DNA from: an uncultured Gammaproteobacteria bacterium
GTDB taxonomy: Bacteria > Patescibacteriota > Microgenomatia > Daviesbacterales > UBA10151
Length of the DNA: 64,000 bases
Direction of reading: 5' to 3'
Assembly (NCBI GenBank): GCA_964504985.1
Contig: CAZDFU010000001.1
Span: forward strand, 21,752-85,751
In this document: positions 1 through 64,000 of the stretch, one piece after another
Layout of the letters: every line of letters starts with the position of its first letter
How positions within the stretch are numbered: the stretch's first letter is position 1
The notes under the pieces: model-generated
Seen by the model: the letters and a program-made list of their open reading frames with translations, nothing else
Database searches by the model: none
Told to the model about the DNA's origin: nothing
Program-made: the position numbers and the translations under genes

Positions 1-572
1 ATTACAGCTTCTTTGCCTATTTTTTTCAGTTTATCCAAAATTCTAATTGCCTCAATAGGTATTCCCTCAAAAACTTTTCTGTCATTTATTAAAACTTTAA
101 AGTCCTTAAAACCTAAGGATTCTAAAGATTTAACAACACAATTAATAATTTCTGCATCAGCCAAAGGGGTATTAAGGCCAACAGTATCAATATCACACTG
201 CAAAAACTCTCTAAATCTCCCTTTTTGGGTGTTCTCAGCCCTCCAAACAGGCTGTATCTGGTATCTTTTAAAAGGGGTGGGGAGCTGGTTTAAATGTTGA
301 GCTGCAACACGCGCTAAAGGTACAGTCTGGTCATACCTTAAAGCAACCCTTCTTTTCCCGTTATCTTCAAACCTATACATTAATTTATCACCTTCTTCAC
401 CATATTTACCCAGAAGTATTTCTTCATACTCCAAAGCAGGAGTTTCCAGGGGTTCAAAACCAAATGATTCAAACACCTTTTTCAAGGCATTTATGACATA
501 TTGTCTTTTCATTGCTTCAGAAGGCAAAAAATCCCTAAATCCTTTTAATGTTTGTATTTTTGATTTATCCAT
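1..572 (-). CDS. hisS: histidyl-tRNA synthetase, N-terminal part (continues beyond window start)
   Basis: Minus-strand translation from ATG at 572-570: MDKSKIQTLKGFRDFLPSEA...RYDQTVPLARV...FKRYQIQPVWRAENTQKGRFREFLQCDID, the HisRS class II motifs. It follows a long-form hisG, so a HisZ paralog is less likely but not excluded. Confidence 0.6.
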   Translation of the reverse strand, partial: MDKSKIQTLKGFRDFLPSEAMKRQYVINALKKVFESFGFEPLETPALEYEEILLGKYGEEGDKLMYRFEDNGKRRVALRYDQTVPLARVAAQHLNQLPTPFKRYQIQPVWRAENTQKGRFREFLQCDIDTVGLNTPLADAEIINCVVKSLESLGFKDFKVLINDRKVFEGIPIEAIRILDKLKKIGKEAV

Positions 573-577
573 ATATT

Positions 578-922
578 TTAGTCAAAACAACTCCATTTTC
601 CTGGTATGTGACATGTTTCACCAACAGGATTAGCTTCGATTAGTAGTGTATCATTATCACAGTCTAGCTGCATAGATAGAACCCTTAAGAAATTTCCTGA
701 GGTTTCTCCCTTTGTCCAAAGCTTTCTTCTTGTTCTTGACCAAAAGGTAACTTTACCAATTTCTAAAGTTTTAGCAAACGCTTCTTCATTCATAAAACCA
801 AGCATAAGCACTTTTCCTGTTATTGTTTCCTGAACAATTGCAGGAAGTAGATTTATCCCAGTTTCAGGATCTGCTATTTTTAAAAAATCTGGTTTTAGTT
901 CACTTTCTCTCATATTAATCAC
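578..922 (-). CDS. hisI: phosphoribosyl-AMP cyclohydrolase
   Basis: 114 aa with a [40 protein letters not shown] core typical of HisI. Confidence 0.8.
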
Positions 923-938
923 CCCCTTCCTTTAAACC

Positions 939-1934
939 TTAACTAATTGCAAACGGTGGAATTGGTAATCTCCAGCTCTCTCCATAAATTATTTTCATCA
1001 TTCTGGTTGTTTCAGGATCATCAAGATCTGGGATTAGACGTTCAATTGGATTTATAAAAATAGCACGGGCTCCTAGAAGTAACAATCTTTCAATAGTTTC
1101 ATTTTCAGAAGCTTTAGGGATAAGCGTTTCTGCAGCTGACCAGCCTTCTTTTTCCAAAGGCATTTTAGTAGGTGATTCCCGGGTGGGTATATCATTCATA
1201 ATTTCCCGTTCCTGATTTTCGGGGAAATCAAATTTAAGAACTCTATATTGAGTATTCCAAACACCTGTCATAACAGCTCTTAATGTTCTCCATACTATTG
1301 CTTGTGAACCTCTTATATTAGGTAAATCAGGATTAGCAATTAAAACAGCTTGTGAACTTAAAACATCAGCAACTGGTCTAATATTATTAACAATCATGGA
1401 CATACCTGTATCAGATGCTTCTATACAAGCTTGAGCCCAGCCTCTCTTTACTGCTGTTTCTGCGCCCCCATCATATTTTCTAATATTTACATCTATCCCA
1501 AAGCTTCCGAAAAACCTCCTTGTTCCAATTGGGTAACTTGTAGCTATTGTTAACCCTGCTAAACTTTCAGGTTGTAAGTAAGGAATATCATTGCGGACTC
1601 CAAGTTTTAAACTACAGAAACTAAAACCAAGTTCTTTTAGAACAAGGGGAGGAGTTCCATATGAATATTCACCGTATTTATCTAATCCCACTACTCCTAA
1701 ATCAGCTTCCCCCTCAGCAACTGCGCGGGTAATATCCCCATTTCTCATTAAAATGATGTCTAAGCCTTCTATATTAGTTGGACCATCATCCACTCTGTTT
1801 GGTAATTTCCATTTCAAGCTTCCTGCTTGTAATAAAGCAGCAGTTTCATCCCCCAGGTTGGTTTTACCCGTTGGTTTTTGTATTGCTATTGCTAATTTTT
1901 TTTCTAAATTGCTCATAAAAAAACTCCCGTTCAT
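939..1934 (-). CDS. hisG: ATP phosphoribosyltransferase, long form with C-terminal regulatory domain
   Basis: LAIAIQKPTGK...IATSYPIGTRRFF...DTGMSM... plus a C-terminal HisG_C-like region; 331 aa. Confidence 0.8.
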   Translation of the reverse strand: MNGSFFMSNLEKKLAIAIQKPTGKTNLGDETAALLQAGSLKWKLPNRVDDGPTNIEGLDIILMRNGDITRAVAEGEADLGVVGLDKYGEYSYGTPPLVLKELGFSFCSLKLGVRNDIPYLQPESLAGLTIATSYPIGTRRFFGSFGIDVNIRKYDGGAETAVKRGWAQACIEASDTGMSMIVNNIRPVADVLSSQAVLIANPDLPNIRGSQAIVWRTLRAVMTGVWNTQYRVLKFDFPENQEREIMNDIPTRESPTKMPLEKEGWSAAETLIPKASENETIERLLLLGARAIFINPIERLIPDLDDPETTRMMKIIYGESWRLPIPPFAIS

Positions 1935-1937
1935 TAT

Positions 1938-2172
1938 TCACCACCCAAATAGGGTAATGAACAAGGAACGAGAGGTTAATCCATTAAAAAAGGACCTCCC
2001 GCGGTCCCATCCTGTTTCCCTGTACCATTACTGGTACGGGGCTCTTAGTGGCGACTCTACGGTTATCGTGACATCGTCTGTTGTATTTTACAGTTCAACT
2101 TCTGGAATACATTTTTGTATTCAGCTGGTGGATCGTGACTCCACTCATAACGCTTTTTAGATATTTAATTGT
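1938..2172 (-). promoter_or_regulatory. T-box riboswitch leader, probably tRNA-His responsive, upstream of hisG-hisI-hisS
   Basis: ~235-nt leader between a sigma70-like promoter and hisG. The minus strand contains ...ACAGGAUGGGACCGCGGGAGGUCCUUUUUU, resembling the T-box consensus AAUUAGGGUGGNACCGCGG; the UGGG bulge would pair with an NCCA end carrying discriminator C (tRNA-His). A CAC triplet in the upstream stem region is a candidate specifier. A terminator/antiterminator arrangement is present. Confidence 0.5.
1986..2008 (-). terminator. intrinsic terminator (T-box terminator arm)
   Basis: Minus strand reads GGGACCGCGGGAGGUCC followed by UUUUUU: GGACC/GGUCC stem plus a U-tract, just upstream of the hisG start. 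Confidence 0.55.
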
Positions 2173-2178
2173 AAAAGC

Positions 2179-2206
2179 AGTATATCATATAAAAAGAATT
2201 TGTCAA
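2179..2206 (-). promoter_or_regulatory. sigma70-like promoter for the T-box/his leader
   Basis: Minus strand: TTGACA, a 16-nt spacer, then TGaTATACT (extended -10). Confidence 0.45.
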
Positions 2207-2230
2207 ATATACTATCGGCTACCTTAGGTG

Positions 2231-2749
2231 TTAACGTAATCCACCCCCCAGGTGAATGAATCTTCGGATTTTAACTCTGATTCTGGTTATCTTTTCCCAG
2301 CTTACAATCCTAAGGTCTGTGGCAACTCTGGTGAAGATATCTTTTATGGGGTCAACCCAGTAAATTTCTCCGTCCAGGGATTTGAAATTTTCAGGATGAA
2401 GTTCGCATTTGTCAGCCAAAAATTGAGAGCGGGCACAAAGTGTCTCCAAAGGATTAGCAATGCTTTGATCGTCCTTTATAAGATCTTGAATAATCACATA
2501 TGATTTACCCATGCCTTTCACTTTTGAATTTGGTAAATGAACCTTTTCCAAGTTTGAGGTTAGCTCTTGGGCAAATCTTAAATCACTTCTGATAACATTT
2601 GCAGGGGCTTGCCTGGTAAATGTTCCATAAGTAAGCAGCAATAAATGATGCCAAAACCTGGGTACTTTTAAAAGTTTGTCAGGATGGTTAGATGATGCCT
2701 TCCAAACAATATGCTCATGCCCCTTATCAAAAAATACTCTTTCTCCCAT
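2231..2749 (-). CDS. hypothetical protein
   Basis: 172-aa ORF with no recognisable motif; it fills the gap between the his leader and the downstream gene. Confidence 0.45.
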   Translation of the reverse strand: MGERVFFDKGHEHIVWKASSNHPDKLLKVPRFWHHLLLLTYGTFTRQAPANVIRSDLRFAQELTSNLEKVHLPNSKVKGMGKSYVIIQDLIKDDQSIANPLETLCARSQFLADKCELHPENFKSLDGEIYWVDPIKDIFTRVATDLRIVSWEKITRIRVKIRRFIHLGGGLR

Positions 2750-2814
2750 ACTTAAGTATGGAATTTTAGCAAATATTGACAGTTTTGTGGAAAGTTTAGT
2801 AAGGTAGTAGCGGT

Positions 2815-3522
2815 ATGGTTAAATCAGCAATAATTTTGGCAGGAGGTAAGGGTGAAAGGCTAAGGCCTTATACTAATGACCGTCCTAAGGTAATGGTGGA
2901 GCTGGATGGTAAGCCCATTCTAGCTTGGCAGATAGAATGGTTAAAATCCCATGGCATCAAAAAATTTGTTTTAACAGTTAGTTATAAATATGAGGTAGTA
3001 CAAAAGTATTTTGGAGACGGGTCTAAATTTGGAATAGAGGTAGATTATTCAATTGAAGACACCCCCTTAGGCAGGGGAGGAGGCATTAAAAAAGCCTTCA
3101 AAAGCTCTTTAATTGCTGATGAGCAAGATGTGGTGGTTTGTAACGGGGATATTATTACCAAACTCAATTTGGATGAGATGATAAGCGGGCATTTAAAGGA
3201 GCAATCCTTAATAACCCTTTTACTGGTGCCCTATCTATCCAGATGGGGGGTGGTTAAGATAGATGAACAAAATCATGTGATAGGGTTTGAGGAAAAACCA
3301 AAATTGCCTTATTGGATCAATGGGGGGATCTATATTTTTAATAAAAAAGTTGAGCCTTTTTTACCAGAGATTGGAGATCATGAAAAAGAAACTTTCCCCA
3401 AAATCACCAGGGAAAAATTTTTAGGATTTAAAGATGAAGGGTTCTGGAGGGCTGTAGATGTGGTAAAGGATAAGTCAGAAGCAGAAGAGTTTTTAAGCAA
3501 TGGCAAGGAAGATTTCAGCTGA
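2815..3522 (+). CDS. sugar-phosphate nucleotidyltransferase (NTP_transferase family)
   Basis: N-terminal AIILAGGKGERLRPYTNDRPKVMVELDGKPIL matches the G-x-G-x-R-L signature of sugar-1-P nucleotidyltransferases. Confidence 0.7.
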   Translation: MVKSAIILAGGKGERLRPYTNDRPKVMVELDGKPILAWQIEWLKSHGIKKFVLTVSYKYEVVQKYFGDGSKFGIEVDYSIEDTPLGRGGGIKKAFKSSLIADEQDVVVCNGDIITKLNLDEMISGHLKEQSLITLLLVPYLSRWGVVKIDEQNHVIGFEEKPKLPYWINGGIYIFNKKVEPFLPEIGDHEKETFPKITREKFLGFKDEGFWRAVDVVKDKSEAEEFLSNGKEDFS

Positions 3523-4239
3523 TTATTTCTTCTTGGGAGAGTTAATTTTGGCTGAAGGTGTAGCTAACTTGGCAGATGGTGCGGCAGTCTTTTTAGTTTT
3601 TAGAAATCCTCCTTGCGGAATAATGTAGGTATATTCTGCTTCAAAAATATCATTTTTGCCTAAACTGCCTGTTAAAATAACAAAATTACCAATTTTTAGC
3701 TTAGGTGAATCAGAAACTGAGAAAGCAATACTTTTTAAGTTTTTGTCTTTTAAAGTAAGCAGTTCATCAGAGATTGAAATGATTTGACCCCAAAGAAAAG
3801 TTTTTTTCACACCTTTAGGTTTAGTAAGTAATATAATCTTTTTGGCAGTTAATACTCCTTGCTCGTCTATATCTCCTAAAGCAACCAAATAATCTTCCTC
3901 AGAAATACTTTTTTGGGAAAATTTTGTTTTTGATTTAATATTACTCTCAAATACAGTGTCCTGATTTAAGTTGACTATTTTTGGGCCTGTTTTGGTAGTT
4001 AGGGTTAGAGAGGAGTCCAGTTTTGTTTTAACCTCTCCAGCATAGGCCCTGTTTTTTAATTTATTATTGACTTCTTGTTTTAACTTAGCAGCTTTTGAAG
4101 CAATTTGTTTTTTTAGCTCTTCCAGTTTGACTTTGATATCAGCAGAAGGGCTGCCTTCAAGAGCTTGTGCTTTTGGGGTTGAGAAAAAGAGGATAAGAAT
4201 TAATATTATAATTTTCAATTTTCCATTATCCATTTTCAA
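3523..4239 (-). CDS. secreted hypothetical protein (signal peptide)
   Basis: N-terminal KLKIIILILILFFSTPKAQA signal-like segment; Lys-rich. Confidence 0.45.
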   Translation of the reverse strand: MKMDNGKLKIIILILILFFSTPKAQALEGSPSADIKVKLEELKKQIASKAAKLKQEVNNKLKNRAYAGEVKTKLDSSLTLTTKTGPKIVNLNQDTVFESNIKSKTKFSQKSISEEDYLVALGDIDEQGVLTAKKIILLTKPKGVKKTFLWGQIISISDELLTLKDKNLKSIAFSVSDSPKLKIGNFVILTGSLGKNDIFEAEYTYIIPQGGFLKTKKTAAPSAKLATPSAKINSPKKK

Positions 4240-4244
4240 TTTCC

Positions 4245-4679
4245 TCAGATTGTTTCCTTTGAATAGTAAACTGTCCTTTCGATACTTCTTGTATCTCCAT
4301 CAGTACCAAAAACAGCAGTTGTTATTGTATTTACTCCTTCTTTTAAATTTAAAACTGTTGAAAATGAGCCATCCTGCTTTGACTTAATAACTAAATCCTG
4401 TGAATCTGAAAAAATCAAAACGTCTTTTACAGATGAGGTTTGTCCGGATATTACGATGGAGCTTTGGGAAGTTAAACTGTCATCTGCAGGTTGGTCTAAA
4501 TCCAATCTTAAAGTTTTTGGAGCACTGGTAACAGGCCCTCTTAGAAAGGGTTTTAAAGGTTGTTGATATTGGATATTTAAAATATAGTAAAGTCCTGATA
4601 AGAAAACTAAACCAAAGATAAGAATAAGGAAATGAAAGAAAATAAAATATTTAGTGGAAATTTTCTGGGTCAGCTTCAC
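4245..4679 (-). CDS. membrane-anchored hypothetical protein
   Basis: N-terminal TM helix followed by a Ser/Thr-rich segment. Confidence 0.4.
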   Translation of the reverse strand: MKLTQKISTKYFIFFHFLILIFGLVFLSGLYYILNIQYQQPLKPFLRGPVTSAPKTLRLDLDQPADDSLTSQSSIVISGQTSSVKDVLIFSDSQDLVIKSKQDGSFSTVLNLKEGVNTITTAVFGTDGDTRSIERTVYYSKETI

Positions 4680-4752
4680 AAAAACATTTTAGCACACTTT
4701 TCTTCTTTTGAGGGATTGTTTGAGCAGTAACTTTTTGCTACTATCGTTTCCT

Positions 4753-5409
4753 ATGGATATTTATTGGTTGGGGCAAGCATGTTTTAAGCTAAAAGGAAAA
4801 AAAGCTTCTGTAATTATAGATCCATACAAAAGTGAATTTACAGGATTAAAACTTCCCAAAGACCTGTCTTGTGATGTAGGTTTATCCACTCATGACCATG
4901 ATGATCACAATAACACTGCTATATTAATTTCTCCCTCAGGCGGAAAGCCTATGGTATTTAAAGATCCTGGTGAATATGAGGTAGCAGGAGTGGTAATAGC
5001 GGGTATAAATTCATCCCATGATGATAAAGGCGGTGCGGAAAGAGGAAAAAATACCATTTACCATCTGATGTTTGATGGCTTAAATATTGTTCATTTGGGG
5101 GATTTGGGCCAGCCGGAATTAACAGAAGATCAACTTGCTCAAATTGGAGAAGTTGATATTTTACTAATTCCTGTAGGGTCAGTTTATACTATTGATGGTA
5201 AAAGAGCCTCTTCGATTGTTTCGCAAATTGAGCCTAAAATTATTATACCAATGCATTATAAAACAGAGGAGCTTAAGTTTGAACTGGAAGGGGTTGAAGG
5301 TTTTTTGAAAGAGATGGGGGTTGAGAATATTACCCCTCAGCCAAAATTGTCCATTACCAAAGACAAGCTGCCCGAAGAACCGATGGTAGTTTTGCTTAGC
5401 AAAACTTAA
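4753..5409 (+). CDS. MBL-fold metal-dependent hydrolase (UPF0173-like)
   Basis: MDIYWLGQACFKLKG...STHDHDDH motif; start taken at the internal Met. Confidence 0.7.
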   Translation: MDIYWLGQACFKLKGKKASVIIDPYKSEFTGLKLPKDLSCDVGLSTHDHDDHNNTAILISPSGGKPMVFKDPGEYEVAGVVIAGINSSHDDKGGAERGKNTIYHLMFDGLNIVHLGDLGQPELTEDQLAQIGEVDILLIPVGSVYTIDGKRASSIVSQIEPKIIIPMHYKTEELKFELEGVEGFLKEMGVENITPQPKLSITKDKLPEEPMVVLLSKT

Positions 5410-5414
5410 ATTTT

Positions 5415-6782
5415 ATGCCTCAGGTAACTAAACTTCCGCCTCAGAATATAGAAGCAGAACAATCTTTATTGGGGAGCTTGCTTATTGATAAAGATTCAAT
5501 TGTACGGATTTCAGAAATAATACACCCTTCTCATTTCTACAGAATAGACCAACATGGACCAATTTTTGAAGCAGTCCAATCTTTGTTTGAGAAAAGAGAG
5601 CCTGTTGATCTGGTGACAGTTACAGAGGAGCTAAAAAGAAAAGGCCATTATGATAAGATTGGCGGGTCAGCTTATCTTACAACCCTTGTTAATACTGTTC
5701 CAACCTCAGCCCATATTGAACATTACGCTAGGATTATAAAAGCCCATGCAGTCAGAAGGAACTTGATTGTCCAGGCCACTAAATTAATTGAAAGGGCATA
5801 TAACGAATCTGAGGATGTTGATCAGCTTTTGGAGGCTGCTGAAGCAGGTATTTTTGCGATATCCCAGGAACATGTCAGCCGTGACTTTTTGCCTATCAGA
5901 GAGGCTTTAACTCAATCTTTTGACCGCTTGGATGAATTGCAAAAATCTTCTGGAAAACTCCGCGGGGTTCCAACAGGCTTTAGGGATTTGGATAGTAAAC
6001 TGGCAGGCATGCAAAATTCAAATCTGATAATTTTGGCTTCAAGGCCCGGTCAGGGAAAAACTTCCATGGCTTTAAATATTGCCCAATATGTGGCAGTTGT
6101 GGCTGGGCTGCCTGTTGGAATTTTTTCTTTGGAAATGAGCCAGGAAGAACTGGTTGATAGATTATTGATAGCCCAGGCTGATATTGATGCCTGGAAACTT
6201 AAAACAGGCAGATTAGATGAGAGGGATTTCGATAAACTTTCTTTGGCAATGGGTGAATTGGCTGAGGCACCTGTTTTTATTGATGATACCCCAGGGATTA
6301 CCATTTCTGAGATGAGGACAAAGGCCAGAAGGCTGCAGATTGAACATGGATTAAGATTCTTGATTGTGGATTATCTGCAGCTTGTTAAGGGAAGAAATTT
6401 GGAAAACAGGGTGCAGGAAGTTTCTGAAATTTCCCAAAACCTTAAAAATTTGGCCAGGGAGTTGAAGATTCCAGTTTTAGCGATAAGTCAATTATCAAGA
6501 GCTGTTGAACAAAGAGGTACCAGAAAGCCTCAGCTGGCAGACCTTAGGGAGTCTGGAGCTATAGAGCAGGATGCAGACGTGGTGATGTTTATTTATAGGG
6601 AAGATCCAGAAAGGATGGAGTTGGTTACCCTGGATATTCAAAAACATAGGAATGGGCCTGTTGGAGAGGTTTCATTAATGTTTAGGGCTGATAGGACTAA
6701 GTTTTATGGTTTGGAAAAGGCCAGGAGTATAACTAAGCCTGCCTCAGAGAAAGAATCTAAAGAAACTCCAGTTGCTGCTTAA
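5415..6782 (+). CDS. dnaB: replicative DNA helicase DnaB
   Basis: N-terminal LPPQNIEAEQSLLGSLL, Walker A GQGKTS and the RecA-like C-terminal domain; 455 aa with no intein. Confidence 0.9.
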   Translation: MPQVTKLPPQNIEAEQSLLGSLLIDKDSIVRISEIIHPSHFYRIDQHGPIFEAVQSLFEKREPVDLVTVTEELKRKGHYDKIGGSAYLTTLVNTVPTSAHIEHYARIIKAHAVRRNLIVQATKLIERAYNESEDVDQLLEAAEAGIFAISQEHVSRDFLPIREALTQSFDRLDELQKSSGKLRGVPTGFRDLDSKLAGMQNSNLIILASRPGQGKTSMALNIAQYVAVVAGLPVGIFSLEMSQEELVDRLLIAQADIDAWKLKTGRLDERDFDKLSLAMGELAEAPVFIDDTPGITISEMRTKARRLQIEHGLRFLIVDYLQLVKGRNLENRVQEVSEISQNLKNLARELKIPVLAISQLSRAVEQRGTRKPQLADLRESGAIEQDADVVMFIYREDPERMELVTLDIQKHRNGPVGEVSLMFRADRTKFYGLEKARSITKPASEKESKETPVAA

Positions 6783-6805
6783 TTATTTAATACAGGAACA
6801 GTTTG

Positions 6806-6889
6806 TGCCGGAGGAGGGAGTCGAACCCACATGAGCTTTTGGCTCAAAGGTTTTTGAGACCTTCGCGTCTGCCATTCCGCCACTCCGGC
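6806..6889 (-). tRNA. tRNA-Leu (anticodon CAA)
   Basis: Reverse complement GCCGGAGTGGCGGAATGGCAGACGCGAAGGTCTCAAAAACCTTTGAGCCAAAAGCTCATGTGGGTTCGACTCCCTCCTCCGGCA: 7-bp acceptor stem, anticodon loop CUCAAAA, long variable arm (type II), T-arm GGTTCGACTCC. Confidence 0.8.
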
Positions 6890-6933
6890 TCAGAATTGAA
6901 TTATACCAATATTTAAGCTAAACTCACAGCTAT

Positions 6934-9498
6934 ATGAGCAAACACAGATTACCCGTGCATATTAAACCCGAAAGATATAAAATCATGCTCAAACCTGACT
7001 TGGAGCAATTCAGCTTTGAGGGTGAGGAAACAATTTATCTGATTTTAGAAAAATCCACCAAACAAATTACCCTGCATAGTGTTGATTTGGAAATTTTATC
7101 AGCTGACTGGATTCATAAATCTAAAGAGGTTTGGGCTGGGAAAATTTCTTATGATCAAAAAGCAGAAACAGCAACCCTAACTTTTCCTAAAAATTTGGAA
7201 AAAGGAAAAGGGGAATTAATACTTAAATTCAAAGGGATTTTAAATGATAAAATGAGGGGTTTTTATAGAAGTAGATTTGAGCACAGTGGGGAAGTAAAAC
7301 ACCTGGCTGCCACTCAGTTTGAATCAACTGATGCAAGAAGGGCATTCCCAAGTTTTGATGAGCCATCTCAAAAAGCTATTTTTGATGTGACATTAATGAT
7401 TCCTGCTCACACCATAGCCATTTCCAATACCTTAGAATCTGCTGTTTCTGAGCATGAAAGCGGGTTAAAAATTGTCGAGTTTGAACCCACCCCAAAGATG
7501 AGTACCTATCTTTTAGCATTTATTGTAGGTGAGTTTGAATATATTGAAGGAAAAACAAAGGATAATGTTGTAGTAAGAGTTTTTACCACCCCTGGTAAAA
7601 AAGAGCAGGTTAAATTTGCTTTGGAGGTAGCTATAAAATGTTTAGAATTTTATAACAACTATTTCAGGATTGATTACCCTCTTCCAGTTTTAGATATGAT
7701 TGCTATCCCTGATTTTGCAGCAGGGGCTATGGAGAATTGGGGGGCAGTAACTTACAGGGAATCTACCCTCTTGGTTGATGAAGCACAAACCTCCACAGCC
7801 AATAAGCAATGGGTAGCTATGGTAATTGCCCATGAGTTAGCACACCAGTGGTTTGGGAATTTAGTAACAATGGAATGGTGGACCCATCTTTGGTTAAATG
7901 AAGGTTTTGCCTCATTTATTGAGTATTTGGCTATTGATCATATTTTTCCCCAGTGGGATATCTGGACTCAATTTGTGGCTCAGGAAACAGGCAGTGCTTA
8001 CCAACTGGATGCTTTAAATAACACTCATCCAATAGAAATTAGTGTTGGACATCCAGCAGAGATTTCAGAGATTTTTGATAAGGTTTCCTATTCCAAAGGG
8101 GCCTCAATTTTAAGGATGCTTCATGAATATTTAGGGGCTAAAGATTTTCAAAAAGGATTGCAACATTATCTTAAACGGCATGCGTATTCTAATGCTCGAA
8201 CAGAAGATTTATGGAGGGCGTTAGAAGAAAAGAGTGGTAAACCGGTGAGAAAAGTGATGGCAAATTGGACATCAAAAGCAGGGCACCCATTAATAAGTGT
8301 AAAGTGCAAAGTGAAAAGTGAAAAGTTAGAATTAAGACAAAGCAGATTTTTCTCCAGTCCCATTTCCAGAGAAGAAAGCAAAGATAAAACAGTTTGGAAT
8401 ATTCCACTAAAAGTAGGAGGTAAACAATTATTAATGGATAAAAAATCCCTAGGTGTCAAGCTAGTCCACCTCCCAGGTGGGATAAAGGTGAATGCAGGGG
8501 AAGCTAGTTTTGTCAGGGTAGATTATCCTCATGAATTATTAAAAAAACTTGAAGGGACTATTAAGGAGGGTGGTCTGACTGCACCTGATAGATTAGGTTT
8601 GATAAGAGATACTTTTGGGTTGGCTCAATCCGGCCAGACCCCTACAACTTCAGCTTTAGAATTGGCTTTGGCTTATAAATATGAGGAAGATTATACTGTC
8701 TGGGCAGAGCTCACAGGACATTTGTCCCAGCTTGACAGCTTGTTAGCTTATGAAGTTTTCTACAACCAATTTAGAATTTATGGACAAAAAATATATAAAG
8801 ATATTGCAGATAAAATGGGATGGGAAAAAAGAAGAGAAGATAAGCATACAGATTCCTTGCTCCGGGGGATGGTTTTAAACATGCTGGGTAAATTTGGTGA
8901 TGAAGAAGTTATAAAAAAGGCTCAGGATTTATATGGATCCCTGATCAAGTCAGGGATGACAAATAGTATTGATCCTGATTTAAAAGGAGTTGTATATAAC
9001 CTGGTGGCTGAAAATGGTAATAAATCTGAATGGAATAGCTTGGTTAAGATGTATAAAGAAGAAGAAAACCAGCAGGAAAAAGACAGGATTGGCAGAAGTT
9101 TAGGGCATTTTAAAAGTAAATCTTATCTTTTGAAAAGTTTGGAGTTTTCCATATCAAAACATGTTAGGTTCCAAAATAGTTTGGGGATTATTGCTTCTGT
9201 TTGGGGAAATCCCCACGGAAGGTATTTAGCATGGGAATTTGTTAAAAGTAACTGGAAACTTTTAAAGGAAAGGTATGCAGGCGGTCATTATTTTACCAGG
9301 GTATTTGCTTCTGCAGGAGAGTTTACTAAAGTTTCTGATGCCAAAGATATTGAAAAGTTTGCAAGGATTAATCCTGTGCCTGAAGCCAAAAGAACTATTG
9401 CCCAGGTTTTAGAACAAATTTATTCAAATGTGGAATGGCTAAAAAGGGATAAACAAAAAATCAAAAAAATTCTGCAAAATCCCCAGGTGTCAAGCTAG
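6934..9498 (+). CDS. pepN: M1-family aminopeptidase (aminopeptidase N-like)
   Basis: GAMENWG exopeptidase motif and HELAHQWFGNLVTMEWW...LWLNEGFA zinc-binding HEXXH-(18)-E signature. Confidence 0.85.
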   Translation: MSKHRLPVHIKPERYKIMLKPDLEQFSFEGEETIYLILEKSTKQITLHSVDLEILSADWIHKSKEVWAGKISYDQKAETATLTFPKNLEKGKGELILKFKGILNDKMRGFYRSRFEHSGEVKHLAATQFESTDARRAFPSFDEPSQKAIFDVTLMIPAHTIAISNTLESAVSEHESGLKIVEFEPTPKMSTYLLAFIVGEFEYIEGKTKDNVVVRVFTTPGKKEQVKFALEVAIKCLEFYNNYFRIDYPLPVLDMIAIPDFAAGAMENWGAVTYRESTLLVDEAQTSTANKQWVAMVIAHELAHQWFGNLVTMEWWTHLWLNEGFASFIEYLAIDHIFPQWDIWTQFVAQETGSAYQLDALNNTHPIEISVGHPAEISEIFDKVSYSKGASILRMLHEYLGAKDFQKGLQHYLKRHAYSNARTEDLWRALEEKSGKPVRKVMANWTSKAGHPLISVKCKVKSEKLELRQSRFFSSPISREESKDKTVWNIPLKVGGKQLLMDKKSLGVKLVHLPGGIKVNAGEASFVRVDYPHELLKKLEGTIKEGGLTAPDRLGLIRDTFGLAQSGQTPTTSALELALAYKYEEDYTVWAELTGHLSQLDSLLAYEVFYNQFRIYGQKIYKDIADKMGWEKRREDKHTDSLLRGMVLNMLGKFGDEEVIKKAQDLYGSLIKSGMTNSIDPDLKGVVYNLVAENGNKSEWNSLVKMYKEEENQQEKDRIGRSLGHFKSKSYLLKSLEFSISKHVRFQNSLGIIASVWGNPHGRYLAWEFVKSNWKLLKERYAGGHYFTRVFASAGEFTKVSDAKDIEKFARINPVPEAKRTIAQVLEQIYSNVEWLKRDKQKIKKILQNPQVSS
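8447..8482. repeat. dispersed hairpin repeat, copy A (in-frame inside pepN)
   Basis: CCCTAGGTGTCAAGCTAGTCCACCTCCCAGGTGGGA; contains a CCACCT/AGGTGG inverted repeat; 35/36 identical to copy B. Confidence 0.7.
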
Positions 9499-9516
9499 TC
9501 CACCTCCCAGGTGGGA
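9481..9516. repeat. dispersed hairpin repeat, copy B (supplies the pepN stop codon)
   Basis: CCCCAGGTGTCAAGCTAGTCCACCTCCCAGGTGGGA; one frame-step relative to copy A, so TAG within the repeat terminates pepN. Confidence 0.7.
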
Positions 9517-9564
9517 AAACTAGAACTTAAGTTTGTCATATATTTTATGATAAAATACAAAGTT

Positions 9565-10128
9565 ATGGCATTAAATGTTAATGAACTTAGAAATGGGACT
9601 TTTTTCAAGGAAGGAAAAGAAATTTTCTTAGTTGTAACTTATGAGCATGTTAAAACCGGCAGGGGTTCAGGTAATATTAAACTTAAAGTAAGAAACCTAA
9701 GATCAGGGGCTGTGGTGGAAAAATCTTTTATAACTGGTGCAAGAGTTGATGAGGCAAATGTTGAAAAGAAAAAAGCTCAATTTTTATACAGAGATGGAGA
9801 TAGTTTTAACTTCATGGATCCCGCTTCCTTTGAACAATTTTTAATTTCCTCTTCAGTTATTGGTGAGCAGGCAAAATATTTAAAAGAAGGCCTGGAAGTA
9901 CTTTTAATAGTTTCAGAAAATGAGGCATTGGGTTTAGAATTACCTTTAAGTTTAGTTTACGCAATCTCTGAAACTGGGCCAGGAGAAAAAGGGAACACTG
10001 TTTCTAATGTTTTCAAAGAAGCTATATTAGATAATGGATTGGTTGTTAAAGTCCCTATGTTTATGAGGGTTGGAGAAAAAGTAAAAGTTGATACAAAAAC
10101 CGGACAGTATGTGGAAAGGGTAAAATAG
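9565..10128 (+). CDS. efp: elongation factor P
   Basis: MALNVNELRNGTFFKEGKEIFLVVTYEHVKTGRGSGNIKLKVRNLRSG, classic EF-P N-terminal KOW-like domain. Confidence 0.85.
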   Translation: MALNVNELRNGTFFKEGKEIFLVVTYEHVKTGRGSGNIKLKVRNLRSGAVVEKSFITGARVDEANVEKKKAQFLYRDGDSFNFMDPASFEQFLISSSVIGEQAKYLKEGLEVLLIVSENEALGLELPLSLVYAISETGPGEKGNTVSNVFKEAILDNGLVVKVPMFMRVGEKVKVDTKTGQYVERVK

Positions 10129-10166
10129 TATAGTGTATTATGTATAGAGTATAAAGAAATGCCCCT

Positions 10167-10180
10167 CTATACACTATACT
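10167..10180 (+). promoter_or_regulatory. CTATACACTATACT motif (candidate -10 region / leaderless start) upstream of galU
   Basis: Identical 14-mer also at 23375-23388, 8 nt before the yebC ATG; a second TATACT lies 6 nt before the galU ATG; no SD sequence. Confidence 0.35.
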
Positions 10181-10200
10181 CAATACTTTATACTTAAACT

Positions 10201-11094
10201 ATGGCTAAAAAGATAACCAAGGCTTTAATACCTGCTGCTGGTTTTGGGACAAGATTTTTACCTCAGACCAAGGCCATGCCTAAAGAGATGCTTCCTATAG
10301 TTGATAAGCCTGTTATCCAATATGTGGTGGAAGAAGTTGTGGCCTCAGGGGTTAATAATGTAATCATAGTAACAGGTGCTACCAAAAGAGCAATTGAAGA
10401 TCATTTTGACAGTCCTTCTGAAGGTTTGATCCAAAACCTAAAAAATGGTAATAAGAGTGAGCTGCTGGAACAAATAGAACATATTTCCAACATGGCAAAT
10501 TTTATCTATGTCAGACAAAAAGGCCTTTATGGAAATGGTACTCCTGTATTGGCAGGGGAATCAGTAATAGAGGACGAACCTTTTGCAGTGCTTTGGGGAG
10601 ATGAATTTATTGCTGCAAACCCTCCCAGATTAAAACAGATGATTGAGGTTCATGAGAAATATGGGGGTATGGTTATTTCTGGCGTAAAAATTGAAAAGAA
10701 AGAAGATTTAAAAAGGTATGGAATAGCAGATTTAGAATTGGTGGAGGGGAATGTTTTTAAGATAAAAAAGATTGTGGAAAAACCAGACCCGGAGGCTGCC
10801 CCCTCAAACATAGCTACTCATGGGGCATATATCCTGCCTCCTGAAATTTTTGGAGCTTTAAAAAGTCTAAATCCAGGTCAGGGTGGGGAGATATGGTTAG
10901 TTGATGCTATAAATAAACTGAAAGATGAGGGGGTTCCTTTATACGCTGTAGTAGTAAAAAATGGTAAATATTATGATACTGGTAATAAATTAGAATATAT
11001 GAAAACAGTGGCGGAGTTGGCAATTGATCATCCGGAAGTAGGAAAAGAATTTAAAAAACATCTGCAAACCTTAGTGGAGAGTTCTAAGAACTAA
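10201..11094 (+). CDS. galU: UTP--glucose-1-phosphate uridylyltransferase
   Basis: KALIPAAGFGTRFLPQTKAMPKEMLPIVDKPVIQYVVEE GalU signature. Confidence 0.85.
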   Translation: MAKKITKALIPAAGFGTRFLPQTKAMPKEMLPIVDKPVIQYVVEEVVASGVNNVIIVTGATKRAIEDHFDSPSEGLIQNLKNGNKSELLEQIEHISNMANFIYVRQKGLYGNGTPVLAGESVIEDEPFAVLWGDEFIAANPPRLKQMIEVHEKYGGMVISGVKIEKKEDLKRYGIADLELVEGNVFKIKKIVEKPDPEAAPSNIATHGAYILPPEIFGALKSLNPGQGGEIWLVDAINKLKDEGVPLYAVVVKNGKYYDTGNKLEYMKTVAELAIDHPEVGKEFKKHLQTLVESSKN

Positions 11095-11514
11095 TACTAT
11101 CCCCCCAACTGTGACTGCTTGGGTTAAAATCCCCCAAGGGAGTTTAACATTAGATTGTATTTTATGCTGCCATTTGTAAGCTGTGGAAAAAGGAGGGAAG
11201 TTCCAGCTAAATAGCAAGTAGGGCATCATCAAAATATCCCACATTTCAGAGAATAAAATACAAGTTAGTAAATAAATTGGGTTAGTGAGGTTGCCAAATA
11301 TCAAAAAGGCTAAGGCTATTCCTAGGATTAAATCAAAAACAGATTCTAAAAATAAAGTGAACTTATTTTTTTTCCTCCAACCCAGACCTAAGTCCCAGTG
11401 AGGGATCATATCTAAAATAGGGTGGGAAAGGGAAGCAAGGGGTAAGGCTATAGCAGGGTTGGGGACATATGCTGCGATTGCCCCTCCAACTAATGCATGC
11501 GCGGTTGCTGTCAT
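11071..11514 (-). CDS. integral membrane protein (possibly membrane-bound metal-dependent hydrolase-like)
   Basis: Hydrophobic, 4 TM helices, with H...D..PH.D-like residues near the N-terminus. Confidence 0.35.
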   Translation of the reverse strand: MTATAHALVGGAIAAYVPNPAIALPLASLSHPILDMIPHWDLGLGWRKKNKFTLFLESVFDLILGIALAFLIFGNLTNPIYLLTCILFSEMWDILMMPYLLFSWNFPPFSTAYKWQHKIQSNVKLPWGILTQAVTVGGIVLVLRTLH

Positions 11515-11687
11515 ATTTTCGTTCTATCAGTGTATCACGTTTTGTCAATGAATTCGACTTCCCGCTCATCATTGATCCTGAGCGTAAGCCGAAGGATCAA
11601 TTTGATTCAAATGCATCTTCGTGGTACTCTTCTCTTGCAGTTTGTGGTTAGTAGTTATTTGTGTGAGTATATGAACTCCTAGCTCCT

Positions 11688-11723
11688 AACTCTGAACTCT
11701 GAACTAATAACTAATAACTAATT
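11688..11723. repeat. AACTCTGAACTAATAACTAATAACTAATT repeat element, copy a
   Basis: Tandem CTGAACT and TAATAAC sub-repeats immediately 5' of the lgt ATG; 28-nt identity to copy c. Confidence 0.6.
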
Positions 11724-12638
11724 ATGTTTCCTGTGCTATTTTCAATAAATAAGATATCTGTTTCCTCCTTTGGAGTATTTTTAGCCCTGGGGCTTATTTT
11801 TGGACTTTTTTTAATTTGGCGCTTAAGCAGGGCCTGGGAGTTGGACGAAGAGAAGATTTTAGATTTAACACTGATTGCTTTCCTGGGAGGATTATTAGGC
11901 TCAAGGATTTACTTTGTGATAGAAAAATTGCAATATTTTATTCAAAATCCACAATATATTTTGCTTTTTAACCAAACCCCAGGATTTTCATTTTGGGGGG
12001 CTTTTATAGGCGGTTGGTTAACGCTTTACTATTTTGCCAGGAAGAAAAAGATAGATTTTTGGCAGGCAGGGGATATTGCAGTGGTAGGGCTTTTAGGAGG
12101 CTTAATTTTTTCCTCCTTAGGCTGTTTTTTAGGAGGTTGTAATATAGGCATACAAAGCAACTGGTTTTTTGCAACCTCTGTGGCAGGCAGTTTGGGAAAA
12201 AGATTCCCCGTTCAAGCGCTGGAAGCTGTCTTGTTTTTTCTAGCGTTTTTAAACCTTTGGGGTAAAAGCACCCGCTTTCATCACCGGGGCAAAATATTAA
12301 GTTTAGGCTTAATTTATATTGGAATAATTAAACTCCTGACTGAACCGTTTAGAGCATCCTATGATGAAGATCTATTTTTATCATTTATCCTGATAATTTT
12401 AGGGATAAATATTTTATATAGGGTAACAAACAGAAAGTTAACAAATGATTTAAGGGAATTTTTTATTTTTGTGCGTAAATTATTTACTGACTCCTTGACC
12501 AGGAAGCAGACTTTAGCTAAACTTAGGAAAAGTTGGTATAATCGCAGAACGTCAATTTCCTGGAATGTGCGGAGTTTAAAGAAAAAATTAGGGAGGATAA
12601 ATGTTGGAATTTCCTACAAAAACAATAAATTACATTAA
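11724..12638 (+). CDS. lgt: prolipoprotein diacylglyceryl transferase
   Basis: Multi-TM protein with Lgt-like N-terminus (FGVFLALGLIFGLFLIWRL...GGLLGSRIYFVIE) and conserved YF/GxRxG-type segments; unusual Lys/Arg-rich C-terminal tail. Confidence 0.6.
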   Translation: MFPVLFSINKISVSSFGVFLALGLIFGLFLIWRLSRAWELDEEKILDLTLIAFLGGLLGSRIYFVIEKLQYFIQNPQYILLFNQTPGFSFWGAFIGGWLTLYYFARKKKIDFWQAGDIAVVGLLGGLIFSSLGCFLGGCNIGIQSNWFFATSVAGSLGKRFPVQALEAVLFFLAFLNLWGKSTRFHHRGKILSLGLIYIGIIKLLTEPFRASYDEDLFLSFILIILGINILYRVTNRKLTNDLREFFIFVRKLFTDSLTRKQTLAKLRKSWYNRRTSISWNVRSLKKKLGRINVGISYKNNKLH

Positions 12639-12960
12639 GAAATTATTGCTTAACCAGCAAAAAGTGGTTGAGAAAAACCTGAAAGGGGTTGAGGAAGATG
12701 ATCCTGCAAAAAGTGATGGTCTGGCTGAAAGCTCAGAACCAGGTACAGACTCATACATTGCAGATACCCATACCAAAGCTATAGTTTTGGAAGCCCAACT
12801 TAAAAGAACCAATAGTTCCATAAAAGAAGCTCTTATGAAAATAAAAAATGGCACTTACGGTAAGTGTGAAAAGTGCGGCCAGGGGATTGAACTGGGAAGG
12901 CTTCTAGCCATGCCAACAGCTTCCCTTTGTTTATCTTGCTCAAATAAAACTACAAAATAA
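12601..12960 (+). CDS. DksA/TraR-family C4 zinc-finger protein
   Basis: C-terminal CEKCGQGIELGRLLAMPTASLCLSC zinc finger characteristic of DksA/TraR; overlaps the lgt 3' end by 38 nt. Confidence 0.6.
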   Translation: MLEFPTKTINYIKKLLLNQQKVVEKNLKGVEEDDPAKSDGLAESSEPGTDSYIADTHTKAIVLEAQLKRTNSSIKEALMKIKNGTYGKCEKCGQGIELGRLLAMPTASLCLSCSNKTTK

Positions 12961-13013
12961 ACCAAAACTGCTATCTTTACAATTATATTTACTTCAAGTT
13001 ATTATGCCAACAT

Positions 13014-14057
13014 ATGGTGACCAAAGCAAAAGAGAGATATAACCCTGATCATGACCTTAGTTTTATACGGAGAACTAATGATACAAGGGGAGGTATAGTC
13101 CTTCCAGCTGATGGTAATCTGGAGGCAGTTTATCCTTGGGGGGCTAATGGAGCGATGGCAGAGGCAGAAAGAAGAAGATTAAGTTTACAGGCAGGAATAA
13201 GTTGGGCTAGAGATTATGAAGAATGGCATGAAGACGTCCTAAAATCTGGGTATGCTCCACACAGAATGGCTTTGGTTGGTGTTTCACCAGGAGCAGAGCA
13301 GCTTCAGTTTGTATTAAGAAAGTATCCGCAAGCTGAAGTTGTAGTTATTGAGGTAGACCCTAAAAAAGTTGAAGGAGCCAAAGCTACAATCAGCCGTACA
13401 AACAGGCAGGCTGCTAAACGAGGCAGGATTTCTTTTGTAATTGCAAATGCTATTGAATATCTTGCGGATCAGCCAAATAAATTTGATTTTGTGGAAGCTG
13501 ACAAGGTGGCAATACATTTACCAAGTCAACCGAGAGGGCAGCTTTATCAAACAGCAGGAACGGCTTTGGAAAGAGGTGGTGTATTTCATCTGAGTGATGT
13601 GCTTGCTAAAACTTGGAGCGTCCGTGCTGCACCTGGATCTGAAAAAAATCCACCCACTACGGCAGCAATAGAAGTTTTAACGGAAAAACTTATGCCGGCT
13701 ATTCTGCATGCTTCTTGGACAAACCGGGGAGCACGGTTATGGGATAATGCAGAAGATATGGCTTCAGAAGTATTATCTTTTGTCCCCAGTCTATGGCGGG
13801 GAAGGCTTAGGATATGTAAGGCGCCATTTACCGGAGTAGATGATCCGGAAGGGATGATTTCTAACTTAATTGCTATTTCACCTAGTCTAGGTATTGAAGC
13901 AAAGAGAAGACAGCAGCCTGATAATGAGGAATTGGCAAAGATTGCAGATATAATGTGGAGTGTATCAAGGCAGTTTTTTGAGGCAGCTCATACGCCAGGC
14001 GTACTGATTGGTTTACCAGACTATACCCATATAAATTTTGTAAAACTTGCTGCTTAA
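13014..14057 (+). CDS. hypothetical protein with class I methyltransferase-like Rossmann segment; atypical (higher) GC
   Basis: LVGVSPGAEQLQFV...VVVIEVDPKKV...FDFVEAD resembles MTase motifs I and post-I; by eye its GC is about 10 points above neighbouring genes. Confidence 0.4.
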   Translation: MVTKAKERYNPDHDLSFIRRTNDTRGGIVLPADGNLEAVYPWGANGAMAEAERRRLSLQAGISWARDYEEWHEDVLKSGYAPHRMALVGVSPGAEQLQFVLRKYPQAEVVVIEVDPKKVEGAKATISRTNRQAAKRGRISFVIANAIEYLADQPNKFDFVEADKVAIHLPSQPRGQLYQTAGTALERGGVFHLSDVLAKTWSVRAAPGSEKNPPTTAAIEVLTEKLMPAILHASWTNRGARLWDNAEDMASEVLSFVPSLWRGRLRICKAPFTGVDDPEGMISNLIAISPSLGIEAKRRQQPDNEELAKIADIMWSVSRQFFEAAHTPGVLIGLPDYTHINFVKLAA

Positions 14058-14123
14058 CTTGTAATGTTTTTGAATCCTTTTCCTCTTTGACAAAGTTTGG
14101 ATTTCTTGTAATTATGAAGTTAG

Positions 14124-16361
14124 ATGATAAACATCATATCTAACTCTTTGATTATTTTTAGTGCACTTGCTAATTTTTTAATTGGATTGGTAGTTTTAAA
14201 TAATAATATTAAGGGTAAGGTAAACATAGCCTTTTCTGTAATTTGTTTTATGCTTTCAATCTGGGGGATCTTTTTATTCCTTTACGGAGTTCCATTTTTT
14301 TTAAGTTCTTTTTTTTGGATTAAAGCTGCTTATGCCTTAGTTACTATTCAAATATCTTTTATATTAGGTTTTTCATTCATTTTCCCAAAACCAATATTTA
14401 AGAATTGGCGTTTGCCAGCTATTCTTTTTAGTTTATTTTTTATAGGAATATCTTACTGGTGGCTTTTTTTTACCAATGATTGGATAATAAATGTAACTTT
14501 AGATCCCCAGAAAGGACTCCACGTAGCTTTAGGAGACATTTATAAGGTTTGGTCAGTTTTAGTTTGGATAGCTTTTGGGTGGGCCCTTTTTAATTTCATT
14601 AGAAACAGCAAGAAGTGTGCTTTAAGGGAGAGGATTCAACTACAATATCTTTTTTTTGGATTTGGATTGTGGGGGGTATTTGTTAGTATTCCTGATATAA
14701 TCTTACCAATATTTTTTGCAGAGACACGTTTTTTTCCTCTAAGTGTTGTTACCAGTTTGTTTTTCTCAATAGCTGTTTCATATGCCATTATTAAGCATCA
14801 TTTTATGGATATACGTATGGTTGTGGCTAGAACAGTTGCCTATACGTTATTGTTAGCTATAATAGGTATTTTTTATGTAGTATCTTTTTACTCTCTTAGT
14901 TATTTATTTTTAGGTACTGTAAGCTCAGGCACTCAGGTAATATTGAATGTTGGACTTGCGCTAGTAGTTGCTTTTACTTTTGATAGATTAAAGGTCTTTT
15001 TAGAAAAACTTACTGATAAAATTTTCTATCAGGGGCATTATGACACTCAATCTTTGCTTTCATCTGTAAGTACTATTTTAAGTACGAATATTGATTTAAC
15101 TTCTTTAGTTAATCAAATTCTTGGCCTTTTAATTAAGCAAATAAAGGTTAGTAAAGGAGCTTTAGTATTACCTTCAGATTCATCAATATATGAAACAATT
15201 TCAGTTGGATTTGATGGAAATTTAAACTTAACTTATCAACATATTTCTCCTTTTTTATCTCAAGGAGAAACAATAGTTTTTGATGAATTAGAAGAAGGGG
15301 ATATTAAACAATTAATGCGTTTGTTAAATGCATCTATAGTTAGATTACTCAAAATAGAAAATAAAGTAATTGGACTTTTGATTTTAGGGGAAAAATCATC
15401 AGGAGATGTTTATTCCCAACAAGATTTAAAAATACTAAATATTATTTCACCTGAGATGGCGGTGGCTGTACAAAACTCTTTATCTTATGAAAAGATTAAA
15501 AAGTTTAATGAGGTTTTATCTGAGGAAGTTAAAAATGCCACTTTAGATTTACAAAGGGCAAATGAAAGATTAAAAAATCTGGATAGATTAAAAGATGATT
15601 TTGTATCCATTGCTTCACATGAATTAAGGACTCCAATGACAGCCATCCGCTCCTATGCCTGGATGGCTTTGAACCGCTCAGATGTAAAATTATCTGAAAA
15701 ACTTCAGAAATATTTAGTAAGAGTACTGATTTCTGCAGAAAGGTTAATTAATTTAGTTAATGACCTTCTTAATATCTCCAGAATTGAGGCAGGAAGAATA
15801 GAAATAAGTCCTGAGCCAGTTGATCTTATATCACTTTGTAAAGATATTACTGATGAAGTTTATTTCTCAAAATCAACTGAAAAAGACATTAAGTTTGAAT
15901 TATCTGATAAGTATCCTGTTCCCAGGGCTTTTGCTGACCCAGAAAAATTAAGACAGGTTCTTTTAAACCTGGTAGGAAATTCTTTAAAATTTACACCAAA
16001 TGGCGGGAAAATTGGCTTTAGATTTTTTAGTGACGGTAAAACAGTGGAGATTTCGGTTTCAGATACAGGGGTAGGGATATCCAAAGAAGATATGAGCAAA
16101 TTATTCCAAAAATTCTCCAGGTTAGATAGTTCATATACAGCAGCAGCTACTTCTGGAGGAACAGGCTTAGGTTTATTTATCTCCAAAAGTTTGGTAAATC
16201 TTATGCATGGAAAAATTTGGGCAACCTCTGAAGGCTTGGGAAAAGGAGCTGCCTTTACTATTTCTTTGCCAGTTGCTACACAAGAAGTATTGCAGAATGC
16301 AGATGAATTTAAAATAAAATCCCAGGGAGAAGCTAAGGGGTTGGAACCTGTTGCAATTTAG
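14124..16361 (+). CDS. sensor histidine kinase (multi-TM N-terminus, GAF-like domain, HisKA, HATPase_c)
   Basis: About 7 N-terminal TM helices, H-box SHELRTPMTAI, N/G-boxes LNLVGNSLKF...DTGVGI...GTGLGL. Confidence 0.8.
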   Translation: MINIISNSLIIFSALANFLIGLVVLNNNIKGKVNIAFSVICFMLSIWGIFLFLYGVPFFLSSFFWIKAAYALVTIQISFILGFSFIFPKPIFKNWRLPAILFSLFFIGISYWWLFFTNDWIINVTLDPQKGLHVALGDIYKVWSVLVWIAFGWALFNFIRNSKKCALRERIQLQYLFFGFGLWGVFVSIPDIILPIFFAETRFFPLSVVTSLFFSIAVSYAIIKHHFMDIRMVVARTVAYTLLLAIIGIFYVVSFYSLSYLFLGTVSSGTQVILNVGLALVVAFTFDRLKVFLEKLTDKIFYQGHYDTQSLLSSVSTILSTNIDLTSLVNQILGLLIKQIKVSKGALVLPSDSSIYETISVGFDGNLNLTYQHISPFLSQGETIVFDELEEGDIKQLMRLLNASIVRLLKIENKVIGLLILGEKSSGDVYSQQDLKILNIISPEMAVAVQNSLSYEKIKKFNEVLSEEVKNATLDLQRANERLKNLDRLKDDFVSIASHELRTPMTAIRSYAWMALNRSDVKLSEKLQKYLVRVLISAERLINLVNDLLNISRIEAGRIEISPEPVDLISLCKDITDEVYFSKSTEKDIKFELSDKYPVPRAFADPEKLRQVLLNLVGNSLKFTPNGGKIGFRFFSDGKTVEISVSDTGVGISKEDMSKLFQKFSRLDSSYTAAATSGGTGLGLFISKSLVNLMHGKIWATSEGLGKGAAFTISLPVATQEVLQNADEFKIKSQGEAKGLEPVAI

Positions 16362-16401
16362 GACTCTTGACTCTGAAGCCTTATCACTATAAGGTAATCA
16401 T

Positions 16402-16791
16402 ATGGACAACCAAAGCAAAAAAATACTTGTTGTTGAGGATGATCAATTTTTAAGGGAGTTTTATCAGGAACTTTTGGAAGGGGAAGGATATACGGTGGAT
16501 ACTGCAATGGATGGAGAAACGGCAGCCAATAAAATTAACCAGGGGGGTTATAATCTGGTTCTTTTGGATATTATGCTGCCCAAAAAAGACGGAACCCAAA
16601 TTTTAAGGGAAACAACGATGCGTCCCCCGAAAAATGCCAACGGCCCCATAGTTTGTTTGACTAATTTAGGCCAGGATTCAGTAATAAAAGAGTGTTTTGA
16701 ACTGGGAGCTGCAGGATATTTAATTAAATCAGCCTTGAACCCTGACCAGGTTTTAACAGAAATAAAAAGCTATTTAACAAAATCCTCATAA
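16402..16791 (+). CDS. single-domain response regulator (CheY-like receiver)
   Basis: KILVVEDDQFLRE...LVLLDIMLPKKDG receiver motifs; no output domain. Confidence 0.8.
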   Translation: MDNQSKKILVVEDDQFLREFYQELLEGEGYTVDTAMDGETAANKINQGGYNLVLLDIMLPKKDGTQILRETTMRPPKNANGPIVCLTNLGQDSVIKECFELGAAGYLIKSALNPDQVLTEIKSYLTKSS

Positions 16792-17589
16792 ATGGCTGAT
16801 ATTAAGGTAATCTACCAGGATCAGGATTTATTAGTGGTGGATAAGCCTGCAGGTTTGGTGGTTGACGCCTCTGAAACACAAAAAGATCATGTTTTAGCAG
16901 ATATCCTGCAAAAGGAGTTTAAAATAACTCTTGAAAGAGGGGGGATAGTCCACAGACTGGATAAAGATACATCTGGTGTTTTGCTGGTTGCTAAAAACCA
17001 GCAAGCCCTGGAGCATTTGCAGGCTCAATTTAAAGAAAGAAAAACAAAGAAAGAATATTTGGCTTTGGTTCATGGGTTGGTGGAAAAGGGTGGAGTAATA
17101 GATGCTGCAATTTTAAGAAATCCTGAGAATAGAGAAAAATTCATAGCTATTTCCGATCAATCCACCTCGAAGGTGAGCTTTGGCTCCTTCGAGGTGTCTT
17201 CTGCCAGGGAAGCTGTGACAGAATATGAGCCAATAAAGTCATTAGTTATGGGTCCAGAGTTCATAGAAAAGATCTTTGAGGGTTTTAACAAGATTCAGTT
17301 ACGCAAACTACGAACTATGAACTACCAACTCTACACTCTTTTGGCCGTAAGGCCAAAAACTGGACGGACGCATCAAATTAGGGTACATTTAAAACACATA
17401 GGGTATCCTATTGTTTGTGATGAAAAGTATGGAGGCAGGAAAGTGGTAAGGCTGGATAAAAGATGGTGTCCCAGGATGTTTTTGCATGCCAAGAAGATTG
17501 GATTCTATCATCCAAAGTCCGGGGAGTGGATAGAGATGGAAAGCGGGTTGGCAGAAGATTTGAGGGAGGCACTAAGTAAATTAACCTAA
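16792..17589 (+). CDS. RluA-family pseudouridine synthase
   Basis: LLVVDKPAGLVV...HRLDKDTSGVLLVAK catalytic Asp motif; carries an internal hairpin-encoded insert (see findings). Confidence 0.75.
   Translation: MADIKVIYQDQDLLVVDKPAGLVVDASETQKDHVLADILQKEFKITLERGGIVHRLDKDTSGVLLVAKNQQALEHLQAQFKERKTKKEYLALVHGLVEKGGVIDAAILRNPENREKFIAISDQSTSKVSFGSFEVSSAREAVTEYEPIKSLVMGPEFIEKIFEGFNKIQLRKLRTMNYQLYTLLAVRPKTGRTHQIRVHLKHIGYPIVCDEKYGGRKVVRLDKRWCPRMFLHAKKIGFYHPKSGEWIEMESGLAEDLREALSKLT
17162..17196. repeat. TCGA-centred hairpin pair inside the rluA-like CDS
   Basis: CCACCTCGAAGGTG...CTCCTTCGAGGTG: two mutually inverted CACC-TCGAA-GGTG mini-hairpins encoding STSKVSFGSFEV. Confidence 0.6.
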
Positions 17590-17594
17590 TTTAT

Positions 17595-19301
17595 ATGGAT
17601 AATATTTTCATACAACTTGCCATAATTTTGGGTATCTCTTCTTTGCTTGGGTACTTAGTAGTTAAATTTAAGCTGCCCCTTTTAATTGCTTATTTGGTAG
17701 GAGGTTTATTAATTGCTTCAACCTCTGTTTTTGATCCCACAACTTCAGAAGTATTGCATTTTTTACCAGAGATTGGCATTGCTTTTGTATTATTCCTGAT
17801 TGGCATGGAGCTTGATTTAAGGGAGATAAAAAATTTGGGGATCCCGATAATTATAGCAGGATTTTTGCAAATTATTATTACCACGCTTTGTGGTTTTATA
17901 CTGGCTCAGGCCTTTAATTTTGGCATTGCAGAATCAATTTATCTGGGAGTAGGATTATCTTTTTCCTCAACAATTGTGGTAATTAAATTACTTTTGGAGA
18001 AGAAAAACATAACTTCTTTATATGGCAAGCTGTCAATTGGGATACTTCTTTTAGAGGACTTACTGGCAGTTTTAATTTTGCTTGGACTGACAGTTTCTCC
18101 GTCTATGTTTCATCTGGGATTACAACAAACCCTGCCTCTTTTTACCTTTGTTTTAAAAGTTTTCCTGCTTTTTGGAGTGGCTTTAATCTTAAACAGATTC
18201 GCTTTACCAATTATATTCCGCTCAGTTTCTAAATCTTCTGAACTGTTGTTTTTAACAGCCCTGTCATTTTTATTTATTTTTGTTTCTTTTGCCTTGCTTT
18301 TAGGTTTTTCTGTAGTAATTGGGGCATTTTTGGCAGGGGTTGCCCTGGCTTCTTCTCCTTATCATTATCATATCCAGGGCAGGGTTAAACCTTTAAGAGA
18401 CTTTTTTGTGGCTTTGTTTTTTGTTTACCTGGGGACTCAGGCAAACTTTAACGAATTAGGTTCAGTTTATCCTTTGGTAATTATTTTTACCCTCTATGCC
18501 TTAATTGTTAAACCTTTAATTTTCCTTTTGGTTTTGGGAGGGTTTGGTTTTAGAAAGCATACCATGTTTCAAACAGCAGTTAATTTATCTCAAATTTCAG
18601 AATTCTCATTAATAATTTTACTTGTTGGACTGCAGTCTGGTTTGGTTTCATCCCAGGCTTTGACAATAATCACTTTGTCTTTGATAACCTCCATGCTTTT
18701 TTCATCAGTAATGGTTACTCACTCAAATGCTATTTATAAAATTTTAAAACATTTTGTGGCATTTTTTGAAAGAAAAAATATTAAGCATAATTTGGAAATA
18801 GATGATGGCCGTGATTTAAAAAATCATGTGGTGGTTATTGGTGGTCATAGAGTAGGGGGAGAGATAGTTGAGTTTTTAAAAAAAGAGGAAATACCTTTGA
18901 TAGTATTGGATTTTGACCCCAGCCAGGTTGAAAAATTAGTTAAAGAAGGGGTGAAGGTCATTTATGGAGATATATCTGATCCGGAGGTTTTAGAGATGCT
19001 TCAATTGGAATTTTCCAAAATGATCATTTCCACATCTTCTGATGTAGAAGACAATAAGGTGCTTTTGGAAGAGTTAAGGCAAAGGAAGATTGATGCTCCA
19101 GTTGTTGTCAGGGCCTCTACTTTAGAAGATGCTAAGGTTTTATATAAAAAAGGTGCCAGTTATGTGATTATCCCCACGCTTTTGGCAGGTGAATACCTGG
19201 TGGAGAAGTTAAAGAATCATTTAACTGATAAGGAATACTTTGTAAAGAGACCTAAGATTGAGCTTGAGAAACTCCACAGAAAAACTCTGGCCTGGGAATA
19301 A
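17595..19301 (+). CDS. monovalent cation:proton antiporter (CPA2/Kef-type) with C-terminal RCK/TrkA-N domain
   Basis: 12-13 TM helices followed by VVVIGGHRVGGEIVEFL Rossmann-type NAD-binding motif. Confidence 0.75.
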   Translation: MDNIFIQLAIILGISSLLGYLVVKFKLPLLIAYLVGGLLIASTSVFDPTTSEVLHFLPEIGIAFVLFLIGMELDLREIKNLGIPIIIAGFLQIIITTLCGFILAQAFNFGIAESIYLGVGLSFSSTIVVIKLLLEKKNITSLYGKLSIGILLLEDLLAVLILLGLTVSPSMFHLGLQQTLPLFTFVLKVFLLFGVALILNRFALPIIFRSVSKSSELLFLTALSFLFIFVSFALLLGFSVVIGAFLAGVALASSPYHYHIQGRVKPLRDFFVALFFVYLGTQANFNELGSVYPLVIIFTLYALIVKPLIFLLVLGGFGFRKHTMFQTAVNLSQISEFSLIILLVGLQSGLVSSQALTIITLSLITSMLFSSVMVTHSNAIYKILKHFVAFFERKNIKHNLEIDDGRDLKNHVVVIGGHRVGGEIVEFLKKEEIPLIVLDFDPSQVEKLVKEGVKVIYGDISDPEVLEMLQLEFSKMIISTSSDVEDNKVLLEELRQRKIDAPVVVRASTLEDAKVLYKKGASYVIIPTLLAGEYLVEKLKNHLTDKEYFVKRPKIELEKLHRKTLAWE

Positions 19302-19312
19302 TTTTTATCTGA

Positions 19313-20488
19313 ATGCAAAATAAGTTTAAGATTTTACACCAAGACGGTAAGGCAAGATCCGGAATACTGGAAACTGCTCATGGTGCAGTTGAAACCCCAA
19401 ACTTTATTCCAGTTGGCACTAAAGCTTCTGTTAAGGCGCTCTCAAACAGGGATTTAGAAGAGATTGGGGTTCAGATTATCCTTTCTAACACCTATCATTT
19501 AATGCTCAGGCCAGGAGATGAGGTAGTTAAAAAATTAGGGGGTTTACATAAATTTATGAACTGGGATAAGCCCATGATGACTGATTCAGGGGGTTATCAG
19601 GTATTTTCTTTAGGGGTAGGGTTGCAGCATGGGGGCAGTAAAGTATTAAGAAAAGTAGCAAATGGAAAACAGGGAAGCGGGAATTTAAGAAGCAGGCCAA
19701 GATTAAACAAAATATCAGAAGAAGGGGTAACTTTTCAGTCTCATCTGGATGGTAAAAAGTATATGCTTACTCCTGAGTCCTCAATTCAAATACAGGTAAA
19801 TTTAGGGGCAGATCTGATTGTGGCTTTTGATGACCATGAATCAGGCCATTATAATCATGAAGAAACATTAACCTCAGTAGAGTTAACTGAAAGATGGGCT
19901 GAAAGGTCTCTTAATGCCTTAAAAAAGCTCAAAACAGGACAATTGATGTATGGAGTTGTACATGGAGGGGAATTTAAAGACTTAAGAATTAGAAGTGCCA
20001 AATTTACAGATAAATATTTTGATGCTATAGCAATAGGTGGAATCTACCATGATAAAAAAACTTTAAATGATATCTTAGAATGGACAGTTAAATCTGTGTC
20101 AGAAGAAAAAGTAAAACACCTCTTGGGTATTGGAGAAATAGAAAATTTATTTGATGCAGTTGATAGGGGGATAGATCTTTTTGATTGTGTTGCCCCCACG
20201 CGTCTTGCCAGGCATGGTTTTTTATATCCAGGAATTAATATCAGGCTGGCAAAATATAAAGAAGATAAAAACCCAATTAAAAAAGACTGCAGTTGTTTTA
20301 CCTGCCAAAACCATACCAGGGCCTATTTGCATTACCTGCTTGCTGCCGGTGAGTTGCTTTATTACCGGTTAGCCGCTTATCATAATGTTTTCTTTATATC
20401 TAACTTAATGAGGAAAATAAGAGAGGCTATTAAAGAGGGCAGCTTTAAGAAGCTGAAAGCAAAAACGCTCCGATTAAAGGGGAGCTAG
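19313..20488 (+). CDS. tgt: queuine tRNA-ribosyltransferase
   Basis: TPNFIPVGT...DSGGYQVFSL and zinc site CSCFTCQNHTRAYLHYL. Confidence 0.85.
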   Translation: MQNKFKILHQDGKARSGILETAHGAVETPNFIPVGTKASVKALSNRDLEEIGVQIILSNTYHLMLRPGDEVVKKLGGLHKFMNWDKPMMTDSGGYQVFSLGVGLQHGGSKVLRKVANGKQGSGNLRSRPRLNKISEEGVTFQSHLDGKKYMLTPESSIQIQVNLGADLIVAFDDHESGHYNHEETLTSVELTERWAERSLNALKKLKTGQLMYGVVHGGEFKDLRIRSAKFTDKYFDAIAIGGIYHDKKTLNDILEWTVKSVSEEKVKHLLGIGEIENLFDAVDRGIDLFDCVAPTRLARHGFLYPGINIRLAKYKEDKNPIKKDCSCFTCQNHTRAYLHYLLAAGELLYYRLAAYHNVFFISNLMRKIREAIKEGSFKKLKAKTLRLKGS

Positions 20489-20527
20489 TTAAGCCCCCCT
20501 TTACCTTCAAATTCTTTGCAAAGAATT

Positions 20528-20749
20528 TTAAACTACTGGTGTGCCACCAGCGGGATTTTGGTCAGTGCCTGTTTCGCTTTCACCCTCACCGCCTTCTTCA
20601 GTTGGTGTTTCTACAGGTGTTTCTCCTGCTGGAGTTTCTGTAGGAGTTTCTGGTTCCTGAGATGGTTGAGGTGTATCACCTATTCCACCTTGACCCTGGT
20701 CGTCTGCTGGTACATTTGTGCCCATTCCGCCTTGATTTGAATCGTCCAT
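20528..20749 (-). CDS. small acidic low-complexity protein (Pro/Glu/Thr/Gly-rich)
   Basis: Strong RBS AAGGGGGTGA 7 nt upstream of the ATG on the minus strand; the overlapping + ORF (Cys/Trp-rich) looks spurious. Confidence 0.45.
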   Translation of the reverse strand: MDDSNQGGMGTNVPADDQGQGGIGDTPQPSQEPETPTETPAGETPVETPTEEGGEGESETGTDQNPAGGTPVV

Positions 20750-20830
20750 TAAAATATCACCCCCTTCCGTCCACTTAGTTTATCTTTAAAGTAGTTGTCA
20801 GGTCAATACCTTTTTAGGTACACTAAAAAT

Positions 20831-21811
20831 ATGCCTTCATGGAGAACTGTCCAATCCAAAAGACAACTGACACAAAAAACTAAATTAGCAGTTTTTGTTT
20901 TGGCTCTAGTATTGGGGTTATTGCTTTTATCCCAGATTGTTAAAGTTACCCAAATAATATTTAGCCCCTGGAAGTTGCAGACAGATAATCAAAAAAAGTT
21001 TTCATGGAATGGGGATTTTAATATAAATTTATTAGTCCGTTCTGGAAAAACTTCACTGGTATCTTTTAGTCCTCAGAATGAGGAAATTACTATTATTAAT
21101 ATTCCTGATTCATTGTTTTTTGAAACAGCATACGGTTTTGGTAAATGGCAGTTCCGTTCTATTTATGATCTGGGTGAAGGAGAAAAAGGTTTAGGAGGAA
21201 ATAAACTAATAAAAAGCAGCCTCTCTTCATTATTTGCTTTACCAATTGATGGGGTAGTGGAGGGTGATTTAGTAAACCTTATCAAAGAAGATAAGTTCTC
21301 AATGCTGAGTGTTTTATTTGACCTTAAATCAGAACTTACACTTATGGAACTAATAAGATTCCAGATTGATGTATCAAGAGTACGGTTTGATAAAGTTAGC
21401 CAGATTGATTTGGAAGAGCAAGGTGTTTTGGAAAAAAGCAATCTTCCTGATGGGAGCGGGGTTTTAACTGCTGATACTGTAAAGCTAGACTCAGTTTTAT
21501 CAAATATGATTGATCCTCTGCTTTCCAAAGAGCATAAAACTATTGCTGTTTTTAATTCAACTGAACACCCCCTGCTTGCCCAAAAAGCAGCCAGGTTAAT
21601 CACTAATATAGGAGGTGATGTTATTATAGTCTCAAACGGCAAAAATAAGCTAAAAACAACTGCAATTTCAGGTGATCAATCAAAGACTTTGGAGCGTCTT
21701 AAGCAAATTTTTGAAGCAAGTGGTACAATTGACCCCAATGATGAGGATTTAGCCTCATCCAGAGCCCAAATCACTTTATTTTTGGGTGAGGACTATTATT
21801 TAAAACAATAA
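20831..21811 (+). CDS. LytR/CpsA/Psr (LCP)-family cell-envelope protein
   Basis: N-terminal TM anchor then NINLLVRSGKTSLVSFSPQ...ITIINIPDSLF..., matching the LCP core pattern (RSDTIM...IPRDT). Confidence 0.5.
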   Translation: MPSWRTVQSKRQLTQKTKLAVFVLALVLGLLLLSQIVKVTQIIFSPWKLQTDNQKKFSWNGDFNINLLVRSGKTSLVSFSPQNEEITIINIPDSLFFETAYGFGKWQFRSIYDLGEGEKGLGGNKLIKSSLSSLFALPIDGVVEGDLVNLIKEDKFSMLSVLFDLKSELTLMELIRFQIDVSRVRFDKVSQIDLEEQGVLEKSNLPDGSGVLTADTVKLDSVLSNMIDPLLSKEHKTIAVFNSTEHPLLAQKAARLITNIGGDVIIVSNGKNKLKTTAISGDQSKTLERLKQIFEASGTIDPNDEDLASSRAQITLFLGEDYYLKQ

Positions 21812-21821
21812 GGGGTTAATT

Positions 21822-22490
21822 ATGATCTTATGGATATTGTTGTTTGGGCTGGTTGTAGCTATCTCTTTTGTGCTTGCATTTAAATCCATGCACGATTTTC
21901 AGGAGATCCCTGCTGAAGGAGGAGAAGAATATGGGTTATTCTTAATCCGCAGACTCAGCCAGCTAAACAAGCAACTCTTAACCTCTTTTCATAAAGAACT
22001 ATCAACCTCAACTCTTTTTATCAGTTTTGAGAGGCTTATAAAAGGGACAAAAGCTGCTTTGGTTGTATACGGCCCAAAAAAAATATTAGCCAAATATAAA
22101 CAACAACTTGATCTTTTAGAGCTTGAAGATTATACAAATGTAAGACCTGAACAATTTGCAGCCTGGGAGGTAGTTGTTAAACATGCTGGTAAACCTGGTT
22201 TTCCGCCTGTGCCTGCTGAGGATCAAATATGGTGGCAGCTGATATTATCTACCAAAGAGGGGAATTTTTTTCATCCCCATATAAGATTGGCAGTGGTATC
22301 TAACCATCCAAAAAGAAGGGATATTCTTAAGGCAAAACTTGCAGATTTGTCACCAGACAAATTTGTAAAATTACCCAACACCTTTTCTAATACCCAGTTG
22401 CTTGATTATTACAATAAAAGAGGTTTTAGGAAAGATGCGCACAATAAGAATCTGAATCCAGATGATGTTATCAGGTTACTTGATGTTTGA
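21822..22490 (+). CDS. membrane-anchored hypothetical protein
   Basis: N-terminal TM helix; no recognisable domain. Confidence 0.4.
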   Translation: MILWILLFGLVVAISFVLAFKSMHDFQEIPAEGGEEYGLFLIRRLSQLNKQLLTSFHKELSTSTLFISFERLIKGTKAALVVYGPKKILAKYKQQLDLLELEDYTNVRPEQFAAWEVVVKHAGKPGFPPVPAEDQIWWQLILSTKEGNFFHPHIRLAVVSNHPKRRDILKAKLADLSPDKFVKLPNTFSNTQLLDYYNKRGFRKDAHNKNLNPDDVIRLLDV

Positions 22491-22496
22491 AAGAAG

Positions 22497-23252
22497 TTAT
22501 ACTACCTGTTCTTCTTCAGCATTTTCCGCATCTTCTTCGTTTTCATTTTGATTATCTAAAGGGGTGAGGATTTCGTGAGTTAAAGTGGAGTCAGAATTTT
22601 CCAAAAATGAGGGTTGATTTTTAAACCTTTTACTTCTATAAATTTCCTTAACCAGCACTGCTAAAGCATTTACCTTAATGGATTTAATAAATAAATCATA
22701 TTTGTTCCCACCGCGGAGCAGTCTTATCAGATGATGACAAATATCATCTGGTAAAACTCCCAGGTAATTAGCATTACTATCTACTATGGTAATTTTCCTG
22801 TTTTTTATAATCATATTAACCTTCATACCGCAATATGCTCTTGATAATTTTTGTGGTTCTGCTACTTTTAAAAGATTGACAATTCTTGTTTTTCCAGGTT
22901 CTTGTAAAAAAAGGGAAGCTGATAGTTTTAGGGACGGAGAAAATTTTACTAGGCCGTTTGCCTGAATTTCTTCCTTTTTCCCATTAGGTTTAAAAGATTT
23001 AATGATTTTTAAATTTTTTATGGCAATTGGGTTATATGGATCAATTCTTACAACTTCAGAATAGTATTTCTTTGCCAAATTATACTTATCCATTTCCATA
23101 TAAACCCGGGCCTGGCGGTTTAGCGCATCAACATTTTGAGGGTCCAGTTTTAAGATTTGTTTGTTCAACTTTAAGGCATCATCCCAGCGGGAATCCAGTG
23201 CAGCCTCGATAGCGTTATGAGTTAAGTTTGAAGACAGGGGAGATTGATCCAT
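22497..23252 (-). CDS. TPR-repeat protein with acidic C-terminus
   Basis: N-terminal TPR-like repeats (ALKLNKQILKLDPQNVDALNRQARVYMEMDKYNLAKKYYSEVVRIDPYN). Confidence 0.5.
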   Translation of the reverse strand: MDQSPLSSNLTHNAIEAALDSRWDDALKLNKQILKLDPQNVDALNRQARVYMEMDKYNLAKKYYSEVVRIDPYNPIAIKNLKIIKSFKPNGKKEEIQANGLVKFSPSLKLSASLFLQEPGKTRIVNLLKVAEPQKLSRAYCGMKVNMIIKNRKITIVDSNANYLGVLPDDICHHLIRLLRGGNKYDLFIKSIKVNALAVLVKEIYRSKRFKNQPSFLENSDSTLTHEILTPLDNQNENEEDAENAEEEQVV

Positions 23253-23374
23253 CTAAGGGAAAAAGTATAGAAGAGAAAGAAAGGGTTGTCAATGGTTTCG
23301 CATAATATTTGCCTGGTTTAATTTGTTTCAGTTGTTAAAATAACCAATGCTGTCTTGAAAGTACATTCTAAACC

Positions 23375-23388
23375 CTATACACTATACT
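23375..23388 (+). promoter_or_regulatory. CTATACACTATACT motif upstream of yebC (candidate promoter for a leaderless mRNA)
   Basis: TATACT ends 8 nt before the ATG; no SD sequence. Confidence 0.35.
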
Positions 23389-23395
23389 GATTCTC

Positions 23396-24151
23396 ATGAG
23401 CGGTCATAGTAAATGGTCAACAATAAAAAGGCAAAAGGGTGTTGCTGATATTAAAAGGGGGCTAACTTTTACCAAGGTAGCTAATGCAATAACCATTGCT
23501 GCTAAACTGGGGGGCTCAGGTGATCCTGAATCTAATCCAAGATTAAGGATGGTTATTGAGGAGGCAAAAGCTGTTAATATGCCCAAGGAGAATGTTCAGA
23601 GGGCTATAGACCGTGGTTTAGGAAAACTTCCAGGACAAGTCATAGAAGAAGTAACTTACGAAGGGTTTGGTCCGGGAAAAGCAGCCTTTTATTTAGAAGC
23701 AGCTACAGACAATAAGTTAAGGACTTTGCAGGAAATGAAAAATTTCTTTGAAAGGTCAGGAGGATCCTTGGGATCACAAGGTAGTGTTTCTTATATGTTT
23801 GATAGGACTGGAGAAATTAGGGTGAAAAGTAAAGGTGCTTCTTTAGAAGAAGAATTACTGGATTTGATAGATTTAGGGGTAGAAGATGTTCAGGATGATA
23901 AAGAATTACAAGAATATTTAATATATGTACAAGGCTCGCAATTAAATACTATGGGTAATAAAATTACTCAGAGAGGTTATGTAGTGGAATCTCAGGAATT
24001 AATCTATAAGCCCAATATTTTAGTTGAGATAAAGGATCCTGAAATAGCAAAAAGGGTATTGGAGTTTACCCAAAAGTTGGAGGAGCATGATGATATACAA
24101 AAAGTTTATACAAATTTTGATATACCTGATGAATTAATAACACGTTCCTAA
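23396..24151 (+). CDS. yebC: YebC/PmpR-family transcriptional regulator
   Basis: MSGHSKWSTIKRQKG...NPRLR signature. Confidence 0.85.
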   Translation: MSGHSKWSTIKRQKGVADIKRGLTFTKVANAITIAAKLGGSGDPESNPRLRMVIEEAKAVNMPKENVQRAIDRGLGKLPGQVIEEVTYEGFGPGKAAFYLEAATDNKLRTLQEMKNFFERSGGSLGSQGSVSYMFDRTGEIRVKSKGASLEEELLDLIDLGVEDVQDDKELQEYLIYVQGSQLNTMGNKITQRGYVVESQELIYKPNILVEIKDPEIAKRVLEFTQKLEEHDDIQKVYTNFDIPDELITRS

Positions 24152-24204
24152 AGTAAAGCTTTATATTAATTAGAAAACTTAGGGTAAAAGATAAAGAAAA
24201 TTTT

Positions 24205-24735
24205 ATGATAATTTTAGGTATTGATCCCGGAACAGCAACAACAGGATATGGGATTATAAAAGTCCCTGATGATATTTTAGGTAGGGAATATGAATATGAT
24301 ATTGAGCTTATAACTTATGGTAATATCTCAACCCCTAAAGACAGGTTAATGCAGGATAGGCTGCAGATGATTTACTCAGAGTTGGATTATGTGATAAAAA
24401 AATATAAACCCGACCAGATGATTTGTGAAATGTTATTTTTTGGAGCAAATACCAGAACTGCTATTATGGTTGGGCAGGCCAGGGGAGTGATTATGTTAAC
24501 TGCTGCTCAAAACAGGCTGCCTTTTCAGGATTATACGGGATTACAGGTAAAATTAATGGTGGCAGGATCTGGCAGATCAGATAAAAAGCAGGTTCAGGAG
24601 GCTGTCAGAAAGTGGCTGGGGAAAAAAGGGAAGAAAAGGGCGCAATTTAGCAAACTCAAAGGCGGACATATTGATGATGCAATGGATGCAATAGCCATAG
24701 CTATTTGTCATGTGCTGAAATTGGCAGCAAAATAA
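24205..24735 (+). CDS. ruvC: crossover junction endodeoxyribonuclease RuvC
   Basis: MIILGIDPGTATTGYGII N-terminus with catalytic Asp. Confidence 0.85.
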   Translation: MIILGIDPGTATTGYGIIKVPDDILGREYEYDIELITYGNISTPKDRLMQDRLQMIYSELDYVIKKYKPDQMICEMLFFGANTRTAIMVGQARGVIMLTAAQNRLPFQDYTGLQVKLMVAGSGRSDKKQVQEAVRKWLGKKGKKRAQFSKLKGGHIDDAMDAIAIAICHVLKLAAK

Positions 24736-25518
24736 ATGAAAATTAATATTAACAAGCGCCAGAAAATTATTATAACATCAGTCATCCTAACTATAGGACT
24801 TTTATCAACACAATTGGTTGATTTTAATTTAAGGTTTAGATTTATTGCAGGGTTATCTGTCTTGGCATATTTGCTTTCCCTCTGGTCTCTTTGGGAAGGT
24901 TTAAGTTTAACTAAGGCTATTGTTCTTCTTATATTGCCCACATTTTATACTTTAGCTGTTGCAAGTTTCTATTTTTTGTTGCCTGTTAGGTGGTTAACCA
25001 GACTGCCTGTGGCTTTTGTATTTGGCTTAACTTTTTATCTTTTGCTTCTTTCTCAGAATGTTTTTAATGTAGCCTCAATTAGAACCATTCCTTTATACCG
25101 GGCTGCTTCCACTGCCAGTTTCTTGTTTACCCTTCTTTCTGCTTTTTTTATATTTAATGTTATATATGCTTTTAACTTATTGTTTTTATGGAATGGGGTA
25201 GCAGTATTTTTAATTACCTACCCATTAATATTACAGGTGCTTTGGTCAATCAACATGAAGGATAGGCTTTCAGCAGCTGAATTGATTCAAAGCCTGGTTT
25301 TAGCATTGGGGCTGGGGGAGCTGGCATTAAGTTTTTCCTTTTGGCCTATGCTTACAACCATTTGGTCCTTATCCTTATCCTCAGCAATGTATGTGCTTTT
25401 AGGTTTAACTACTCAGGTATTAAGAGGCAGGGCAAGCAGGAGAGTGGTGTGGGAGTATTTGGGGATAGGGGTGATAGTACTCATAGTGTCTTTTTTTACT
25501 ACTTCCTGGACAGGTTAA
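24736..25518 (+). CDS. polytopic membrane protein, unknown function
   Basis: 7-8 predicted TM helices. Confidence 0.4.
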   Translation: MKININKRQKIIITSVILTIGLLSTQLVDFNLRFRFIAGLSVLAYLLSLWSLWEGLSLTKAIVLLILPTFYTLAVASFYFLLPVRWLTRLPVAFVFGLTFYLLLLSQNVFNVASIRTIPLYRAASTASFLFTLLSAFFIFNVIYAFNLLFLWNGVAVFLITYPLILQVLWSINMKDRLSAAELIQSLVLALGLGELALSFSFWPMLTTIWSLSLSSAMYVLLGLTTQVLRGRASRRVVWEYLGIGVIVLIVSFFTTSWTG

Positions 25519-25519
25519 T

Positions 25520-26440
25520 TTGAAATATAATATCTGAGTTTAGGCTGATATAATAATCCAAACTAATTGAAGTAGAGGAGTGTGAAAAATACCTCAAGAT
25601 TCCGTGAAAAGAAAAAAGATACAGTTTGATATAGTTGCTACCCTCGATGTGGATAACTATAGGGTTATAATTGTAAGATTTTAGCTTCAGTTTTAGCAAG
25701 ATGCATATATATCTGCCAGTGAAGGATACCCGAACCTTCCGGAGAAGAGAACCCCACCCTCTGTGTGCCTTATAAGCACATTGAAACAAAGTAATAGTTA
25801 TTAATCCGCTGTTTTGGATGCAGATTTACAACTTTTCTGACCACTACACTATGGTAGGCAACCTACCCTATGTATTAATGTCGTACAATGTATCTTATGC
25901 GATGTCAAGGAAGGGTTTTCCGGAGGAGCCCGCTAAACGGGCCCATGCCAAAATTTAATAGAATTTAAAGGGATTTATTAACTATATTTATTTGTGCTTA
26001 ATTTCTTACTTTCCTATTAAAAAATTTTATAGTTTATGCGGGGTCAATTTTTAAAATATATCAATATTAGGTTTAGGTCTTCCTGACAGCCTAAACTACA
26101 GATGGTTCCATATAGCTCTCATCCCCTGATAAACCGTTTTTGGGGCATTACAGGGCCTCGTGCCTAGAGAGCGGATTGGGCCCCGCGCTAAAGGCTGCTT
26201 GGCTAAAGCGGTTTGATTTTTGTTCAGCTGTTTTAATGGTTTGATGTTTGCTGCCCACAAATACTAATGTTTATTTAATTGGTCCAGTAACCTTATATAT
26301 AATCTTTGGACTGATCATTAAACTAGGAAAGTTTTTTACAAACCACTTTATGTATGCATCTTTTGTTGTCGCACAATATCTAGGGGTTGACAAACCACAC
26401 TAAAAAATGTCAAGCTGAAGTTAGGTACTAAATTGAGTAT
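25520..26440. other. ~900-bp ORF-free region with GC-rich hairpins; candidate structured ncRNA(s), strand and identity unresolved
   Basis: No ORF >=60 aa in any frame from 25790 to 26440. Local GC reaches 55-60% within the 26131-26214 extended hairpin, against ~33% background, with many short complementary segments. Confidence 0.3.
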
Positions 26441-26443
26441 TTT

Positions 26444-27187
26444 ATGAAATTTCTTAGCCCGGTTTTATCCCTGTCTGTTATACTCACCCTATTCTTACTT
26501 AGCCCTGCCTATGCTTTGGCAGCTACTCTTTCCCTCTCCCCTTCTTCGGGCACCTTTAATAAAGGTTGTCCTTTTAGTTTGGATATTAATTTAGATACAC
26601 AAAATGCTGAAACAGACGGAACAGATGCAATCCTTCTTTATGATAATACCAGATTGACTGCTAACTCCATTGATACTGAACTGCCTCAAAAAATTTATAA
26701 TGACTTCCCAGGAAGTAATATAGATGAGGCTGCAGGCAGAATTACAGTTTCAGGATTAGCTTCAGTTTCAAGCGCTTTTAATGGCAGGGGTACAATGGCA
26801 AAAATATACTTTACAGTAAAAGATAGCGCTGCTACTGGATTAACCCAAGTTAAGTTTGACTTTACTTCTGGCGGTAAAACAACTGATTCTAATGTGGTTG
26901 AGAGAGGGTCGGTTCAGGATATATTAACATCTGTAACTAATGGCAACTACACAGTAGGAACTGGGGCCTGTGGAGCTGCTGCCGGGACGCCTTCTGTCCC
27001 TTCAACATCAGGCAACAACAATACAGTGTTTGTATCTACGCCTTCTGGTCAGGCACCCGCCACCATTGATCAGTTTGTGGACAGAGATGGAAATGGTCCA
27101 GGAGGTACGCCTCAATTAACTTTTACCTTGGCCATTGTAGGATCTGTATTGACTGTTCTGGGAATATTAGGTCTGGCGCTGCTTTAG
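26444..27187 (+). CDS. secreted cell-surface protein (signal peptide, cohesin-like beta domain, C-terminal hydrophobic anchor)
   Basis: Signal peptide ...LSPAYALA; Gly/Thr/Ser-rich linker; C-terminal LAIVGSVLTVLGILGLALL. Confidence 0.5.
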   Translation: MKFLSPVLSLSVILTLFLLSPAYALAATLSLSPSSGTFNKGCPFSLDINLDTQNAETDGTDAILLYDNTRLTANSIDTELPQKIYNDFPGSNIDEAAGRITVSGLASVSSAFNGRGTMAKIYFTVKDSAATGLTQVKFDFTSGGKTTDSNVVERGSVQDILTSVTNGNYTVGTGACGAAAGTPSVPSTSGNNNTVFVSTPSGQAPATIDQFVDRDGNGPGGTPQLTFTLAIVGSVLTVLGILGLALL

Positions 27188-27196
27188 GCTTTCTAA

Positions 27197-28126
27197 TTGT
27201 TTGAAAATATGACTCTTTCCGCTCTTATCACTGATTTTCTGGAATATTTGGAACTTGAGAGAAATGCTTCTCAGCTGACAATAAAAAATTATGATCATTA
27301 TTTAAAAAGGTTTCTGGAGTTTAGCAGTGATATTGATCCTAAAGATATTGACTTAAACTTAGTCAGAAAGTATAGACTCTATCTTTCCCGTTATACTGAT
27401 TCTAAGACAAATAAGCCCTTAAAAAGGGTAACCCAAAATTACTTTATGATTGCTTTAAGGGCCTTTTTAAGATATTTGGCCAGAATAGATATAACCGCTT
27501 TATCTCCTGAGAAAGTAGAGCTTGGGGAGAACGAGCCAAGTCCTTTAAAGATTTTGGATGAAACTTACCTTAAACAATTACTTGATGCCCCTGATATTTC
27601 TAAGAAAAGCGGTTTAAGGGATAAATCAATTTTAGAAATGCTTTTTTCAACAGGGCTTAGGGTTTCTGAATTGGCCTCTTTAAACCGCAGTACTATAAAT
27701 TTAAACAGACGGGAGTTTGGAATTATTGGTAAGGGAGGTAAAGAGCGGGTGGTATTTATATCAGATACTGCAGCAGACTGGCTGCAAAAATACCTTAATA
27801 TTAGAAAGGATACTTTTAAGCCTTTATTTATCCGTTTCCAGGGAAAGGTGAATCTTGAAAATCAGGGTGAAGCCATGAGGCTTACCACAAGGTCTATTGA
27901 AAGAATTGTAGAAAAATATGTAAAAGCCCTGGGTTTGCCTATAAAGGCCACACCTCATACCTTAAGGCATGTTTTTGCTACGGATTTATTAATAAATGGA
28001 GCTGATATCAGATCTGTTCAGGAAATGCTTGGGCATGCTAATATTTCTACCACTCAAATTTATACTCATGTCACCAATGCCCATTTAAAAGACGTCCACA
28101 AATCCTTTCATTCAGGAAATAAGTAA
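27197..28126 (+). CDS. xerD: tyrosine recombinase XerC/XerD
   Basis: C-terminal HTLRHVFATDLLINGADIRSVQEMLGHANISTTQIYTHV with the R..H..R..Y catalytic pattern. Confidence 0.8.
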   Translation: MFENMTLSALITDFLEYLELERNASQLTIKNYDHYLKRFLEFSSDIDPKDIDLNLVRKYRLYLSRYTDSKTNKPLKRVTQNYFMIALRAFLRYLARIDITALSPEKVELGENEPSPLKILDETYLKQLLDAPDISKKSGLRDKSILEMLFSTGLRVSELASLNRSTINLNRREFGIIGKGGKERVVFISDTAADWLQKYLNIRKDTFKPLFIRFQGKVNLENQGEAMRLTTRSIERIVEKYVKALGLPIKATPHTLRHVFATDLLINGADIRSVQEMLGHANISTTQIYTHVTNAHLKDVHKSFHSGNK

Positions 28127-28137
28127 TCCAGGGAAAG

Positions 28138-28923
28138 TTATTGATAAAGGCTTTTTCTGTCTGCCTCTGATAGTATTTCAACACCGCTTATAACATCAAT
28201 AGGCAGAGGCTTCTTGGATACAATCATTATTTCTCTTTCGGCTTCATATCCTGGTTTTGCGTGATCAAGTATTTTTGAACTATAATAAATCACAACGCCT
28301 CTTCTTTTGAAGCATTCAGAAATAACTTGTTGTAAATCTTTAACAGCCCGCTCTGAATTTTCAAATGCCCTTTGATGTGAAAAATCAAGCGGGTGATAAT
28401 CTGGTCCTGTTATTGCTAATAAACTTTCATCTTCATCCCACAACGCTGAATCAGATGGAAAAAGTATACTGGCTAGGATATATATTTGTCTGGCATGAAG
28501 TCTTACTTTAAATTTTTCATTGAAAGGATGTTCAATTGCATGCTTAAGTGCATAGTCTTTGGAAGATTTATGTTGACGCCTCCATGATAATTCTTCTTTA
28601 ATCTCTTCAGGAAAGTCCCCGTATTTTTCAATAATTCCCTCTAAAAGAACTTTAGCCCTTGGATTGCTATTTTCCTCCAATCTTTCATAGATAGGTAATG
28701 CATAATATAAATGCCCCCCATTTTCCATGACCTCTTTTTGGTAAGGAAGCATATCCTCTGCTGCAGGTGCATTATAGGGAACCTGGCCTGTTTGTAAGGC
28801 CTTTGTTAAAAACTCTGCTGAGGTACCGTAAAGAGCTATAGCATCCTTATGATAACCATGCTCAACCCACTGATCTAATTGCTCTAAATTAACAGGCATA
28901 ATAAGAGACCTATAGTTTATCAC
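28138..28923 (-). CDS. hypothetical protein
   Basis: 261-aa soluble ORF with no recognisable motif. Confidence 0.4.
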   Translation of the reverse strand: MINYRSLIMPVNLEQLDQWVEHGYHKDAIALYGTSAEFLTKALQTGQVPYNAPAAEDMLPYQKEVMENGGHLYYALPIYERLEENSNPRAKVLLEGIIEKYGDFPEEIKEELSWRRQHKSSKDYALKHAIEHPFNEKFKVRLHARQIYILASILFPSDSALWDEDESLLAITGPDYHPLDFSHQRAFENSERAVKDLQQVISECFKRRGVVIYYSSKILDHAKPGYEAEREIMIVSKKPLPIDVISGVEILSEADRKSLYQ

Positions 28924-28971
28924 TTAGGATCTTGAGAGCCAACTGACTTACCTTAGCGGTGGATGATTGGG

Positions 28972-29319
28972 TTATTTCTTTAGATTTTTTAATAGATGCG
29001 AGAGGATTGTTGAGGTCAAAGATATCACAAGCGATGCCAGGATGGCTGAAAGAAAACCTGATATTTTCATCCCAGGCACAATTGCTGCTGCCAGCCATAA
29101 GACAAGCGCATTAATAACAAAAGTAAAAAGCCCAAGTGTTAAAAAGTTTAAAGGCAGAGTTAATAAAAGTAGAATTGGTTTAATAACTGCATTTAAAAGC
29201 CCTAATACCACTGCTGCTAAAAGGGCTGTTGGGAAGCTTTCTATTTTAAATCCAGGAACTATATTTGCTGCTATAAGAAGAGAAAGTGCTGAAAAAAGCC
29301 AAGTAAGCAAAAGACCCAT
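28972..29319 (-). CDS. holin-like 4-TM membrane protein (Phage_holin_4_2/YvlD-like)
   Basis: AANIVPGFKIESFPTALLAAVVLGLLNAVIKPILLLLTLPLNFLTLGLFTFVINALVLWLAAAIVPGMKISGFLSAIL matches the duplicated LVPG...LN...P motif of that family; preferred over the antisense + ORF. Confidence 0.55.
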   Translation of the reverse strand: MGLLLTWLFSALSLLIAANIVPGFKIESFPTALLAAVVLGLLNAVIKPILLLLTLPLNFLTLGLFTFVINALVLWLAAAIVPGMKISGFLSAILASLVISLTSTILSHLLKNLKK

Positions 29320-29386
29320 TGATTCATTAATCTCATAAATATTTTAGATTGTCAATGATTGACAAGCCAAACATGCTTATGTAATA

Positions 29387-30430
29387 TTGTTTGGCTGCCC
29401 CTGCAAAATGGCAAGAACTGACTTTGTTATCCCTTCGCTTGGAAATAAATTTGTAGATTTAAGAGAGGTAATTCCTGGTGATTCTTTTAATTGGAGTTGG
29501 GTTAGGGCACTTTCCGGGGTTAATTATTTAGCAATTCATCATACAGCAGGCCCTGATACACAAACTCCCGCCCAGATTGCAAATTTCCATATTAACAGCA
29601 ATGGTTGGGGTGGCATTGGTTATCACTTTTTAATCTCCAAAGATGGGGTAGTTTATTATGTGGGTGATATTGCAACAGCCCGGGCTAATGTGGCTAATTT
29701 AAATGATGCTGTTATTGGTATTTGTTTAATTGGAAACTTTACAGCAGGCAAAGAGCCTACCTTAGCACAGATAGACTCTGCAAATAAACTTTGCGACTTT
29801 TTTATCAACAACTATCCTCCCCTTTCCAATGTAGATTCCTGGGATAAAGTGCGGGGCCATAAAGATTTACCTAACCAATCAACTGTTTGTCCGGGAGATG
29901 CTTGGCAAAGCTGGAGGGCCAGATTGGTATCAGCGCCACCTTCCCCTACCCCTGCTCCAGCTCCAACTCCTGCTCCAACTCCGGAGGACCGGGGGGCCCA
30001 GATTACAGAAAGTTATAGAACTGTTTTAGGAAGGGATCCTGATATGGGAGGATTACAAACTTATACCAACAGTCCCTTGAGTATAGACCAGATAATCCGT
30101 TCTATGGTGGAATCCCAGGAACATAAGGATCTTATAAGTTCAGCCAAAGAATCAGCTGGATTTAAATCTCAAATTGAAAATTTACAAACAACCCTTACCT
30201 CAGTTAACCAGCAATTAATAAGTCTGCAAGAAGCCTTACAAGACAGAGAGGCAGAAATTGCCCAGCTTAAAAAATCTTTGGCTGAAAAAGCAGTGGTTAC
30301 GCCTGGCGAAATACCTTCCCCTAAGTATGATGAGACTGTACAAAAACCAGACACTACCTTGACAATAGTAGGCGCTTTGATTAACTTATATAAGTTTATC
30401 TTCCCGCCCAGAAAGGAAGCTCCAATCTAA
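29387..30430 (+). CDS. N-acetylmuramoyl-L-alanine amidase (amidase_2/PGRP fold) with C-terminal DUF4214-like and coiled-coil region
   Basis: LAIHHTAG...NGWGGIGYHFLISKDGVVYYVGD...CPGDAWQ zinc-amidase residues; Pro/Ala linker; ITESYRTVLGRDPDMGGLQTY. Confidence 0.75.
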   Translation: MFGCPCKMARTDFVIPSLGNKFVDLREVIPGDSFNWSWVRALSGVNYLAIHHTAGPDTQTPAQIANFHINSNGWGGIGYHFLISKDGVVYYVGDIATARANVANLNDAVIGICLIGNFTAGKEPTLAQIDSANKLCDFFINNYPPLSNVDSWDKVRGHKDLPNQSTVCPGDAWQSWRARLVSAPPSPTPAPAPTPAPTPEDRGAQITESYRTVLGRDPDMGGLQTYTNSPLSIDQIIRSMVESQEHKDLISSAKESAGFKSQIENLQTTLTSVNQQLISLQEALQDREAEIAQLKKSLAEKAVVTPGEIPSPKYDETVQKPDTTLTIVGALINLYKFIFPPRKEAPI

Positions 30431-30448
30431 TCTGATTGGTAGTGTAAT

Positions 30449-30742
30449 TTGGATCAAATAAATTTATCTCCCCTGTCTATTATTTTTGCTTTTGCAACTT
30501 TAAATGAATCACTTATAGAATATTTATTTGGAAATGTTAAGCAGTTAAGGCCTTATTTGCCTCTTTTGGCGCTGGCAACATCAGTTTTTTTAACTTTTAC
30601 TTATCAGGTAAATATTTTATCTATGATTTTAGGTATTGAGAGTAACAACCCATTTTTGGATTTTCTTTTATCAGGTTTTATAGTTTCCAGAGGTTCAAAC
30701 TTTGTTAATGACATGGTGCAAAGATTTTTACGAAGTAAATAG
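30449..30742 (+). CDS. small membrane protein (possible second holin-like partner)
   Basis: 97 aa with 2-3 hydrophobic helices, immediately downstream of the amidase gene. Confidence 0.3.
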   Translation: MDQINLSPLSIIFAFATLNESLIEYLFGNVKQLRPYLPLLALATSVFLTFTYQVNILSMILGIESNNPFLDFLLSGFIVSRGSNFVNDMVQRFLRSK

Positions 30743-30755
30743 AGTCCAGAGTAAT

Positions 30756-30968
30756 TTAGGGGGTGGGTTTTCCGGCAAAGCCATATACCCAAAAGTCACC
30801 GGAAAAACCTATTACTTGATATGGCCAAGTTAAGATAACGCTATAAAATCCTGGAGAAAGAAAAGATAAAGCTGGCCACCTGTAATAGAGGGCAAATAGA
30901 ATTGCTGTAACAAAACCAACCATAAAGTACGCTGTTGCTATGGTAGAAATTAAAGAACTTCTCTTCAT
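30756..30968 (-). CDS. small membrane protein
   Basis: 70 aa, two TM helices, directly upstream of gyrA. Confidence 0.3.
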   Translation of the reverse strand: MKRSSLISTIATAYFMVGFVTAILFALYYRWPALSFLSPGFYSVILTWPYQVIGFSGDFWVYGFAGKPTP

Positions 30969-30969
30969 T

Positions 30970-33900
30970 TTATGATCCTATTTTTTCTTTAGAAGACACA
31001 ACTGTTGCTGCTGCTACCCTCTCTCCTGTCCTTACCCTCATTAATATTACTCCCTGGGTTTGTCTTTGCAGGGTTGGAACCTCTTTTAGATCCATTTTTA
31101 TAAGTTGTCCTTTGGTAGAAGTTAAAACTAATGTATCCATTAAGGGGTTTATGGCTTGGGCTGTCACAATAGGCCCTGTTTTGGTTGTAACCTGGGCAGC
31201 TTTAACGCCTTGTCCTCCCCTCCCCTGTTTGCTCCAGCTGGAAAACTTGGTTTTTTTACCCAATCCATTTTCCATTATAACCAAAAGTTCATCATCCTGG
31301 TTTTCTATAAAAGTCAGGGATACTACTTCGTCTGACCCACTAAGCCTTATTCCCCTAACCCCTGAGGTATCCCTATGAGTTGGTTTAACCTGTGATTCTG
31401 AGAAACGGATTGATTTTCCGCCTCTTGAGACTATAATCAAATCATCTTTCCCAGAGGTGGGACAAACCCAGCCCAACTCATCATCTTTATCAAGTTTAAT
31501 TGCTACCAGGCCGTTTTTGCGGATATTGGCATATTCAGTTATGGCAGTCTTTTTAACAGTGCCTTTTTTAGTGCACATGAAGAAAAATTTGGCTGCTTCC
31601 TCTTTTTGGCGGGTTGTTAAGACAGCGGTAACTTTTTCCCCCTGTTCAATATTGATTAAATTAACCACAGCCTGGCCTTTTGCAGCTCTTTGGGTTTCAG
31701 GAATCTCCCAGACTTTAATCTGAAAGACTCTGCCTTTGTCTGTGAAAAATAAAATACTGTCATGAGTTTGGGTATAAAAAATATGTGAAACAGCATCTGT
31801 GTCCTTGGTTGATATACCCATTACCCCTTTGCCACCGCGCTGCTGGGTTCTAAAAGAGTGTGGTGATTGTCTTTTGATATACCCGCCTTCTGTAATGGTT
31901 GCAATTGTTGTCTCATTTGCCACCAAATCTTCTTCTGAAAACTCCCCAACTTTTTGTTTATAAACCCTGGTTCTTCTATCATCTGCATATTTTTCCTTAA
32001 TTTTTATAAGTTCATCTTTAATTACTTTAAGGATCTTTTCTGGATGTGCTAATAAATCTTCCGGATAGGCAATGGTTTCCCTTACCATTTTTAACTCATC
32101 CTCAATTTTTTGTCTTTCCAAAGCAGCAAGACGCCTTAGCTGCATATCCAAAATGGCAACAGCCTGGATTTCTGTTAATTTGAATTTATCCATCAAATTC
32201 TGTCTTGCAGAATCAGCATCCTTGGATTTTTTAATAGTCTCAATAACTTCGTCGATATTATCAACTGCAATTTTTAGCCCTTCCAAAATATGTTCCCTGG
32301 CTTTGGCTTCTGCCAGTTCAAATTCAGATCTTTTGGTGACAACTACAATTCTATGATGGGTAAATTCTTCTAAGATTCTTTTTAAGGTTAAAAGATGAGG
32401 CACTCCATCTGAAAGGGCTACCAGATTAACATTAAAAACCGACTGCATGGACGTATATTTGTAAAGATTATTTAAAATAGACTGTGGCTTGGCATCCCTT
32501 TTTAGGTCAAAAACAATCCTGACCATTTGTTTTCTGTCTGATTCATCCCTTAGATCTGCAATGCCTTCTAATTTTTTATCTTTAACAAGGTCTGCAATTC
32601 TGGCAATTAAGGTTGCTTTATTTACCTGGTACGGCAGCTCGGAAACAATAATCTGCATTTTTCCCTGTGGTGTTTCATCTATTTCTGCTTTGGCTCTCAT
32701 AACTATTCTGCCCTTACCAGTAGCATAAGCTGATAAAATTTCTGTTTGATCATAAATAGATGCGCCTGTAGGAAAATCTGGGCCTTTAATAAATTGCATC
32801 AGGTCCTCAACATTTGCCTCAGAGCGGAAAACTTTATCAGAATGAGGTTGTTCACCTGAATTTTCAGGAGCTTGAGGTTTTAATTTAGCATCTGGTTTTT
32901 CTGGATGCTCTATTAGATAAATCAAAGCATCACATACCTCCCCCAGATTATGAGGCGGGATTTGAGTAGCCATACCAACAGCAATACCAGAGGCTCCATT
33001 TAAAAGTAAGTTTGGTATAACAGAAGGCAGGAGTATTGGTTCTTTGGTTGTTCCAGAATAATTATCAATAAAATCAACAGTTTTTTTATTTATATCCCTT
33101 AAAAGCTCATCAGCTATGGCAGATAATCTAGCTTCAGTATTATGGTTTATAAAACCATTTCCTACAAAAGAATGACATTTGCTGTCTACTTTTAAAGAAT
33201 ACACAGTTTGAATTCCACCGTCTTCTATTTGGGAGACAGAATCAAATAGGTAATTATTTGAAATTAAATGTTCAAATAATAATTGGGTATCGAGTTTTAA
33301 AGTTGGTATAACAGTTGGCACTATCTGGCTATAATTTGAGGTTAAATTAGCATAGCGGTCAAAATTATGTTTTATAGCAAATTCACGTTTGACATAGGAT
33401 AAATTATGGTCTAACTGGCCTAGAACATATTTTCTTAAGAAAGGGACATAATCCAAAAGTGATGAATCTTTATGTAAGGAAAATAATATTTTTTCTAATT
33501 TCCCATTTTTATGTTCAGATAAAAAACCAATTTCTCTTTGGAATAACCTGTAATTCCTAAGACCTCTTATATATAACTTATGAGTTGACCTAAATTTATC
33601 AAATCTTTTAGTTGAGGCAATACCAAATCTTAAAAGGATAATTTGTAATTGACTAATAAGCTTTTCACTTACAGATATAGCTGATAACTCAACCATTTTT
33701 ATACTGCTGCTTATACTTCCATCACCTTCAAAATAAGCCTGCAAAAATCTAGCAACTACTTCTTTAGAAGATTGTAGGATAACTTGAGGGATTTCTTTTT
33801 GTGCTGCTTTAAGAGGGTTTAAGCCTAGGTTTTTCAAAAACTCAATAATATATAAACTATGGATCTCTAATCTATAATATGGTTTCTTACCATAAGAGCT

Positions 33901-34842
33901 TGGTTGTTTTAAAAATTTATGTAAATGACAATCAGGGAAAACCTCTTTCCAAATCATCTCAAATTCATTTATCCAGTTTTCATCACTGTTGCAAAATTCA
34001 ATTTTTTTCTTTCCTACATATCCTTCTGAAATAAGTGCCCCCAGAATATATGCTAAATCAGAATTTAAAGTTTTTGGTAAAATTTTAACCTCAGTCCTAT
34101 AACTTGGATCTTTAGGAATGAATTCCTTTAGAGATATTTCCCCTGTTGGCCAGATGAGATCTGAGGTTCTATCGATAACAGTTATATCCCCTTTTCCGAT
34201 TTGACTAAGTAGTTTCCATTTATACTCAGGTTTACCGGTAATTGGATTTTTAACCCATGTTAACAAAGGATGATTATGAGATCCTTGAATGGTAAATCCC
34301 TGGTTTGTTGTAATCTTGATTGTTGGGTGATGGCCACTATCAAACCATTTTGAAGTTTTATTAATAGTGCGGTTTCTGGAAAGTATTGATGTTTTAAAAT
34401 CCTCTGATTGATTTGGTGAAATATCTTTAATTTGTTGAAGACCTTTTTCAGTAACTATTAAAGTATCACCAGTAATGCAATACCGCATGGCTGCTGGTGA
34501 ATCCCCGTCAATTGAACCAAAATTTCCCTGGCCATCAATTAGCATATACCTCATAGAAAAATTCTGAGCCATTCTAACCATAGCCTCATAAACAGGGGCA
34601 TCTCCGTGTGGATGAAGATTTTTCAAAACTTCTCCCACCACTGCTGCAGATTTTTGATACCTGGAGGTATGGTGCAGGCCTTGTTCAGACATGGCAAAGA
34701 TAATTCTTCTTTGAACAGGTTTAAGGCCATCTCTTACATCAGGCAAGGCACGGGACACTATAACGCTCATGGCGTAATCCAGATAGGATTTTTGCATTTC
34801 TTCAATAATAGGAGCTGGTTGAACTTTTCCGATATTTGCCAT
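30970..34842 (-). CDS. gyrA: DNA gyrase subunit A, interrupted in-frame by an intein
   Basis: 1290-aa ORF; exteins total 843 aa with GyrA motifs (active-site region ...[16 protein letters not shown]|TEARL...). An intein sits between AMRY and TEARL. Confidence 0.9.
33139..34479 (-). mobile_element. GyrA intein (447 aa) with LAGLIDADG homing-endonuclease domain
   Basis: Begins CITGDTLIV (block A) and ends VGNGFINHN followed by extein T (+1 nucleophile). Internal [14 protein letters not shown] and [20 protein letters not shown] motifs. Boundaries checked against codons at 34477-34479 (TGC) and 33139-33141 (AAT). Confidence 0.85.
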
Positions 34843-34927
34843 AAATTGAGGCCTGAAAAAAGAGCTTGCGCCCGGATTTGATTATACCTGTTTTAGCTTC
34901 TTATAAGCAAGACACAATATAGCTAAG

Positions 34928-35572
34928 CTAAGAAGATAAAGGGTGTTTTTTGGGCCAGGTTTTCCAGGCCATTTTATTTCCGGAGGAAAGAACTTGTCCA
35001 TCTCTGTATAAAGGAAATTCATCTTTTTCAACTTCATGAAGATGATCAGGATTTTTGATATGATCATAAAATAAAATTCCATTAAGGTGATCAATTTCAT
35101 GTTGGAAAATCCTGGCTATGTAACCGGTCCATTTTTCCTCTATAGAAGTCAACCTGGGAGGTTGTTTAGCTAGACGGCCTAGGGATTTTAAGACAATTGC
35201 CCTGATTTTAATGGCTTTCGGTCTGGAAACAATACCGCAGATTTTGCCGGTTGAGTAACAACCCTCATACCATTTTGCTTTTGTTTTAGAACTCCATATA
35301 ATTTCTGGATTAACATATATTCTTAAATCGCCTACTTTTCCTCTTCCATTAGCTTTTGTATCAACCAAAATAATTCTTTTTGAAATACCAATTTGAGGGG
35401 CAGCAAGTCCAACCATAATTGGTTTTTTACTATTTTTTTGTTCCCCATGAGCAATTTTAAGCATTTTTTCTATAATTTTTTTAGTTTGATTGGAAAGAAT
35501 TTCTTGCGCTGGTATTTTTGAAGATCTTTTTTTAAGAAGCAGATTATTAGGTTTTAGAAATAAATTTCTCAT
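34928..35572 (-). CDS. def: peptide deformylase
   Basis: GLAAPQIG, EGCYS and HEIDHLNG motifs; start assigned to the internal Met. Confidence 0.8.
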   Translation of the reverse strand: MRNLFLKPNNLLLKKRSSKIPAQEILSNQTKKIIEKMLKIAHGEQKNSKKPIMVGLAAPQIGISKRIILVDTKANGRGKVGDLRIYVNPEIIWSSKTKAKWYEGCYSTGKICGIVSRPKAIKIRAIVLKSLGRLAKQPPRLTSIEEKWTGYIARIFQHEIDHLNGILFYDHIKNPDHLHEVEKDEFPLYRDGQVLSSGNKMAWKTWPKKHPLSS

Positions 35573-35600
35573 TTTCCCGGGTTGAGTATATAATATTCCA

Positions 35601-36779
35601 ATGAGCAAGTTGAGAGTAGGTTGGTTTTTTGGTGGCAGGTCTACAGAACATGAAGTTTCTGTGATAACAGCCCTTCAGGCATACGGGAATCTAAATAAAG
35701 AAAAGTATGAAGTAATTCCTATATATATTAGTAAGCAGGGTGATTTTTATACCAACTCTAAATTTTTAGAACTTAAGAATTACAAAGATATTGATTTTCT
35801 GGTTTTATCCTCAACCAAAATTACCATGGGAAGAAAAGATGGAAAAGGTGGATTTTTCACACAAGGTTTTTTGGGAGGGTTTACTCCCCTGGATTTAGCT
35901 TTCCCTCTTTTTCATGGATCATTTGGGGAAGATGGCTCTTTTCAAGGTCTTATGGAAATGTGTCAAATTCCCTATTCAGGATTTAATGTTTTGGGAGGGG
36001 TAGTTTCCATGGATAAAGAAATTTCCAAAGCCTTCTTTCAATCTTTAGGATTTTTAACAGCAAAAGGAGTCAGTGTACAAAGAAATGATTGGAACCAAAA
36101 TTCTAAAAAAATATTAAAAGATATAACTTCCCAAATAAAATTTCCTGTATTTGTAAAACCTGCTGATATTGGTTCAACAATTGGAGTAAATAAAGCAAAT
36201 GACCTGCAACAGTTAGATTTTAATATAGAGGTAGCTTTTACATATTCAGATAAGGTGATTATTGAAGAGAGCTTAGAAGGATTAATGGAAGTTAATTGTG
36301 CAGCTTTGGGGTACAAAGAAGTGATTGCCTCAGTTTGTGAAATGCCTGTTAGATCTGGGGATAGTTTGTCATATGCGGATAAATATATGAAAGGCAGTAA
36401 GGGTTCAAAGGGAAGTAAGGGTGCTGGAATGGCTTCATTAACAAGACAAATCCCTGCTCCAATTTCTCAAAGTTTAACTAAAAAAATTCAGGATGCAACA
36501 GTTAAAATTTTTAAGGCCATGGAGGGTTGCGGGATTGCCAGAATTGATTATTTTGTAGATCGTAAAAAAGAAACTTTTTATGTTAATGAAGTGAATTCTC
36601 CTCCAGGGTCCTTGGCTTTTTATCTTTTTGATGTATTAGAAGTGGGAATAAAATATCCTGTTCTTTTGGATAGGATTATTGAAGATGGTTTGAAGCGTTT
36701 TGAAGATCAAAAAAAGACCCAATTTACTTTTAATTCACCCCTTCTTTCTCAACTGGCTCAAAAAGGTTCGCCTCGCTGA
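35601..36779 (+). CDS. ddl: D-alanine--D-alanine ligase
   Basis: VGWFFGGRSTEHEVSVITA N-terminus and ATP-grasp C-terminus; contains a (KGS)x3 insertion. Confidence 0.85.
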   Translation: MSKLRVGWFFGGRSTEHEVSVITALQAYGNLNKEKYEVIPIYISKQGDFYTNSKFLELKNYKDIDFLVLSSTKITMGRKDGKGGFFTQGFLGGFTPLDLAFPLFHGSFGEDGSFQGLMEMCQIPYSGFNVLGGVVSMDKEISKAFFQSLGFLTAKGVSVQRNDWNQNSKKILKDITSQIKFPVFVKPADIGSTIGVNKANDLQQLDFNIEVAFTYSDKVIIEESLEGLMEVNCAALGYKEVIASVCEMPVRSGDSLSYADKYMKGSKGSKGSKGAGMASLTRQIPAPISQSLTKKIQDATVKIFKAMEGCGIARIDYFVDRKKETFYVNEVNSPPGSLAFYLFDVLEVGIKYPVLLDRIIEDGLKRFEDQKKTQFTFNSPLLSQLAQKGSPR

Positions 36780-36831
36780 AGTTTCGGCGAGCGGGTGAAG
36801 CTACGCCAAAGGCGGGCGAAGCGGGCAATCT

Positions 36832-38280
36832 CTAATTATACTGATCCGGCAAGTCACCTTCTAAAAGTACGGTAACTTTTCCGTCTGTTCTAGCCAGTCT
36901 TTGGATATATTCTCCAGCAAGTTGTTCAGCTAGGGATATTCCCTCTTTTGTGGAGTTTGCAAAATAAACCCTGTCTTCTGATGTCACCATTTTTATCCCT
37001 GTGACTAAATCAGCTTTATTTTCTTCCCCCACTATAATAACCTCATCTGCAACAGTGGCAATTTCTTTTCCCAGCTTTTTATTTGCCCCAGCTGCCTCTT
37101 TTCCTAACTCCACAAATCCCGGGGTAATTATTATTTTTCGATAGTCTTTAAATTGTGAAAGCAATTTCAAAGAGCCTTCTGTTGATTTTGGATTTATATT
37201 GTAGGAATTATCAATCAAAGTAATTTGCCCCATTTTTTTAATTTCCAACCTGTGTGGAGTTGGCAGTAAAAGCTTTGCTCTTTCTTTAATTTCTTCTAAA
37301 GTTAAGCCAACCTCTATTGCAGCAATTGAGGCAGCTAAAAAATTAACAGCATGATGCTCTCCAATTAAAGGGATCTGAATGTCTGCTTTCCCCTTAGGGG
37401 TAATGAGTGTAAAAGCAGTTCCTTGTATTGTTGTTTTAATATTACTTATTCTGTATTGATCATCATCCCTTCCATAAAAATCCGTGCGGATACCTTCGAG
37501 GTTCACGCACAGATTGGTTAACATTTTATAGTTTCCGTTTAATAGAATAACTCCTTCACTTTTTACATTCTCTGCCAGTTCAAATTTGGCTCTGGCAATA
37601 TTTTCCAAAGAGCCAAATTTTTCCAGATGTTGTGGGGCTACTGCAGTGATTATCCCAATACTTGGTTTGATAAGTTTGGTAATTTTGGCAATCTCTCCTT
37701 TTTTATAAGCTCCAACTTCACAAATAAAAACATCAGTATTTTCTTTAACAAGTTCTAAAACAGTTTGAGTAATCCCTAAAGGAGTATTAAAACTTTTTGG
37801 GGTTTTTACAACGAAGTATTTCTTAAATAAAAGTGTATGTAAAATATCTTTGGTGGAAGTTTTCCCAAAAGAACCTGTGATAGCTATAACCTTTAAGTTA
37901 GAAAGCTTTTCTAATTTTTCTTTTGCTGCTGAGATAATTTTTCTTTTTTGATAATACTCAATTGGCCAGATTAAAATTTGAGAAGCAATTAAAAAAAGTG
38001 GAGAAAAAAATGCTTTTAATGGTAAGAAAAAAATAACTGTCCATACATTATTAAAAAAATAAAGTGAGTTAAATAGACTATCAATTATTATTAAAGAAAA
38101 AGAAACTAAAAATAAAAATTTTGCTTTTGATGTCCAAGTAAGTTTGTGCTTTTTTTGCAAGTTTCTTTTGAAAGGATTTTTTAAAAACCACTTCAAAAAA
38201 TCAAACCAGTTATATTCCAAAACCTGGAATATGTATAAGTGATCAATTAATGGGAATATTTTAAACATAATCTTCAACAT
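36832..38280 (-). CDS. murF: UDP-N-acetylmuramoyl-tripeptide--D-alanyl-D-alanine ligase, with N-terminal TM extension
   Basis: AITGSFGKTSTKD P-loop and Mur ligase middle/C domains. Confidence 0.8.
   Translation of the reverse strand: MLKIMFKIFPLIDHLYIFQVLEYNWFDFLKWFLKNPFKRNLQKKHKLTWTSKAKFLFLVSFSLIIIDSLFNSLYFFNNVWTVIFFLPLKAFFSPLFLIASQILIWPIEYYQKRKIISAAKEKLEKLSNLKVIAITGSFGKTSTKDILHTLLFKKYFVVKTPKSFNTPLGITQTVLELVKENTDVFICEVGAYKKGEIAKITKLIKPSIGIITAVAPQHLEKFGSLENIARAKFELAENVKSEGVILLNGNYKMLTNLCVNLEGIRTDFYGRDDDQYRISNIKTTIQGTAFTLITPKGKADIQIPLIGEHHAVNFLAASIAAIEVGLTLEEIKERAKLLLPTPHRLEIKKMGQITLIDNSYNINPKSTEGSLKLLSQFKDYRKIIITPGFVELGKEAAGANKKLGKEIATVADEVIIVGEENKADLVTGIKMVTSEDRVYFANSTKEGISLAEQLAGEYIQRLARTDGKVTVLLEGDLPDQYN
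37483..37510. repeat. imperfect TCGA-centred palindrome inside murF
   Basis: CCGTGCGGATACCTTCGAGGTTCACGCAC; encodes CVNLEGIRT on the minus strand. Confidence 0.5.
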
Positions 38281-39004
38281 AGGTTATAAATAATTTGGGG
38301 TTATGGGTATGCAAAAAATGCCCCATTCCCTCTACTATCACAATCTTAGAATTTTTTATTTTCTGATACATCCTTATCCCGTATTTTAATGGTACAGCCC
38401 TGTCTTCTTCTCCCCAAATAATCAATGTTTCATTTTTTATTTTTTCTAAATCAGATGATAAATCCTCTTTTAAAGTTTTTACTAAAGCGTCTTTCATTAC
38501 ACCTGCATCATAATAATCTGACTCGAGTCTTATGTAAAACTTTTTCCTGATAAGGGATTTAAGATTAAAAACATCCGGTACTAAAAAATGTCCAATTCTT
38601 GCCAGTGAATAAATGATTGACCTTTTTAAATTCATATCTGTTTTCATACCTGATGCTCCTGCAATAACTAACTTATCAATTAGGTCTCCATTTTCAGCTG
38701 CCAGTCTTAACGAAACTTTCCCTCCAAAAGAATGTCCTAAAAGTGAGGGTTTTTTGATTCTCATTTTATTAATAAATTTTTCAATAATTTTGGCATAGTT
38801 ATTTGAATTAAATACTTGTTTTGGAACATCACTTCTGCCAAAGCCGGGCAGATCAATTAACCAAAGCGTGTAATTTTGCGATAAAGATTCTATTAAGCCC
38901 CAAAATGTTGAAACATCCTGTCCCCAGCCATGAAGCATTATTAAGTCAGGTCCTTTACCAACTTTTTGGTAATAAATATTTAAACCATTAATAGCCGTGT
39001 ACAT
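38261..39004 (-). CDS. alpha/beta-fold hydrolase
   Basis: GHSFGG nucleophile elbow; HG..Q oxyanion region. Confidence 0.65.
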   Translation of the reverse strand: MYTAINGLNIYYQKVGKGPDLIMLHGWGQDVSTFWGLIESLSQNYTLWLIDLPGFGRSDVPKQVFNSNNYAKIIEKFINKMRIKKPSLLGHSFGGKVSLRLAAENGDLIDKLVIAGASGMKTDMNLKRSIIYSLARIGHFLVPDVFNLKSLIRKKFYIRLESDYYDAGVMKDALVKTLKEDLSSDLEKIKNETLIIWGEEDRAVPLKYGIRMYQKIKNSKIVIVEGMGHFLHTHNPKLFITYVEDYV

Positions 39005-40122
39005 TAGATGATTACCCTTTTTATTGATGATGCTAAATTGACTAAAATTTCATAAGGAATTTTTCCACAAAGTTTGGCTGTATTTATAATAGAATTTTTA
39101 TCTTTTGGATTACCTGAATAAATTATTACCTCCTGACCCACTTTTGGATTTTTTATATTAGTTAAATCAATTGCACAAATATTCATACTAATTCTGCCGA
39201 CATATTTACAGTATTTATCATTAACCTGAACAAAGCCTATATTTGATAAATTCCTATCAACTCCATCATAGTAACCAATTGGCAAGATTCCAAGAGTCAT
39301 TTGTTTTTCGGCTCTAAATATTCCGTTATACCCTACTCTATCCTGGGTATTTATTTTCTTAATCTGAATGATTTTGCTTTTTAATGAGAGAACGGGTTTT
39401 AATTTATGTTTTTTAGAAATGCCATACAGAGCAATACCTGTCCTTGCTAAATTTACGTTTACACCTTTAAGGTGTAAAGCTAAACCATCTGAGTTTTGCA
39501 GGTGGATCCATTTAGGATTAAAACCACTTTTTCTTATTATCTCCAATGCTTTTTTAAAGTTTTTAATTTGCATTTTATTTAAAGGATCTTTTTTATCATC
39601 AGATGAAGCAAAGTGTGACATTAAACCATCAATTGTTAAATTTTTAAATTGTTTTAATGCTTTCAGCAGTTCAGGTAAATCTTCTAATTTTACCCCTTCC
39701 CTATTCATGCCAGTATCTACAAAAATATGTACCTTACATCCTGGTTGGTATTTATTCAAAACCTGAGTAGTTTCTAAATCAAATAAAGCATACGAAAACG
39801 GGAGTTGTTTTACTTTTAAATTTCCAGGATCTGTATAGCCCATTATTAAAATAGGGGTTTTTATTCCTAATTTTAAAAGCTCATATGCCTCATACAATGA
39901 ATCAACACAAAAATATGGGGCATTAACTGGATCCAAGATTTTGGCAACAATATTTATCCCATGTCCATAAGCATTGCTTTTTAGAACTAGCGCTACTCTC
40001 ACCTTTTTATCAATCAAGGATAGGTATCTATAATTTGAGAGCAGATTATTTTTTGAAATCTCTATCAAATTTAAAACCCGATAATCTCTTTTAAATTTTC
40101 CTAGTAAATTATTAATCATCAA
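39004..40122 (-). CDS. alr: alanine racemase
   Basis: VALVLKSNAYGHGI PLP-lysine motif. Confidence 0.8.
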   Translation of the reverse strand: MMINNLLGKFKRDYRVLNLIEISKNNLLSNYRYLSLIDKKVRVALVLKSNAYGHGINIVAKILDPVNAPYFCVDSLYEAYELLKLGIKTPILIMGYTDPGNLKVKQLPFSYALFDLETTQVLNKYQPGCKVHIFVDTGMNREGVKLEDLPELLKALKQFKNLTIDGLMSHFASSDDKKDPLNKMQIKNFKKALEIIRKSGFNPKWIHLQNSDGLALHLKGVNVNLARTGIALYGISKKHKLKPVLSLKSKIIQIKKINTQDRVGYNGIFRAEKQMTLGILPIGYYDGVDRNLSNIGFVQVNDKYCKYVGRISMNICAIDLTNIKNPKVGQEVIIYSGNPKDKNSIINTAKLCGKIPYEILVNLASSIKRVII

Positions 40123-40219
40123 ACGGCAGATTAATAATTATACTGCAATGAAATATTTATTTCCTTTATCCAATATATTGTGGATTGACTAAAGTTTATG
40201 TCTGATTTATTGTGGTAAT

Positions 40220-40747
40220 ATGAATTTCAAACTACTTGCATTTATCTTAATACTGCTTGGAATATTTTCCAGAATCATTCCTCATGCTCCAAATATTGCT
40301 GCAATCACTGCCCTAATGATTTTTAGCGGTAGCAACTTACCAAAAAGATTTTTATGGGTGTCTTTTGCAGCTCTTTTCATCAGTGATTATTTCATTGGAT
40401 TCTATGGAACTGATATGCTTTGGGTGTATGGAAGTTATGCCTTAATTGGCCTTTTAGGATTTTGGCTAAGGAGTCACAAAAAACCTACCAATGTTTTATT
40501 TACAGCTTTTAGCTCATCTGTTTTATTTTTCCTGATTACTAATTTTGGTGTCTGGGCCCCGCCAAATAATTGGTATCCTCATACTCTTGAAGGTTTAATT
40601 CAAAGCTATGCATTAGCACTTCCCTTTTTCAGAAATAGCTTAATTTCTGATATAGCTTACACAGTGATTTTATTTGGGGGTTATGAATTGATTAAAAGAT
40701 TTTCTAAGAATTACCTGCCCCAAAAACTTTTTCAACTGCTGTATTAA
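40220..40747 (+). CDS. integral membrane protein, unknown function
   Basis: 5-6 TM helices. Confidence 0.4.
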   Translation: MNFKLLAFILILLGIFSRIIPHAPNIAAITALMIFSGSNLPKRFLWVSFAALFISDYFIGFYGTDMLWVYGSYALIGLLGFWLRSHKKPTNVLFTAFSSSVLFFLITNFGVWAPPNNWYPHTLEGLIQSYALALPFFRNSLISDIAYTVILFGGYELIKRFSKNYLPQKLFQLLY

Positions 40748-42056
40748 ATTTTCTTCCCCTATCAAATTCATTCTGGAAAAGATTAAATGAGGTTGCTCCC
40801 GGAGAAAAAAGAATTATGTCCCCAGGTTCTGCTATTTTTTTTATGTCATTTAATAATTCATCCAAATTATTATATTGGCCTTTTCCTTTAACAATAAAAG
40901 GTTTTCTTAAATATTTTTTCAATTCATCTGTGGCATCACCTTCTATTAGAAATAACGCTTTAGCAGGATTATAAGTTTCAATTTCAGCTGCTAATTTATG
41001 ATATTCCATTCCTTTATTCATTCCTCCTGCAATTAAAATAACATTGGGATTTCCTAAAGAAGCAAGGGCATGAATAGTAGCAATAGGATTGGTAGAAGTA
41101 GAGTCATTAATGATCTTAATTCTCCTATATTCCCCTATCTCTTCCATTCTAAAAGGTTGACCCCTAAAATTTTGAAAAGCTTGAAGAATTATATTCTTAT
41201 CAATTCCTATAGTTTCACAAACACTTTCTGCTGCCGCATAATTTTCTAAATTGGCAGAACCCTTTAAGGGAAAATCTATATTTCTATTATCTTCTGAAAA
41301 ATCCTCCTCACAAAAAAATGATATTTGAGATTTGATTCCTTTTAAAAAGTCATCTCTATTTAAAATTTTATTACATGAAATAAATAAAAAATCATCTGCT
41401 GTTTGACCTTTTGCAACAATTTTTTTTGCTTCAATATATTCTTCCATTGATGAGTGCCAATTTAGGTGATCTGGATAAATATTAGTGATCAGTGCTATAT
41501 GAGGAGAAAAATTTTTGTACTTTAAACAATGTAGCTGAAAAGAGGAAATTTCTACAACAATCCATGGATCATTTTTTAAAAAAGGAATAACTTCCAAAAT
41601 ACTTTTACCAATATTTCCTGCAAAAATAACTTCTTTACCTGAAAGCTTCATTACTTCATAAATTAAAGAAGCAGTTGTTGATTTGCCTTTGGTTCCTGTA
41701 ACAGCAATAATTTTCTTCTGATTTGCAATTTGTAGAAAAATGGATAAATCTGTTTCTACTTGTTTTCCTATTTCCTGGGCACATTGAAGATAAGGATTAT
41801 TATCTCTTATTGCTGGGTTTCTGATAATAATATCTGCCCAGATAATATCTTCATTTTTATGTTCTCCCAGGGTATATTCAATATCAGGAAAATCTTTAAG
41901 TTGACTTAGTGAGTCTTTTAAGATCTCTTTAGATTTTAAATCAGTAACTTTAACTTTGGCTCCAAGTGAGGCAAAAAACCTAGCAGTACCTACACCGCCC
42001 TGATTCAAGCCCAAACCAAGTATTAATATTTTTTTGTCCTTGTAGATATTTTCCAT
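40704..42056 (-). CDS. murD: UDP-N-acetylmuramoylalanine--D-glutamate ligase
   Basis: IAVTGTKGKSTTASLI P-loop; N-terminal Rossmann GLGLNQGG. Confidence 0.8.
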   Translation of the reverse strand: MENIYKDKKILILGLGLNQGGVGTARFFASLGAKVKVTDLKSKEILKDSLSQLKDFPDIEYTLGEHKNEDIIWADIIIRNPAIRDNNPYLQCAQEIGKQVETDLSIFLQIANQKKIIAVTGTKGKSTTASLIYEVMKLSGKEVIFAGNIGKSILEVIPFLKNDPWIVVEISSFQLHCLKYKNFSPHIALITNIYPDHLNWHSSMEEYIEAKKIVAKGQTADDFLFISCNKILNRDDFLKGIKSQISFFCEEDFSEDNRNIDFPLKGSANLENYAAAESVCETIGIDKNIILQAFQNFRGQPFRMEEIGEYRRIKIINDSTSTNPIATIHALASLGNPNVILIAGGMNKGMEYHKLAAEIETYNPAKALFLIEGDATDELKKYLRKPFIVKGKGQYNNLDELLNDIKKIAEPGDIILFSPGATSFNLFQNEFDRGRKFNTAVEKVFGAGNS

Positions 42057-42068
42057 TTAAAGCTATTT

Positions 42069-42878
42069 TTGGTATTATATCGCTCTATGAACAGTAATCC
42101 AATTGGAGTTTTTGATTCAGGCATTGGCGGATTAACAGTTGTCAAAGAAATTATCCAACAGTTACCAAATGAAAATATTATTTATATAGGTGATACAGCC
42201 AGAGTTCCTTATGGCACTAGAGGCAAAGAAGTCATAGAAAAGTTCGCTTTGGAACTTGTTAACTTTCTTTTAAAAAAGAATGTCAAAGTTTTAATTGTTG
42301 CCTGTAATACCATCTCAGCTACTTGTTTAGATGAAATCAAAAAGATATCACCTGTTGCTGTAATAGGTGTTATTAATCCTGCCATAAATTCTGCAATTAA
42401 GACTACAAAAAATAACAGGATTGGTGTAATTGGTACAACTGCAACAATAAGCAGTAAAATTTATGAGAAGGGTTTAGGTAAAGAGATTAAAGTTACATCT
42501 AAAGCCTGTCCTTTATTTGTTCCTTTAACTGAAGAAGGTTTAAAAAATCATCCTGCAGCTAAATTAATAGCTAAAGATTATTTGAAAAAAATTTCTAAAT
42601 CTTCAATAGATACTCTTATACTAGGATGTACCCACTACCCAATTTTAAAAGAAGTTATCCAAAATGTTGTAGGTAAAAAAGTGAAATTAGTTGATTCTGC
42701 CAAGCCAACTGCAAAAGAATTAAAAGCCCTCTTAGAAGAAAAAGGATTGAGGAATGGTAAAAAAAACCCTAAGTATGATTTTTATGTGACTGATATAACT
42801 AACAGGACTCAGGAGATTGCGGAAAAGTTTTTTGGTAATAATTTTTCAATAAAATTAATTAAAACTCTCTTAACTTGA
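42069..42878 (+). CDS. murI: glutamate racemase
   Basis: IGVFDSGIGGLTV and ACNT...GCTHYP motifs. Confidence 0.85.
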   Translation: MVLYRSMNSNPIGVFDSGIGGLTVVKEIIQQLPNENIIYIGDTARVPYGTRGKEVIEKFALELVNFLLKKNVKVLIVACNTISATCLDEIKKISPVAVIGVINPAINSAIKTTKNNRIGVIGTTATISSKIYEKGLGKEIKVTSKACPLFVPLTEEGLKNHPAAKLIAKDYLKKISKSSIDTLILGCTHYPILKEVIQNVVGKKVKLVDSAKPTAKELKALLEEKGLRNGKKNPKYDFYVTDITNRTQEIAEKFFGNNFSIKLIKTLLT

Positions 42879-44207
42879 CACTAATTCTTTAGCTAATTTG
42901 TCAGTATCCCCAGCGCTCATGAAAAAAACAATATCCCCTTCCTTTATTTCTGGTCTTAATTTATCCAGGACTCCATTGGTAGAACCAATATATTTAACAA
43001 AGTCTTTATCTACTGATTCAACCAATTGTTTACTGGTAACAAGGTCAGTATCCAGCTCTCTTGATGGGTAAATATCCATGATAAATACTTTATCAGCAGG
43101 TAATTCTTTAAATACCTTAATAAAATCTTCAAATAGTGCTTTGGTTCTGGAAAACATATGGGGTTGATAGATCATTAATATCCTATTATTTGGAAATTTT
43201 TCCCTGGCTGCTTTGATAGTTTCTTTTATTTCAGTTGGATGATGGCCAAAATCAGAATAAACTTTTGCTCCATTATATTCCCCAATATACTCAAACCTTC
43301 TTCCTACTCCTGAATAATTTTGTAGGCTTTTTAAAATTGTTGCAGGTTTAATATTTAAAAGCAGCCCAACCTGAAAAGCAGCTAAGGCATTTGATTTATT
43401 AAAATCCCCGGGAATTTTTAAACTTAAATTAATTTCATTTTTAGAATAATCCACTGCGGGAGTTGGTATTTCTTTCATAACAACTTTTAAAACATCAGCA
43501 ACTTCTTTATTTTCTAAATTAGCAACAATTGTTCCTTTGGTTTGAAGAAGAAATTTTTTGAAACTCTCTTTATATGTTTCAAGATCTTTAAAATATTCCG
43601 GGTGGTCCATCTCAATATTTGTGACAATAGAGATATTTGGTTTTAATGATAAAAAATTGTCATTAAATTCATCTGCCTCAACAACAAAATACCCCTTATC
43701 GCTCAGGGTAAGTTTCCCTTTTCCATTTCTAAAATTTGCTTTCCATCTTGGGACAATTGCTCCAAGTAAAACAGTTGGGTCTAGATCAGCGTCTTCTAAT
43801 ACCTGGGCAATCATTGCTGTGGTTGTTGATTTGCCGTGAGTACCGCTGACTGCAATTACAAATTTATCTTTTGTTAAATATTTCCCTACAAATTGCTGCC
43901 AGGTCATGATTTGAATCCCACTCTTTTTAGCAGCAACAAGTTCTGGATTATCCGGATCGAGTGAAAATATGGCGGGAGTAACAGCCAAAATATCTACGCT
44001 GCAACCTTCGAGGTTGCAGCGTAGATGGTTTATATGATGGCCTTGAAAAAGTTGGGATTTTTTGAATGGTTTGGTGAATTCATTATCAATATCTAAATCA
44101 CAACCAGTTATTTCATATCCTTGGGCCTGGGCAATAACAGCAGCAGCAGATGTCCCTGACCCACCTATTCCCAAAAAATGTACCTTCATGAAGTGATTAT
44201 ATATCAA
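42870..44207 (-). CDS. murC: UDP-N-acetylmuramate--L-alanine ligase
   Basis: VHFLGIGGSGTSAAAVIA and IAVSGTHGKSTTTAMIA. Confidence 0.85.
   Translation of the reverse strand: MIYNHFMKVHFLGIGGSGTSAAAVIAQAQGYEITGCDLDIDNEFTKPFKKSQLFQGHHINHLRCNLEGCSVDILAVTPAIFSLDPDNPELVAAKKSGIQIMTWQQFVGKYLTKDKFVIAVSGTHGKSTTTAMIAQVLEDADLDPTVLLGAIVPRWKANFRNGKGKLTLSDKGYFVVEADEFNDNFLSLKPNISIVTNIEMDHPEYFKDLETYKESFKKFLLQTKGTIVANLENKEVADVLKVVMKEIPTPAVDYSKNEINLSLKIPGDFNKSNALAAFQVGLLLNIKPATILKSLQNYSGVGRRFEYIGEYNGAKVYSDFGHHPTEIKETIKAAREKFPNNRILMIYQPHMFSRTKALFEDFIKVFKELPADKVFIMDIYPSRELDTDLVTSKQLVESVDKDFVKYIGSTNGVLDKLRPEIKEGDIVFFMSAGDTDKLAKELVSS
43994..44024. repeat. perfect 31-nt palindrome (13-bp arms around TTCGA) inside murC
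   Basis: CTACGCTGCAACC-TTCGA-GGTTGCAGCGTAG; encodes LRCNLEGCSVD in a variable loop of MurC. Confidence 0.65.
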
Positions 44208-44250
44208 GAGTGGCTAGTTTCGTCTCTAAAGGGACTAGTTAGCTAATATA

Positions 44251-47536
<3,286 letters not shown>

Positions 47537-47561
47537 AGCCGAATTTTAACATAATGATTAT

Positions 47562-49274
47562 ATGCCAAGTCCTGCTGCCCAAGCACAAGGAAATACCATT
47601 GAAGAAATCCTTTTTAAACAGGGATTGTTAACCTCAGACCAGCTGTCTGCTGTAAAACTGGAAAGCATCAATTCAGGCCAGAGCATTGATAAAATAATCC
47701 TGCAGCATAACCTTGTTCCTTTGGATAAAATTACCCAGGCAAAAGCCCAGATTCTAAGTGTCCCTTTTATTAAACTGGAAGGAAAGGCAATTTCTGCTGA
47801 AGTTTTAAACCTTGTTCCTGAACCAGCTGCCAGACGTTATCAACTTATTCCTTTTGAAAAAACAAATGATGAACTTTGGGTGGCTATGGAAGATCCTTTA
47901 GACATTCAAATTATCCAGTTCGTAGAAAAACGCAGCGGAATGAGAGTCAAAGCGTTTTTGGCTTTGAAGGAAGATATCACTAAGGCTATTGGCGAGCAAT
48001 ATTCTCAAAATTTAACTTCAGATGTAACTTCTGCTTTAAAAGAAGTCCAGTCAGTCAGGCCTGAAGAACAGGTTGCCCATGAGACAGGGATTATTAGCGA
48101 TGCCCCTGTCTCCAATATTATTAACCAGCTGCTTGAGTATGCTATTAAAGTCCGCGCCTCAGATATTCATATTGAGCCTCAGGATGACAGAACCAGGGTC
48201 AGGTATAGGATTGACGGGATTTTACGGGAAAAAATCCTCTTGCCAAAAGGGGTGCATGATGCCCTGGTTTCCAGAATAAAAATATTATCTGTTTTAAAAA
48301 TAGATGAAAAAAGGCTGCCTCAGGATGGACGTTTTTCCTTTTCTTTTGGGCCAAATGAGGTTGACCTGCGTATTTCTACAGTTCCCACAGTATTTGGAGA
48401 AAAGGTGGTGATGAGGCTTTTGCCTAAATCAACTGCTGCCCCTACCCTTTTGGAACTGGGTTTAAGAGGTGTATCTTTTAAGGCATTGGAGAGCCAGCTT
48501 CTTAGGACTCATGGGATTATTTTAATTTGTGGTCCAACAGGTTCAGGTAAGACTACTACTCTTTATTCAATTTTGACTAAAATTTCTACCACTAAGGTAA
48601 ATGTGGTTACAATCGAAGATCCAGTGGAATACCAGATTTCAGGGGTAAACCAGGTTCAGGTTAATCCTCAAATTGGTTTGACTTTTGCTTCAGCTTTAAG
48701 AAGTTTTTTAAGGCAGGACCCTAATATTATCATGGTTGGTGAGGTTAGGGATACTGAGACTGCTGATTTGGCAATCCAAGCTGCTTTAACCGGCCACCAG
48801 GTTTTTTCTACAGTTCACACTAATTCATCTGCAGGTGCTCCCCCCAGGCTTTTGGATATGGGGGTTGAGCCATTTCTTTTGACATCTGCTTTAAATGCAG
48901 TTGTTGGGCAAAGAGTAGTTAGAAAGATCTGCCCTCATTGTAAGACAGAAATTAATGTTCCACAAGAAGTAACAGAAAGCATCAAGAAAATCCTGGGAAA
49001 ATTTGCCTTAAATCAAAACAGCGGGATAAAACTTTATAAAGGCAGGGGTTGCCAGTATTGTTCAAATACAGGCTACCTTGGAAGAATAGGGATATTCGAG
49101 GTTTTAGTACTTACAGATAAGATTGCCAAGCTGGTATTAGAACATGCTTCAGCCAACACTATTGAAGAAGAATCAGTGGCAGAGGGCATGATTACCATGA
49201 AACAGGATGGGTATTTAAAAGCGGTGGAAGGGGTAACAACATTAGAAGAAGTCCTGCGCGTAGCACAGGACTAA
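47562..49274 (+). CDS. pilB: type IV pilus assembly ATPase PilB (GspE family)
   Basis: N-terminal GSPII-like domain, Walker A LICGPTGSGKTTT, tetracysteine CPHC...CQYC. Confidence 0.85.
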   Translation: MPSPAAQAQGNTIEEILFKQGLLTSDQLSAVKLESINSGQSIDKIILQHNLVPLDKITQAKAQILSVPFIKLEGKAISAEVLNLVPEPAARRYQLIPFEKTNDELWVAMEDPLDIQIIQFVEKRSGMRVKAFLALKEDITKAIGEQYSQNLTSDVTSALKEVQSVRPEEQVAHETGIISDAPVSNIINQLLEYAIKVRASDIHIEPQDDRTRVRYRIDGILREKILLPKGVHDALVSRIKILSVLKIDEKRLPQDGRFSFSFGPNEVDLRISTVPTVFGEKVVMRLLPKSTAAPTLLELGLRGVSFKALESQLLRTHGIILICGPTGSGKTTTLYSILTKISTTKVNVVTIEDPVEYQISGVNQVQVNPQIGLTFASALRSFLRQDPNIIMVGEVRDTETADLAIQAALTGHQVFSTVHTNSSAGAPPRLLDMGVEPFLLTSALNAVVGQRVVRKICPHCKTEINVPQEVTESIKKILGKFALNQNSGIKLYKGRGCQYCSNTGYLGRIGIFEVLVLTDKIAKLVLEHASANTIEEESVAEGMITMKQDGYLKAVEGVTTLEEVLRVAQD

Positions 49275-49277
49275 ATT

Positions 49278-50330
49278 ATGAATATACAGCAACTATTGGA
49301 ATTAACCATTCAAAGAAATGCCTCTGATTTACACCTTTCAGTTGGCTTTCCTCCTATGCTTAGAATTCATGGAGAATTAGTGACTGTGGTAGGCAGTGAG
49401 GCAGTTACTCCAGAGCAGATGGAGGGTGCTTTAAATACAGTTTTAAATAAAGTTCAAAAAGATTTATTTTTGGAGAATCTAGAATTGGATTTTTCCCTGG
49501 AATTACCAAACAAAGGCAGGTTTAGGGTTAACCTGTTCCGGCAGAAAGGCCATCCTGCTTTTTCATTCAGGTTGATTCCAGCCAAAATCCCCCTGCTTTC
49601 TAGCCTTGGTTTTCCTAAAGTTGTGGAGAAAATCCCAGAAGTAAAACAAGGTTTTGTTTTGGTGACAGGCCCGACAGGACATGGTAAATCAACCACCTTA
49701 GCCTCCTTTATAAACCAAATCAATCAAAGCCGTGCTGAACATATCTTAACTATTGAGGACCCTATTGAGTATGTTTATCCTCCAGGCAGGTCTCTTATTG
49801 ATCAAAGGGAAATGTTTTTGGATACAAAATCCTGGGATAATTCCTTAAAAGCTGCCCTTAGGGAAGACCCTAATGTAGTATTAATTGGTGAGATGAGGGA
49901 TCTTGAGACAATCTCATCTGCCATGACAATTGCTGAAACAGGACATTTAGTTTTTGCTACCTTACATACCAACTCAGCTTCACAGTCAATTGACAGGATT
50001 ATTGATGTTTTTCCAGAGATTCAGCAGCCTCAAATCAGGCTTCAGTTAGCTGCTACCTTAGAAGCAATATTATCTATCCGTTTAATACCTACTCTTCAGC
50101 CCGGCAGGATTTTGGCCACTGAGGTTTTATTTGCCACACCCCCAATCAGAAACATTATCCGCGAAGGAAAAACTTATTTAATTGATAATGTTATTGAAAC
50201 ATCTTCTGAGTCTGGAATGCAGGTTTTGGAAAAGTCACTGGCAGATTTGGTAAAAGCGGGCAAAATCTCTGAAGAAACAGCCTTAAGGTATGCCCTGCGC
50301 CCAAATTTGCTAATGAAATTACTTGGGTAA
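49278..50330 (+). CDS. pilT: twitching-motility retraction ATPase PilT
   Basis: VLVTGPTGHGKSTTLAS, AIREDPNVVLIGEMRD. Confidence 0.85.
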   Translation: MNIQQLLELTIQRNASDLHLSVGFPPMLRIHGELVTVVGSEAVTPEQMEGALNTVLNKVQKDLFLENLELDFSLELPNKGRFRVNLFRQKGHPAFSFRLIPAKIPLLSSLGFPKVVEKIPEVKQGFVLVTGPTGHGKSTTLASFINQINQSRAEHILTIEDPIEYVYPPGRSLIDQREMFLDTKSWDNSLKAALREDPNVVLIGEMRDLETISSAMTIAETGHLVFATLHTNSASQSIDRIIDVFPEIQQPQIRLQLAATLEAILSIRLIPTLQPGRILATEVLFATPPIRNIIREGKTYLIDNVIETSSESGMQVLEKSLADLVKAGKISEETALRYALRPNLLMKLLG

Positions 50331-50452
50331 CAATTAGCAATTAGAGACTAGCAAATAGCAATTAGTTATTTACAACTATTCTCTAATCACTAAAGTATGG
50401 CTGAATTTATCTATGAGCAAGCTCTAGATAAAAGAGATTATTAATATTATGT

Positions 50453-51655
50453 ATGGCTGAATTTATCTATAAGGCAAAAGATATTTATGGAGTTTCTCAT
50501 ACCGGGGATATCAAAACCTCTGATGAACACCTAGCTGCCTCTACCCTGCGTAAAAAAGGTTTAATTGTTATTTCCCTAAAACGCAAAAACTCAACAGGTA
50601 ATAAATTTCTCGATAAATTCTTAAACAGAGTAGGTTTTTCAGAGCTGGTTGTTATCACCAGGCAATTATCTACCATGGTTTCAAGCGGATTGGTTTTATC
50701 TGATGCCATAGATATTTTGCATGAGCAGCAAAACGAAGGGCCTTTAAAAAAAGTCCTGCAGGAAGTATCAGGGGATATTAAAGGAGGTTTTACTTTAGCT
50801 CAAGCCTTAGGTAAACATCCCGGTATTTTTCCCCATTTGTATGTTAATTTAGTTAAAGCCGGTGAGGCTTCGGGTAAACTTGACCAGGTTCTTTTGCAAA
50901 TGGCAGAAGGATTGGAGAAAGATAAAGAATTTAAGGCCAGGGTTAAGGGAGCAATGATTTATCCGGTTGTAGTTTTGGGAATGATGGTAGTAGTTATCAT
51001 AATTATGATGGTGTTTGTTATACCCAAACTTACTTCACTTTATCAACAATCTACCATGGATTTGCCTTTACCCACAAAAATATTAATTGGGACTTCAAAT
51101 CTTTTTATTAACTTTTGGTGGCTGGGGATAATTTTAATTGTTGTTTCAGCCTTAGCTTTTAACAGATGGAATAAAACGCAGTCAGGAAAGATTTTTATAA
51201 GTAGGATACTTTTAAAGATGCCTATTGTTGGAAAAATTATAACTAATGTTATTTTAACTAATTTTAACAGGACTTTTGGGCTTTTGGTATCTGCCGGTAT
51301 TCCCCTTTTGGAGGCAATAGGTATTGTTTCTGATTTAACAGAGAATGCTGTTTTTAAAAAATCCTTAAAAACAGCATATGAAGGGGTGGAGAGAGGCCTT
51401 CCTTTCTCCTCACTTTTAGGTTCTGATATTTTTCCCAAGATTGTGGGACAGATGGTTAAAGTTGGTGAGGAAACAGGAAAAACAGATGAGATATTTTTTA
51501 AGTTGGCGGAGTATTTTGAGTCTGAATCCGATCATTTAATTAAAAATTTGACTGTGGCTATTGAGCCGATAGTGCTTATTATTTTAGGTATTGGTGTTGG
51601 GTTTTTAGTCATTTCCATCATTTTGCCAATATACAAGTTAACTACTTCCTTCTAA
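50453..51655 (+). CDS. pilC: type IV pilus platform protein PilC (GspF family)
   Basis: Two GspF repeats, 3 TM helices, 400 aa. Confidence 0.85.
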   Translation: MAEFIYKAKDIYGVSHTGDIKTSDEHLAASTLRKKGLIVISLKRKNSTGNKFLDKFLNRVGFSELVVITRQLSTMVSSGLVLSDAIDILHEQQNEGPLKKVLQEVSGDIKGGFTLAQALGKHPGIFPHLYVNLVKAGEASGKLDQVLLQMAEGLEKDKEFKARVKGAMIYPVVVLGMMVVVIIIMMVFVIPKLTSLYQQSTMDLPLPTKILIGTSNLFINFWWLGIILIVVSALAFNRWNKTQSGKIFISRILLKMPIVGKIITNVILTNFNRTFGLLVSAGIPLLEAIGIVSDLTENAVFKKSLKTAYEGVERGLPFSSLLGSDIFPKIVGQMVKVGEETGKTDEIFFKLAEYFESESDHLIKNLTVAIEPIVLIILGIGVGFLVISIILPIYKLTTSF

Positions 51656-51733
51656 GGTATTGACTTATTAGATAAAGATATGAATACAATGAATTAAGAG
51701 AAAACTTTAAAATTATGAAAGGGGGTGAATAGT

Positions 51734-52327
51734 TTGAAAAAATCTGCTCAGGTCCAATTAAAACGGACTTACGGTTTCACGCTGGTGGAACTTTTGGTAG
51801 TTATCGCAATTATTGCCATTCTGGCAGCAGTTGTTGTTTTGATCATAAACCCCCTGGAATTAACAAGAAGAGGTAGGGATGCAGCCAGACTTTCTGATCT
51901 TGCAAATCTGCAAAATGCCATTAATGTAGCTGTACAAGAAGCAACAAATTCTGGGGCTGCAATTCTTTGTAATGGGGCAGCTTATCCTTGTGGCGGGAGC
52001 GGTACAGGCGCAGGAAGAAGCGGTGGAGCAGGTGCAGGAACAAGAGTGGTTGATGGAACAGGGTGGGTAAAAGTTAACCTGGGATCTTCACAAAGTGTTT
52101 CAGTGCCAACATTGCCTGTTGATCCAACCAACAATGAGACCTATCATTACACCTATTGTGCAGACAATGATGCTTGGGAAATTAACGCGGTTTTGGAATC
52201 AGAACAACAGAGGACTAAGATGGCCAATGATGGTGGAAATGAAAACGCAACTGATACAACCGGCCGTTATGAAGTAGGATCCAATTTGGGATTAATTGCT
52301 CTTTCGGGTGGGAGTTGTACTTACTAA
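51734..52327 (+). CDS. type IV prepilin (major pilin candidate)
   Basis: Leader ...QLKRTYG|FTLVELLVVIAIIAILAAVVV class III signal. TTG start 8 nt after AAGGGGG is preferred over the GTG at 51725 that overlaps the RBS; Gly-rich surface region. Confidence 0.65.
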   Translation: MKKSAQVQLKRTYGFTLVELLVVIAIIAILAAVVVLIINPLELTRRGRDAARLSDLANLQNAINVAVQEATNSGAAILCNGAAYPCGGSGTGAGRSGGAGAGTRVVDGTGWVKVNLGSSQSVSVPTLPVDPTNNETYHYTYCADNDAWEINAVLESEQQRTKMANDGGNENATDTTGRYEVGSNLGLIALSGGSCTY

Positions 52328-52399
52328 TAGCTATCAGATATCTGTCATCAGTCGTCAGATTGTTGCAATTAAAAGTCTGAAAGCTGAAGACTGAAAGCT

Positions 52400-53287
52400 A
52401 TGATTGTAATAGGATTTATTTTAGGTGCGATACTTGGCAGTTTTGTTAAAGCGTTGGCAGACCGCAGTTTAGCGGATAAGTCCTTTAGGGGAAGGTCGTA
52501 TTGCCCGGAGTGTAAACATACTCTGAGGTGGTATGACCTTCTGCCTATAATTTCATATTTAATTCTTTTAGGCAAATGCAGATACTGCAGGGAGAAAATA
52601 CCTATAGAGTATTTGCTGATGGAAGTGGCGATGGGGATATTGATAGGGTTTTTGTTTTTGTTAGAAATCCCAAACCCCTTTCCCCTTAACCCTTTCCCCT
52701 TAACCCTTTTGTTAGCTGATCTTTTGTTTAAAACATTCTTTATTACAATTTTAGCTGTACTTTTTTTAACAGATATAAAAAAGATGTTTATACCGGACAG
52801 GGTTGTAATCCCTGCAATTTGGATTAGTATTATGTTTATAACTGTTATAACTATTATAAAAATTATATTTCTTTACTATTCCCTGACACTAACTCCTATA
52901 GGAAGGAACTTACTCCCCCCCCATACTGACTATTTTCAAAGGCATGCTTTGATTACTGCTGAACCGCTGATTGGATCAATCCTAATGGGGCTTTTAATCG
53001 GGGGATTTTTTATGGCTTTAATTATTATAACCCGCGGTAAAGGTATGGGAGGAGGAGATGTAAAACTTGGGGCATTAATGGGGCTTAGCTTGGGGTTTCC
53101 AAATTCTTTAGTTGCTTTAATCTCAGCTTTTTTATCCGGTGCTATTTTTTCTTTAGTGCTTATTTTGGCAGGCAAAAAACATTTTGGGCAATCTATTGCT
53201 TTTGGCCCATTTTTAGTGACGGGAAGCCTGATTGCTTTATTTTGGGGCCAGCAAATTCTTGAATGGTATTTAAATTTATCAACTTGA
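52400..53287 (+). CDS. pilD: prepilin peptidase (A24 family) PilD
   Basis: Zinc tetracysteine CPECKH...CRYC and 8 TM helices with catalytic Asp region; contains an in-frame NPFPL x2 duplication. Confidence 0.8.
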   Translation: MIVIGFILGAILGSFVKALADRSLADKSFRGRSYCPECKHTLRWYDLLPIISYLILLGKCRYCREKIPIEYLLMEVAMGILIGFLFLLEIPNPFPLNPFPLTLLLADLLFKTFFITILAVLFLTDIKKMFIPDRVVIPAIWISIMFITVITIIKIIFLYYSLTLTPIGRNLLPPHTDYFQRHALITAEPLIGSILMGLLIGGFFMALIIITRGKGMGGGDVKLGALMGLSLGFPNSLVALISAFLSGAIFSLVLILAGKKHFGQSIAFGPFLVTGSLIALFWGQQILEWYLNLST

Positions 53288-53399
53288 AACAACTATGTTT
53301 CTCATTGATTAATACCCTCTGGAGTATCTGCAAAACAGTTACAGCATAGCTTTAAAAATGTATAAACGCGTTGATGCAATTTATCTCCACGCGTAGGGA

Positions 53400-54233
53400 C
53401 TATTTATCTAAAAGTCCTACGCCTTTGGCGTTTAATTTGGTTACTACTTTTTTCCCGGTTCTTCTTTCTAATGTCTTTCTTGCCAAACCGGCAATTGAGC
53501 CACCATCTTTGGCTACTTTTTTATTCTCTGCAAAGTTTTTTGGTTCGACCTTTTTTGAGATTTCTGTAGTGGAAGCTTCTGCCAACATATTGAGAACCAG
53601 TTCCAAATTGGTCATATTATCCCGTAAGTTTTCTTTCTTTAGTCCTTTTAGTTTTTTGTAGTCTTTTGTTCTCATTCCTGCCCAGGCAAAAGTGATTTCA
53701 TCAGTAAGGGTGGCAAATTGGCTGTTTTCTCTAACACCTCTTTGCTCCCATTCATCGGTTAGTTCTTTTCTAATCTCAATGCTTTTTAATCTTTGATTAA
53801 TCCAGTTTTGGGAATACCCACGCTTGAGATAAAAGTGCATTGCCCGCTGGATAGCTTTTTCTGGATCTTCTGATTCTTCAACCCGTTCGTAACCCACTCT
53901 GGCTAACCATAATTTAAATGGTTCGGCATTTGGAGACGGAATTGACTGGATAATCCGAAATACAGTCTCTGTATCAGCTACATCAGTCAATCTTAACTTA
54001 CCATCAGCTGCAAGCATTTTCAACCGGTGACATTTTGTCACCACTTCACTTCCTTCCTTTCGAAGTCTTTCTGCTAACTTATTCCAATATTTACGGGCTT
54101 TAATAAAATTAGCTTGATTCGATAATACTTGGACTACATCGACTACTGAGAAATACCATTTTTCTTTACTTTTATCCCAATGTCTGCGGATTTTTTTACC
54201 CTCAAAAACTGCGAGCTTAGTAGTTTTTACCAC
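53400..54233 (-). CDS. dinD: DinD-like DNA-damage-inducible protein with Bro-N domain
   Basis: N-terminal FEGKKIRRHWDKSKEKWYFSVVDVVQVL (Bro-N). C-terminal KKLKGLKKENLRDNMTNLELVLNMLAEASTTE parallels E. coli DinD RKGLKKNQKILDHMGSTELAANLFRATQTEE. Opposite strand to the surrounding pilus genes. Confidence 0.6.
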   Translation of the reverse strand: MVKTTKLAVFEGKKIRRHWDKSKEKWYFSVVDVVQVLSNQANFIKARKYWNKLAERLRKEGSEVVTKCHRLKMLAADGKLRLTDVADTETVFRIIQSIPSPNAEPFKLWLARVGYERVEESEDPEKAIQRAMHFYLKRGYSQNWINQRLKSIEIRKELTDEWEQRGVRENSQFATLTDEITFAWAGMRTKDYKKLKGLKKENLRDNMTNLELVLNMLAEASTTEISKKVEPKNFAENKKVAKDGGSIAGLARKTLERRTGKKVVTKLNAKGVGLLDK

Positions 54234-54348
54234 AAAGCTATTGTAGCAGATTTTTTTGTGTAAATTTTACCTGTTATTTACTAATAATCCCCTTTTTTCA
54301 TACTTGTTTCTTGACAATTCAGAAGATTTATTACACTATGATATTAAG

Positions 54349-54888
54349 GTGAAAAAATCTGCCCTGAGTGAACGGAGTAAATCAAAGGGTTTTACTTTAG
54401 TTGAATTACTTGTTGTTATTACGATTCTTGCTATTTTGATGACAATTGGCATTGCTGTTTATTCCGGTGTACAAAAAAATGCCAGGGATGTAAGAAGAAA
54501 AACCGATCTGCGTTCTATTAAAGTGGCTTTAGAGCTATACTACCAAACTAATGGTAAATATCCAAATAGAGATTGGGTTTATTCCACCACCGCACAACCC
54601 TGGATCCCGGAACTCACCTCTGATTATATGAGTCAAGGTGTGCCAACAGATCCTTTTAACAGCGGAAATGGAGGTCCATGGACTGGAACTACTAATTACA
54701 GGTATGCTTATTGGGCATTAGCTTGTGGTGGATTCCCTGCAGGCCAGTTTTATGTGCTGGTTGCACAGCTTGAAAATAAGACTGATGGAGATAATCTTGC
54801 GCACAAAAATAATAAATGGTGCGATGGTAATGGACTTTATTCTAGTAGTGGTTGGAGTGGTTCTGCTTATGTTATCACGAGTCTTTAA
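54349..54888 (+). CDS. type IV prepilin/pseudopilin paralog
   Basis: VKKSALSERSKSKG|FTLVELLVVITILAILMTIGIAVY; GTG start shortly after a TTGACA-containing promoter-like sequence; the ORF-track ATG start gives an implausibly long leader. Confidence 0.55.
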   Translation: MKKSALSERSKSKGFTLVELLVVITILAILMTIGIAVYSGVQKNARDVRRKTDLRSIKVALELYYQTNGKYPNRDWVYSTTAQPWIPELTSDYMSQGVPTDPFNSGNGGPWTGTTNYRYAYWALACGGFPAGQFYVLVAQLENKTDGDNLAHKNNKWCDGNGLYSSSGWSGSAYVITSL

Positions 54889-54890
54889 TG

Positions 54891-55394
54891 GAAAAGCTGA
54901 CAGCTTACTATAAACATTGGATTTCCTTAAAGGATAAAAAAAACGGTTTCACCTTAGTTGAGATATTGGTGGTGATTTCCATAATTGCAGTTTTGGCAGC
55001 TATCGGGCTTTCTATTTACCAGCCTGTTGTAAAACGCTCCAGGGATTCTAAAAGAATATCTGATTTAAAATTAATCCAATCCTCTTTAGAGGATTATCAT
55101 GCAGACCAGCTGTATTATCCAGCAATTGGCACAGGTTTTTGTCCTGCTGAATCTGATGGCAGATTCAGGGTTGGTTGTCCATTAACCAGCCCTGATAGGA
55201 CAAAAAAATATCTAAACCTTGTGCCTAAAGATCCTCTGGGGACAACAGAATATTTTTATATGCCAAGCGGTTGTTCTTCAAACGAATGCAGGAGTTATTG
55301 TTTGTTTGCCAATATGGAAGGTACTGCTCCTGTTTCTGAGCCTGGATGCAGATTCCCCAGTGATTTATATGATTTTGGCGTGAGCAGGCCGTAA
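54891..55394 (+). CDS. type IV prepilin paralog
   Basis: MEKLTAYYKHWISLKDKKNG|FTLVEILVVISIIAVLAAIGLSIY. Confidence 0.55.
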   Translation, partial: EKLTAYYKHWISLKDKKNGFTLVEILVVISIIAVLAAIGLSIYQPVVKRSRDSKRISDLKLIQSSLEDYHADQLYYPAIGTGFCPAESDGRFRVGCPLTSPDRTKKYLNLVPKDPLGTTEYFYMPSGCSSNECRSYCLFANMEGTAPVSEPGCRFPSDLYDFGVSRP

Positions 55395-55454
55395 AGCTAA
55401 CGGGACAAGAAAGCCCACCTGGAAGGTGTAGTGCTGATATGTTACTGTTATAGT

Positions 55455-55967
55455 ATGCCTGTTTCCAGAACTGGATATACTCTTATTGAGCTTTTAGTAG
55501 TAATATCCATACTTTCAGTAATGGCTGTGGTGGGGTTTATTAATTTTAACTTTTTTGCCAGTACTCAGATAATATCTAAGGCTGCAGGACAAATTCAAAC
55601 GCTTTTGAGGCTGGCTCAAAGTAATGCCACCTCATCCACGCTTTGTAATAACCAGGGGGCAACATCCTGGTCATTAAGGTTTGTAAATACTTCAACAATT
55701 GAACTCCGCTGCAATGGCGCTTCTGATACTTTGCAAAAAACCTATAATTTGGAAAATGCCAGAGTACAGATTCAGTGTTCAGGCATTGAATATGCTGTTT
55801 TAAGACTTCCTGCTGCTTTTACTTATTCAAGCGGGGCGGGTACGCTTACTACTGCTTGCCCCTCATCTTCCCAAACAATTATTTTTACTATTACCAATAG
55901 TTTAAATCCTAATACTGCCCCAAAAACTTTTAAGTTATCCAGAGGAGGAGCTATAGATGTACAGTGA
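55455..55967 (+). CDS. minor pilin-like protein
   Basis: MPVSRTG|YTLIELLVVISILSVMAVVG. Confidence 0.5.
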   Translation: MPVSRTGYTLIELLVVISILSVMAVVGFINFNFFASTQIISKAAGQIQTLLRLAQSNATSSTLCNNQGATSWSLRFVNTSTIELRCNGASDTLQKTYNLENARVQIQCSGIEYAVLRLPAAFTYSSGAGTLTTACPSSSQTIIFTITNSLNPNTAPKTFKLSRGGAIDVQ

Positions 55968-56463
55968 AAAAGGACAAACTTTGATGGAGCTTGTGGTAGT
56001 AGTTGGGGTTTCTGCAATTGTGGTTGGGGCATTGGTTTTTGCTACCATAGCCTCTCTTAGGAATGCCCAATTTTCCAAAAACCAAGCTCAGGCTACTAAG
56101 TTAGCCCAGGAAGGAATTGAGAGGGTTAGGGCAGGCAGGGATAGGAATAAAGCTATTTCCAATTTCACGACAGGGTCTGGGAATGCAGTAGCTAATTGGC
56201 AGGATGATGATTTGTGGGTTAACCTAGATAAAAACTACTATTTTAATGTTGCAGCAGATGGGGTTTTGACTTATTTGGTTCCTCAGCCTGCCCAGACAGG
56301 AATTGCTGCTTCAGGTGAGTCCATAGGGTCTTTTTACCGGATAGTGATTTTATCTGATGATGCAGCTTTTTCAGTCCAAAAAACTGTGACAGTGCAAGTT
56401 TCCTGGACTGATTTTTCTGGACCGCATCAATCAAAATTAACAACAATATTAAGAAAACTATGA
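55957..56463 (+). CDS. minor pilin-like protein
   Basis: MYSEKGQ|TLMELVVVVGVSAIVVGALVF. Confidence 0.45.
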   Translation: MYSEKGQTLMELVVVVGVSAIVVGALVFATIASLRNAQFSKNQAQATKLAQEGIERVRAGRDRNKAISNFTTGSGNAVANWQDDDLWVNLDKNYYFNVAADGVLTYLVPQPAQTGIAASGESIGSFYRIVILSDDAAFSVQKTVTVQVSWTDFSGPHQSKLTTILRKL

Positions 56464-57119
56464 ACCGGACTAATAACTCTGAACTAATAACTAAGAACTT
56501 ATTAGGTTTTACTTTGGTGGAGATTCTGGTAGTAATGGCAGTACTTTCTATCTTTGGGACGCTTGTGGTAACTATTTTTAGCCGTACTTTAACAGGCAGT
56601 AATAAATCGCAGCTGATTGGTGTGATAAAGCAAAACGGACAGGCTGTTTTGGATAAAATAGATAAAACTGCCAGGAATGCTGATTATGTTTGTGTAAGCA
56701 CTGATAATAAAACCCTGGTAACAGTTAAAGATGGTATTAATACCCGCTACAGGTTTATCCCTTCTGCCCCGCTTTCTAATCCTACTTCTTCTGGTTTGAT
56801 TCAACAGGACAATCCTACAAGCAATCAAGGAGAGACTACCCCGGATTTTATGGATAGAGTATGCGGGAATACGAGTGATATGATAAACCCTGTTGTATTA
56901 ACTGATACCAACGCTCAAACAGGGGTTTCTGTTGATTGTGTTGCTGTAAATGGCGCCCCCGATTGCGGAGCTAACCCTGTATTTTATAGAGAAAGTTCAG
57001 AAGGGTTTATGGATCAGGTGACTATTAAGTTTGATCTGCGCCCGGGGGTGCGTATACCTGATGCAGTATCAAGCCAGGTTGGTTCAATAACATTTCAGAC
57101 AACAATACAACTAAGATGA
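56460..57119 (+). CDS. type IV prepilin paralog
   Basis: MNRTNNSELITKNLLG|FTLVEILVVMAVLSIFG; the leader peptide is encoded by a copy of the AACTCTGAACTAATAACTAA repeat. Confidence 0.55.
   Translation: MNRTNNSELITKNLLGFTLVEILVVMAVLSIFGTLVVTIFSRTLTGSNKSQLIGVIKQNGQAVLDKIDKTARNADYVCVSTDNKTLVTVKDGINTRYRFIPSAPLSNPTSSGLIQQDNPTSNQGETTPDFMDRVCGNTSDMINPVVLTDTNAQTGVSVDCVAVNGAPDCGANPVFYRESSEGFMDQVTIKFDLRPGVRIPDAVSSQVGSITFQTTIQLR
56470..56497. repeat. AACTCTGAACTAATAACTAA repeat element, copy b (coding, pilin leader)
   Basis: ACTAATAACTCTGAACTAATAACTAAGAAC. Confidence 0.55.
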
Positions 57120-58027
57120 ACGAAAAAGGCCAGGTAGTACTGCTTTTAATTCTGGTGATGACTGTGGCTTTGGCTATTGGATTATCAATTGTCCAAAAAA
57201 GCCTGGTGGATGTTTCTACATCCTCTAAGGTGGAACAATCCTCCAGGGCTTTTTCAGCAGCTGAGGCAGGCATTGAGAAAGCCCTGCAAGGAAGCAGTGA
57301 GCCTGTTAACTTTTCTGACAGCGGTTCAAGTATTAAAGAGATTACAGGTACAGAAGAATTGCCTTGTGTGCCAGGACAGGCTGGATGTATCCAAACAGCG
57401 GGACGGCAAGTTGCGCTGGAATATCCTCCTTTGGCTAAAGAGGATGCGGTTCAGGTATGGCTGGCAAGCCCTAAGGCCAGTTTACCTAATTGTGCTGGTT
57501 TTATTTGTTACACTCAACCCACTCTTGATATCTATTGGGGGAATTCTCAGCAAGACAAAGCAGCTTTGGAATTAACTCTTGTTTACTTTGGAAAGGACCC
57601 TCAGGATCCGGTCCCTGCTGAAAGAAACAGGGATAAATATAGAAGTTATAAGTGGTACCTAGATAACCTTTCTGTTAGCCGGAATAATGGGTTTGAGAAG
57701 GTAAATTGTCAGGACAGGCAGATTGGGACAACTATCTATACCTGCAATAAAAGGCTGGATTTTGCACCGGTTTATCAAAAAGACGCTGCCAATAAGTTAA
57801 TGCTTATTAGGGCCAGGTTACTTTATAATAACACCTCTCAACCTTTTGCTGCGCAGGCAACAGGGACTTGCGGGGCAGCTTGTTCACTCCCCCCTCAGGC
57901 CAGATCAATTACTTCCACCGGCGTTTCAGGGGAGACTCAGCGGAAAGTCAGGCTATTTCAGCAATATAATGTAGTTCCTCCTTATTTTGATTATGCTATC
58001 TTTTCTGCAGCAGCTATAACGAAATAG
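57116..58027 (+). CDS. PilX-like minor pilin
   Basis: MNEKGQVVLLLILVMTVALAIGLSIV N-terminus typical of PilX. Confidence 0.45.
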   Translation: MNEKGQVVLLLILVMTVALAIGLSIVQKSLVDVSTSSKVEQSSRAFSAAEAGIEKALQGSSEPVNFSDSGSSIKEITGTEELPCVPGQAGCIQTAGRQVALEYPPLAKEDAVQVWLASPKASLPNCAGFICYTQPTLDIYWGNSQQDKAALELTLVYFGKDPQDPVPAERNRDKYRSYKWYLDNLSVSRNNGFEKVNCQDRQIGTTIYTCNKRLDFAPVYQKDAANKLMLIRARLLYNNTSQPFAAQATGTCGAACSLPPQARSITSTGVSGETQRKVRLFQQYNVVPPYFDYAIFSAAAITK

Positions 58028-58029
58028 TT

Positions 58030-58446
58030 ATGAAGGATAACCAAAAAGGCGTGTCTTTAATTGAATCTTTAATGGTGGTGGTGTTGGTGGGTGTGATGGT
58101 GTTTTTAATGGCAAATTTACCAAATGCCATGAATTTAATAACTAAAAGTAAAAATATGAGTTTAGCCAGGGAAATTGCTGCCAAAGAAATAGAAGATAAA
58201 AGAAATACCGCATATGCTAATTTAGCAGCAGATGATTCACTTATTGAAGACCCAAGGATTAGTTTGCTTCCTCAGGGTTCGGGAAAAGTTAAAGTGGAGT
58301 TTTGTGACCCTATAACTTTCCCCCAATTTTGTCCAAATGATGAGCAAATAAAGATTGTGACGGTTTTTATTTCCTGGAGAGAAAATAATAAAGATCAGAA
58401 AGTTGATATAAAAACCTTTATCGGGGAAGGAGGGCTCAATCAATGA
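58030..58446 (+). CDS. minor pilin (PilV-like)
   Basis: MKDNQKGVSLIESLMVVVLVGVM. Confidence 0.45.
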   Translation: MKDNQKGVSLIESLMVVVLVGVMVFLMANLPNAMNLITKSKNMSLAREIAAKEIEDKRNTAYANLAADDSLIEDPRISLLPQGSGKVKVEFCDPITFPQFCPNDEQIKIVTVFISWRENNKDQKVDIKTFIGEGGLNQ

Positions 58447-59000
58447 AATGGAAATCTAAAAGGGGTTTAACGCTTGTGGAAGTCTTAATTGCTATGGGGA
58501 TAGCGGTTGTGGTGGCAGGGCTGCTTTTGGTAATCATGCTTAATAGCGCAGGGCTTTATTATAAACAGTCTTCAAAGCTTCAGGGAGGGTTAAATAGCAA
58601 CGATGCGCTTTTTAAGATCAGACAGTCTGTTAAGGAAGCAGGCAGTATCAGCCCGTTATCTTCTTCAGAGCAGCTTATTTTAAAGATTTCCTCAATTGAT
58701 TCATCAGGCGGTATTATTGCCAATGCTTATGATGATTTTATTTTTTTGAAAGATCAGAAAAACCTGCGTTTTAGGATTATTCCGGCAGCAGGAGTAAGTT
58801 CCAGGTTTTCCCAGGATCAAATTTTTTCAACAAATGTGGAAAGTGTAACTTTTCAATATTTTAACTTGGCAAATCCCCCTTTGGAGGTAAGTCCTGAGCT
58901 TGCCAGCAAAGTCAGGGTTAGTTTAACTTTAAAGCAAAAATCAGGTGCAGATTATGAGGCAATTATTGCAACATCTGAGGCAAGTTTAAGAAATGACTGA
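58443..59000 (+). CDS. minor pilin (PilW-like)
   Basis: MKWKSKRG|LTLVEVLIAMGIAVVVAGLLLV. Confidence 0.5.
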   Translation: MKWKSKRGLTLVEVLIAMGIAVVVAGLLLVIMLNSAGLYYKQSSKLQGGLNSNDALFKIRQSVKEAGSISPLSSSEQLILKISSIDSSGGIIANAYDDFIFLKDQKNLRFRIIPAAGVSSRFSQDQIFSTNVESVTFQYFNLANPPLEVSPELASKVRVSLTLKQKSGADYEAIIATSEASLRND

Positions 59001-59028
59001 ATTAGTTATTAGTTATTAGTTCAGAGTT
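59001..59028. repeat. AACTCTGAACTAATAACTAATAACTAATT repeat element, copy c (reverse orientation)
   Basis: ATTAGTTATTAGTTATTAGTTCAGAGTT, the reverse complement of copy a, lying between two pilus genes. Confidence 0.6.
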
Positions 59029-59035
59029 ATGAGTT

Positions 59036-60883
59036 ATGAGTAAATACAAAAACAAAAAAACTAATAACCAGAATGGACAGATACTGGTTATTATCTTTGT
59101 GGCTTTGGGAGTGGTGTTATTTTCTGTACTATCAATTGTGGCAGGAGCACAGATTTATTTTCAGAATGCCCAGCATTCTATTGAAGCTGAAAAAGCAGTG
59201 GCTTTGGCTGAGGCTGCTTTGGATAAAGCCATAACCTCTTTAAATAAAACAGGAGGAAGTTATGATGGTGAGGAAGATATTGCTCTAGGTGAAGGCACAT
59301 ATTCTATTAACATTACCTCCCCTAACGCTGCCACTAAATTGATTGAAGCTACGGGTTTTATACCGGATAAAGATAATGCCAAAGTTAAAAGAACCATCAA
59401 AATTACTGCTTCAAGAGGCACAGGAGTGTCTTTTGTTTATGGGATGCAAGTTGGGGAAGGAGGGTTGGAGCTTGGGAATGGGAATTTAGTTAAGGGGTCA
59501 ATTTATTCTAATGGAAATATTGAGATGGGTGAAAATAATACTATTACAGGAGATGCCTGGGTGGCAGCAGGGGTTCCCCCAACAGCCAATCAGCAAACAG
59601 ATTGTCAAACATGTTCGGATTTCCATTTTGGGAAAAGTATTGAAGGGCAAAGCAGATTGGATATTACCCAAAGTTTCAAGCCTTCTGTTTCTGATAAAAT
59701 TAGAAAGATTTCCCTTAAGGTTAAAAAAATAGGCCCAGGTCCTCATTCAGATCTTAGTGTCAGGATAATAAAAGATAATGGCGGAAAGCCTGGAAAAAAT
59801 CCCAGTGATATTTTAGCAACAGGTACGCTAAGTAATATGCTTGTTACACAAGAGTATGGTTTTATAGATGTGACTTTTTCCAGCAACCCTGCCTTATCAG
59901 CAGAAGAAACTTACTGGATAATGGTAGATACTTCATCTAACGTGGTAAATTATTGGTCCTGGCAAAACGATAGTGCAGCAAGTTACAACCGGGGGCAACC
60001 CAAATGGTCTCCTGATTGGAGCGCCGGCAATCCTGTCTGGAATGATTTAACAGGAGGCCCTAACTTAAACGAGCTGAGTTTTAAAGTCTATATGGGCGGG
60101 ACTACAACTTCCCTTTCAGGAGGAAATAATACTACAGTTTTAGGTGATGTGCATGCAAACACAGTAGATGGGCTTATAGTAGGAAAAGATGCTTATTATC
60201 AGGCTATAACTGATTCAACTGTCAGCGGTAGTTCTTGCCCTAACGTGCATTGCCATCCAGGGTCTGAGGATCCCCCGCCTCAAAACTTTCCTATTTCTGA
60301 GGCAAATATAGCTGGATGGAAAACTGATGCAGAGGATTCAGGTTCTCTTTCCCAGCCAACTTGCGGCTCAGAGGCAGCCTGGGGACCTGGTAAATATACA
60401 GGAAACCTTACGCTGGGTAACTCATGTGTTATTAAAGTTAAAACCCCTATCTGGATAACAGGGGATCTAACCATGGGAAATGAGAATAGATTTATTCTTG
60501 ATTCTTCTTTTGGAACCTCCTCAGGTGTAATAATCCTAGGGACTAGTGGAACCAGCGGAAAAGCTACCATGGGTAACCAGAATAAACTAATTGGTACAGG
60601 AGAAGAAAATAGCATCTTAGTGCTTCTTTCAACTTATGATTCCAGAACGAATGATGAGAAAGCCATTAGTATGGGGAATATAGGCAACAGCGGGGTCTTT
60701 TATGCTGATAAAGGCATAATTGATCCTGGTAATAGAAATAATTTTAAAGAGATAACTGCCTGGAAAATAAAATTAACCAATGAATCTACTATAGATTATG
60801 AAACAGGCTTGGCTTCTATCCTTTTTTCTTCAGGACCCTCAGGATCTTATTCTTTGGTTAAAGGAACATACCAGGTTAAATAA
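59036..60883 (+). CDS. large pilus-associated protein with PilX-like N-terminal anchor (tip/adhesin candidate)
   Basis: N-terminal TM helix QILVIIFVALGVVLFSVLSIVAGAQIY followed by 580 aa of Gly/Asn/Thr-rich beta-type sequence; encoded at the end of the minor-pilin array. Confidence 0.4.
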   Translation: MSKYKNKKTNNQNGQILVIIFVALGVVLFSVLSIVAGAQIYFQNAQHSIEAEKAVALAEAALDKAITSLNKTGGSYDGEEDIALGEGTYSINITSPNAATKLIEATGFIPDKDNAKVKRTIKITASRGTGVSFVYGMQVGEGGLELGNGNLVKGSIYSNGNIEMGENNTITGDAWVAAGVPPTANQQTDCQTCSDFHFGKSIEGQSRLDITQSFKPSVSDKIRKISLKVKKIGPGPHSDLSVRIIKDNGGKPGKNPSDILATGTLSNMLVTQEYGFIDVTFSSNPALSAEETYWIMVDTSSNVVNYWSWQNDSAASYNRGQPKWSPDWSAGNPVWNDLTGGPNLNELSFKVYMGGTTTSLSGGNNTTVLGDVHANTVDGLIVGKDAYYQAITDSTVSGSSCPNVHCHPGSEDPPPQNFPISEANIAGWKTDAEDSGSLSQPTCGSEAAWGPGKYTGNLTLGNSCVIKVKTPIWITGDLTMGNENRFILDSSFGTSSGVIILGTSGTSGKATMGNQNKLIGTGEENSILVLLSTYDSRTNDEKAISMGNIGNSGVFYADKGIIDPGNRNNFKEITAWKIKLTNESTIDYETGLASILFSSGPSGSYSLVKGTYQVK

Positions 60884-60945
60884 AACCCGGATAACTTGTT
60901 ACTTGTCATGGGTTACAAGTTACCTGTAAAATGTAATTACTGCCT

Positions 60946-61983
60946 ATGGGAAAAATTTCCGTTGGTTTAGACATTGGTTTTTCATCAATTAAAGTTGTTG
61001 CCCTGTCAAAAGAAGATAAGGCTTTTAAGTTAATCTCCCTTGGCTCTGTAGCCACCCCTCAACCAGGTATGTTATCAGATGCAGATTCTGATTTAGAAAC
61101 TGTGGCTGTTGCTATTAGAAACCTTCTGGCTGCTACTCACCTTGAAGGTAAGGAGGTAATTACAGCTTTGCCTGAATCAAAAGTTTTTACAAGGGTTATT
61201 GATGATTTGCCTTATCTAACTGACAATGAACTTTCATCTGCCATCCGTTATGCAGCTGAGGAGTTTATCCCCATGCCTTTAGCAGATGTTAATTTAAATT
61301 GGCAGGTGCTGGCCCGGTCTGAGGAGAAAGGCAAACAAACAAAGACCATAGTTTTGGTGGTAGCCTCACCCAGAAATATAGTAGCAAAATATATTAAAAT
61401 TTTGGAATTGGCAGGGATTAAGCCAAAGGCTTTGGAAACTGAGATTATTGCTGTGACCAGGTCTTTGGTGGGAAATAACCCCTTCTCCCCTTCTACTTTA
61501 ATTGTGCATCTTGGTGCAACAACCACAGACTTTGCTGCAGTCTCCAAAGGATTGATCTGGTTAACACGTTCAATTTCATCTGGCGGTACCGCTTTAACAA
61601 GAGCTTTAGCCCAGCACTTTAATTTTGAAACCAGCCAGGCTGAGGAATATAAAAAGGTTTATGGGATGCTGGAAGATCAACTTGAAGGAAAGGTTTTTGA
61701 GGTTTTAAAGCCTGTTGAGGATATTATTGTTTCCGAGTCAAAAAGAGTGATACAAGCCTTTGAAGCAAAGTACTCTCAAAACTCCATCAAAAGAGTAGTG
61801 CTTTCCGGAGGCGGAGCAAAAATGCCGGGGGCAGTTTTATATTTTGCCAATAATTTAGGTCTTGAGGTTCAGGAAGCTGATCCCTGGTATTCAATAATTA
61901 AGGAAAAGTCTCTTTTGCCCAAATTGTCACAGGAGGCAACATTTTATTCTGTGGCGGTTGGGCTTGCATTAAGGGAGGATTAA
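60946..61983 (+). CDS. pilM: type IV pilus assembly protein PilM (actin-like ATPase fold)
   Basis: ISVGLDIGFSSIKVVAL...VLSGGGAKMPG. Confidence 0.8.
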   Translation: MGKISVGLDIGFSSIKVVALSKEDKAFKLISLGSVATPQPGMLSDADSDLETVAVAIRNLLAATHLEGKEVITALPESKVFTRVIDDLPYLTDNELSSAIRYAAEEFIPMPLADVNLNWQVLARSEEKGKQTKTIVLVVASPRNIVAKYIKILELAGIKPKALETEIIAVTRSLVGNNPFSPSTLIVHLGATTTDFAAVSKGLIWLTRSISSGGTALTRALAQHFNFETSQAEEYKKVYGMLEDQLEGKVFEVLKPVEDIIVSESKRVIQAFEAKYSQNSIKRVVLSGGGAKMPGAVLYFANNLGLEVQEADPWYSIIKEKSLLPKLSQEATFYSVAVGLALRED

Positions 61984-61984
61984 A

Positions 61985-62527
61985 ATGAAGATTGCTATAG
62001 ATTTACTTCCACAGGAATTTAGGATTGAGGAGATAAAAAGGGCAAGGTTTTATAAAATTCAAGCTGTTGGAGTGGTGGTTATAATCCTGGTGGTTTTTTT
62101 GACATCTATAACAATATCGCTCCGGTTCCTGCAAAGTCAAAATATAACTGCGGTTCAAACTAAACTGAGTGGAGTTGAAAAAAGAGTTCAGGAACTAAAT
62201 AACATTCAAGCCTCCCTGCTTTTATTAAAAGATAGATTAAAGGTTATAAATAAATATTTGGAGACTCCCTCAGAAGAGGTTCAAGCCTACCAATTAATAT
62301 CTCAACTGGTGCCTCCCTCTGTTTCTATCAATTCGGTTTCTATTGATAGGGGGAAAGAAATCTTTGTTTTGGCAACAGCTGCAAATGCAACCGCATTAGA
62401 TGAATTAACTGGCAGATTGATTTCCGGGAAAACCAGCCAGGATAAAGTTAAACAGGTTAGTATTGAGAGTTTATCGCGGAGTAAAGATGAATCTATCAGA
62501 TTGAATTTTAAAGTCAAGCTAAAATAA
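61985..62527 (+). CDS. pilN: PilN-like bitopic membrane protein
   Basis: Single N-terminal TM helix, coiled-coil; position after pilM. Confidence 0.5.
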   Translation: MKIAIDLLPQEFRIEEIKRARFYKIQAVGVVVIILVVFLTSITISLRFLQSQNITAVQTKLSGVEKRVQELNNIQASLLLLKDRLKVINKYLETPSEEVQAYQLISQLVPPSVSINSVSIDRGKEIFVLATAANATALDELTGRLISGKTSQDKVKQVSIESLSRSKDESIRLNFKVKLK

Positions 62528-62531
62528 ACCA

Positions 62532-63230
62532 ATGAAAAAAGAAGATATACTTAGATTTTATGGGAAATATAAATTATATATTTTTCCTGCAGTTGTAGGT
62601 TTGGTTTCCCTTTCCCTGGCGTTGCTTGTAATTTATCCTCAGACAGTTAAACTTTTAGTCAACCAACAAAAGATGGGTGAAATTAGCCAGAAAGCAAAAT
62701 TTTTGGAGGCTAAGGCTGATAAACTCGGAGAATATAACCCGGATGATTTAAAACTTAAAGTAGATTATGCAATGATTTCTTATCCTGCTGATAAAGATTT
62801 TGTAAGCACAATGAGTTTGCTTCAGAATATAATTGCACAATCAGGGTTCAGCATTGCCTCTTTGTCTTTGGGGTCTATTAGTGCAGCTAATGAGAAAGCA
62901 TCAAGTTATGGATTTGAGGTAGATGTGTTAGGCTCAGGGTCAAAACTTATTGATTTGCTTGCTAATATAGAAAATTCATACCGGTTGATGCGCGTAACTA
63001 AGGTGGAGACTAGTTTTGAACGCGACTCACAAATAGCAGCCTCTCTAAGCATAGAAGTTTTATATTCAGCTCCTCCCAGTAGTTTTGGCAGTGTTGACTC
63101 TCCTCTTGCAGAGTTATCTGAAAAAGAAGAAGAGGCCTTATCAAAACTGGCAACAGTAAGTAATATTATTTTAGAAGAACAGGAAATGTTTAAACAATCT
63201 CCAAGGGGAAAGCCTAACCCATTTGAATAA
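62532..63230 (+). CDS. pilO: PilO-like bitopic membrane protein
   Basis: Single TM helix plus coiled-coil; gene order pilM-N-O. Confidence 0.45.
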   Translation: MKKEDILRFYGKYKLYIFPAVVGLVSLSLALLVIYPQTVKLLVNQQKMGEISQKAKFLEAKADKLGEYNPDDLKLKVDYAMISYPADKDFVSTMSLLQNIIAQSGFSIASLSLGSISAANEKASSYGFEVDVLGSGSKLIDLLANIENSYRLMRVTKVETSFERDSQIAASLSIEVLYSAPPSSFGSVDSPLAELSEKEEEALSKLATVSNIILEEQEMFKQSPRGKPNPFE

Positions 63231-63235
63231 AATTG

Positions 63236-63970
63236 TTATTTAAGCATGTCTGGTCTTACCTTTTTAGTCTTTTCCAGGGATTTAAGGTTACGCCACTTTT
63301 TTATTTCAGCATGGTTGCCGGAAAGCAGTACTTCCGGAACTTTTTGCCCTTTAAATTCTACAGGACGGGTGTAATGAGGATATTCTAAAAGCTGTTGGCC
63401 GTTGTCAGTTAATTGTCTGCTGAAGGATTCCTCCTGGATGGCTTCATCTTTTTCTAAGACTTTGGGGATTAGTCTGGTAATTGAGTCAACAATAACCATA
63501 GCAGGTATTTCTCCTCCTGTTAAGACATAATCTCCTATAGAAATTTCTTCTGTAATATATTTATCAATAAACCTCTGGTCAACCCCTTCATAATGACCGC
63601 AAACAATAATGAGGTGGTCTAACTTAGAAAATTCTTGAGCTTTGGATTGTTTATACAAAGTCCCGGAAGCAGACATCAGGATAGTTGAGACTTGATATTT
63701 GGCAGTTGGCCCGTCTTGTCCGCTTCGCGGAGCGGGTAGTTTGGAAAGAACGGATTCCAGGGCTTGAGCCAGGATATCTGCCCTAAGTATCATCCCTGCT
63801 CCCCCGCCATATGGACGGCCATCCACTACCTGGTGTTTTCCTTCCCCAAAATTTCTAAGGTTTATAAGCTCAAAGGTGACCTTCCCTTTTGCCTGGGCTC
63901 TTTTTAGGATTGATGAATTTAGTATTGGTTCAAAGACTTGTGGGAAAAGAGTGATAATGGAAATGGTCAT
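63236..63970 (-). CDS. trmD: tRNA (guanine37-N1)-methyltransferase
   Basis: MTISIITLFPQVFEP...DGRPYGGGAGMIL SPOUT-knot motifs. Confidence 0.85.
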   Translation of the reverse strand: MTISIITLFPQVFEPILNSSILKRAQAKGKVTFELINLRNFGEGKHQVVDGRPYGGGAGMILRADILAQALESVLSKLPAPRSGQDGPTAKYQVSTILMSASGTLYKQSKAQEFSKLDHLIIVCGHYEGVDQRFIDKYITEEISIGDYVLTGGEIPAMVIVDSITRLIPKVLEKDEAIQEESFSRQLTDNGQQLLEYPHYTRPVEFKGQKVPEVLLSGNHAEIKKWRNLKSLEKTKKVRPDMLK

Positions 63971-64000
63971 GGTAAGAGGTAACTAGTCCAGTAAAGGTAA

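Follow-up and report, generated by a model that had tools for sequence, protein, structure and literature searches.

The 64-kb stretch of DNA analysed here, referred to below as the window, carries at one edge three histidine genes, hisG, hisI and hisS, preceded by a leader of about 255 nt that follows a sigma-70 promoter. All of these lie on the minus strand, as does every feature whose coordinates are given below. The question raised by this locus is what the leader senses and how it would pass the signal on to the genes behind it. A tRNA-His-specific leader of the T-box type had been proposed in the initial annotation, and the proposal is upheld by a CAC specifier codon, by a UGGG bulge that matches the discriminator base C73 of tRNA-His and by covariation among related leaders. 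Judged from sequence comparison, the leader (approximately 2172–1917) is very probably a T-box riboswitch that responds to tRNA-His, belongs to a structural subclass of its own and controls transcription readthrough into hisG-hisI-hisS. Its build is unusual, apparently undescribed and missed by standard annotation.

The Promoter and the Genes

The promoter (2206–2179) is made up of TTGACA (2206–2201), a 16-nt spacer and TG-n-TATACT (2187–2179), with the extended −10 element reading TGATATACT. It matches the consensus at 11 of 12 positions with the TG present, and it is kept in the syntenic Daviesbacteria locus L006, with similar promoters in L064, L065 and L067. Match and conservation in L006 together bear out the promoter that had been assigned earlier, from which transcription would start near 2172.

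Gene identities were taken from Pfam and NCBIfam profiles, and they agree with those first given. The hisG gene (939–1916) encodes a long-form ATP phosphoribosyltransferase of 325 amino acids, identical to P0001 and with HisG and HisG_C domains; its start codon is the ATG at 1916, and the gene does not begin at 1934. It is followed by hisI (578–913), a phosphoribosyl-AMP cyclohydrolase (PRA-CH) of 111 amino acids that stands alone, without a HisE domain. The last gene, hisS (1–572), is cut by the window edge, leaving the N-terminal 190 amino acids of a histidine-tRNA ligase. This N-terminal half scores 224 bits with the hisS profile TIGR00442 and 122 bits with that of hisZ, and has 80% identity to HisS of L006, L040 and L048. 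The description of hisG and hisI as "fused" to the synthetase gene does not hold, the genes being adjacent within one operon. A leader peptide of the his-attenuator type was also considered and dropped, as the leader has no run of His codons.

A T-Box Below the Rfam Threshold

At the gathering threshold, neither the window nor any of 20 related loci matches the T-box model RF00230, and to this extent the scan went against the T-box assignment. However, a local scan of 451 nt gave a sub-threshold match of 33.8 bits (E = 6e-6) against a gathering score of 93. The alignment spans the full model, positions 1–219, with Stem I shrunk from 75 to 6 model positions, and an independent second copy of the leader, in L003, scores 34.0 bits. 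What keeps the score below the threshold is the truncation of Stem I and not a lack of the element. The window and about 400 kb of related loci, searched for other T-box cores (regular expression RTGGNACCRCG), contain no T-box with a different specificity.

The Stem I motif of this leader occurs once in the window and in none of 100 shuffles. It was found on 56 metagenomic contigs, about 50 of which carry real leaders, and further leaders were reached through HisG homology (L003, L004, L006, L064, L065 and L067). The nearest named relative is a Daviesbacteria genome, a member of the candidate phyla radiation (CPR). Across about 50 metagenome homologues, compensatory changes are seen in Stem I, Stem II, the Stem IIA/B pseudoknot, an extra helix, Stem III, the antiterminator and the terminator. 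In 23 leaders, the antiterminator-state structure is 93.1% paired, with 21 pairs in which both sides have changed, and its covariation score of 0.359, compared with 0.138 in shuffles, was reached by none of 500. Sliding the partners by one to three columns lowers pairing to 47% or less. The terminator-state structure is 91.8% paired.

The genes behind these leaders fit the codon that is read. They include hisS at 25 loci and hisG at 13, as well as hisD, C, B, H, A, F, I and E, and the same leader type also precedes hisS and tRNA-His genes elsewhere.

An Ultrashort Stem I and the Elements Downstream

Stem I (2154–2123) is ultrashort. Its base helix has 3 bp (AGC/GCU) and is separated by an asymmetric internal loop from a hairpin of 5 bp, GUGGA/UCCAC (2144–2128), closed by the 7-nt apical loop GUCACGA. 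The specifier codon, which had been expected to be CAC or CAU, is the CAC (His) at 2137–2135 within this loop. The helix is 98.2% paired, and both sides have changed in three of its five pairs. The GUCACGA loop is likewise present in the six loci found by protein homology; since its invariance in the 56 metagenome loci is fixed by the search pattern, only these six count as independent. The distal interdigitated T-loop platform of Stem I, which stacks on the elbow of the tRNA, is missing, a loop of 6–7 nt replacing 75 model positions, and a longer Stem I was found in no family member. A K-turn (GA motif), as T-boxes have it at the base of Stem I, is not clearly conserved; the window has UGA opposite CA there and most relatives have GUA opposite GA, with no clean tandem G-A consensus visible.

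Stem II (2122–2105) is a short hairpin of 4–6 bp across the family, with a loop of 6–7 nt (consensus CCAAAUA) and changes on both sides in all five pairs. It has no S-turn, and the S-turn positions of RF00230 are deleted in the alignment. The Stem IIA/B pseudoknot follows (2104–2080), with IIA formed by CAG/CUG and the loop GUUG pairing with a downstream CAAC; IIA reaches 98.6% pairing and shows GC/AU exchange, and covariation is seen in the pseudoknot pairs as well. As its F-box-like sequence the window has CUGUAA, where relatives have CCGUUA or CCGUAA. An extra helix, "Stem X" (2078–2050), sits in the linker that joins the pseudoknot to Stem III and is an insertion relative to RF00230. It is 90.6% paired, both sides having changed in three pairs, and its internal loop, UGU opposite GAG, is near-invariant. 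The idea that Stem X is a displaced Stem II S-turn was rejected, as the flanking pairs covary as Watson–Crick pairs. The purines AAGAG (2046–2042), which contain the RAG motif, are invariant or nearly so, and Stem III (2040–2018) comes after them. A hairpin of at least 4 bp is found at the Stem III position in all 35 distinct leaders, the sequences being unrelated, with a mean ΔG of −8.7 against −2.7 for shuffles.

The tRNA-His Match

The initial annotation had noted that the UGGG bulge is complementary to a tRNA with discriminator C, as in tRNA-His. The bulge is invariant among the leaders, those of a class 2, which have no UGGG, standing apart. The window has no tRNA-His gene of its own. In related loci, seven tRNA-His genes were read just downstream of such leaders. 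All seven have the anticodon GUG and all seven have discriminator C, as the complementarity predicts. The acceptor stem is regular with G-1 in six of them, the L003 copy having two acceptor-stem mismatches, and CCA is encoded in four. As C73 of tRNA-His is normally paired with G-1 (PMC7778990), the UGGG–CCCA pairing needs this pair to open.

Two Hairpins and the Choice of Terminator

The antiterminator (2013–1964) comprises helix A1 (AGGA/UCCU), the 7-nt bulge UGGGACC, helix A2 (GCGGGAGG/CCUCUCGU) and a 19-nt loop. Its T-box sequence, AGGAUGGGACCGCG (2013–2000, with UGGG at 2009–2006), matches the specified positions of the consensus AGGGUGGNACCGCG except at the fourth base, where G is replaced by A. 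In 23 leaders, A1 is 100% and A2 97.3% paired, with compensatory changes. Two hairpins with U-runs are found here. One, T1 (2008–1986), is formed by GGGACC/GGUCCU followed by U6; it lies inside the antiterminator loop, and its 5' strand is the acceptor-binding bulge itself. The other, T2 (1974–1917), is a 22-bp interrupted hairpin (1974–1924) with U7 (1923–1917), and its U-run abuts the hisG AUG. The computed energies are −12.5 kcal/mol for the antiterminator, −10.2 for T1 and −32.6 for T2, and folding of the leader as a whole has a z score of −5.4.

The 3' strand of the antiterminator, CCUCUCGUUCCU (1975–1964), can pair either with 2013–1995 or with 1934–1924, and in the latter case it forms the 5' strand of T2. 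Both alternatives are backed by covariation, including three-way covariation; for example, positions 185/186 covary with 161/160 (A2) and with 233/232 (T2). The base helix of T2 is 99.5% paired, with three pairs changed on both sides, and GAACGGGAGG-U6–8 is conserved. The predicted regulated terminator is hence the hairpin 1974–1924 with U7, which had gone unnoticed; the terminator named in its place was the GGACC/GGUCC hairpin with U6. That hairpin and its U-run are real and conserved, but they are not the switch terminator, since they lie upstream of the antiterminator 3' strand.

It might still be argued that this is an ordinary T-box in which T1 is the regulated terminator. T1 passes a terminator scan, and 34 of 37 complete leaders have it, in one or the other of two pairing registers; it is kept in L048 despite a 26-nt loop insertion, and, its 5' strand being the acceptor-binding bulge, it might in principle face direct competition from pairing of that bulge with the tRNA 3' end. 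We nevertheless consider this reading very unlikely. T1 is weak, at −7 to −12.6 kcal/mol across most of the leader family and −10.2 in the window, the far stronger T2 shares a strand with the antiterminator and covaries with it, and the three complete leaders that lack T1 still have T2. Moreover, as 1975–1964 is transcribed only after the T1 U-run, a canonical antiterminator cannot pre-empt T1. A rule that leaders without T1 are always internal to operons was rejected, as one of them, L024, has its own promoter.

A further possibility is that the switch is mainly translational and the hairpin 1974–1924 a Shine–Dalgarno sequestrator, as in the actinobacterial class with ultrashort Stem I. The T2 3' strand does hold the Shine–Dalgarno sequence GGGAG (1928–1924), with the AUG 7 nt later, the GGGAGG-U7-AUG layout is repeated in about a dozen relatives, and an ultrashort Stem I has so far been tied to translational T-boxes (PMC7583486). 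What makes this improbable is the U-run of 5–8 nt, usually 6–8, that follows the hairpin in every member, so that no purely sequestering platform without a terminator was found in the family. Some leaders precede a tRNA gene, that of L052 starting 1 nt past the U-run, and the genes behind L026, L051 and L014 have their own Shine–Dalgarno sequences 20–40 nt further on; only transcription termination can regulate leaders of these two kinds. The presence of T2 with U5–8 even there points to transcription termination as the conserved output.

A Proposed Switching Mechanism

Three steps of the mechanism, namely binding of the tRNA, a response to its charging state and the stop at T2, we infer from the leader sequences themselves. 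The anticodon GUG of tRNA-His would pair with CAC in the Stem I loop. If the tRNA is uncharged, its C73-C-C-A 3' end would pair with UGGG and stabilize the weak antiterminator against T2, allowing readthrough; charged tRNA-His would be unable to pair with UGGG, T2 would form and transcription would stop at 1923–1917. As GGGAG lies in the T2 3' strand and the AUG after the U-run, refolding of T2 on the full-length mRNA would block translation as well, which may provide a second layer of control.

T1 would form first and sequester the acceptor-binding bulge. Most likely, though this is speculative, T1 acts as a hairpin-stabilized pause or a weak early terminator. Such a pause would gain time for the docking of the tRNA in a leader that has no fast elbow-binding platform, and T1 would be displaced once the A2 3' strand had been made.

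Comparison with Known T-Boxes

The leader shares much with canonical transcriptional T-boxes (RF00230; B. subtilis tyrS and glyQS, and the Lactococcus lactis his operon leader). In both, the specifier codon fits the regulated pathway, a UGGN bulge matches the tRNA discriminator, an A1–bulge–A2 antiterminator shares a strand with an intrinsic terminator, and a IIA/B pseudoknot with an F-box and a Stem III flanked by purines are present. Unlike them, it has a Stem I reduced to a hairpin of 5 bp whose apical loop carries the codon, and it lacks the specifier internal loop, the AG bulge, the distal loop and the Stem II S-turn, while it adds a helix between the pseudoknot and Stem III as well as a hairpin with a U-run in the antiterminator loop. 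The distal Stem I platform is regarded as important for transcriptional T-boxes (PMC7583486).

Closer in this respect are the actinobacterial ileS T-boxes with an ultrashort Stem I (Sherwood, Grundy and Henkin 2015; the M. tuberculosis and N. farcinica structures). According to PMC7583486 and PMC11297988, they too have the specifier in a short Stem I apical loop without an elbow-binding platform, a decoding module that relies on elements downstream of Stem I, and insertions atop A2. As there described, however, they are translational, through a Shine–Dalgarno sequestrator, where the His leaders have a strong hairpin and a U-run; they have a long Stem II, an S-turn and a purine string, where the His leaders have only a short Stem II; and they are Ile-specific, whereas the present family is His-specific and found in CPR-type genomes. 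A structured insertion in the terminator/antiterminator domain is also known from Stem Sa of the staphylococcal glyS T-box and from other lineage-specific discriminator insertions (PMC9177973, PMC7583486). In contrast to Stem Sa, the insertion in the His leader has the tRNA-binding bulge itself as its pairing partner and, with its U-run, is built like a terminator or pause signal.

A literature search on T-boxes in CPR/Patescibacteria and upstream of tRNA genes found nothing relevant. We hold it to be an even question whether these leaders make up a previously undescribed T-box class, so far on CPR-type (Patescibacteria-like) contigs, that would terminate transcription, read tRNA-His with an anticodon-loop-like ultrashort Stem I lacking the elbow-binding platform, carry an extra linker helix and use a built-in early hairpin and U-tract, sequestering the acceptor-binding bulge, as a programmed pause or checkpoint. 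Such a class would control the tRNA-His gene itself in several genomes, and a stable hisG-hisI-hisS unit in the lineage of the window.

These features bear on a general argument. Transcriptional T-boxes are held to need the long Stem I platform for fast enough tRNA capture, and an ultrashort Stem I is seen as the hallmark of slower, reversible translational switches (PMC7583486). Here an ultrashort Stem I goes together with an intrinsic terminator, and with a conserved T1 at the very place where pausing would be useful, so that nature supplies a test of this kinetic argument. The leaders also mean that T-boxes exist in a CPR-type lineage, whose gene regulation has hardly been studied, and that the whole family of short-stem His leaders escapes the curated Rfam threshold. 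In several instances, the gene under T-box control is that of the T-box's own tRNA ligand.

Is the Histidine Pathway Partial?

The 64-kb window lacks hisA, B, C, D, F and H as well as hisE, and none of these lies within 10 kb downstream in L003, L004 and L067. The hisG-hisI-hisS set is most simply explained by reduction of an ancestral his operon that was under T-box control and stood beside hisS. Decaying remnants in the window are unlikely, because dN/dS values against L063 (0.12 for hisG and 0.17 for hisI) indicate purifying selection; actual decay is seen in the syntenic relative L006, where hisG is reduced to a fragment.

What the two genes are kept for can be read in two ways. The gene content may be ordinary, with hisE, A, F, H, B, C and D elsewhere in the genome and hisG-hisI-hisS one of several his units, a reading whose chances we put a little short of even. 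It accords with the purifying selection on hisG and hisI, with a HisG that retains the PRPP-loop motif and can be aligned over its whole length with the solved enzymes 7dah and 1h3d, and with near-complete his operons under the same leader type in L047 and L043. Weighing against it are the lack of late his genes over the distances just given, the fragmentary hisG of L006 and the placing of the closest named relative in the CPR, a group known for reduced biosynthesis (PMC11665869). Possible, though less probable, is that the later steps have been lost and that HisG, alone or together with HisI, HisE or a LOG-like enzyme, is kept beside HisRS for another purpose or for a metabolic hand-off to a host or partner. 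On this side, hisG stands next to hisS without late genes nearby in five arrangements (the window and L063; L003; L004 and L048; L067; L065); purifying selection despite a dS of 0.35–0.69 marks the arrangement as old; and, with hisE missing from the window, even steps 1–3 are not contiguous. Yet 64 kb cannot show that a gene is absent, and in L065 a HisG of the same clade stands before hisD.

The histidine regulon under these leaders also includes several recurrent proteins without known function, and the link to histidine could guide their annotation.

A T-box leader with a minimal Stem I

On the minus strand, a leader of ~255 nt lies between hisG and a strong promoter, in which a −35 TTGACA (2206-2201) is followed, after a 16-nt spacer, by an extended −10 TG-n-TATACT ending at 2179, bearing out the good sigma70 promoter of the initial annotation. 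Rfam at its gathering threshold found no T-box in the window, only a tRNA-Leu. A permissive scan of 1850-2300 matched the T-box model RF00230 over its full length, but at 33.8 bits (E=6e-6), below the gathering score of 93, a score at which none of 20 loci with complete leaders is matched. The score is low because six nucleotides stand in for 75 Stem I positions of the model, and because the S-turn positions of Stem II are absent. The residual Stem I has a 3-bp helix at its base, then an internal loop, then a 5-bp hairpin (GUGGA/UCCAC), whose 7-nt apical loop, GUCACGA, holds the His codon CAC at 2137-2135, the specifier that had been expected. At 2013-2000 is the T-box sequence AGGAUGGGACCGCG, in which the model aligns antiterminator helix A1 (AGGA), the bulge UGGGACC and then helix A2; these two helices take their 3′ partners from CCUCUCGU-UCCU at 1975-1964. 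The original T-box call is right in substance, and the architecture is more interesting than was proposed.

Terminator, antiterminator and a small hairpin

The small hairpin GGGACC/GGUCCU with U6 (T1, 2008-1986) had been taken for the terminator, as GGACC/GGUCC plus U6. This was wrong: since the 3′ partners of A1 and A2 come downstream of T1, it sits within the antiterminator loop, and because it forms before the antiterminator 3′ strand exists, it is not the terminator that the antiterminator pre-empts. The strand 1975-1964 instead also makes up the 5′ side of T2, a far larger hairpin (1974-1924) followed by U7 (1923-1917) and directly by the AUG of hisG. The antiterminator has a computed energy of −12.5 kcal/mol, compared with −10.2 for T1 and −32.6 for T2, and the leader folds far better than its shuffles (z = −5.4).

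In every family member T2 runs into a stretch of 5-8 U residues, usually 6-8. A tRNA-His gene begins one nucleotide past this run in L052, and the genes regulated in L026, L051 and L014 have separate Shine-Dalgarno sequences another 20-40 nt downstream, so the output that is conserved is transcription termination. The window shares with about a dozen relatives a Shine-Dalgarno (GGGAG or GGGAGG) that lies within the T2 3′ strand, with the AUG after the U-run, and in these leaders T2 could double as a translational sequestrator on the full-length mRNA.

T1 is not peculiar to the window, being found in 34 of 37 complete leaders, with the acceptor-binding bulge as its 5′ strand (GGGACC, or ACCGC in a second register) and then U5-9; L048 keeps it despite a 26-nt loop insertion. 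It is absent from L024 and from the internal second leaders of L003 and L067. Both of the latter loci carry tandem His T-box leaders in one operon (L003, 1-77 and 1429-1770; L067, about 9640-10000 and 10985-11190), the internal copies being without the U-run as well as the hairpin. Our preferred reading is that T1 may act as a hairpin-stabilised pause, or a weak early terminator, that sequesters the sensor. Such a pause would buy time for anticodon docking in a leader without a fast elbow-binding platform, a role that would fit the kinetic argument of PMC7583486.

Comparative support and relation to known classes

The window HisG falls in a small clade of database proteins (P0001-P0017, 46-100% identity), separated by a wide gap from other HisG proteins (about 33% identical), and homologous leaders are present on contigs of clade members (L003, L004, L005, L064, L065 and L067). 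A metagenome scan with the Stem I motif AAGCGTT-N7-GAGTCACGATC yielded 56 contigs, with about 50 real leaders. Across an alignment of 23 compact full-length leaders, the antiterminator-state structure is 93.1% paired. Both partners have changed at 21 of its pairs, and its covariation score is 0.359, where shuffled alignments give 0.138 (0 of 500 shuffles reached the observed value); pairing is at most 47% when partners are slid by 1 to 3 columns. The terminator state is 91.8% paired overall and the base helix of T2 99.5%. Compensatory changes occur in every helix (Stem I, 3 of 5 pairs; Stem II, 5/5; A1, 2/4; A2, 3/8), including IIA, the pseudoknot and an extra helix at 2078-2050. Positions 185 and 186, in the shared strand, show covariation with the partners that they have in each of the two alternative pairings, as would be expected of a two-state switch. 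Stem III, whose length is too variable for column counts, was assessed by per-sequence folding, and a hairpin of unrelated sequence stands at the expected place in all 35 distinct leaders.

A long Stem I bearing the interdigitated T-loop platform is, according to the review PMC7583486, a general requirement of transcriptional T-boxes, and an ultrashort Stem I with the specifier in its apical loop is typical of translational actinobacterial T-boxes, which make up for it by a long Stem II S-turn (PMC7583486; PMC11297988). The present family resembles the actinobacterial T-boxes in its ultrashort Stem I, but differs in its terminator output and only short Stem II; compared with the classes in PMC7583486, it adds a conserved linker helix and T1. 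TBDB used its class II model on Actinobacteria, and otherwise only on sequences that RF00230 had already picked up (PMC7778990). Literature searches, of incomplete coverage, found no reports of T-boxes in CPR/Patescibacteria or upstream of tRNA genes. On account of these differences and the empty searches, we rate the family as a T-box of known kind with an apparently new architecture.

Specificity for tRNA-His and variant leaders

In the 56 motif-derived loci the search pattern itself fixes the CAC loop; the loop also occurs in the six loci recovered through protein homology. The UGGG bulge is invariant. Seven tRNA-His genes were read, and each has discriminator C. The acceptor stem is regular, with G-1, in six of them and has two mismatches in the L003 gene; CCA is encoded by four. 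C73 of tRNA-His normally pairs with G-1 (PMC7778990), so pairing of UGGG with the acceptor end needs that pair to be opened. Nine loci have a tRNA-His(GUG) gene within an operon under His T-box control (L003, 1822-1895; L026; L030; L039; L041; L052; L054; L065, about 6120-6195; L067, 11818-11891), where the riboswitch would regulate the gene of its own ligand.

A second class of leaders (L004/L005, L012, L016, L023, L028, L045, L053/L061 and L060; for example, L028 5263-5440) keeps the full decoding module of CAC loop, Stem II, pseudoknot and extra helix, and is without the UGGG bulge, the antiterminator 3′ strand and T2. One T1-like hairpin with a U-run is left, none being visible in L045, and in most cases hisS is next, directly or past one gene.

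Recurrent proteins encoded directly 3′ of a His leader (L014, 3674-5590; L049, 2345-4520; L059, 7778-8632; L018, 13357-14478; the first ORF of L052, L020 and L040; also L007, L021, L024 and L042) are candidates for histidine-related functions. Pfam gave no match for a 398-aa and 238-aa pair, a 445-aa and 277-aa pair, or the 284-aa and 373-aa proteins in this position. Other proteins 3′ of the leader are an M20 peptidase and, judged by eye, a DapF-like protein of about 230 aa.

The his genes of the window and its relatives

Pfam and NCBIfam models confirmed the long-form hisG (1916-939; HisG and HisG_C domains) and the hisI standing alone (913-578; PRA-CH) of the initial annotation, and the first 190 codons of hisS (572-1) score twice as high with the hisS model as with that of hisZ. 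All are on the minus strand; they had been described as fused, and are separate genes with gaps of 25 nt (hisG-hisI) and 5 nt (hisI-hisS). The hisG start at 1916 is supported by P0001, identical to the window HisG, and by the conserved N-terminus; a mechanical ORF call at 1934, inside the terminator stem, was rejected. HisG can be aligned over its whole length with solved long-form enzymes, and the PRPP-loop motif is retained. Neither hisG nor hisI is decaying: in comparison with L063, hisG has a dN/dS of 0.12 (dS 0.69) and hisI one of 0.17 (dS 0.35).

With all ORFs of the related loci and, by phmmer, the E. coli His proteins as queries, only hisG and hisI matched His enzymes in the 64 kb, in keeping with the reported absence of hisE and hisA nearby; as positive controls, the same queries recovered hisD, C, B, H, A and F in L019, L043, L047 and L065. 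The arrangements run from hisG-C-D-...-H-A-F-I-E under one leader (L047), through hisG, tRNA-His, a hisG-like gene and hisD (L065), hisE-hisG, a second T-box, tRNA-His and hisE-hisI-hisS (L003), hisG-hisI-hisS (window and L063), and hisG, a second T-box, a LOG-like gene, tRNA-His and hisS (L067), to hisG-hisS (L004 and L048). In L006 (5895-6320), the promoter, the 5′ half of the leader and a 90-aa hisG fragment precede an intact hisS, a deletion having taken the T-box 3′ domain and most of hisG. The series looks like the stepwise reduction of an ancestral T-box-controlled his operon adjoining hisS.

The hisG-like gene of L065 (6221-6979; 252 aa, E=1e-6 to E. coli HisG) is a second, very divergent copy, located between tRNA-His and hisD, besides the 331-aa clade HisG. 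The L067 gene between hisG and hisS, under the His T-box, is of the LOG family (LDcluster4; 11215-11787), and the first ORFs past the L022 leader include a similar-looking 182-aa protein, LOG-like as judged by eye.

The window (G+C 36.9%) is syntenic with L006, the Candidatus Daviesbacteria MAG contig MFCX01000032, with 80% identity for HisS, 87% for DnaB and 60-73% for other neighbours. Immediately 5′ of the leader promoter, on the same strand, is a 172-aa ORF (2231-2749, minus) with no Pfam or NCBIfam match. The gyrA and gyrB genes at 30970-34842 (minus) and 44251-46836 (minus) contain inteins, that of gyrA with a LAGLIDADG endonuclease domain and that of gyrB a mini-intein.

What the first reader, a model, noticed from the sequence alone, without database searches (positions are those of the whole stretch)
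8447..9516. Family of ~36-nt hairpin repeats (CCYAGGT..CTAGTCCACCTCCCAGGTGGGA) inserted in-frame into housekeeping genes
Three copies share 24-36 nt of identity (8447-8482, 9481-9516, 47431-47467) and carry a CCACCT/AGGTGG stem. All three lie inside or at the edge of ORFs. Copy A is translated mid-pepN (LVHLPGG). Copy B, shifted one frame, supplies the pepN stop codon. Copy C is translated at the holB N-terminus (HLGGG), where the Walker A motif would be. Intergenic REP/MITE-like elements are common; coding-embedded, frame-compatible ones are unusual. They suggest a small mobile element, or a hairpin-targeted process that tolerates or uses coding sequence.
Basis: seen in the sequence. Interest (0 to 1): 0.65.

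Follow-up and report, generated by a model that had tools for sequence, protein, structure and literature searches.

The report
REP-like hairpin repeats in Daviesbacteria genes
The repeats are real copies of a small hairpin element of the REP type, which in related Patescibacteria genomes flanks its own tyrosine (HUH) transposase gene; most copies lie between genes, a minority sit in-frame inside genes, and both behaviours are already known for such elements.

Summary
The 22-mer CTAGTCCACCTCCCAGGTGGGA occurs three times in the window against 0 expected. A covariance model finds exactly five copies: 8446-8482, 9480-9516 and 47430-47467 on the + strand, 35148-35185 on the - strand, and a decayed copy at 2220-2257.

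The element is TCCCTAGGTG, then N10-11 ending in (C/G)TA-N, then a covarying hairpin NNMACCT-CCC-AGGTKNN.

A genome scan found the same element in more than 90 loci, mainly Microgenomates (Daviesbacteria, Levybacteria, Gottesmanbacteria and others). In 13 loci two inverted copies directly flank a 222-aa gene. That gene matches Pfam Y1_Tnp, carries an HUH motif and a catalytic Tyr, and its closest solved structure is the E. coli REP-associated transposase 4ER8. This is a REP/RAYT system.

Of 105 copies, 67 are intergenic, 18 overlap gene 3' ends and 17 lie inside ORFs.

In the window, three copies are in-frame in variable loops of pepN, holB and def. One supplies the pepN stop, and orthologs stop at the element's own CCCTAG.

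The Walker A remark is wrong. All Daviesbacteria holB orthologs are short.

Intragenic REPs are already documented, so this is a new member of a known kind and of moderate interest.

The parts
8446..8482 (+). Copy A, a full element (TCCCTAGGTGTCAAGCTAGTCCACCTCCCAGGTGGGA). It is translated in-frame as pepN residues 505-516 (SLGVKLVHLPGG), between the M1 catalytic region and the ERAP1_C domain.
   Evidence: The covariance model scores it 62.6 bits. In the ortholog alignment it replaces the consensus MTIPNKGE, a net gain of 4 aa, and only P0002 shares it.
9480..9516 (+). Copy B, a full element with T5>C (TCCCCAGG...). It overlaps the last six codons of pepN and provides its stop codon (TAG at 9496-9498). 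It lies in the pepN-efp spacer.
   Evidence: The covariance model scores it 58.3 bits. Orthologous loci L117 and L118 carry diverged remnants at the same place, and there pepN stops at the TAG of CC(C)TAGG.
47430..47467 (+). Copy C, a full element of the 38-nt variant. It is antisense to holB and is translated as holB residues 24-36 ([13 protein letters not shown]).
   Evidence: The covariance model scores it 59.5 bits. It lies in a loop of variable length in holB orthologs, and P0123 shares a diverged copy.
35148..35185 (-). Copy E, a diverged full element (TCCCTAGGCCGTCTAGCTAAACAACCTCCCAGGTTGAC) with a compensated stem CAACCT/AGGTTG. It is in-frame in peptide deformylase (KSLGRLAKQPPRLTS).
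   Evidence: The covariance model scores it 49.5 bits. The ORF matches Pfam PF01327. The segment is a 9-11 aa insertion relative to solved deformylases.
2220..2257 (+). Copy D, a decayed element (TACCTTAGGTGTTAACGTAATCCACCCCCCAGGTGAAT). It lies at the 3' end of ORF 2231-2749 (- strand), upstream of the hisG leader.
   Evidence: The covariance model scores it 21.5 bits, E 5e-5.
6934..9498 (+). pepN, an M1 aminopeptidase of 854 aa. It is the host gene of copies A and B.
   Evidence: Pfam Peptidase_M1_N, Peptidase_M1 and ERAP1_C. Orthologs in Daviesbacteria are 65-77% identical.
46856..47536 (-). holB-like gene (short DNA polymerase III delta', 226 aa). It is the host gene of copy C.
   Evidence: Pfam DNA_pol3_delta2, profile positions 67-159 only. 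All orthologs are 200-250 aa and start with MIARLLIS.
34928..35572 (-). def (peptide deformylase, 214 aa counted from the ATG at 35572). It is the host gene of copy E.

Best explanation
The repeats belong to a REP-type (repetitive extragenic palindrome) family of the Microgenomates and wider Patescibacteria.

Anatomy. Each unit is about 37-38 nt. It has a conserved 5' block TCCCTAGGTG. A spacer of 10-11 nt follows and usually ends in (C/G)TA-N, at the position where classical REPs carry GTAG. Directly after that comes a hairpin of 6-8 bp with a CCC loop (NNMACCT-CCC-AGGTKNN).

Mechanism. These steps are inferred from the enzyme family. In single-stranded DNA the hairpin and its 5' tag are bound by a dedicated Y1 HUH tyrosine transposase of the RAYT/TnpAREP type, which cuts and rejoins single strands. 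This spreads and homogenises copies within a genome. In related genomes the enzyme's gene sits between two inverted copies.

Distribution. This step is shown. Copies accumulate where they do little harm: spacers, often directly after or overlapping stop codons, and, in open frames only, surface loops or linkers of proteins. In-frame copies add about 12 residues: SLGVKLVHLPGG or SLGxLAxxPPRL in sense, SHLGGGLxxxPRE in antisense.

In this window, three copies are translated in this way (pepN, holB, def) and two sit at gene 3' ends. No transposase gene lies in the 64 kb, so it is presumably elsewhere in the genome.
For: Repeat and structure.
- The repeat is far beyond chance. The window holds five copies and no more.
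- The hairpin covaries across 93 copies: 66 double-change cells against 36.9 +/- 4.1 in shuffles, 0 of 500 shuffles reaching that value. The slid controls are far lower. Pair-by-pair counts agree.

Link to a transposase.
- The genome scan found more than 90 low-GC loci carrying the element.
- In 13 loci a 222-aa ORF lies 0-60 nt from the element. It is usually between two inverted copies whose TCCC ends face the gene.
- The protein matches Pfam PF01797 Y1_Tnp at 39.7 bits against a cut-off of 23.
- It carries the invariant motifs NHxH and RYxHxNP.
- It gives a weak hit to the NCBIfam REP-associated tyrosine transposase model.
- Its AlphaFold model has pLDDT 84. The best match among solved structures is 4ER8, TnpAREP bound to a REP hairpin (E 2.5e-5), ahead of the IS200/IS605 TnpA structures (E about 3e-3).
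- At least 7792 homologs exist. Among the 120 best listed, all carry PF01797, and those with a source name are from Patescibacteria lineages (Daviesbacteria, Levybacteria, Gottesmanbacteria, Parcubacteria, Roizmanbacteria).

Distribution of copies.
- Census of 105 copies: 67 intergenic (12 expected at random), 18 over gene 3' ends (2.8 expected), 17 inside ORFs (77 expected).
- Extragenic copies favour convergent gaps and the 3' side of unidirectional gaps.
- Copies within one genome are more alike than copies from different genomes: 0.62 against 0.495 identity, 0 of 1000 permutations.

Insertions in genes.
- Ortholog alignments show the pepN, holB and def segments are lineage-specific additions in variable loops.
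- The same in-frame peptides recur in carA, murC, uvrB, a sucC-like gene and others in different genomes.
Against: - No transposase gene is in the window (tblastn). I could not retrieve the rest of this genome. The link to a RAYT in this organism therefore rests on relatives, including one Daviesbacteria MAG with two such genes (L082, L110).
- The NCBIfam equivalog model is not met: 49 bits against a cut-off of 80.
- The tag is (C/G)TA-N in 61 of 93 copies. It is the canonical GTAG in only 3.
- The unit carries an extra conserved 5' block that classical REPs lack.
- At the pepN site the element replaces 27 nt with 39 nt rather than simply inserting. The known model does not predict this.
- No activity has been shown.
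Confidence: 0.85

Rival explanations
1. The units are ends or miniature derivatives (MITE-like) of an IS200/IS605 insertion sequence, moved by an ordinary TnpA, with or without TnpB. They would then not be a REP/RAYT system.
For: The protein is in the same Pfam family, PF01797. IS200/IS605 TnpA structures are also significant fold matches. IS200/IS605 ends are subterminal hairpins.
Against: The two flanking copies are inverted, whereas LE and RE hairpins lie on one strand. The only gene family that recurs next to the element is the 222-aa gene, so no TnpB-like partner shows up. The protein is 222 aa, whereas the solved IS200/IS605 TnpA chains it matches are 125-152 residues, and its best structural match is TnpAREP. 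Solo units far outnumber gene-carrying ones.
Confidence: 0.06
2. The hairpin is mainly a functional cis-acting RNA element, such as a 3' mRNA stabiliser, terminator or protein-binding site. Selection would maintain it, and any mobility would be secondary.
For: Copies are enriched directly after genes. In unidirectional gaps 26 are in sense and 11 in antisense orientation. The stem covaries. E. coli REPs are reported to affect mRNA turnover (abstract of PMC3479197).
Against: There is no U tract after the hairpin. One third of oriented copies are antisense, and 19 copies lie in divergent gaps. Copies occur inside ORFs on either strand. No Rfam family matches. A function of this kind does not explain the physical linkage to a transposase gene.
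Confidence: 0.05
3. The intragenic copies are not translated. They would be removed or skipped, by intron-like excision or by translational bypassing as with the hop in phage T4 gene 60.
For: They are short, GC-rich hairpins lying inside essential genes.
Against: Every intragenic copy is in one of the open frames and keeps the host frame. The inserted peptides recur and lie in loops that vary in length among orthologs. Almost no genes are split by an element: there are four candidates, of which the two examined (window pepN-efp and the RAYT locus L015) are trivial and the other two were not followed up.
Confidence: 0.02
4. The repeat is a chance similarity, a shared protein motif or an assembly artefact.
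For: None beyond the short length of the repeat.
Against: Zero matches are expected by chance. Copies are read in different frames, on both strands and in non-coding DNA. The element occurs in independent assemblies from many projects.
Confidence: 0.01

Closest known systems
REP/BIME sequences with RAYT (TnpAREP) transposases, also called 'REPtrons' or REPIN-RAYT systems (Nunvar 2010, PMC2817692; Bertels & Rainey 2011, PMC3116915; Ton-Hoang 2012, PMC3333891; Messing 2012, PMC3479197)
   Same: - The unit is a 30-40 nt hairpin with a short conserved tag 5' of the stem foot.
- There are many dispersed copies, mostly extragenic and close to gene 3' ends.
- The Y1 HUH transposase gene is flanked by inverted units.
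- The enzyme's closest solved structure is TnpAREP (4ER8).
- Copies are more alike within a genome than between genomes.
   Different: - The host is Patescibacteria (Microgenomates). The literature searches found no paper linking these lineages to REP or RAYT.
- The tag is (C/G)TA-N rather than GTAG.
- There is an extra conserved 5' block TCCCTAGGTG, whose AGGTK also covaries with the stem's left arm.
- Units are mostly solitary rather than paired as REPINs or BIMEs.
- The same core is conserved across many candidate phyla rather than within one species or genus.
- The protein is 222 aa, against 165 residues in the 4ER8 chain, and it fails the NCBIfam equivalog cut-off.
Intragenic REPs (Di Nocera et al. 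2013, PMC3733652) and Rickettsia palindromic elements (RPE), as cited in that paper
   Same: Palindromic repeats lie in-frame inside protein-coding genes, including replication and repair genes. They add short peptide segments at tolerated sites, at times at the same site in orthologs.
   Different: The sequence family and host lineage are different. That paper calls RPE-1 'longer palindromic insertions'. Here a single 12-residue cassette is the norm. In the pepN case the element replaces native codons rather than only adding to them.
IS200/IS605 insertion sequences (IS608, ISDra2)
   Same: The enzyme belongs to the same superfamily. Recognition is of a subterminal DNA hairpin together with a short guide sequence at its 5' foot. 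The chemistry acts on single-stranded DNA.
   Different: In those elements the ends lie on one strand, not inverted. They are self-contained elements that copy as a whole and often carry TnpB. None of that is seen here.

Membership tests
REP (repetitive extragenic palindrome) | A short (20-40 nt) imperfect palindrome able to form a stem-loop | tested here: met
   There is a 6-8 bp stem with a CCC loop. Of 744 cells, 84% are paired. There are 66 compensatory cells against 36.9 in shuffles, with 0 of 500 shuffles reaching that value.
REP (repetitive extragenic palindrome) | A conserved tetranucleotide (classically GTAG) immediately 5' of the hairpin foot | tested here: inconclusive
   That position holds (C/G)TA-N in 61 of 93 copies: CTAA 21, CTAT 15, CTAG 13, GTAA 6, GTAG 3, ATAA 3. 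The tag is therefore related but not canonical.
REP (repetitive extragenic palindrome) | Many dispersed copies, mainly extragenic and near gene 3' ends | tested here: met
   The window holds 5 copies in 64 kb. Of 105 copies, 85 are intergenic or overlap a 3' end. The gap types are as expected for REPs. Whole-genome copy numbers were not obtainable.
REP (repetitive extragenic palindrome) | An associated RAYT gene flanked by the same repeats in inverted orientation | tested here: met
   This holds in related genomes: L015, L039, L043, L071, L095, L104 and L114 show inverted flanking copies, and 13 loci in all carry the gene. It could not be tested for the window's own genome, because no such gene lies in the 64 kb and the rest of the contig could not be fetched.
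RAYT / TnpAREP (Y1 HUH transposase) | Y1_Tnp fold with an HUH motif and a single catalytic tyrosine | tested here: met
   PF01797 scores 39.7 bits against a cut-off of 23. N87-H88-x-H90 and R147-Y148-x-H150-x-N152-P153 are invariant in 34 sequences. The model has pLDDT 84.4.
RAYT / TnpAREP (Y1 HUH transposase) | Closer to TnpAREP than to IS200/IS605 TnpA | tested here: met
   Foldseek against the PDB gives 4ER8_A at E 2.5e-5 and TMt 0.61. The next matches are ISDra2 and IS608 TnpA at E 3e-3 or worse. Sequence-only searches of the PDB gave just a marginal ISDra2 hit.
RAYT / TnpAREP (Y1 HUH transposase) | Passes the curated NCBIfam equivalog model NF047646 | tested here: not met
   The score is 49.3 bits against a cut-off of 80. 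The protein is a distant relative of the curated set, not an equivalog.
RAYT / TnpAREP (Y1 HUH transposase) | Binds and cleaves its single-stranded REP | not testable with these tools
   This needs biochemistry.
IS200/IS605 insertion sequence | Left-end and right-end hairpins on the same strand bounding tnpA (with or without tnpB), moving as a unit | tested here: not met
   The flanking units are inverted in most loci. No second conserved gene lies next to the element.
MITE (DDE-type miniature transposon) | Terminal inverted repeats and target-site duplications | tested here: not met
   No target-site duplication is seen: 1 of 93 copies against about 2 expected. The two ends of the unit share only TCCC/GGGA.

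The most novel reading that the evidence does not exclude
This would be an active REP-RAYT system conserved across a whole class, and it would remodel proteins. The enzyme would nick in the hairpin loop just 5' of CAGGT. It could overwrite short stretches of target DNA rather than only insert. Natural footprints of this would be tandem [CAGGT-X] tail duplications and in-frame 12-residue cassettes that replace native loop codons at recurrent hot spots, as at the pepN site. In streamlined Patescibacteria genomes, such a system would be a regular source of loop variation in essential proteins.
Probability: 0.15. Interest if true: 0.6.

Novelty: new member of a known kind. Interest (0 to 1): 0.38.

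Why it matters
REP/RAYT systems have been studied mostly in Proteobacteria. I found no paper linking them to Patescibacteria. Here one family is shared by many Microgenomates lineages that have very small, gene-dense genomes.

It matters in four ways.

1. It shows that such genomes still tolerate a domesticated-transposon repeat.
2. About one copy in six is absorbed into proteins, including pepN, holB, def, carA, murC and uvrB.
3. For annotators, it explains odd 12-residue inserts, altered stop codons and length variation in CPR orthologs.
4. The tail duplications may offer natural evidence on where the enzyme cuts.

None of this overturns current understanding.

Tried and rejected
- CRISPR-like solitary repeat. 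The 37-nt length suggested it, but there are no arrays, copies are dispersed and the element is linked to a transposase.
- Known RNA family. Rfam found nothing at gathering thresholds for the whole window, nor at E<=1 around the copies.
- Literature by sequence. A search for the core sequence returned only unrelated primer matches.
- Domain cassette. Copies A and B bracket the ERAP1_C domain, which suggested a mobile domain. This was rejected because relatives that lack A still have B.
- Ancestral residues. Ortholog alignments show lineage-specific segments in variable loops instead.
- Cross-phylum spread to Gammaproteobacteria. The 'uncultured Gammaproteobacteria (binchicken)' titles are unreliable. 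One such assembly carries Daviesbacteria-type pepN-efp synteny. GC-rich hits such as Amycolatopsis and Corynebacterium share a coding context and look like pattern noise.
- Phage carriage. The pattern has no match in viral contigs.
- Rest of this genome. Four look-ups by exact protein failed.
- Sequence-only PDB search with the transposase. It gave nothing, or a marginal ISDra2 hit at best. Only the fold search was informative.
- A first fuzzy-regex scan timed out.
Full report
**1. The observation**

The sequence at the given coordinates is as described. The 22-mer CTAGTCCACCTCCCAGGTGGGA occurs exactly three times, at 8461, 9495 and 47446, all on the + strand. None is expected in 100 dinucleotide-preserving shuffles.

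Aligned with their flanks, the shared unit runs from TCCC to GGGA. Its coordinates are 8446-8482, 9480-9516 and 47430-47467.

Repeat finding and a relaxed core search turned up two more copies. One is on the - strand at 35148-35185. There the stem has changed from CCACCT/AGGTGG to CAACCT/AGGTTG, a compensated change. The other is a decayed copy at 2220-2257.

A covariance model built later from 93 family members, run with filters off, finds these five copies and nothing else above noise. The scores are 62.6, 59.5, 58.3, 49.5 and 21.5 bits, and the next hit scores 8.4 bits.

**2. Host genes and frames**

- ORF 6934-9498 is an M1 aminopeptidase with Peptidase_M1_N, Peptidase_M1 and ERAP1_C domains.
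- Copy A is read as S505-G516 (SLGVKLVHLPGG), just before ERAP1_C starts at residue 517.
- Copy B is read one frame over as NPQVSS*, so its inner TAG is the pepN stop. The efp gene follows.
- ORF 46856-47536 on the - strand is a short DNA polymerase III delta' that matches only profile positions 67-159.
- Copy C is read antisense as [13 protein letters not shown], residues 24-36.
- Copy E lies in peptide deformylase (PF01327) and is read as KSLGRLAKQPPRLTS.
- Copy D lies at the 3' end of an unassigned ORF, upstream of a sub-threshold T-box-like leader of hisG.

**3. Relatives elsewhere**

The GC-rich hits (Amycolatopsis, Corynebacterium and others) carry TCCCCAGG inside what looks like one conserved coding context, and I set them aside. 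The low-GC hits, more than 90 loci, all share TCCCTAGGTG...CACCTCCCAGGTG.

By record title they come from Daviesbacteria, Levybacteria, Gottesmanbacteria, Woykebacteria, Blackburnbacteria, Chisholmbacteria, other Microgenomates and Patescibacteria, and one 'Parcubacteria' MAG. A few are labelled Pacearchaeota or Bathyarchaeia. Many are labelled 'uncultured Gammaproteobacteria (binchicken)'.

That last label is not reliable. Assembly CAZYPW01 carries it, yet it encodes a pepN 73% identical to the window's, in the same pepN-efp-NTP_transferase order. I therefore treat the family as Patescibacterial and leave the archaeal labels open.

The window itself is from a Daviesbacteria-like genome, judged from the names on its closest pepN and holB homologs.

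**4. Structure of the unit**

Across 93 distinct copies the four pairs next to the CCC loop are fixed by the search pattern. The next four pairs vary and covary:

| Pair | Types and counts |
|---|---|
| 5 | C-G 74, A-T 12 |
| 6 | C-G 36, T-A 18, A-T 7, T-G 7 |

There are 66 double-change cells against 36.9 +/- 4.1 in column shuffles, with 0 of 500 shuffles reaching that value. Paired cells are 84%, against 24-48% when the partner column is slid. A separate count agrees.

The 5' AGGTK also matches the left arm (G-C 75, T-A 10). The left arm could therefore pair with either side. I cannot tell whether this is an alternative fold or only subfamily structure.

Directly 5' of a 7-bp stem the sequence is (C/G)TA-N in 61 of 93 copies. 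This is where classical REPs carry GTAG (PMC3333891; PMC6006769).

There is no target-site duplication, and the upstream flank is A/T-rich. Single-sequence folding gives two small hairpins but with unremarkable z-scores. The case for structure therefore rests on covariation.

**5. The associated gene**

I clustered all ORFs within 3 kb of the element across the loci. One family stands out, present in 11 loci and in 13 by tblastn. It is a protein of about 222 aa lying 0-60 nt from the element.

In L015, L039, L043, L071, L095, L104 and L114 it sits between two copies in inverted orientation whose TCCC ends face the gene. L070 has direct copies instead.

The evidence on the protein is as follows.

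- It matches Pfam Y1_Tnp (E 6e-10, 39.7 bits, cut-off 23).
- It matches the NCBIfam REP-associated tyrosine transposase model only weakly (49 bits, cut-off 80).
- Invariant residues include NHxH (the HUH motif) and RYxHxNP.
- At least 7792 homologs exist in the large protein collection. The 120 best listed all carry PF01797, and those with a source name are called 'transposase', 'putative transposase' or 'hypothetical protein' from Patescibacteria lineages.
- An AlphaFold model (pLDDT 84.4, pTM 0.82) is closest to 4ER8, the E. coli REP-associated transposase bound to a REP hairpin (E 2.5e-5). IS200/IS605 TnpA structures follow at E 3e-3 or worse.

Together with the inverted flanks, this is the published signature of a REP/RAYT 'REPtron' (PMC3733652; PMC3333891).

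The window has no such gene. The rest of its contig could not be fetched.

**6. Where copies sit**

I used a simple longest-ORF annotation of all loci and classified 105 copies.

| Position | Observed | Expected for random positions |
|---|---|---|
| Intergenic | 67 | 12 |
| Overlapping a gene 3' end | 18 | 2.8 |
| Overlapping a gene 5' end | 3 | 3.4 |
| Inside an ORF | 17 | 77 |

Extragenic copies are over-represented in convergent gaps: 26 of 82, against 116 of 617 gaps overall. In unidirectional gaps they lie nearer the upstream gene's 3' end (26 against 11) and mostly in sense orientation (26 against 11).

The family is therefore extragenic by preference, like REPs. The window, with three of five copies inside genes, is at the high end.

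**7. Are the intragenic copies insertions?**

*pepN (37 orthologs).* The consensus at the copy A site is DKKSMTIPNKGEKLN, and the window has [19 protein letters not shown]. Only P0002 (76% identical) has a related segment, SRGVKLVHLGGVQ.

At the DNA level, P0002's locus carries TCCCGAGGTGTCAAGCTAGTACACCTCGGGGGTGTAC. This is a diverged unit whose stem is again compensated (33 bits). Compared with an empty ortholog (L117), 27 nt are replaced by 39 nt, so this is not a clean insertion.

Another relative (L118) has a different hairpin, GTTCCCACATCGGAAGTGGGAAG, at the same place and again in its pepN-efp spacer. The loop is a hot spot.

*pepN 3' end.* L117 and L118 carry decayed units at the same position. 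Their pepN stops at the TAG of CC(C)TAGG. In the window that T is a C (TCCCCAGG), so the frame runs on to the next TAG of the unit. Copy B is thus an ordinary 3'-end REP that has captured the stop codon.

*holB.* All 31 orthologs are 200-250 aa and begin with MIARLLIS, so the Walker A region is absent from the whole lineage. The unit lies in a segment between SH.. and NHPD whose length varies from 0 to about 20 residues. P0123 shares a diverged copy, SHLGGVIDITPRENF.

*def.* The segment is a 9-11 residue insertion relative to solved deformylases, in the hairpin that precedes the HEIDH helix.

*Other genomes.* The same cassettes appear in carA, a sucC-like gene, RibD_C-like genes (in two Daviesbacteria), CobQ-type amidotransferases (the same site in two MAGs), an IscU-like gene, murC and uvrB.

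Only the open frames are used. Few genes are split by a unit: there are four candidates, of which the two examined (window pepN-efp and the RAYT locus L015) are trivial and the other two were not followed up. This argues for translation rather than removal.

**8. Dynamics**

In 18 variable positions, copies from one genome are more alike than copies from different genomes: 0.62 against 0.495, with 0 of 1000 permutations reaching the difference. Copies A and B differ at a single base, while the orthologous copies in other genomes have diverged strongly. This fits amplification or homogenisation within genomes.

In 14 of 91 copies the tail starting at the last loop C, [CAGGT + 6-16 nt], is duplicated in tandem two or three times. 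Only 15 of 1146 other CAGGT sites show this. The junction is fixed at CC|CAGGT.

This resembles the cleave-extend-rejoin scheme proposed for BIME amplification by TnpAREP, which cuts at C|T and CC|T sites (PMC3333891). It may mark a cut site, but that is inference only. The 5' block TCC|CTAGG also contains a CC|T. None of the five window copies shows such a duplication.

**9. Comparison with what is known, and verdict**

The system works like REP/RAYT and meets most of the defining features (see the membership table). The differences are the non-canonical tag, the extra 5' block, the failure of the NCBIfam equivalog cut-off, the mostly solitary units, and the conservation of one core across many candidate phyla.

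[quoted passage not shown] Searches of the held literature found nothing linking REP or RAYT to Patescibacteria lineages, and the core sequence itself is not cited. No copy was found in viral contigs.

I rate this a new member of a known kind. It is useful for annotating CPR genomes and of moderate interest. Two open points remain: the replacement-type events at loop hot spots, and the tail duplications.

Noticed in passing
L009, L023, L037, L039, L065, L071, L072, L076, L087, L089, L094, L108 (3' flank of the element); not in the window: In 14 of 91 family copies the tail [CAGGT + 6-16 nt], starting at the last C of the CCC loop, is tandemly duplicated two or three times. Only 15 of 1146 other CAGGT sites show this. 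It may be a footprint of the transposase's cut-and-rejoin activity.
   Followed up: partly
window 1961-2157 (-): There is a sub-threshold T-box leader match (33.8 bits, gathering score 93, E 5e-6) directly upstream of hisG (939-1934, - strand). This may be a divergent T-box regulating histidine biosynthesis.
   Followed up: partly
window 44251-46836 (-) and 30970-34842 (-): Both gyrase genes carry inteins. gyrB has an Intein_splicing domain. gyrA (1290 aa) has Intein_splicing plus a LAGLIDADG homing-endonuclease domain.
   Followed up: no
window 11683-11723 (+), 56469-56503 (+), 59000-59040 (-): A second, AT-rich repeat family (AACTCTGAACTAATAACTAATAACTAAT) occurs in three spacers, 91-93% alike. 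It is unrelated to the hairpin element.
   Followed up: no
L118 around 4540-4570 (pepN copy-A site) and 5660-5700 (pepN-efp spacer); L115 spacer after 4347: A different hairpin repeat, GTTCCCACATC(C/G)GAAGTGGGAAGCTAG, occupies the same pepN loop in-frame in a related genome (TRSHIGSG). It recurs in spacers there. It is absent from the window.
   Followed up: partly
pepN orthologs P0027, P0042, P0047, P0056, P0074, P0080, P0094, P0106 (alignment A2, after WSIPL): Many orthologs carry further in-frame insertions of 15-50 residues (...LRA...IASS...RNDx) about 10 residues upstream of the copy-A site. They look like translations of another repeat family.
   Followed up: no
L111 and L118 (assembly CAZYPW01) and other 'binchicken' MAG loci: The record titles say 'uncultured Gammaproteobacteria', yet the contigs carry Daviesbacteria-type pepN-efp synteny and Patescibacterial repeats. 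The taxonomic labels of these MAGs appear to be wrong.
   Followed up: partly
holB orthologs P0179, P0131, P0154, P0133 (alignment A3, columns about 25-45): The holB loop that holds copy C carries other, unrelated insertions in relatives, for example SLPAYPSGRRAGKAG. It is another hot spot for short inserts.
   Followed up: no

Follow-up and report, generated by a model that had tools for sequence, protein, structure and literature searches.

What is the short sequence that recurs beside lgt, inside a pilin leader and between two pilus genes, and is it a common control site or one family of repeats? The window, i.e., the whole stretch of 64,000 nucleotides that was analysed, represents all of the source genome that was covered. 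Homologues of its lgt gene carry the name Candidatus Daviesbacteria, and none of the relatives compared exceeds 75% nucleotide identity to it. An earlier note on this DNA described a 28-nt element and offered two explanations, namely a control site common to envelope and pilus genes or a third small repeat family. The reading favored here, with a probability of roughly 0.7, is that the element is an AACTCTG/AACTAAT family within a pervasive class of heptanucleotide tandem repeats in the genome of this Candidatus Daviesbacteria (CPR) member and its relatives.

Identity and internal structure of the repeat

The recurring sequence is a 29-mer, AACTCTGAACTAATAACTAATAACTAATT, that is found exactly at 11695-11723 on the forward strand (copy a) and at 59000-59028 on the reverse strand (copy c), with a near-copy bearing two mismatches at 56475-56503 on the forward strand (copy b). 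The recurrence previously described is therefore real, since copies a and c are exact, and their reverse complementarity holds at 29/29 positions, although the length is 29 letters and not 28. In 100 dinucleotide shuffles, AACTCTGAACTAATAACTAATAACTAATT was never matched (expectation, 0).

The 29-mer is not a discrete site but a chain of heptamers (AACTCTG, AACTAAT) embedded in longer period-7 arrays. By TRF and a lag-7 scan, array a comprises seven 7-nt units in head-to-tail order and array c comprises six, where the heptanucleotide class calls for three or more. The pattern AACTNNN, repeated three times, has 10 matches compared to 0.01 expected. Similarity between sites a and c reaches 58 nt at 78%, and copies b and c constitute an inverted pair of 35 nt with 91% complementarity. 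When the window was compared to the Rfam covariance models, tRNA-Leu was the sole match, and the arrays match no known RNA family. The "third small repeat family" of the earlier note was essentially right, in that this is one sequence family within a 7-nt tandem-repeat class. As for the "iterated binding sites" seen there, the tandem units exist and are the heptamers themselves, but nothing here demonstrates binding.

The three sites and their orthologues

Four features make up the lgt site:

11602-11630, forward strand: candidate lgt promoter TTGATT-17-TACTCT, read by eye
11639-11673, forward strand: degenerate reverse-type units AGTTTGT GGTTAGT AGTTATT and a 14-nt spacer, immediately 5′ of array a
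11674-11723, forward strand: forward heptamer array a of seven units (AACTCCT AGCTCCT AACTCTG x2 AACTAAT x3, then T), containing copy a
11724-12638, forward strand: lgt (prolipoprotein diacylglyceryl transferase; Pfam LGT, 1.8e-34)

Copy a stops at the lgt start codon, as had been noted, with the closing T of the array at 11723 and the ATG at 11724. At orthologous lgt loci (L005-L008 and L255) the spacer is 53–72 nt long and without an array. The reverse-type units plus array a form a lineage-specific leader of ~85 nt, and the comparison shows that lgt has gained this SD-less stretch. Its predicted fold is not significant (z -0.76), and the TAA trinucleotides of (AACTAAT)3, at offsets 3, 6, 10, 13 and 17, place stops in all three forward frames. 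We infer that TTGATT-17-TACTCT is the lgt promoter; it is sub-threshold in a consensus scan, and its TTGATTCAA block is kept in the orthologues, where a -10-like hexamer lies ~7 nt from the ATG.

Copy b is part of a coding sequence:

56460-57119, forward strand: minor pilin-like gene with copy b in its leader (N_methyl motif, 1.3e-05)
56469-56503, forward strand: array of copy b, ACTAATA ACTCTGA ACTAATA ACTAAGA ACTTATT, part of a 16-aa prepilin leader

Translation of copy b as a prepilin leader is borne out: within this ORF it yields MNRTNNSELITKNLLG directly before FTLVEIL, and no alternative in-frame ATG, GTG or TTG occurs ahead of GFTLVE. Of its two differences from copy a, the change of TAA to TTA abolishes an in-frame stop, and the ORF stays open because of it. 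Leaders of the orthologous minor pilins measure 5–7 aa vs. 16 aa in the window, a comparison that shows a lengthening of the leader by ~10 codons.

Copy c does lie between two pilus genes, and its surroundings are as follows:

58443-59000: pilin-like gene upstream of copy c (N_methyl motif)
58993-58995, forward strand: remnant of the ancestral ATG of the 615-aa gene, whose ATGA overlapped the stop of the gene before it
59000-59041, reverse strand: array of copy c, AACTCAT x2 AACTCTG AACTAAT x3 T, filling the 35-nt intergenic gap
59036-60883, forward strand: pilus-cluster gene whose conserved 615-aa product has some homologues named "choice-of-anchor R domain-containing"
59059-59069, forward strand: short remnant of forward type (AACTAATAACC), which contributes TNN to the 615-aa protein's new N-terminus

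In three of four orthologues (L250, L251 and L253) the 615-aa gene overlaps the upstream gene by 8 nt, keeping AGAAATGA(T/C)TAA. In the window, reading from 58993 now meets a TAG of the array after eight codons, and copy c carries TAG in all three frames of the forward strand. The present start codon at 59036 is that of an ATGAGTT unit of copy c. Comparison of these junctions shows that the array destroyed the overlapping start and that an array-borne ATG took over. The two genes are now parted by a 35-nt spacer with stops in all three frames. At site c, L249 possesses a related inverted array pair (16-bp hairpin, z -5.0) with the start codon inside the array, and a full forward array where the window has the 59059-59069 remnant.

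Judged by these comparisons, all three copies are recent, lineage-specific insertions. Conservation among relatives had been set in advance as the measure of a control site common to envelope and pilus genes, and that reading fails by it, as 0/3 copies are conserved at orthologous positions in related Daviesbacteria. As a positive control, the major pilin gene keeps its candidate promoter and its SD across the same four genomes.

The same 20-mer occurs in other organisms, i.e., directly 5′ of rpsG in a Levyibacteriota genome and, on metagenome contigs of low GC and unassigned taxon, next to genes for tRNA-Ser(GGA) and tmRNA. Some of the host contigs are probably from non-CPR organisms, judged by gene content. 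The sequence is thus not specific to envelope or pilus genes, and no functionally coherent gene set was found among the neighbors (lgt, pilins, an RluA-family gene, rpsG, tRNA-Ser and tmRNA). That the element is an operator, bound by a transcription factor controlling lgt together with the pilus genes in line with the earlier note's proposal, is very hard to sustain. Three near-identical copies do adjoin gene starts, and iterated units could in principle serve as half-sites. However, the copies are absent from all three orthologous sites, whereas the candidate promoter is kept; copy a is 3′ of the putative lgt promoter, copy b is inside an ORF within an operon, and copy c sits between translationally linked genes. 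Its presence 5′ of rpsG, tRNA-Ser and tmRNA in other organisms speaks against an operator as well.

Copies b and c flank exactly four pilin-like genes (56460-59000), and a 7-nt unit within an ORF is not a multiple of three. Phase variation classically affects surface structures. The arrays could then be a switch for minor pilins, if a change of 7 or 14 nt frameshifted copy b or if b/c recombination inverted the four-gene cassette. This is highly improbable, given that no two neighboring units of copy b are identical, which should make slippage rare, and that no recombinase or invertase was found among the window ORFs scanned beside the repeats. The Y1 transposase of related loci likewise had no match by tblastn against the window, and the gene beside copy a, lgt, is not among the variable surface genes. 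In addition, arrays of other families are identical within the two near-identical locus pairs available, L251/L252 and L005/L006, where no hypervariability was seen.

Other arrays and their turnover between relatives

Further heptamer arrays are found elsewhere in the window:

10129-10195, forward strand: inverted pair of CTATACA-type arrays in the spacer between the EF-P and NTP-transferase genes (hairpin -21 kcal/mol, z -3.2)
17241-17266, reverse strand: diverged member of the family of copies a to c, with seven mismatches to the 29-mer, in frame (LVMGPEFIE) in the ORF of an RluA-family pseudouridine synthase
17306-17339, forward strand: AACTACG AACTATG AACTACC AACTCTA in the RluA-family ORF, encoding KLRTMNYQLYT
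23368-23395, forward strand: second copy of a CTATACACTATACT-type array, directly 5′ of a YebC/TACO1-family gene
50331-50365, forward strand: CAATTAG array immediately 3′ of the pilT stop, within the 122 nt that separate pilT and pilC
52344-52399, forward strand: inverted arrays up to the pilD ATG (z -2.15), with a TCATCAG TCGTCAG arm paired to a forward arm, AGTCTGA AAGCTGA AGACTGA AAGCT, at 52374-52399
60893-60935, forward strand: AACTTGT TACTTGT ... TACAAGT TACCTGT AAAATGT heptamers 5′ of pilM

The motifs formerly listed as related to the element, at a response-regulator gene and at pilD, are so only loosely: the former has just two units upstream (GGACTCT TGACTCT), and the latter has a different heptamer array.

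In 203 kb of Daviesbacteria DNA, 24 arrays were counted at period 7 vs. 0–5 at any other period from 4 to 12, and ~0.1 in shuffles. Roughly half of the arrays fall within DNA classed as intergenic by a crude ORF call, which makes up 6.9% of the total, and many end within ~20 nt of a start codon. They occupy short intergenic spacers up to the start codon, cleaved prepilin leaders and variable protein loops. Repeat DNA is in frame, for example, in the prepilin leader and in loops of the RluA-family protein, PilD and an M1 peptidase.

The same site can carry different units in different genomes; examples are the region 5′ of pilM, the spacer between EF-P and the NTP-transferase gene, and the RluA and PilD loops. 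Upstream of pilM, for instance, there is (ACAGTTT)4 in L250, (CAATTGA)4 in L251 and CATTTGA-type units in L249. The EF-P/NTP-transferase spacer has TGATTAA-type arrays in L005 and is just 4 nt long in L255. The RluA loop consists of (AATTTAC)4 in L254, (AATTTTC)4 in L255 and AGTT-type units in the window, the change between L254 and L255 being array-wide; the KLRTMNYQLYT stretch is conserved at the protein level. At an apparently orthologous site, judged by a conserved upstream ORF end, L150 differs from L158 and L167 in both number and type of unit; the near-identical pairs L251/L252 and L005/L006 show no change. The orthologous pilT-pilC and pilD upstream spacers are 0–22 nt and 1–14 nt long, respectively.

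REP/REPIN sequences are short extragenic, GC-rich imperfect palindromes tied to a RAYT (Y1) gene, often as hairpin-forming inverted pairs. Inverted hairpin pairs are seen here, too, and an order of reverse array, spacer and forward array recurs in the lgt leader, at site c of L249, in the EF-P spacer, upstream of pilD and in L180. Together with identical 29-mers at distant loci and the 58-nt similarity of sites a and c, this could suggest a short mobile element (MITE-, REP- or REPIN-like) whose arms are heptamer arrays and which lands at the junctions of genes or, in frame, inside ORFs. Such an element is improbable, however, as the copies have only repeat units in common, lack a conserved core outside the repeats and show no target-site duplication at a, b or c. 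The Y1-type transposases of related pilus loci have no counterpart in the window and are flanked by their own, unrelated GC-rich palindromes. Differing units at orthologous sites fit in-situ turnover of heptamer repeats better than repeated insertion.

Comparison with known repeats and possible effects

Rickettsia palindromic elements (RPEs) are discrete, conserved sequences of ~100–150 nt. According to Ogata et al. in 2000, they are reportedly selfish repeats lying in frame within protein genes. As here, an in-frame repeat is tolerated at surface or variable positions of proteins, while the sites in the window share heptamer periodicity only. Cyanobacterial short tandemly repeated repetitive (STRR) sequences were reportedly described by Mazel et al. 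in 1990. These and other cyanobacterial heptamer repeats resemble those of the window as tandem heptamers near starts, with different units and in a different phylum. Nostoc heptamers comprise several unit families near start codons or promoters, and GAC(C/T)AAT x8 overlaps the recO start codon (10.1101/2022.06.06.494920).

The closest comparison, along with these cyanobacterial heptamers, is with the TAACTGA heptamer direct repeats of marine Beggiatoaceae and some Cyanobacteria and Bacteroidetes (MacGregor 2015, PMC4679880). Common to both are 7-nt tandem units, often mixed with related units, in mostly intergenic, forward arrays that end a few nt before a start codon, with stops in three frames and no SD between repeat and start. 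Both also include the odd copy within an ORF, at a protein terminus, occur in ribosomal protein operons and have a patchy phylogenetic distribution with no known transfer mechanism. The main unit in the window, phased as TAACTAA, is one base from TAACTGA, and the other unit is TGAACTC, so that TAACTGA itself is not matched. Further differences are that the host is a CPR bacterium with many unrelated unit families in one genome, that hairpin-forming inverted pairs are common here vs. one "indirect repeat" in BOGUAY (PMC4679880), and that the comparative data show recent insertion and unit turnover at orthologous sites. Among long simple sequence repeats (LSSR), the heptanucleotide class is cited as the commonest, with slippage proposed as its origin (Mrazek et al. 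2007, as cited in PMC4679880). The present arrays agree, as period 7 is the sole strongly enriched period in the 203 kb of Daviesbacteria DNA, though this general category predicts no position or function. The family is a further case of this known kind of repeat; no CPR case was found in the searchable literature.

Forward arrays end 0–9 nt before an ATG in the window, L004, L002, L150 and L205. No SD intervenes in L004 (8 nt), L002 (3 nt) or L150. Initiation regions after copy a (lgt) and around copy b (pilin) are among the least structured in the window, at -0.5 and 0.0 kcal/mol vs. a mean of -5.3. With their stops in all three frames, the arrays may alternatively be selected post-transcriptional elements, forming an unstructured, SD-less 5′ leader to which ribosomal protein S1, a cold-shock-type protein or a different single-strand binder would attach, thereby setting or co-regulating translation of the gene that follows. 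The same position and arguments appear in PMC4679880, where this is proposed for TAACTGA repeats, and in the Nostoc preprint (10.1101/2022.06.06.494920). This explanation is possible but unlikely: positional conservation is absent between related genomes, copy c is in reverse orientation, and the same array also adjoins genes for tRNA-Ser and tmRNA, where no translation begins. Other arrays at gene starts have unrelated units, some strongly folded, and most window genes lack an SD anyway (SD-like motifs at ~12/59 starts by a crude count). That arrays point forward just ahead of gene starts, as they do in Beggiatoaceae, may nonetheless reflect selection for function at the RNA level.

For heptamer repeats of the kind favored here, the arrays would arise and be homogenized in 7-nt register, with replication slippage or unequal exchange as the likeliest cause, and would occasionally be copied between loci. 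Such copying would explain the 29/29 identity at two sites 47 kb apart and in opposite orientation. Local slippage alone fails to account for that identity or for recurrence of the 20-mer in Levyibacteriota and probably non-CPR organisms; some copying mechanism or shared sequence constraint must exist. The arrays are seen at places that tolerate additional sequence. Few genes have an SD at a fixed distance, and an AT-rich, weakly structured array could therefore abut an ATG without destroying expression. Any regulatory effect would be a secondary by-product rather than a conserved, dedicated control site. Candidate by-products are translation uncoupling, an unstructured ribosome landing site and complementarity between copies.

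With copy c in the pilus operon mRNA, duplexes are predicted for copy a in the lgt 5′ leader (-57 kcal/mol) and copy b in the pilin leader (-41 kcal/mol). A quite speculative extension is that Daviesbacteria, and perhaps CPR more widely, possess a dedicated 7-nt-register repeat generator that remakes gene boundaries, and that complementary copies couple lgt and the minor pilins in RNA. Such a generator would continually supply new start codons, leader peptides and protein loops, and the duplexes with copy c could link the maturation of lipoproteins to minor-pilin expression by way of RNase III-type processing.

Tandem heptamers at three gene starts

The sequence that recurs before lgt (copy a), within a minor-pilin leader (copy b) and before a conserved 615-aa gene of the pilus cluster (copy c) is a chain of tandem heptamers and not a discrete 28- or 29-mer. 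The earlier note had described a 28-nt element; its recurrence holds, but the string has 29 letters. No match to this 29-mer was found in 100 dinucleotide-preserving shuffles of the sequence. The observation itself is thus correct. Copy a ends one base ahead of the lgt ATG (Pfam LGT, 1.8e-34). Copy b lies within the minor-pilin ORF, where it is read as part of MNRTNNSELITKNLLG|FTLVEIL and where no alternative in-frame start was found downstream. Copy c fills the gap from a pilin-like gene (58443-59000) to the 615-aa gene.

Heptamer units of the three copies (29-mer coordinates in the window)
Copy a, 11695-11723 (+), exact 29-mer: AACTCCT AGCTCCT AACTCTG AACTCTG AACTAAT AACTAAT AACTAAT T, then ATG
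Copy b, 56475-56503 (+), two mismatches: ACTAATA ACTCTGA ACTAATA ACTAAGA ACTTATT
Copy c, 59000-59028 (-), exact 29-mer, units on the minus strand: AACTCAT AACTCAT AACTCTG AACTAAT AACTAAT AACTAAT T

Three successive AACTNNN units occur 10 times, at four loci, against an expectation of 0.01. The (AACTAAT)3 core carries TAA in all three frames, and its complement TAG in all three. Similarity between sites a and c reaches 58 nt at 78%, and copies b and c form a 35-nt inverted pair (91% complementary) flanking four minor-pilin genes. Predicted duplex energies are -57 kcal/mol for a:c and -41 kcal/mol for b:c (random windows: mean -14.5, minimum -30), values at which pairing of a with c in trans is conceivable. 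The inverted pair and this complementarity would be side effects of the arrays. RNA folds around copies a and b gave no significant structure, and promoter and terminator scans performed no better than shuffles.

The element is a case, in the Candidate Phyla Radiation (CPR), of the known heptanucleotide tandem repeats sited at gene starts. The main unit of the window, phased as TAACTAA, is one mismatch from the TAACTGA of Beggiatoaceae. TAACTGA repeats are mostly forward and end ~1 nt before start codons that lack a Shine-Dalgarno (SD) sequence; they have stops in all three frames, are found in ribosomal protein operons and have occasional in-ORF copies at protein ends (MacGregor 2015, PMC4679880). 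They also occur in cyanobacteria and a few Bacteroidetes, with function and transfer mechanism not known (PMC4679880). In the summary of Mrazek's work given in the same paper, heptanucleotides are the commonest long simple-sequence repeats. A Nostoc preprint (10.1101/2022.06.06.494920) places heptamer repeats beside the start codons of recF and recO and leaves their role unresolved. A full-text literature search of limited coverage returned no paper linking heptamer repeats with Patescibacteria, Microgenomates or Daviesbacteria.

Gene starts remodeled by insertion

Comparison with orthologous loci from other genomes or metagenomes (L-numbers) reveals absence of, or difference from, the array at each site, which indicates that copies a, b and c are all lineage-specific insertions. 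These insertions altered the leaders of lgt and of the pilin, as well as the 615-aa gene start.

Synteny is kept around lgt (M1 peptidase, EF-P, NTP-transferase, a divergent 147-aa gene, lgt, dksA). In L005/L006/L007, L008 and L255, lgt is preceded by a spacer of only 53-72 nt that carries no array. A TTGTCAATTTGATTCAA block is conserved in the orthologous spacers; in L005 and L008 it is followed, after ~17 nt, by a -10-like hexamer ~7 nt from the lgt ATG. The window retains the block, and ~85 nt of heptamer-rich sequence lies between it and the ATG.

A 52-nt insertion (11550-11601), which occurs once within the window, carries a hairpin (TGATCCT...AGGATCA) with a TCAAT direct repeat at both flanks, and splits TTGTCAAT|TTGATTCAA, a block left unbroken in every orthologous lgt spacer. 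A separate 44-nt repeat family (AAAATCCCYAGGTGTCAAGCTAGTCCACCTCCCAGGTGGGA) is present at 8442-8485, 9476-9519, 47427-47470 and 2217-2260, its two best copies being 95% identical. One copy is in frame inside the M1 aminopeptidase ORF, where the stretch differs from the L005 orthologue, and another spans the stop of that gene and the GTG called as start of the following ORF, which synteny with L005 identifies as the EF-P gene. L005 and L006, two assemblies of one Daviesbacteria population that are 99.9% identical, differ by ~150 nt deleted inside the EF-P gene (L005 2357-3024 vs L006 1-521; 187 aa vs 136 aa), which is either an assembly artifact or a real variant.

Synteny is likewise conserved across the whole pilus cluster. 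Orthologous minor pilins begin MSKNA|FTLVE, MKKGG|FTLAE or MKYSNSG|FTIAE, and relative to these the minor pilin of the window is about ten codons longer, an extension formed by the copy b array. One of the two differences from copy a is TAA to TTA, by which a would-be in-frame stop is lost. Another pilin, in L249, carries (AACTCAA)3 and (AACTTTT)4 in its annotated leader. A further leader-region rearrangement is seen in L250 (7391-7480), where the cleavage motif of the orthologous minor pilin is duplicated (MKNRGFTLVRSAKVNTLGFTLVEIL).

At the copy c junction, the ATG of the ~600-aa gene overlaps the upstream stop by 8 nt in L250, L251 and L253 (AGAAATGA(T/C)TAA). That ATG survives in the window at 58993, where its reading frame meets an array TAG eight codons on. 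The start now in use (59036) belongs to an array unit, ATGAGTT, and the protein has a new N-terminus (MSKYKNKKTNNQNGQIL vs MIKLNQSGQIL). One relative, L249, shares the insertion at this site in diverged form: two arrays, the first reverse and the second forward, are separated by a spacer and fold into a 16-bp hairpin (-26.6 kcal/mol, z -5.0). The L249 gene starts inside the forward array, with the N-terminus MNYELITHNQKGQIL.

Interruptions of related pilus clusters lie at L251 5742-6419, L253 3898-4572 and L249 5119-5775. In related clusters the interruption is a 225-aa Y1 (IS200/RAYT-like) transposase with TACACACCGGGTGTGT-type palindromes at its flanks, and in that of L249 an AbiEii gene; neither is present in the window. 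The Y1 transposases were considered as the mobilizing enzyme and rejected, since the flanking palindromes are unrelated and the window has no such enzyme.

Only ~12 of 59 called starts in the window have an SD-like 4-mer at -20 to -4, by a crude count in which some starts may be miscalled; strong SD sequences are found mainly at the major pilin gene and internal operon genes. The region just before the lgt ATG is almost unfolded (-0.5 kcal/mol), as is that around the minor-pilin ATG (0.0 kcal/mol), downstream of which the copy b array lies, against a mean of -5.3. With SD rarely used and these two starts nearly unfolded, an AT-rich array abutting the ATG would be compatible with initiation.

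Period-7 specificity and unit turnover

The closest named homologues of Lgt, the 615-aa protein and an RluA-family protein all belong to Candidatus Daviesbacteria (CPR, Microgenomates group). The window and eight related loci (68-74% nucleotide identity) provide 203 kb of Daviesbacteria DNA, in which 24 arrays were detected at period 7, 0-5 at each other period from 4 to 12, and ~0.1 in shuffles. About half of the arrays fall in the 6.9% of sequence designated intergenic by a crude ORF call, and many array ends lie within ~20 nt of a start codon. AACT was tried as a special conserved core and rejected: it is enriched (7/24 units, p = 0.002), yet no more than other AT-rich tetramers. Rfam detected one tRNA and nothing else over the window.

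Further period-7 arrays in the window, with units unrelated to those of copies a-c
CTATACA-type inverted pair: before the NTP-transferase gene
Second CTATACA-type copy: before a YebC-family gene
TCATCAG / AGTCTGA-type inverted arrays: ending at the pilD ATG
CAATTAG units: after pilT
AACTTGT/TACTTGT-type units: before pilM
In-ORF arrays: 4206-4242, 8293-8337, 17241-17339, 52675-52709

The earlier note proposed a regulatory site shared by envelope and pilus genes, and cited related motifs before pilD and a response-regulator gene. The former belong to the TCATCAG / AGTCTGA-type array and the latter amount to two units. The major pilin spacer provides a positive control: its candidate promoter (TTGACT ... 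TATGAATACAAT) and strong GGAGG-type SD are kept in all four genomes, and regulatory sequence is therefore recognizably conserved at this divergence, while the arrays are not. Copies a-c are not conserved at orthologous loci, and the genes neighboring the arrays have no functional coherence. The envelope/pilus regulon is not supported here and was a false lead; the alternative of a repeat family is supported.

The unit sequence turns over at fixed sites. For instance, the region upstream of pilM carries, in four genomes, AACTTGT/TACTTGT-type units, CATTTGA-type units, (ACAGTTT)4 and (CAATTGA)4. The EF-P/NTP-transferase spacer has a CTATACA-type inverted pair in the window and a TGATTAA-type inverted pair in L005, and is 4 nt long in L255. 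In the RluA-family synthase, a conserved pseudouridine synthase, a loop of 7-9 residues is array-encoded, by AGTT-type units in the window (17241-17266, LVMGPEFIE) and by perfect in-frame (AATTTAC)4 in L254 (8204-8246, NLQFTIYNLQ) and (AATTTTC)4 in L255 (10394-10435, NFQFSIFNFQ). The one base difference common to all copies within the latter two arrays indicates homogenization within arrays. A Pfam length excess had suggested a recent array-flanked insert in this protein; this was rejected, as all Daviesbacteria homologues have the stretch in conserved form and it aligns to E. coli RluC without a large gap, only the loop being array-encoded and variable. The loop between the two Pfam domains of the prepilin peptidase PilD carries CCCCTTT/CCCCTTA units in the window (52675-52709) and (TCAATTA)3 in L249 (3621-3656). 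At that position L250 carries an insert of another kind, palindromic and encoding ARSEATWQS.

Arrays would arise and become homogenized in a 7-nt register through slippage or unequal exchange, may at times be copied between loci, as the extended similarity of sites a and c suggests, and would persist where tolerated. The heptamer-repeat phenomenon, poorly understood and so far described in Beggiatoaceae, cyanobacteria and a few Bacteroidetes, is now extended to the CPR, with comparative data in which putative promoters are moved away from start codons, cleaved leader peptides lengthened, overlapping gene junctions broken, new start codons donated, and protein loops occupied in frame by units that change at a fixed site. 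The two most notable by-products are direct comparative evidence of start-codon and leader-peptide remodeling by arrays, and the perfect in-frame arrays within conserved proteins whose unit turns over in place. Annotated start codons and N-termini beside heptamer arrays are unreliable in CPR genomes, and the arrays offer a concrete setting in which the preference for a 7-nt register can be studied.

Occurrence outside Daviesbacteria

A genome-collection scan with the 20-mer AACTCTGAACTAATAACTAA gave four matches only. Two of these (Pseudoalteromonas and Sumerlaeota) were rejected, having no heptamer array around them. In a Levyibacteriota MAG the 20-mer occupies the rpsL-rpsG spacer and stops 8 nt short of the rpsG ATG, and in a small contig binned as Ignavibacteriae it lies 3 nt before an ATG. 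Plasmids gave no match. A phage vector was considered and rejected, the sole viral match being the same non-array sequence as the Pseudoalteromonas locus. A generic viral scan for five AACTNNN units found such arrays to be widespread among the matches listed.

The metagenome scan used a pattern with N and yielded ~20 informative matches among the at least 120 listed. Among those listed, the 20-mer abuts ATGs in L150 and L152/L238, lies 2 nt before tRNA-Ser(GGA) in L139 (7616-7638), L197 (9785-9807) and L228, and follows terminator-like hairpins in L149/L170 and L220. It is confirmed 4 nt before tmRNA in L178 (3373-3397) and L186 (8638-8662), and in L214 a tmRNA after it is apparent from flanking sequence, again among the matches listed. 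The contigs of L139, L197, L178 and L186 are low in GC. Arrays thus abut the 5' ends of RNA genes as well as start codons. The tmRNA tag next to these arrays is ANTYAYAA. The N=C variant lies directly before an ATG in L205/L227, and in L180/L230 it makes up a perfect inverted pair of arrays. Judging from a conserved upstream ORF end, L150 and L158/L167 appear to be orthologous; their arrays differ, one having two AACTAAT units and the other six AACTAAA units. Some of the 20-mer contigs have ~30% GC, encode V-type ATPase, RecN and GlyS, and are probably non-CPR.

Most of the at least 120 metagenome matches listed represent a multi-copy gene from Ga01573xx samples in which N is T or C. Here AACTCTGAACT(T/C)ATAACTAA is part of a conserved, coding-like segment of ~30% GC that is present in many copies in one metagenome set. 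The segment accounts for at least ~80 of the loci from L129 to L248, the majority of them in Ga01573xx samples, and is unrelated to the arrays.

Follow-up and report, generated by a model that had tools for sequence, protein, structure and literature searches.

Palindromes centred on TCGA lie in frame within murC, murF and an rluA-family gene of a Daviesbacteria-like bacterium, which raises the question of what they are and how they came to lie inside protein-coding genes. They were analysed in the window (the whole stretch of DNA under study, 64 kb) and in related genomes, each of which was sampled as a locus of about 21 kb (L followed by a number).

Palindromic repeats of the window

The palindromes belong to a superfamily of 20–35-nt repeats with the core [C/A]ACCT-NNN-AGGT[G/T], often bordered by the asymmetric flanks [G/T]TAGCT...CGTA[A/G]. 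The window contains the following copies.

43992..44026, minus strand: REP-type palindrome in murC, perfect 16-bp stem and 3-nt loop, 35 nt in total
37479..37515 (approximate), minus strand: imperfect palindrome in murF (gene 36832-38280, minus strand)
17160..17197, plus strand: REPIN-like doublet in an rluA-family gene (16792-17589, plus strand)
39453..39483, minus strand: canonical member in the alanine racemase gene, alr (39004-40122, minus strand)
55413..55431, plus strand: possible weak member, GCCCACCT-GGA-AGGTGTAG, with a 5-bp stem only, at the 5' edge of a pilin-like ORF (55431-55967)
47427..47470, minus strand: three-armed element, CCCACCT-GGG-AGGTGGA-CTAGGTAGG-CAACCT, inside a holB-like gene (46856-47536)
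8442..8485, minus strand: first-family (three-armed) copy inside the M1 peptidase gene (6934-9498)
9476..9519, minus strand: first-family copy over the stop codon of the M1 peptidase gene
35143..35185, plus strand: degenerate first-family copy inside the peptide deformylase gene (34928-35608)
2217..2260, minus strand: divergent first-family copy at the 3' end of the ORF 2231-2749

The three sites of the preliminary description are all present where it placed them, and its translations are correct (HLRCNLEGCSVD in MurC, CVNLEGIRT in MurF and STSKVSFGSFEVS in the RluA-family protein). The murC and murF palindromes are larger than it reported, the murC stem measuring 16 bp within 35 nt and not 13 bp within 31 nt; the alr copy had been missed. 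All four of the copies in murC, murF, rluA and alr are intragenic. The rluA copy is a doublet and the other three are singlets.

The murC gene occupies positions 42870-44189 of the minus strand. On the coding strand its hairpin reads ATCTACGC-TGCAACCT-CGA-AGGTTGCA-GCGTAGAT and codes for MurC residues 55-66. Folded as single-stranded DNA, it reaches -19 kcal/mol (z = -9.6), a value equalled by none of 200 shuffled sequences. In the MurC model, the encoded segment is predicted to be a coil between H53-57 and E67-70. Protein length had been thought to be preserved; this holds against Haemophilus influenzae MurC only, whereas the insert-free Daviesbacteria orthologues read HLENVDIL at this site and the window segment is six codons longer.

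The murF palindrome (AATCTGTGCG-TGAACCT-CGA-AGGTATC-CGCACGGATT on the coding strand) is a divergent member that lacks the canonical flanks, with folding energies of -8.9 kcal/mol on the plus strand and -10.9 on the minus strand (z = -3.7 and -4.9). Its 3' half, ...CGCACG (the residues 'RT'), is common to murF of L002 and L015 and to the murC inserts of L003, L012 and L020. The copy adds only about one residue relative to the orthologues, and an insertion is not demonstrated at murF.

The rluA doublet is composed of two mutually inverted units, CCACCT-CGA-AGGTG (17162-17175) and CTCCT-TCG-AGGTG (17184-17196), separated by a 10-nt spacer, and folds as one long hairpin (-14.2 kcal/mol, z = -5.9). 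The first 17 nt of the insert are identical to a copy flanking a transposase gene in L018 (see below). The alr copy, TTAGCT-TTACACCT-TAA-AGGTGTAA-ACGTAA, translates to LALHLKGVNV.

The likeness to the first family noted in the preliminary description reflects membership of one superfamily: the rluA copy corresponds to first-family variants whose loop is CGA. The sequence TTGACA in the three-armed element was considered as a -35 box upstream of murC; its nearest TATAAT lies at a distance of 35 nt, which does not fit a standard promoter.

Palindromy is maintained across the superfamily. The flank motif has 95 matches, in which the count of paired core positions follows a bimodal distribution, with 7 or 8 of the 8 positions paired in 28 of them. 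Pairing in the inner helix of 23 canonical copies is 94.6 per cent, a figure inflated by the choice of copies with at least 6 of 8 paired positions, and double-sided changes occur in six of the eight pairs. At two flank positions, 22 of the 23 keep a conserved non-pair. A nucleotide-pattern scan of metagenomes with TGCAACCTNNNAGGTTGCA gave many matches from unrelated GC-rich organisms, chance matches being estimated, from the size of the collection, at the order of a hundred for a 16-base pattern; among the 120 loci returned, some 20–25 low-GC contigs were assigned to the family on account of their canonical flanks.

Relatives: transposase genes and orthologous sites

In relatives, a RAYT-like gene of about 215–220 codons, coding for a Y1/HUH tyrosine transposase, lies between copies of the same palindromes (L207, L183, L026, L121, L166, L010, L017, L040, L036, L009, L012, L018 and L052). 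The transposase matches were checked again against Pfam and NCBIfam and by means of a profile made from the matches themselves. The RAYT genes score 27.8–34.7 bits against Pfam Y1_Tnp (gathering threshold 23), and the best NCBIfam match is REP_Tyr_transpos, with 52–64 bits, below the value of 80 set for equivalogs. All named members of this large protein family are from Daviesbacteria or Microgenomates. A profile search that included the profile from the relatives' matches found no RAYT-like ORF in the 64-kb window.

The Y1_Tnp gene of L207 (Cand. Daviesbacteria, GCA_016192255.1), at 10001-10666, has GTAGCT-TGCAACCT-CGA-AGGTTGCA-TCGTAG before it and AGCAACCT-CGA-AGGTTGCT after it. The 19-nt core and loop of the murC hairpin are identical to the repeat directly upstream of this gene, and 24 consecutive nucleotides of the hairpin are identical to a RAYT-flanking repeat of L183. 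The RAYT gene of L026 is flanked by T[G/T]ACACCT-CGA/TCG-AGGTGTAA. The 5' flank of the repeats is [G/T/C]TAG followed by CT, and reads GTAG in those copies of L207 and L026 that lie next to the RAYT gene; the 3' flank is CGTA[A/G]; the arrangement resembles the GTAG tag without being identical to it. In this simple-hairpin clade, the cores are palindromic and the orientation of the flanking copies is ambiguous, the L026 flank motifs reading in the same direction. A second RAYT clade is flanked by the three-armed first-family element in inverted orientation (L009, +19821/-20593; L012, +11915/-12682; L018, +10689/-11451; L052, +2113/-2879), the L018 copies having CGA/TCG loops. The repeats flanking this clade come from the same superfamily as the three-armed copy in the holB-like gene of the window.

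Identical copies are dispersed within single genomes. L019 carries one 29-nt unit in murC and again in murF, L004 and L026 each have 30-nt units present twice, and a 52-nt nested composite is present in two copies in L006. In L040 and L026, the RAYT-flanking type is also found in frame in murC and holB. The TTCCCAC subfamily reaches six copies in one 21-kb locus (L021); 45 of its 47 copies lie inside ORFs of at least 100 aa, such ORFs making up 94 per cent of the DNA, and 50 of the 59 copies of the [C/A]ACCT family also lie in ORFs. The TTCCCAC subfamily is strongly biased in reading frame (42 of 45 copies), and targeting was considered as the cause. TAG or TAA in the flanks closes one frame and the other encodes FPHRKWE, so that, on our reading of the sequences, selection suffices to account for the bias.

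Comparison of murC and rluA orthologues, which had been proposed as a check, found the insert present in some relatives and absent from others at the same site. The murC, rluA and alr sites hold different palindromes or none in the orthologues. The rluA site is an insertion hotspot among 120 orthologues: doublets occur there in L084, L085 and L086, and the window segment is about 14 residues longer than in insert-free orthologues (VL-E-E-G-KEA). At the alr site, other palindromes (L001, L021, L025 and L042) or an unrelated loop of similar length were found. The distribution is patchy on the MurC tree, a poorly resolved neighbour-joining tree of sequences with 65–75 per cent identity that shows patchiness only and gives no counts of gain or loss.

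A homologous CNLEGC insert with canonical flanks is present in MurC of L001, L081, L082, L083 and L167. These five alleles retain the conserved flank mismatch of the family, and the perfect stem is specific to the lineage of the window. Relative to them, the window murC has TTA GCT/GAT replaced by CTA CGC; the four changes fall within 7 nt of the 5' arm, and each pairs with the conserved 3' arm, so that an imperfect inverted repeat has become perfect by clustered changes relative to the outgroups. Such clustered complementing changes are, as far as the sequences tell, a template-switch signature. A second perfect hairpin, of 13 bp, lies at 51345-51377 (T2SSF). It is not an insertion, and shows four clustered complementing changes in its 3' arm relative to about 29 orthologues.

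Origin of the repeats

The palindromes are best explained as REP-type repeats of a repeat/transposase system in Daviesbacteria-like CPR bacteria, a reading to which we assign a probability of about 0.8. Among the origins first suggested, a tiny mobile palindrome agrees with the finding of the same cores beside RAYT-like genes in relatives, of identical copies across genes and of presence or absence at orthologous sites. The distribution of the repeats suggests that they are mobile, and their RAYT-like neighbours are the candidate mobilizing enzymes. REP palindromes are short and imperfect and form hairpins in single-stranded DNA; besides those beside the RAYT-like genes, other copies are scattered through the genome. 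Since there is almost no intergenic space in these genomes, the copies that survive are those in frame, free of stop codons and in tolerant surface loops, where they are translated as 6–15 extra residues. The inserts are probably neutral passengers. The same permissive loops are repeatedly filled, replaced or emptied across lineages and thereby become indel hotspots. On this reading, the murC copy of the window is an older shared insertion, the asymmetric flanks of which became perfectly complementary later, most probably when replication switched template within the molecule (quasi-palindrome correction). Hairpin-directed gene conversion, also raised in the preliminary description, fits this perfection step, given the four clustered changes towards complementarity.

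A chance product of codon usage in AT-rich genes would be compatible with the abundance of short AT-rich palindromes in the window, where stems of 7–8 bp are near the shuffled expectation and the overall enrichment of perfect stems of at least 8 bp is modest (23 versus 15.9 expected). It is effectively refuted by the folding score of the 16-bp murC stem, by the perfect stems of at least 12 bp (2 versus 0.07 expected), by the motif ACCTNNNAGGT (10 occurrences versus 0.98 expected, a count reached in none of 100 shuffles) and by the recurrence of the same sequences in dozens of independent assemblies. The sites had also been proposed to be footprints of restriction–modification systems or nucleases directed at TTCGAA- or TCGA-like sequences. 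All four copies within the claimed sites contain TCGA, accounting for 4 of its 27 sites in the 64 kb, and CCTTCGAGG occurs exactly four times, always inside the claimed sites. However, TTCGAA is present in none of them (they hold CTTCGAG or CTCGAAG), and TCGA is over-represented and not avoided (27 versus 13.7 under a Markov model). TCGA is the commonest loop variant and, contrary to the original definition, not a distinguishing feature of the family, in which the loop varies freely (also GAA, GGA, CCC, CGG and TAA); a footprint is hardly credible. DNA uptake sequences of the DUS/USS type were also considered, but neither the window nor the 0.94 Mb of Daviesbacteria loci showed a strong k-mer excess.

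The hairpins might instead be functional structures under selection, either mRNA hairpins acting in translation, folding or decay, or DNA hairpins or protein-binding palindromes, their likeness being due to a shared ligand and not to copying. At orthologous sites, palindromy persists through changes of sequence, many of them double-sided, and synonymous stem positions are invariant across genomes while flanking conserved codons vary. REPs are bound by gyrase or IHF in E. coli. Roles as RNA or DNA elements have been attributed to REPs in published work (PMC3733652). Nevertheless, we regard such a function as unlikely to explain the family. Many orthologues lack the insert at each site (HLENVDIL in MurC, VL-E-E-G-KEA in RluA), so the hairpin is dispensable there; the loops form discrete subfamilies common to genes and genomes, with no drift; single genomes have identical copies of 29–52 nt, the nested composite among them, at unrelated loci; the same units border transposase genes; and a scan of the window at Rfam gathering thresholds returned only a tRNA, with no family matching the palindromes. 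Local origin by template-switch mutation in variable loops, with neither mobile element nor transposase, seems decidedly unlikely. The murC flanks and the T2SSF hairpin are two clear cases of clustered complementing change, and published cases show that template switching can both generate hairpins and make them perfect (PMC8794818, PMC8604942 and PMC7202029), but the process leaves unexplained both the same 19–31-nt sequences with asymmetric non-pairing flanks in unrelated genes of different genomes and their placement on both sides of RAYT genes.

If the palindromes are REP-type repeats, REP/RAYT systems extend to a candidate-phylum lineage in which the repeats lie almost wholly inside genes. 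More tentatively, such a system might have shifted to an essentially intragenic life and continually supply loop insertions to essential proteins (MurC, MurD, MurF, Alr, HolB, RluA, Def and PepN), the loops being repeatedly filled, swapped and emptied; [G/T]TAG-like targeting, or a function of the hairpin in mRNA or single-stranded DNA, might add to mere tolerance. Intragenic repeats would then be a lineage-wide driver of protein-length variation and not occasional passengers. The REP-type reading itself gives a concrete origin for many short odd indels in CPR proteins, with a bearing on alignments, phylogenies, structure prediction and annotation, and a natural map of the loops of essential enzymes that tolerate 6–15 extra residues. 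The murC and T2SSF hairpins are two clean cases of palindrome perfection in coding sequence with outgroups, useful for studies of bacterial template switching.

Comparison with known systems

The closest parallel is found in the REP/RAYT 'REPtrons' (Nunvar et al. 2010, PMC2817692; Di Nocera et al. 2013, PMC3733652). As there, imperfect palindromes of 20–40 nt occur in several dispersed copies, a Y1/HUH transposase gene is flanked by the same palindromes (here in related genomes), palindromy is maintained by complementary changes and several REP types coexist in a genome; the [G/T]TAG-like tetranucleotide beside the stem resembles the tag of such systems. The units measured here are 21–35 nt long and dispersed, those of the window comprising the murC, murF, rluA and alr copies and five first-family copies. 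Intragenic placement is unusual only in that REPs normally lie between genes: intragenic copies are a minority in the described systems, whereas most copies of the subfamilies counted here lie inside long ORFs and are read through in frame. Intragenic REPs that encode 20–30 residues have been reported in Opitutus terrae and Rickettsia conorii (PMC3733652, PMC2817692). The host here belongs to a CPR (Microgenomates) lineage, the flanks [G/T]TAGCT...CGTA[A/G] with their conserved C.C/G.G mismatch differ from the simple GTAG or CGTC tag of described systems, and one clade uses a three-armed unit.

Like the REPINs (Bertels and Rainey 2011, PMC3116915), the rluA copy has two inverted REP units and a poorly conserved spacer and forms one long hairpin, an arrangement found in the window and in L084-L086. 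REPIN units are spaced by 71–110 bp (PMC3116915), whereas about 22 nt separate the unit starts in rluA; the rluA doublet is, moreover, in frame within a gene, and most copies of the family are singlets.

The elements here also share with Rickettsia palindromic elements (RPE) their nature as in-frame selfish palindromic repeats in essential protein genes. Those elements, as reportedly described by Ogata et al. in 2000, are selfish repeats in frame in the essential genes of a reduced, gene-dense genome, tolerated in surface regions. RPE-1 is about 100–150 bp long, whereas the elements here measure 20–35 nt. We know of no cognate transposase for RPE-1, in contrast to the link with RAYT-like genes described above. 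RPE-4 and RPE-6 have been equated with CGTC REPs (PMC3733652).

With IS200/IS605 elements (PMC6006769), the system has in common a related transposase fold (Pfam Y1_Tnp) and subterminal hairpins recognized as single-stranded DNA; it differs in having no tnpB gene, in flanking hairpins that also occur alone and dispersed, and in a gene that is seemingly in single or low copy per locus. The coding palindromes of Nematomorpha mitochondria (PMC6649704) are likewise perfect inverted repeats in frame in protein-coding genes, but they are much longer (up to 284 bp), belong to an organellar genome and come with neither dispersed family nor transposase. Quasi-palindrome mutation (PMC7202029, PMC8794818 and PMC8604942) involves the same clustered multinucleotide changes that turn one arm into the exact complement of the other, as in the murC flanks and the T2SSF hairpin; it accounts for the perfection step only, the origin and spread of the family being outside its reach.

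Palindromes in protein-coding genes of the window

On the basis of its MurC and RluA homologues, the window is placed in the CPR near Candidatus Daviesbacteria (Microgenomates); its nearest relatives show about 70–75% protein identity, and its G + C content is about 37 per cent. The three sites named in the preliminary description, in murC, murF and an rluA-family gene, are all present, and an alanine racemase (alr) gene carries a further copy that had been overlooked.

43992–44026, minus strand: REP-type palindrome in murC (gene 42870–44189), perfect 16-bp stem, 3-nt loop
about 37479–37515: imperfect palindrome in murF
rluA-family gene: two units, CCACCT-CGA-AGGTG and CTCCT-TCG-AGGTG, 10 nt apart
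39453–39483: family member in alr
51345–51377: second long perfect hairpin, 13 bp, in a T2SSF-like gene (50453–51655)

The murC palindrome had rightly been described as a perfect inverted repeat, but its size was underestimated. Its coding strand, ATCTACGCTGCAACCT-CGA-AGGTTGCAGCGTAGAT, encodes the peptide HLRCNLEGCSVD and folds as single-stranded DNA at −19 kcal/mol (z = −9.6); the rluA-family doublet folds as a single hairpin (−14.2 kcal/mol, z = −5.9). The word ACCTNNNAGGT occurs 10 times in the window versus 0.98 expected, and CCTTCGAGG exactly four times, confined to the murC, murF and rluA sites. Two perfect stems measure 12 bp or more (0.07 expected); the counts of hairpins with shorter stems are near the shuffled expectation.

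The host genes of the palindromes are ordinary: Mur ligases, an RluA-family pseudouridine synthase, alanine racemase, a DNA polymerase III delta'-like protein, an M1 peptidase and peptide deformylase. Elsewhere in the window, the GyrB ORF (44251–46836, minus strand; 861 aa) contains an intein, with a Pfam Intein_splicing match at residues 475–658, between the GyrB and Toprim domains. Six pilin-like genes, all with the N-terminal methylation motif, are clustered at 51.7–58.5 kb, downstream of T2SSE/T2SSF-type genes. The AT-rich repeat CTCCTAACTCTGAACTCTGAACTAATAACTAAT... is found at ORF starts (11683–11723, 56469–56503 and, inverted, 59000–59040), just upstream of ORFs 11724 and 59036 and overlapping ORF 56460; it possibly represents a regulatory or promoter region that these ORFs have in common.

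Variable sites in orthologues and a shared repeat family

Comparison of orthologous sequences shows that the three palindrome sites are indel hotspots. Among 120 MurC homologues, the insert between the conserved H-L and V-D-I-L ranges from none (HLENVDIL) to 70 residues. In the DNA of 80 genome loci, the murC inserts are palindromes of several kinds (loci of relatives and other contigs are designated L plus number):

TTCCCAC...GTGGGAA
TGCAACCT-NNN-AGGTTGCA
CACCCC...GGGGTG
ACCCCGATT-N-AATCGGGGT
long inverted repeats encoding CHPERSEG...QNDK peptides
the three-armed 'first family' element, in both orientations (L005, L045)

The earlier proposal that MurC length is preserved holds in that the loop is as long as its counterpart in Haemophilus influenzae MurC, but relative to the insert-free form the window has six additional codons. 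In a confident predicted model (mean pLDDT 89.9), the palindrome-encoded segment is a coil between helix 53–57 and strand 67–70, with locally lower confidence. In murC of L016 (10185–10211) and L032 (10180–10203), a 21-nt unit, (G/A)CCCCGATT-N-AATCGGGGTA, bounded by repeated GTAG(A), lies next to an existing hairpin; it looks like an insertion beside a GTAG target.

The RluA baseline, ...VL-E-E-G-KEAVTEYEP, is interrupted in many homologues by palindrome-encoded peptides, including TSK(V/E)S...FEV(S/F), among which is the window form; at the DNA level, the CGA/TCG doublet of the window is also present in L084, L085 and L086. The murF genes of L019 and L058 carry a TTCCCAC unit and that of L004 a duplicated one, and the 3' half of the window murF copy (...CGCACR) is common to L002 and L015. 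This copy is a divergent family member; as it adds only about one residue, it is no more than a putative insertion. The alr site is occupied in orthologues by other palindromes or an unrelated loop.

The palindromes are members of a repeat family rather than unconnected local accidents. Single genomes contain exact repeats, mostly palindromic units of 21–31 nt: TAGCTTCCCACTCGTCAAGTGGGAACGTA occurs in both murC and murF of L019, and TTACGCTGCAACCTCCGAGGTTGCAAGCTA twice in L026. A 52-nt composite, a TTCCCAC hairpin whose loop holds a second, nested element, is found whole at two loci of L006 (6026–6077 and 10159–10210), so the composite itself was copied. The units have asymmetric flanks in common, which in one orientation read [G/T]TAGCT-core-[A/G/T]CGTA[A/G] and which occur around three different cores (TTCCCAC, TGCAACCT and TTACACCT).

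The flank motif has 95 matches, in which paired core positions follow a bimodal distribution; 28 of these matches have 7–8 of 8 positions paired. Covariation was analysed in 23 canonical copies; their inner helix is 94.6 per cent paired, a value inflated by their having been picked for at least six of eight paired positions. Double-sided changes occur in six of the eight inner-helix pairs, and 22 of the 23 copies conserve the non-pairs G.G and C.C at two flank positions. A metagenome scan for TGCAACCTNNNAGGTTGCA gave many matches from unrelated GC-rich organisms (a pattern of 16 specified bases should give on the order of a hundred chance matches, as estimated from the collection size) and roughly 20–25 low-GC contigs with canonical flanks, where the in-frame unit reads LQPxRLQ or CNLxGC.

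Perfection of the murC stem

Five orthologous alleles (L001, L081, L082, L083 and L167) carry a CNLEGC insert homologous to that of the window murC, with asymmetric flanks (5' TTAGCT or TTAGAT, 3' [A/G]CGTAG) and an inner stem of 8–9 bp. In the window, TTA GCT/GAT has become CTA CGC, four changes in seven nucleotides, every one of which makes a Watson–Crick pair with the conserved 3' arm; of the 23 canonical copies, only this one lacks the conserved flank mismatch. Such a pattern is the mark of quasi-palindrome correction by template switching (PMC7202029, PMC8794818, PMC8604942); the murC copy was perfected secondarily, most probably by a correction of this kind. The idea of hairpin-directed conversion, already put forward in the preliminary description, fits this step, since all four changes restore complementarity.

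The T2SSF hairpin is not an insertion: orthologues carry a quasi-palindrome at that position, and the window 3' arm has four clustered complementing changes (GAT GCT to ACA GCA). It independently shows the same perfection process in the window lineage.

RAYT-like genes and comparison with known REP systems

A tblastn search with transposase sequences as queries matched ORFs of about 215–220 codons lying directly between palindrome copies. These ORFs score above the Pfam gathering score for Y1_Tnp; in NCBIfam they match the REP-associated tyrosine transposase (RAYT) model best, with a score below its cut-off. They are part of a large protein family in which every named member is from Daviesbacteria or Microgenomates. 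A profile search of the examined loci yielded 18 RAYT-like ORFs; in the 64-kb window, neither search found one.

As the flanking repeats closely match the window copies, both repeat families are of the REP type and belong to two RAYT clades. In L207 (Candidatus Daviesbacteria, GCA_016192255.1), GTAGCT-TGCAACCT-CGA-AGGTTGCA-TCGTAG precedes the RAYT-like gene at 10001–10666 and AGCAACCT-CGA-AGGTTGCT follows it, core and loop being identical to those of the window murC hairpin; the flanking repeat of L183 has 24 consecutive nucleotides in common with this hairpin. The RAYT flanks of L026, T[G/T]ACACCT-CGA/TCG-AGGTGTAA, are of a type also found in frame in its holB, as is the flanking type of L040 in its murC. 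In this first clade, it is ambiguous how the flanking repeats are oriented. The second clade (L009, L012, L018, L052) is flanked by first-family elements in inverted orientation; the loops of the L018 copies are CGA/TCG, and over their first 17 nt these copies match the window rluA insert exactly, in line with the link between the two families suggested earlier. The 'tiny mobile palindrome' first envisaged agrees with repeats that flank RAYT-like genes and recur identically at unrelated loci; the number of copies in a genome, their actual movement and the mechanism of insertion are inferred.

Several further arrangements were observed. The three-armed element, which contains TTGACA and is followed by a T-rich tail, lies about 85 nt upstream of murC in L003, L010, L040, L052 and L058 (at about 9913–9955), in L010 and L040 immediately behind the stop codon of gyrB, and over the M1 peptidase stop codon in the window (9476–9519); it could be a terminator or part of a promoter. 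In L207 (6699–19084), two RAYT-like Y1_Tnp genes within 7 kb are interleaved with uvrC, uvrA and uvrB; intragenic REPs are often in repair genes (PMC3733652). A metagenome contig of higher G + C (L171, 0.54) carries a 285-aa RAYT-like ORF (11137–11994) amid arrays of CCGCAACCTGTCAGGTTGCGG repeats, so that outside the CPR, too, a similar GCAACCT core functions as a REP.

We consider it probable (about 0.8) that the palindromes are REP/RAYT-type repeats lying in frame within genes of a Daviesbacteria-like genome. That the hairpins were instead selected for a structural or binding function is unlikely, given the many insert-free orthologues, the discrete loop subfamilies, the identical copies at multiple loci and the association with transposase genes. 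Purely local template switching, which accounts for stem perfection, leaves unexplained why the palindromes form one family in which non-pairing flanks are conserved, and as the sole source of the palindromes it is still less probable. The analysis of TCGA sites gave no support to a restriction–modification footprint, one of the options raised at the outset and now a very improbable one. Chance, rightly judged very unlikely from the beginning, is left with a negligible probability by the excess of ACCTNNNAGGT, the excess of long stems and the fold of the murC hairpin. An uptake-sequence-like drive was also considered and is not supported.

REP/RAYT repeats account for the finding, and published definitions of REPs and of REPINs (REP doublets) fit the window palindromes. 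REP doublets form hairpins (PMC3116915), and the window rluA doublet is built like a very small REPIN. In the searchable literature, which is incompletely covered, no description of such elements from CPR genomes was found. Intragenic REPs are known in some species (PMC3733652). Here, 45 of the 47 TTCCCAC copies and 50 of the 59 [C/A]ACCT copies are inside genes; ORFs of 100 aa or more make up 94 per cent of the examined loci, so that coding sequence is not avoided by the repeats. In the TGCAACCT subfamily, two frames are in use. The TTCCCAC subfamily uses one frame in 42 of its 45 intragenic copies; of the alternatives, one runs into TAG/TAA in the flanks and the other encodes the bulky FPHRKWE, so that selection would suffice to explain the bias. 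What differs from classical REPs is this intragenic habit, most copies of the two counted subfamilies lying within genes and being read through in frame.
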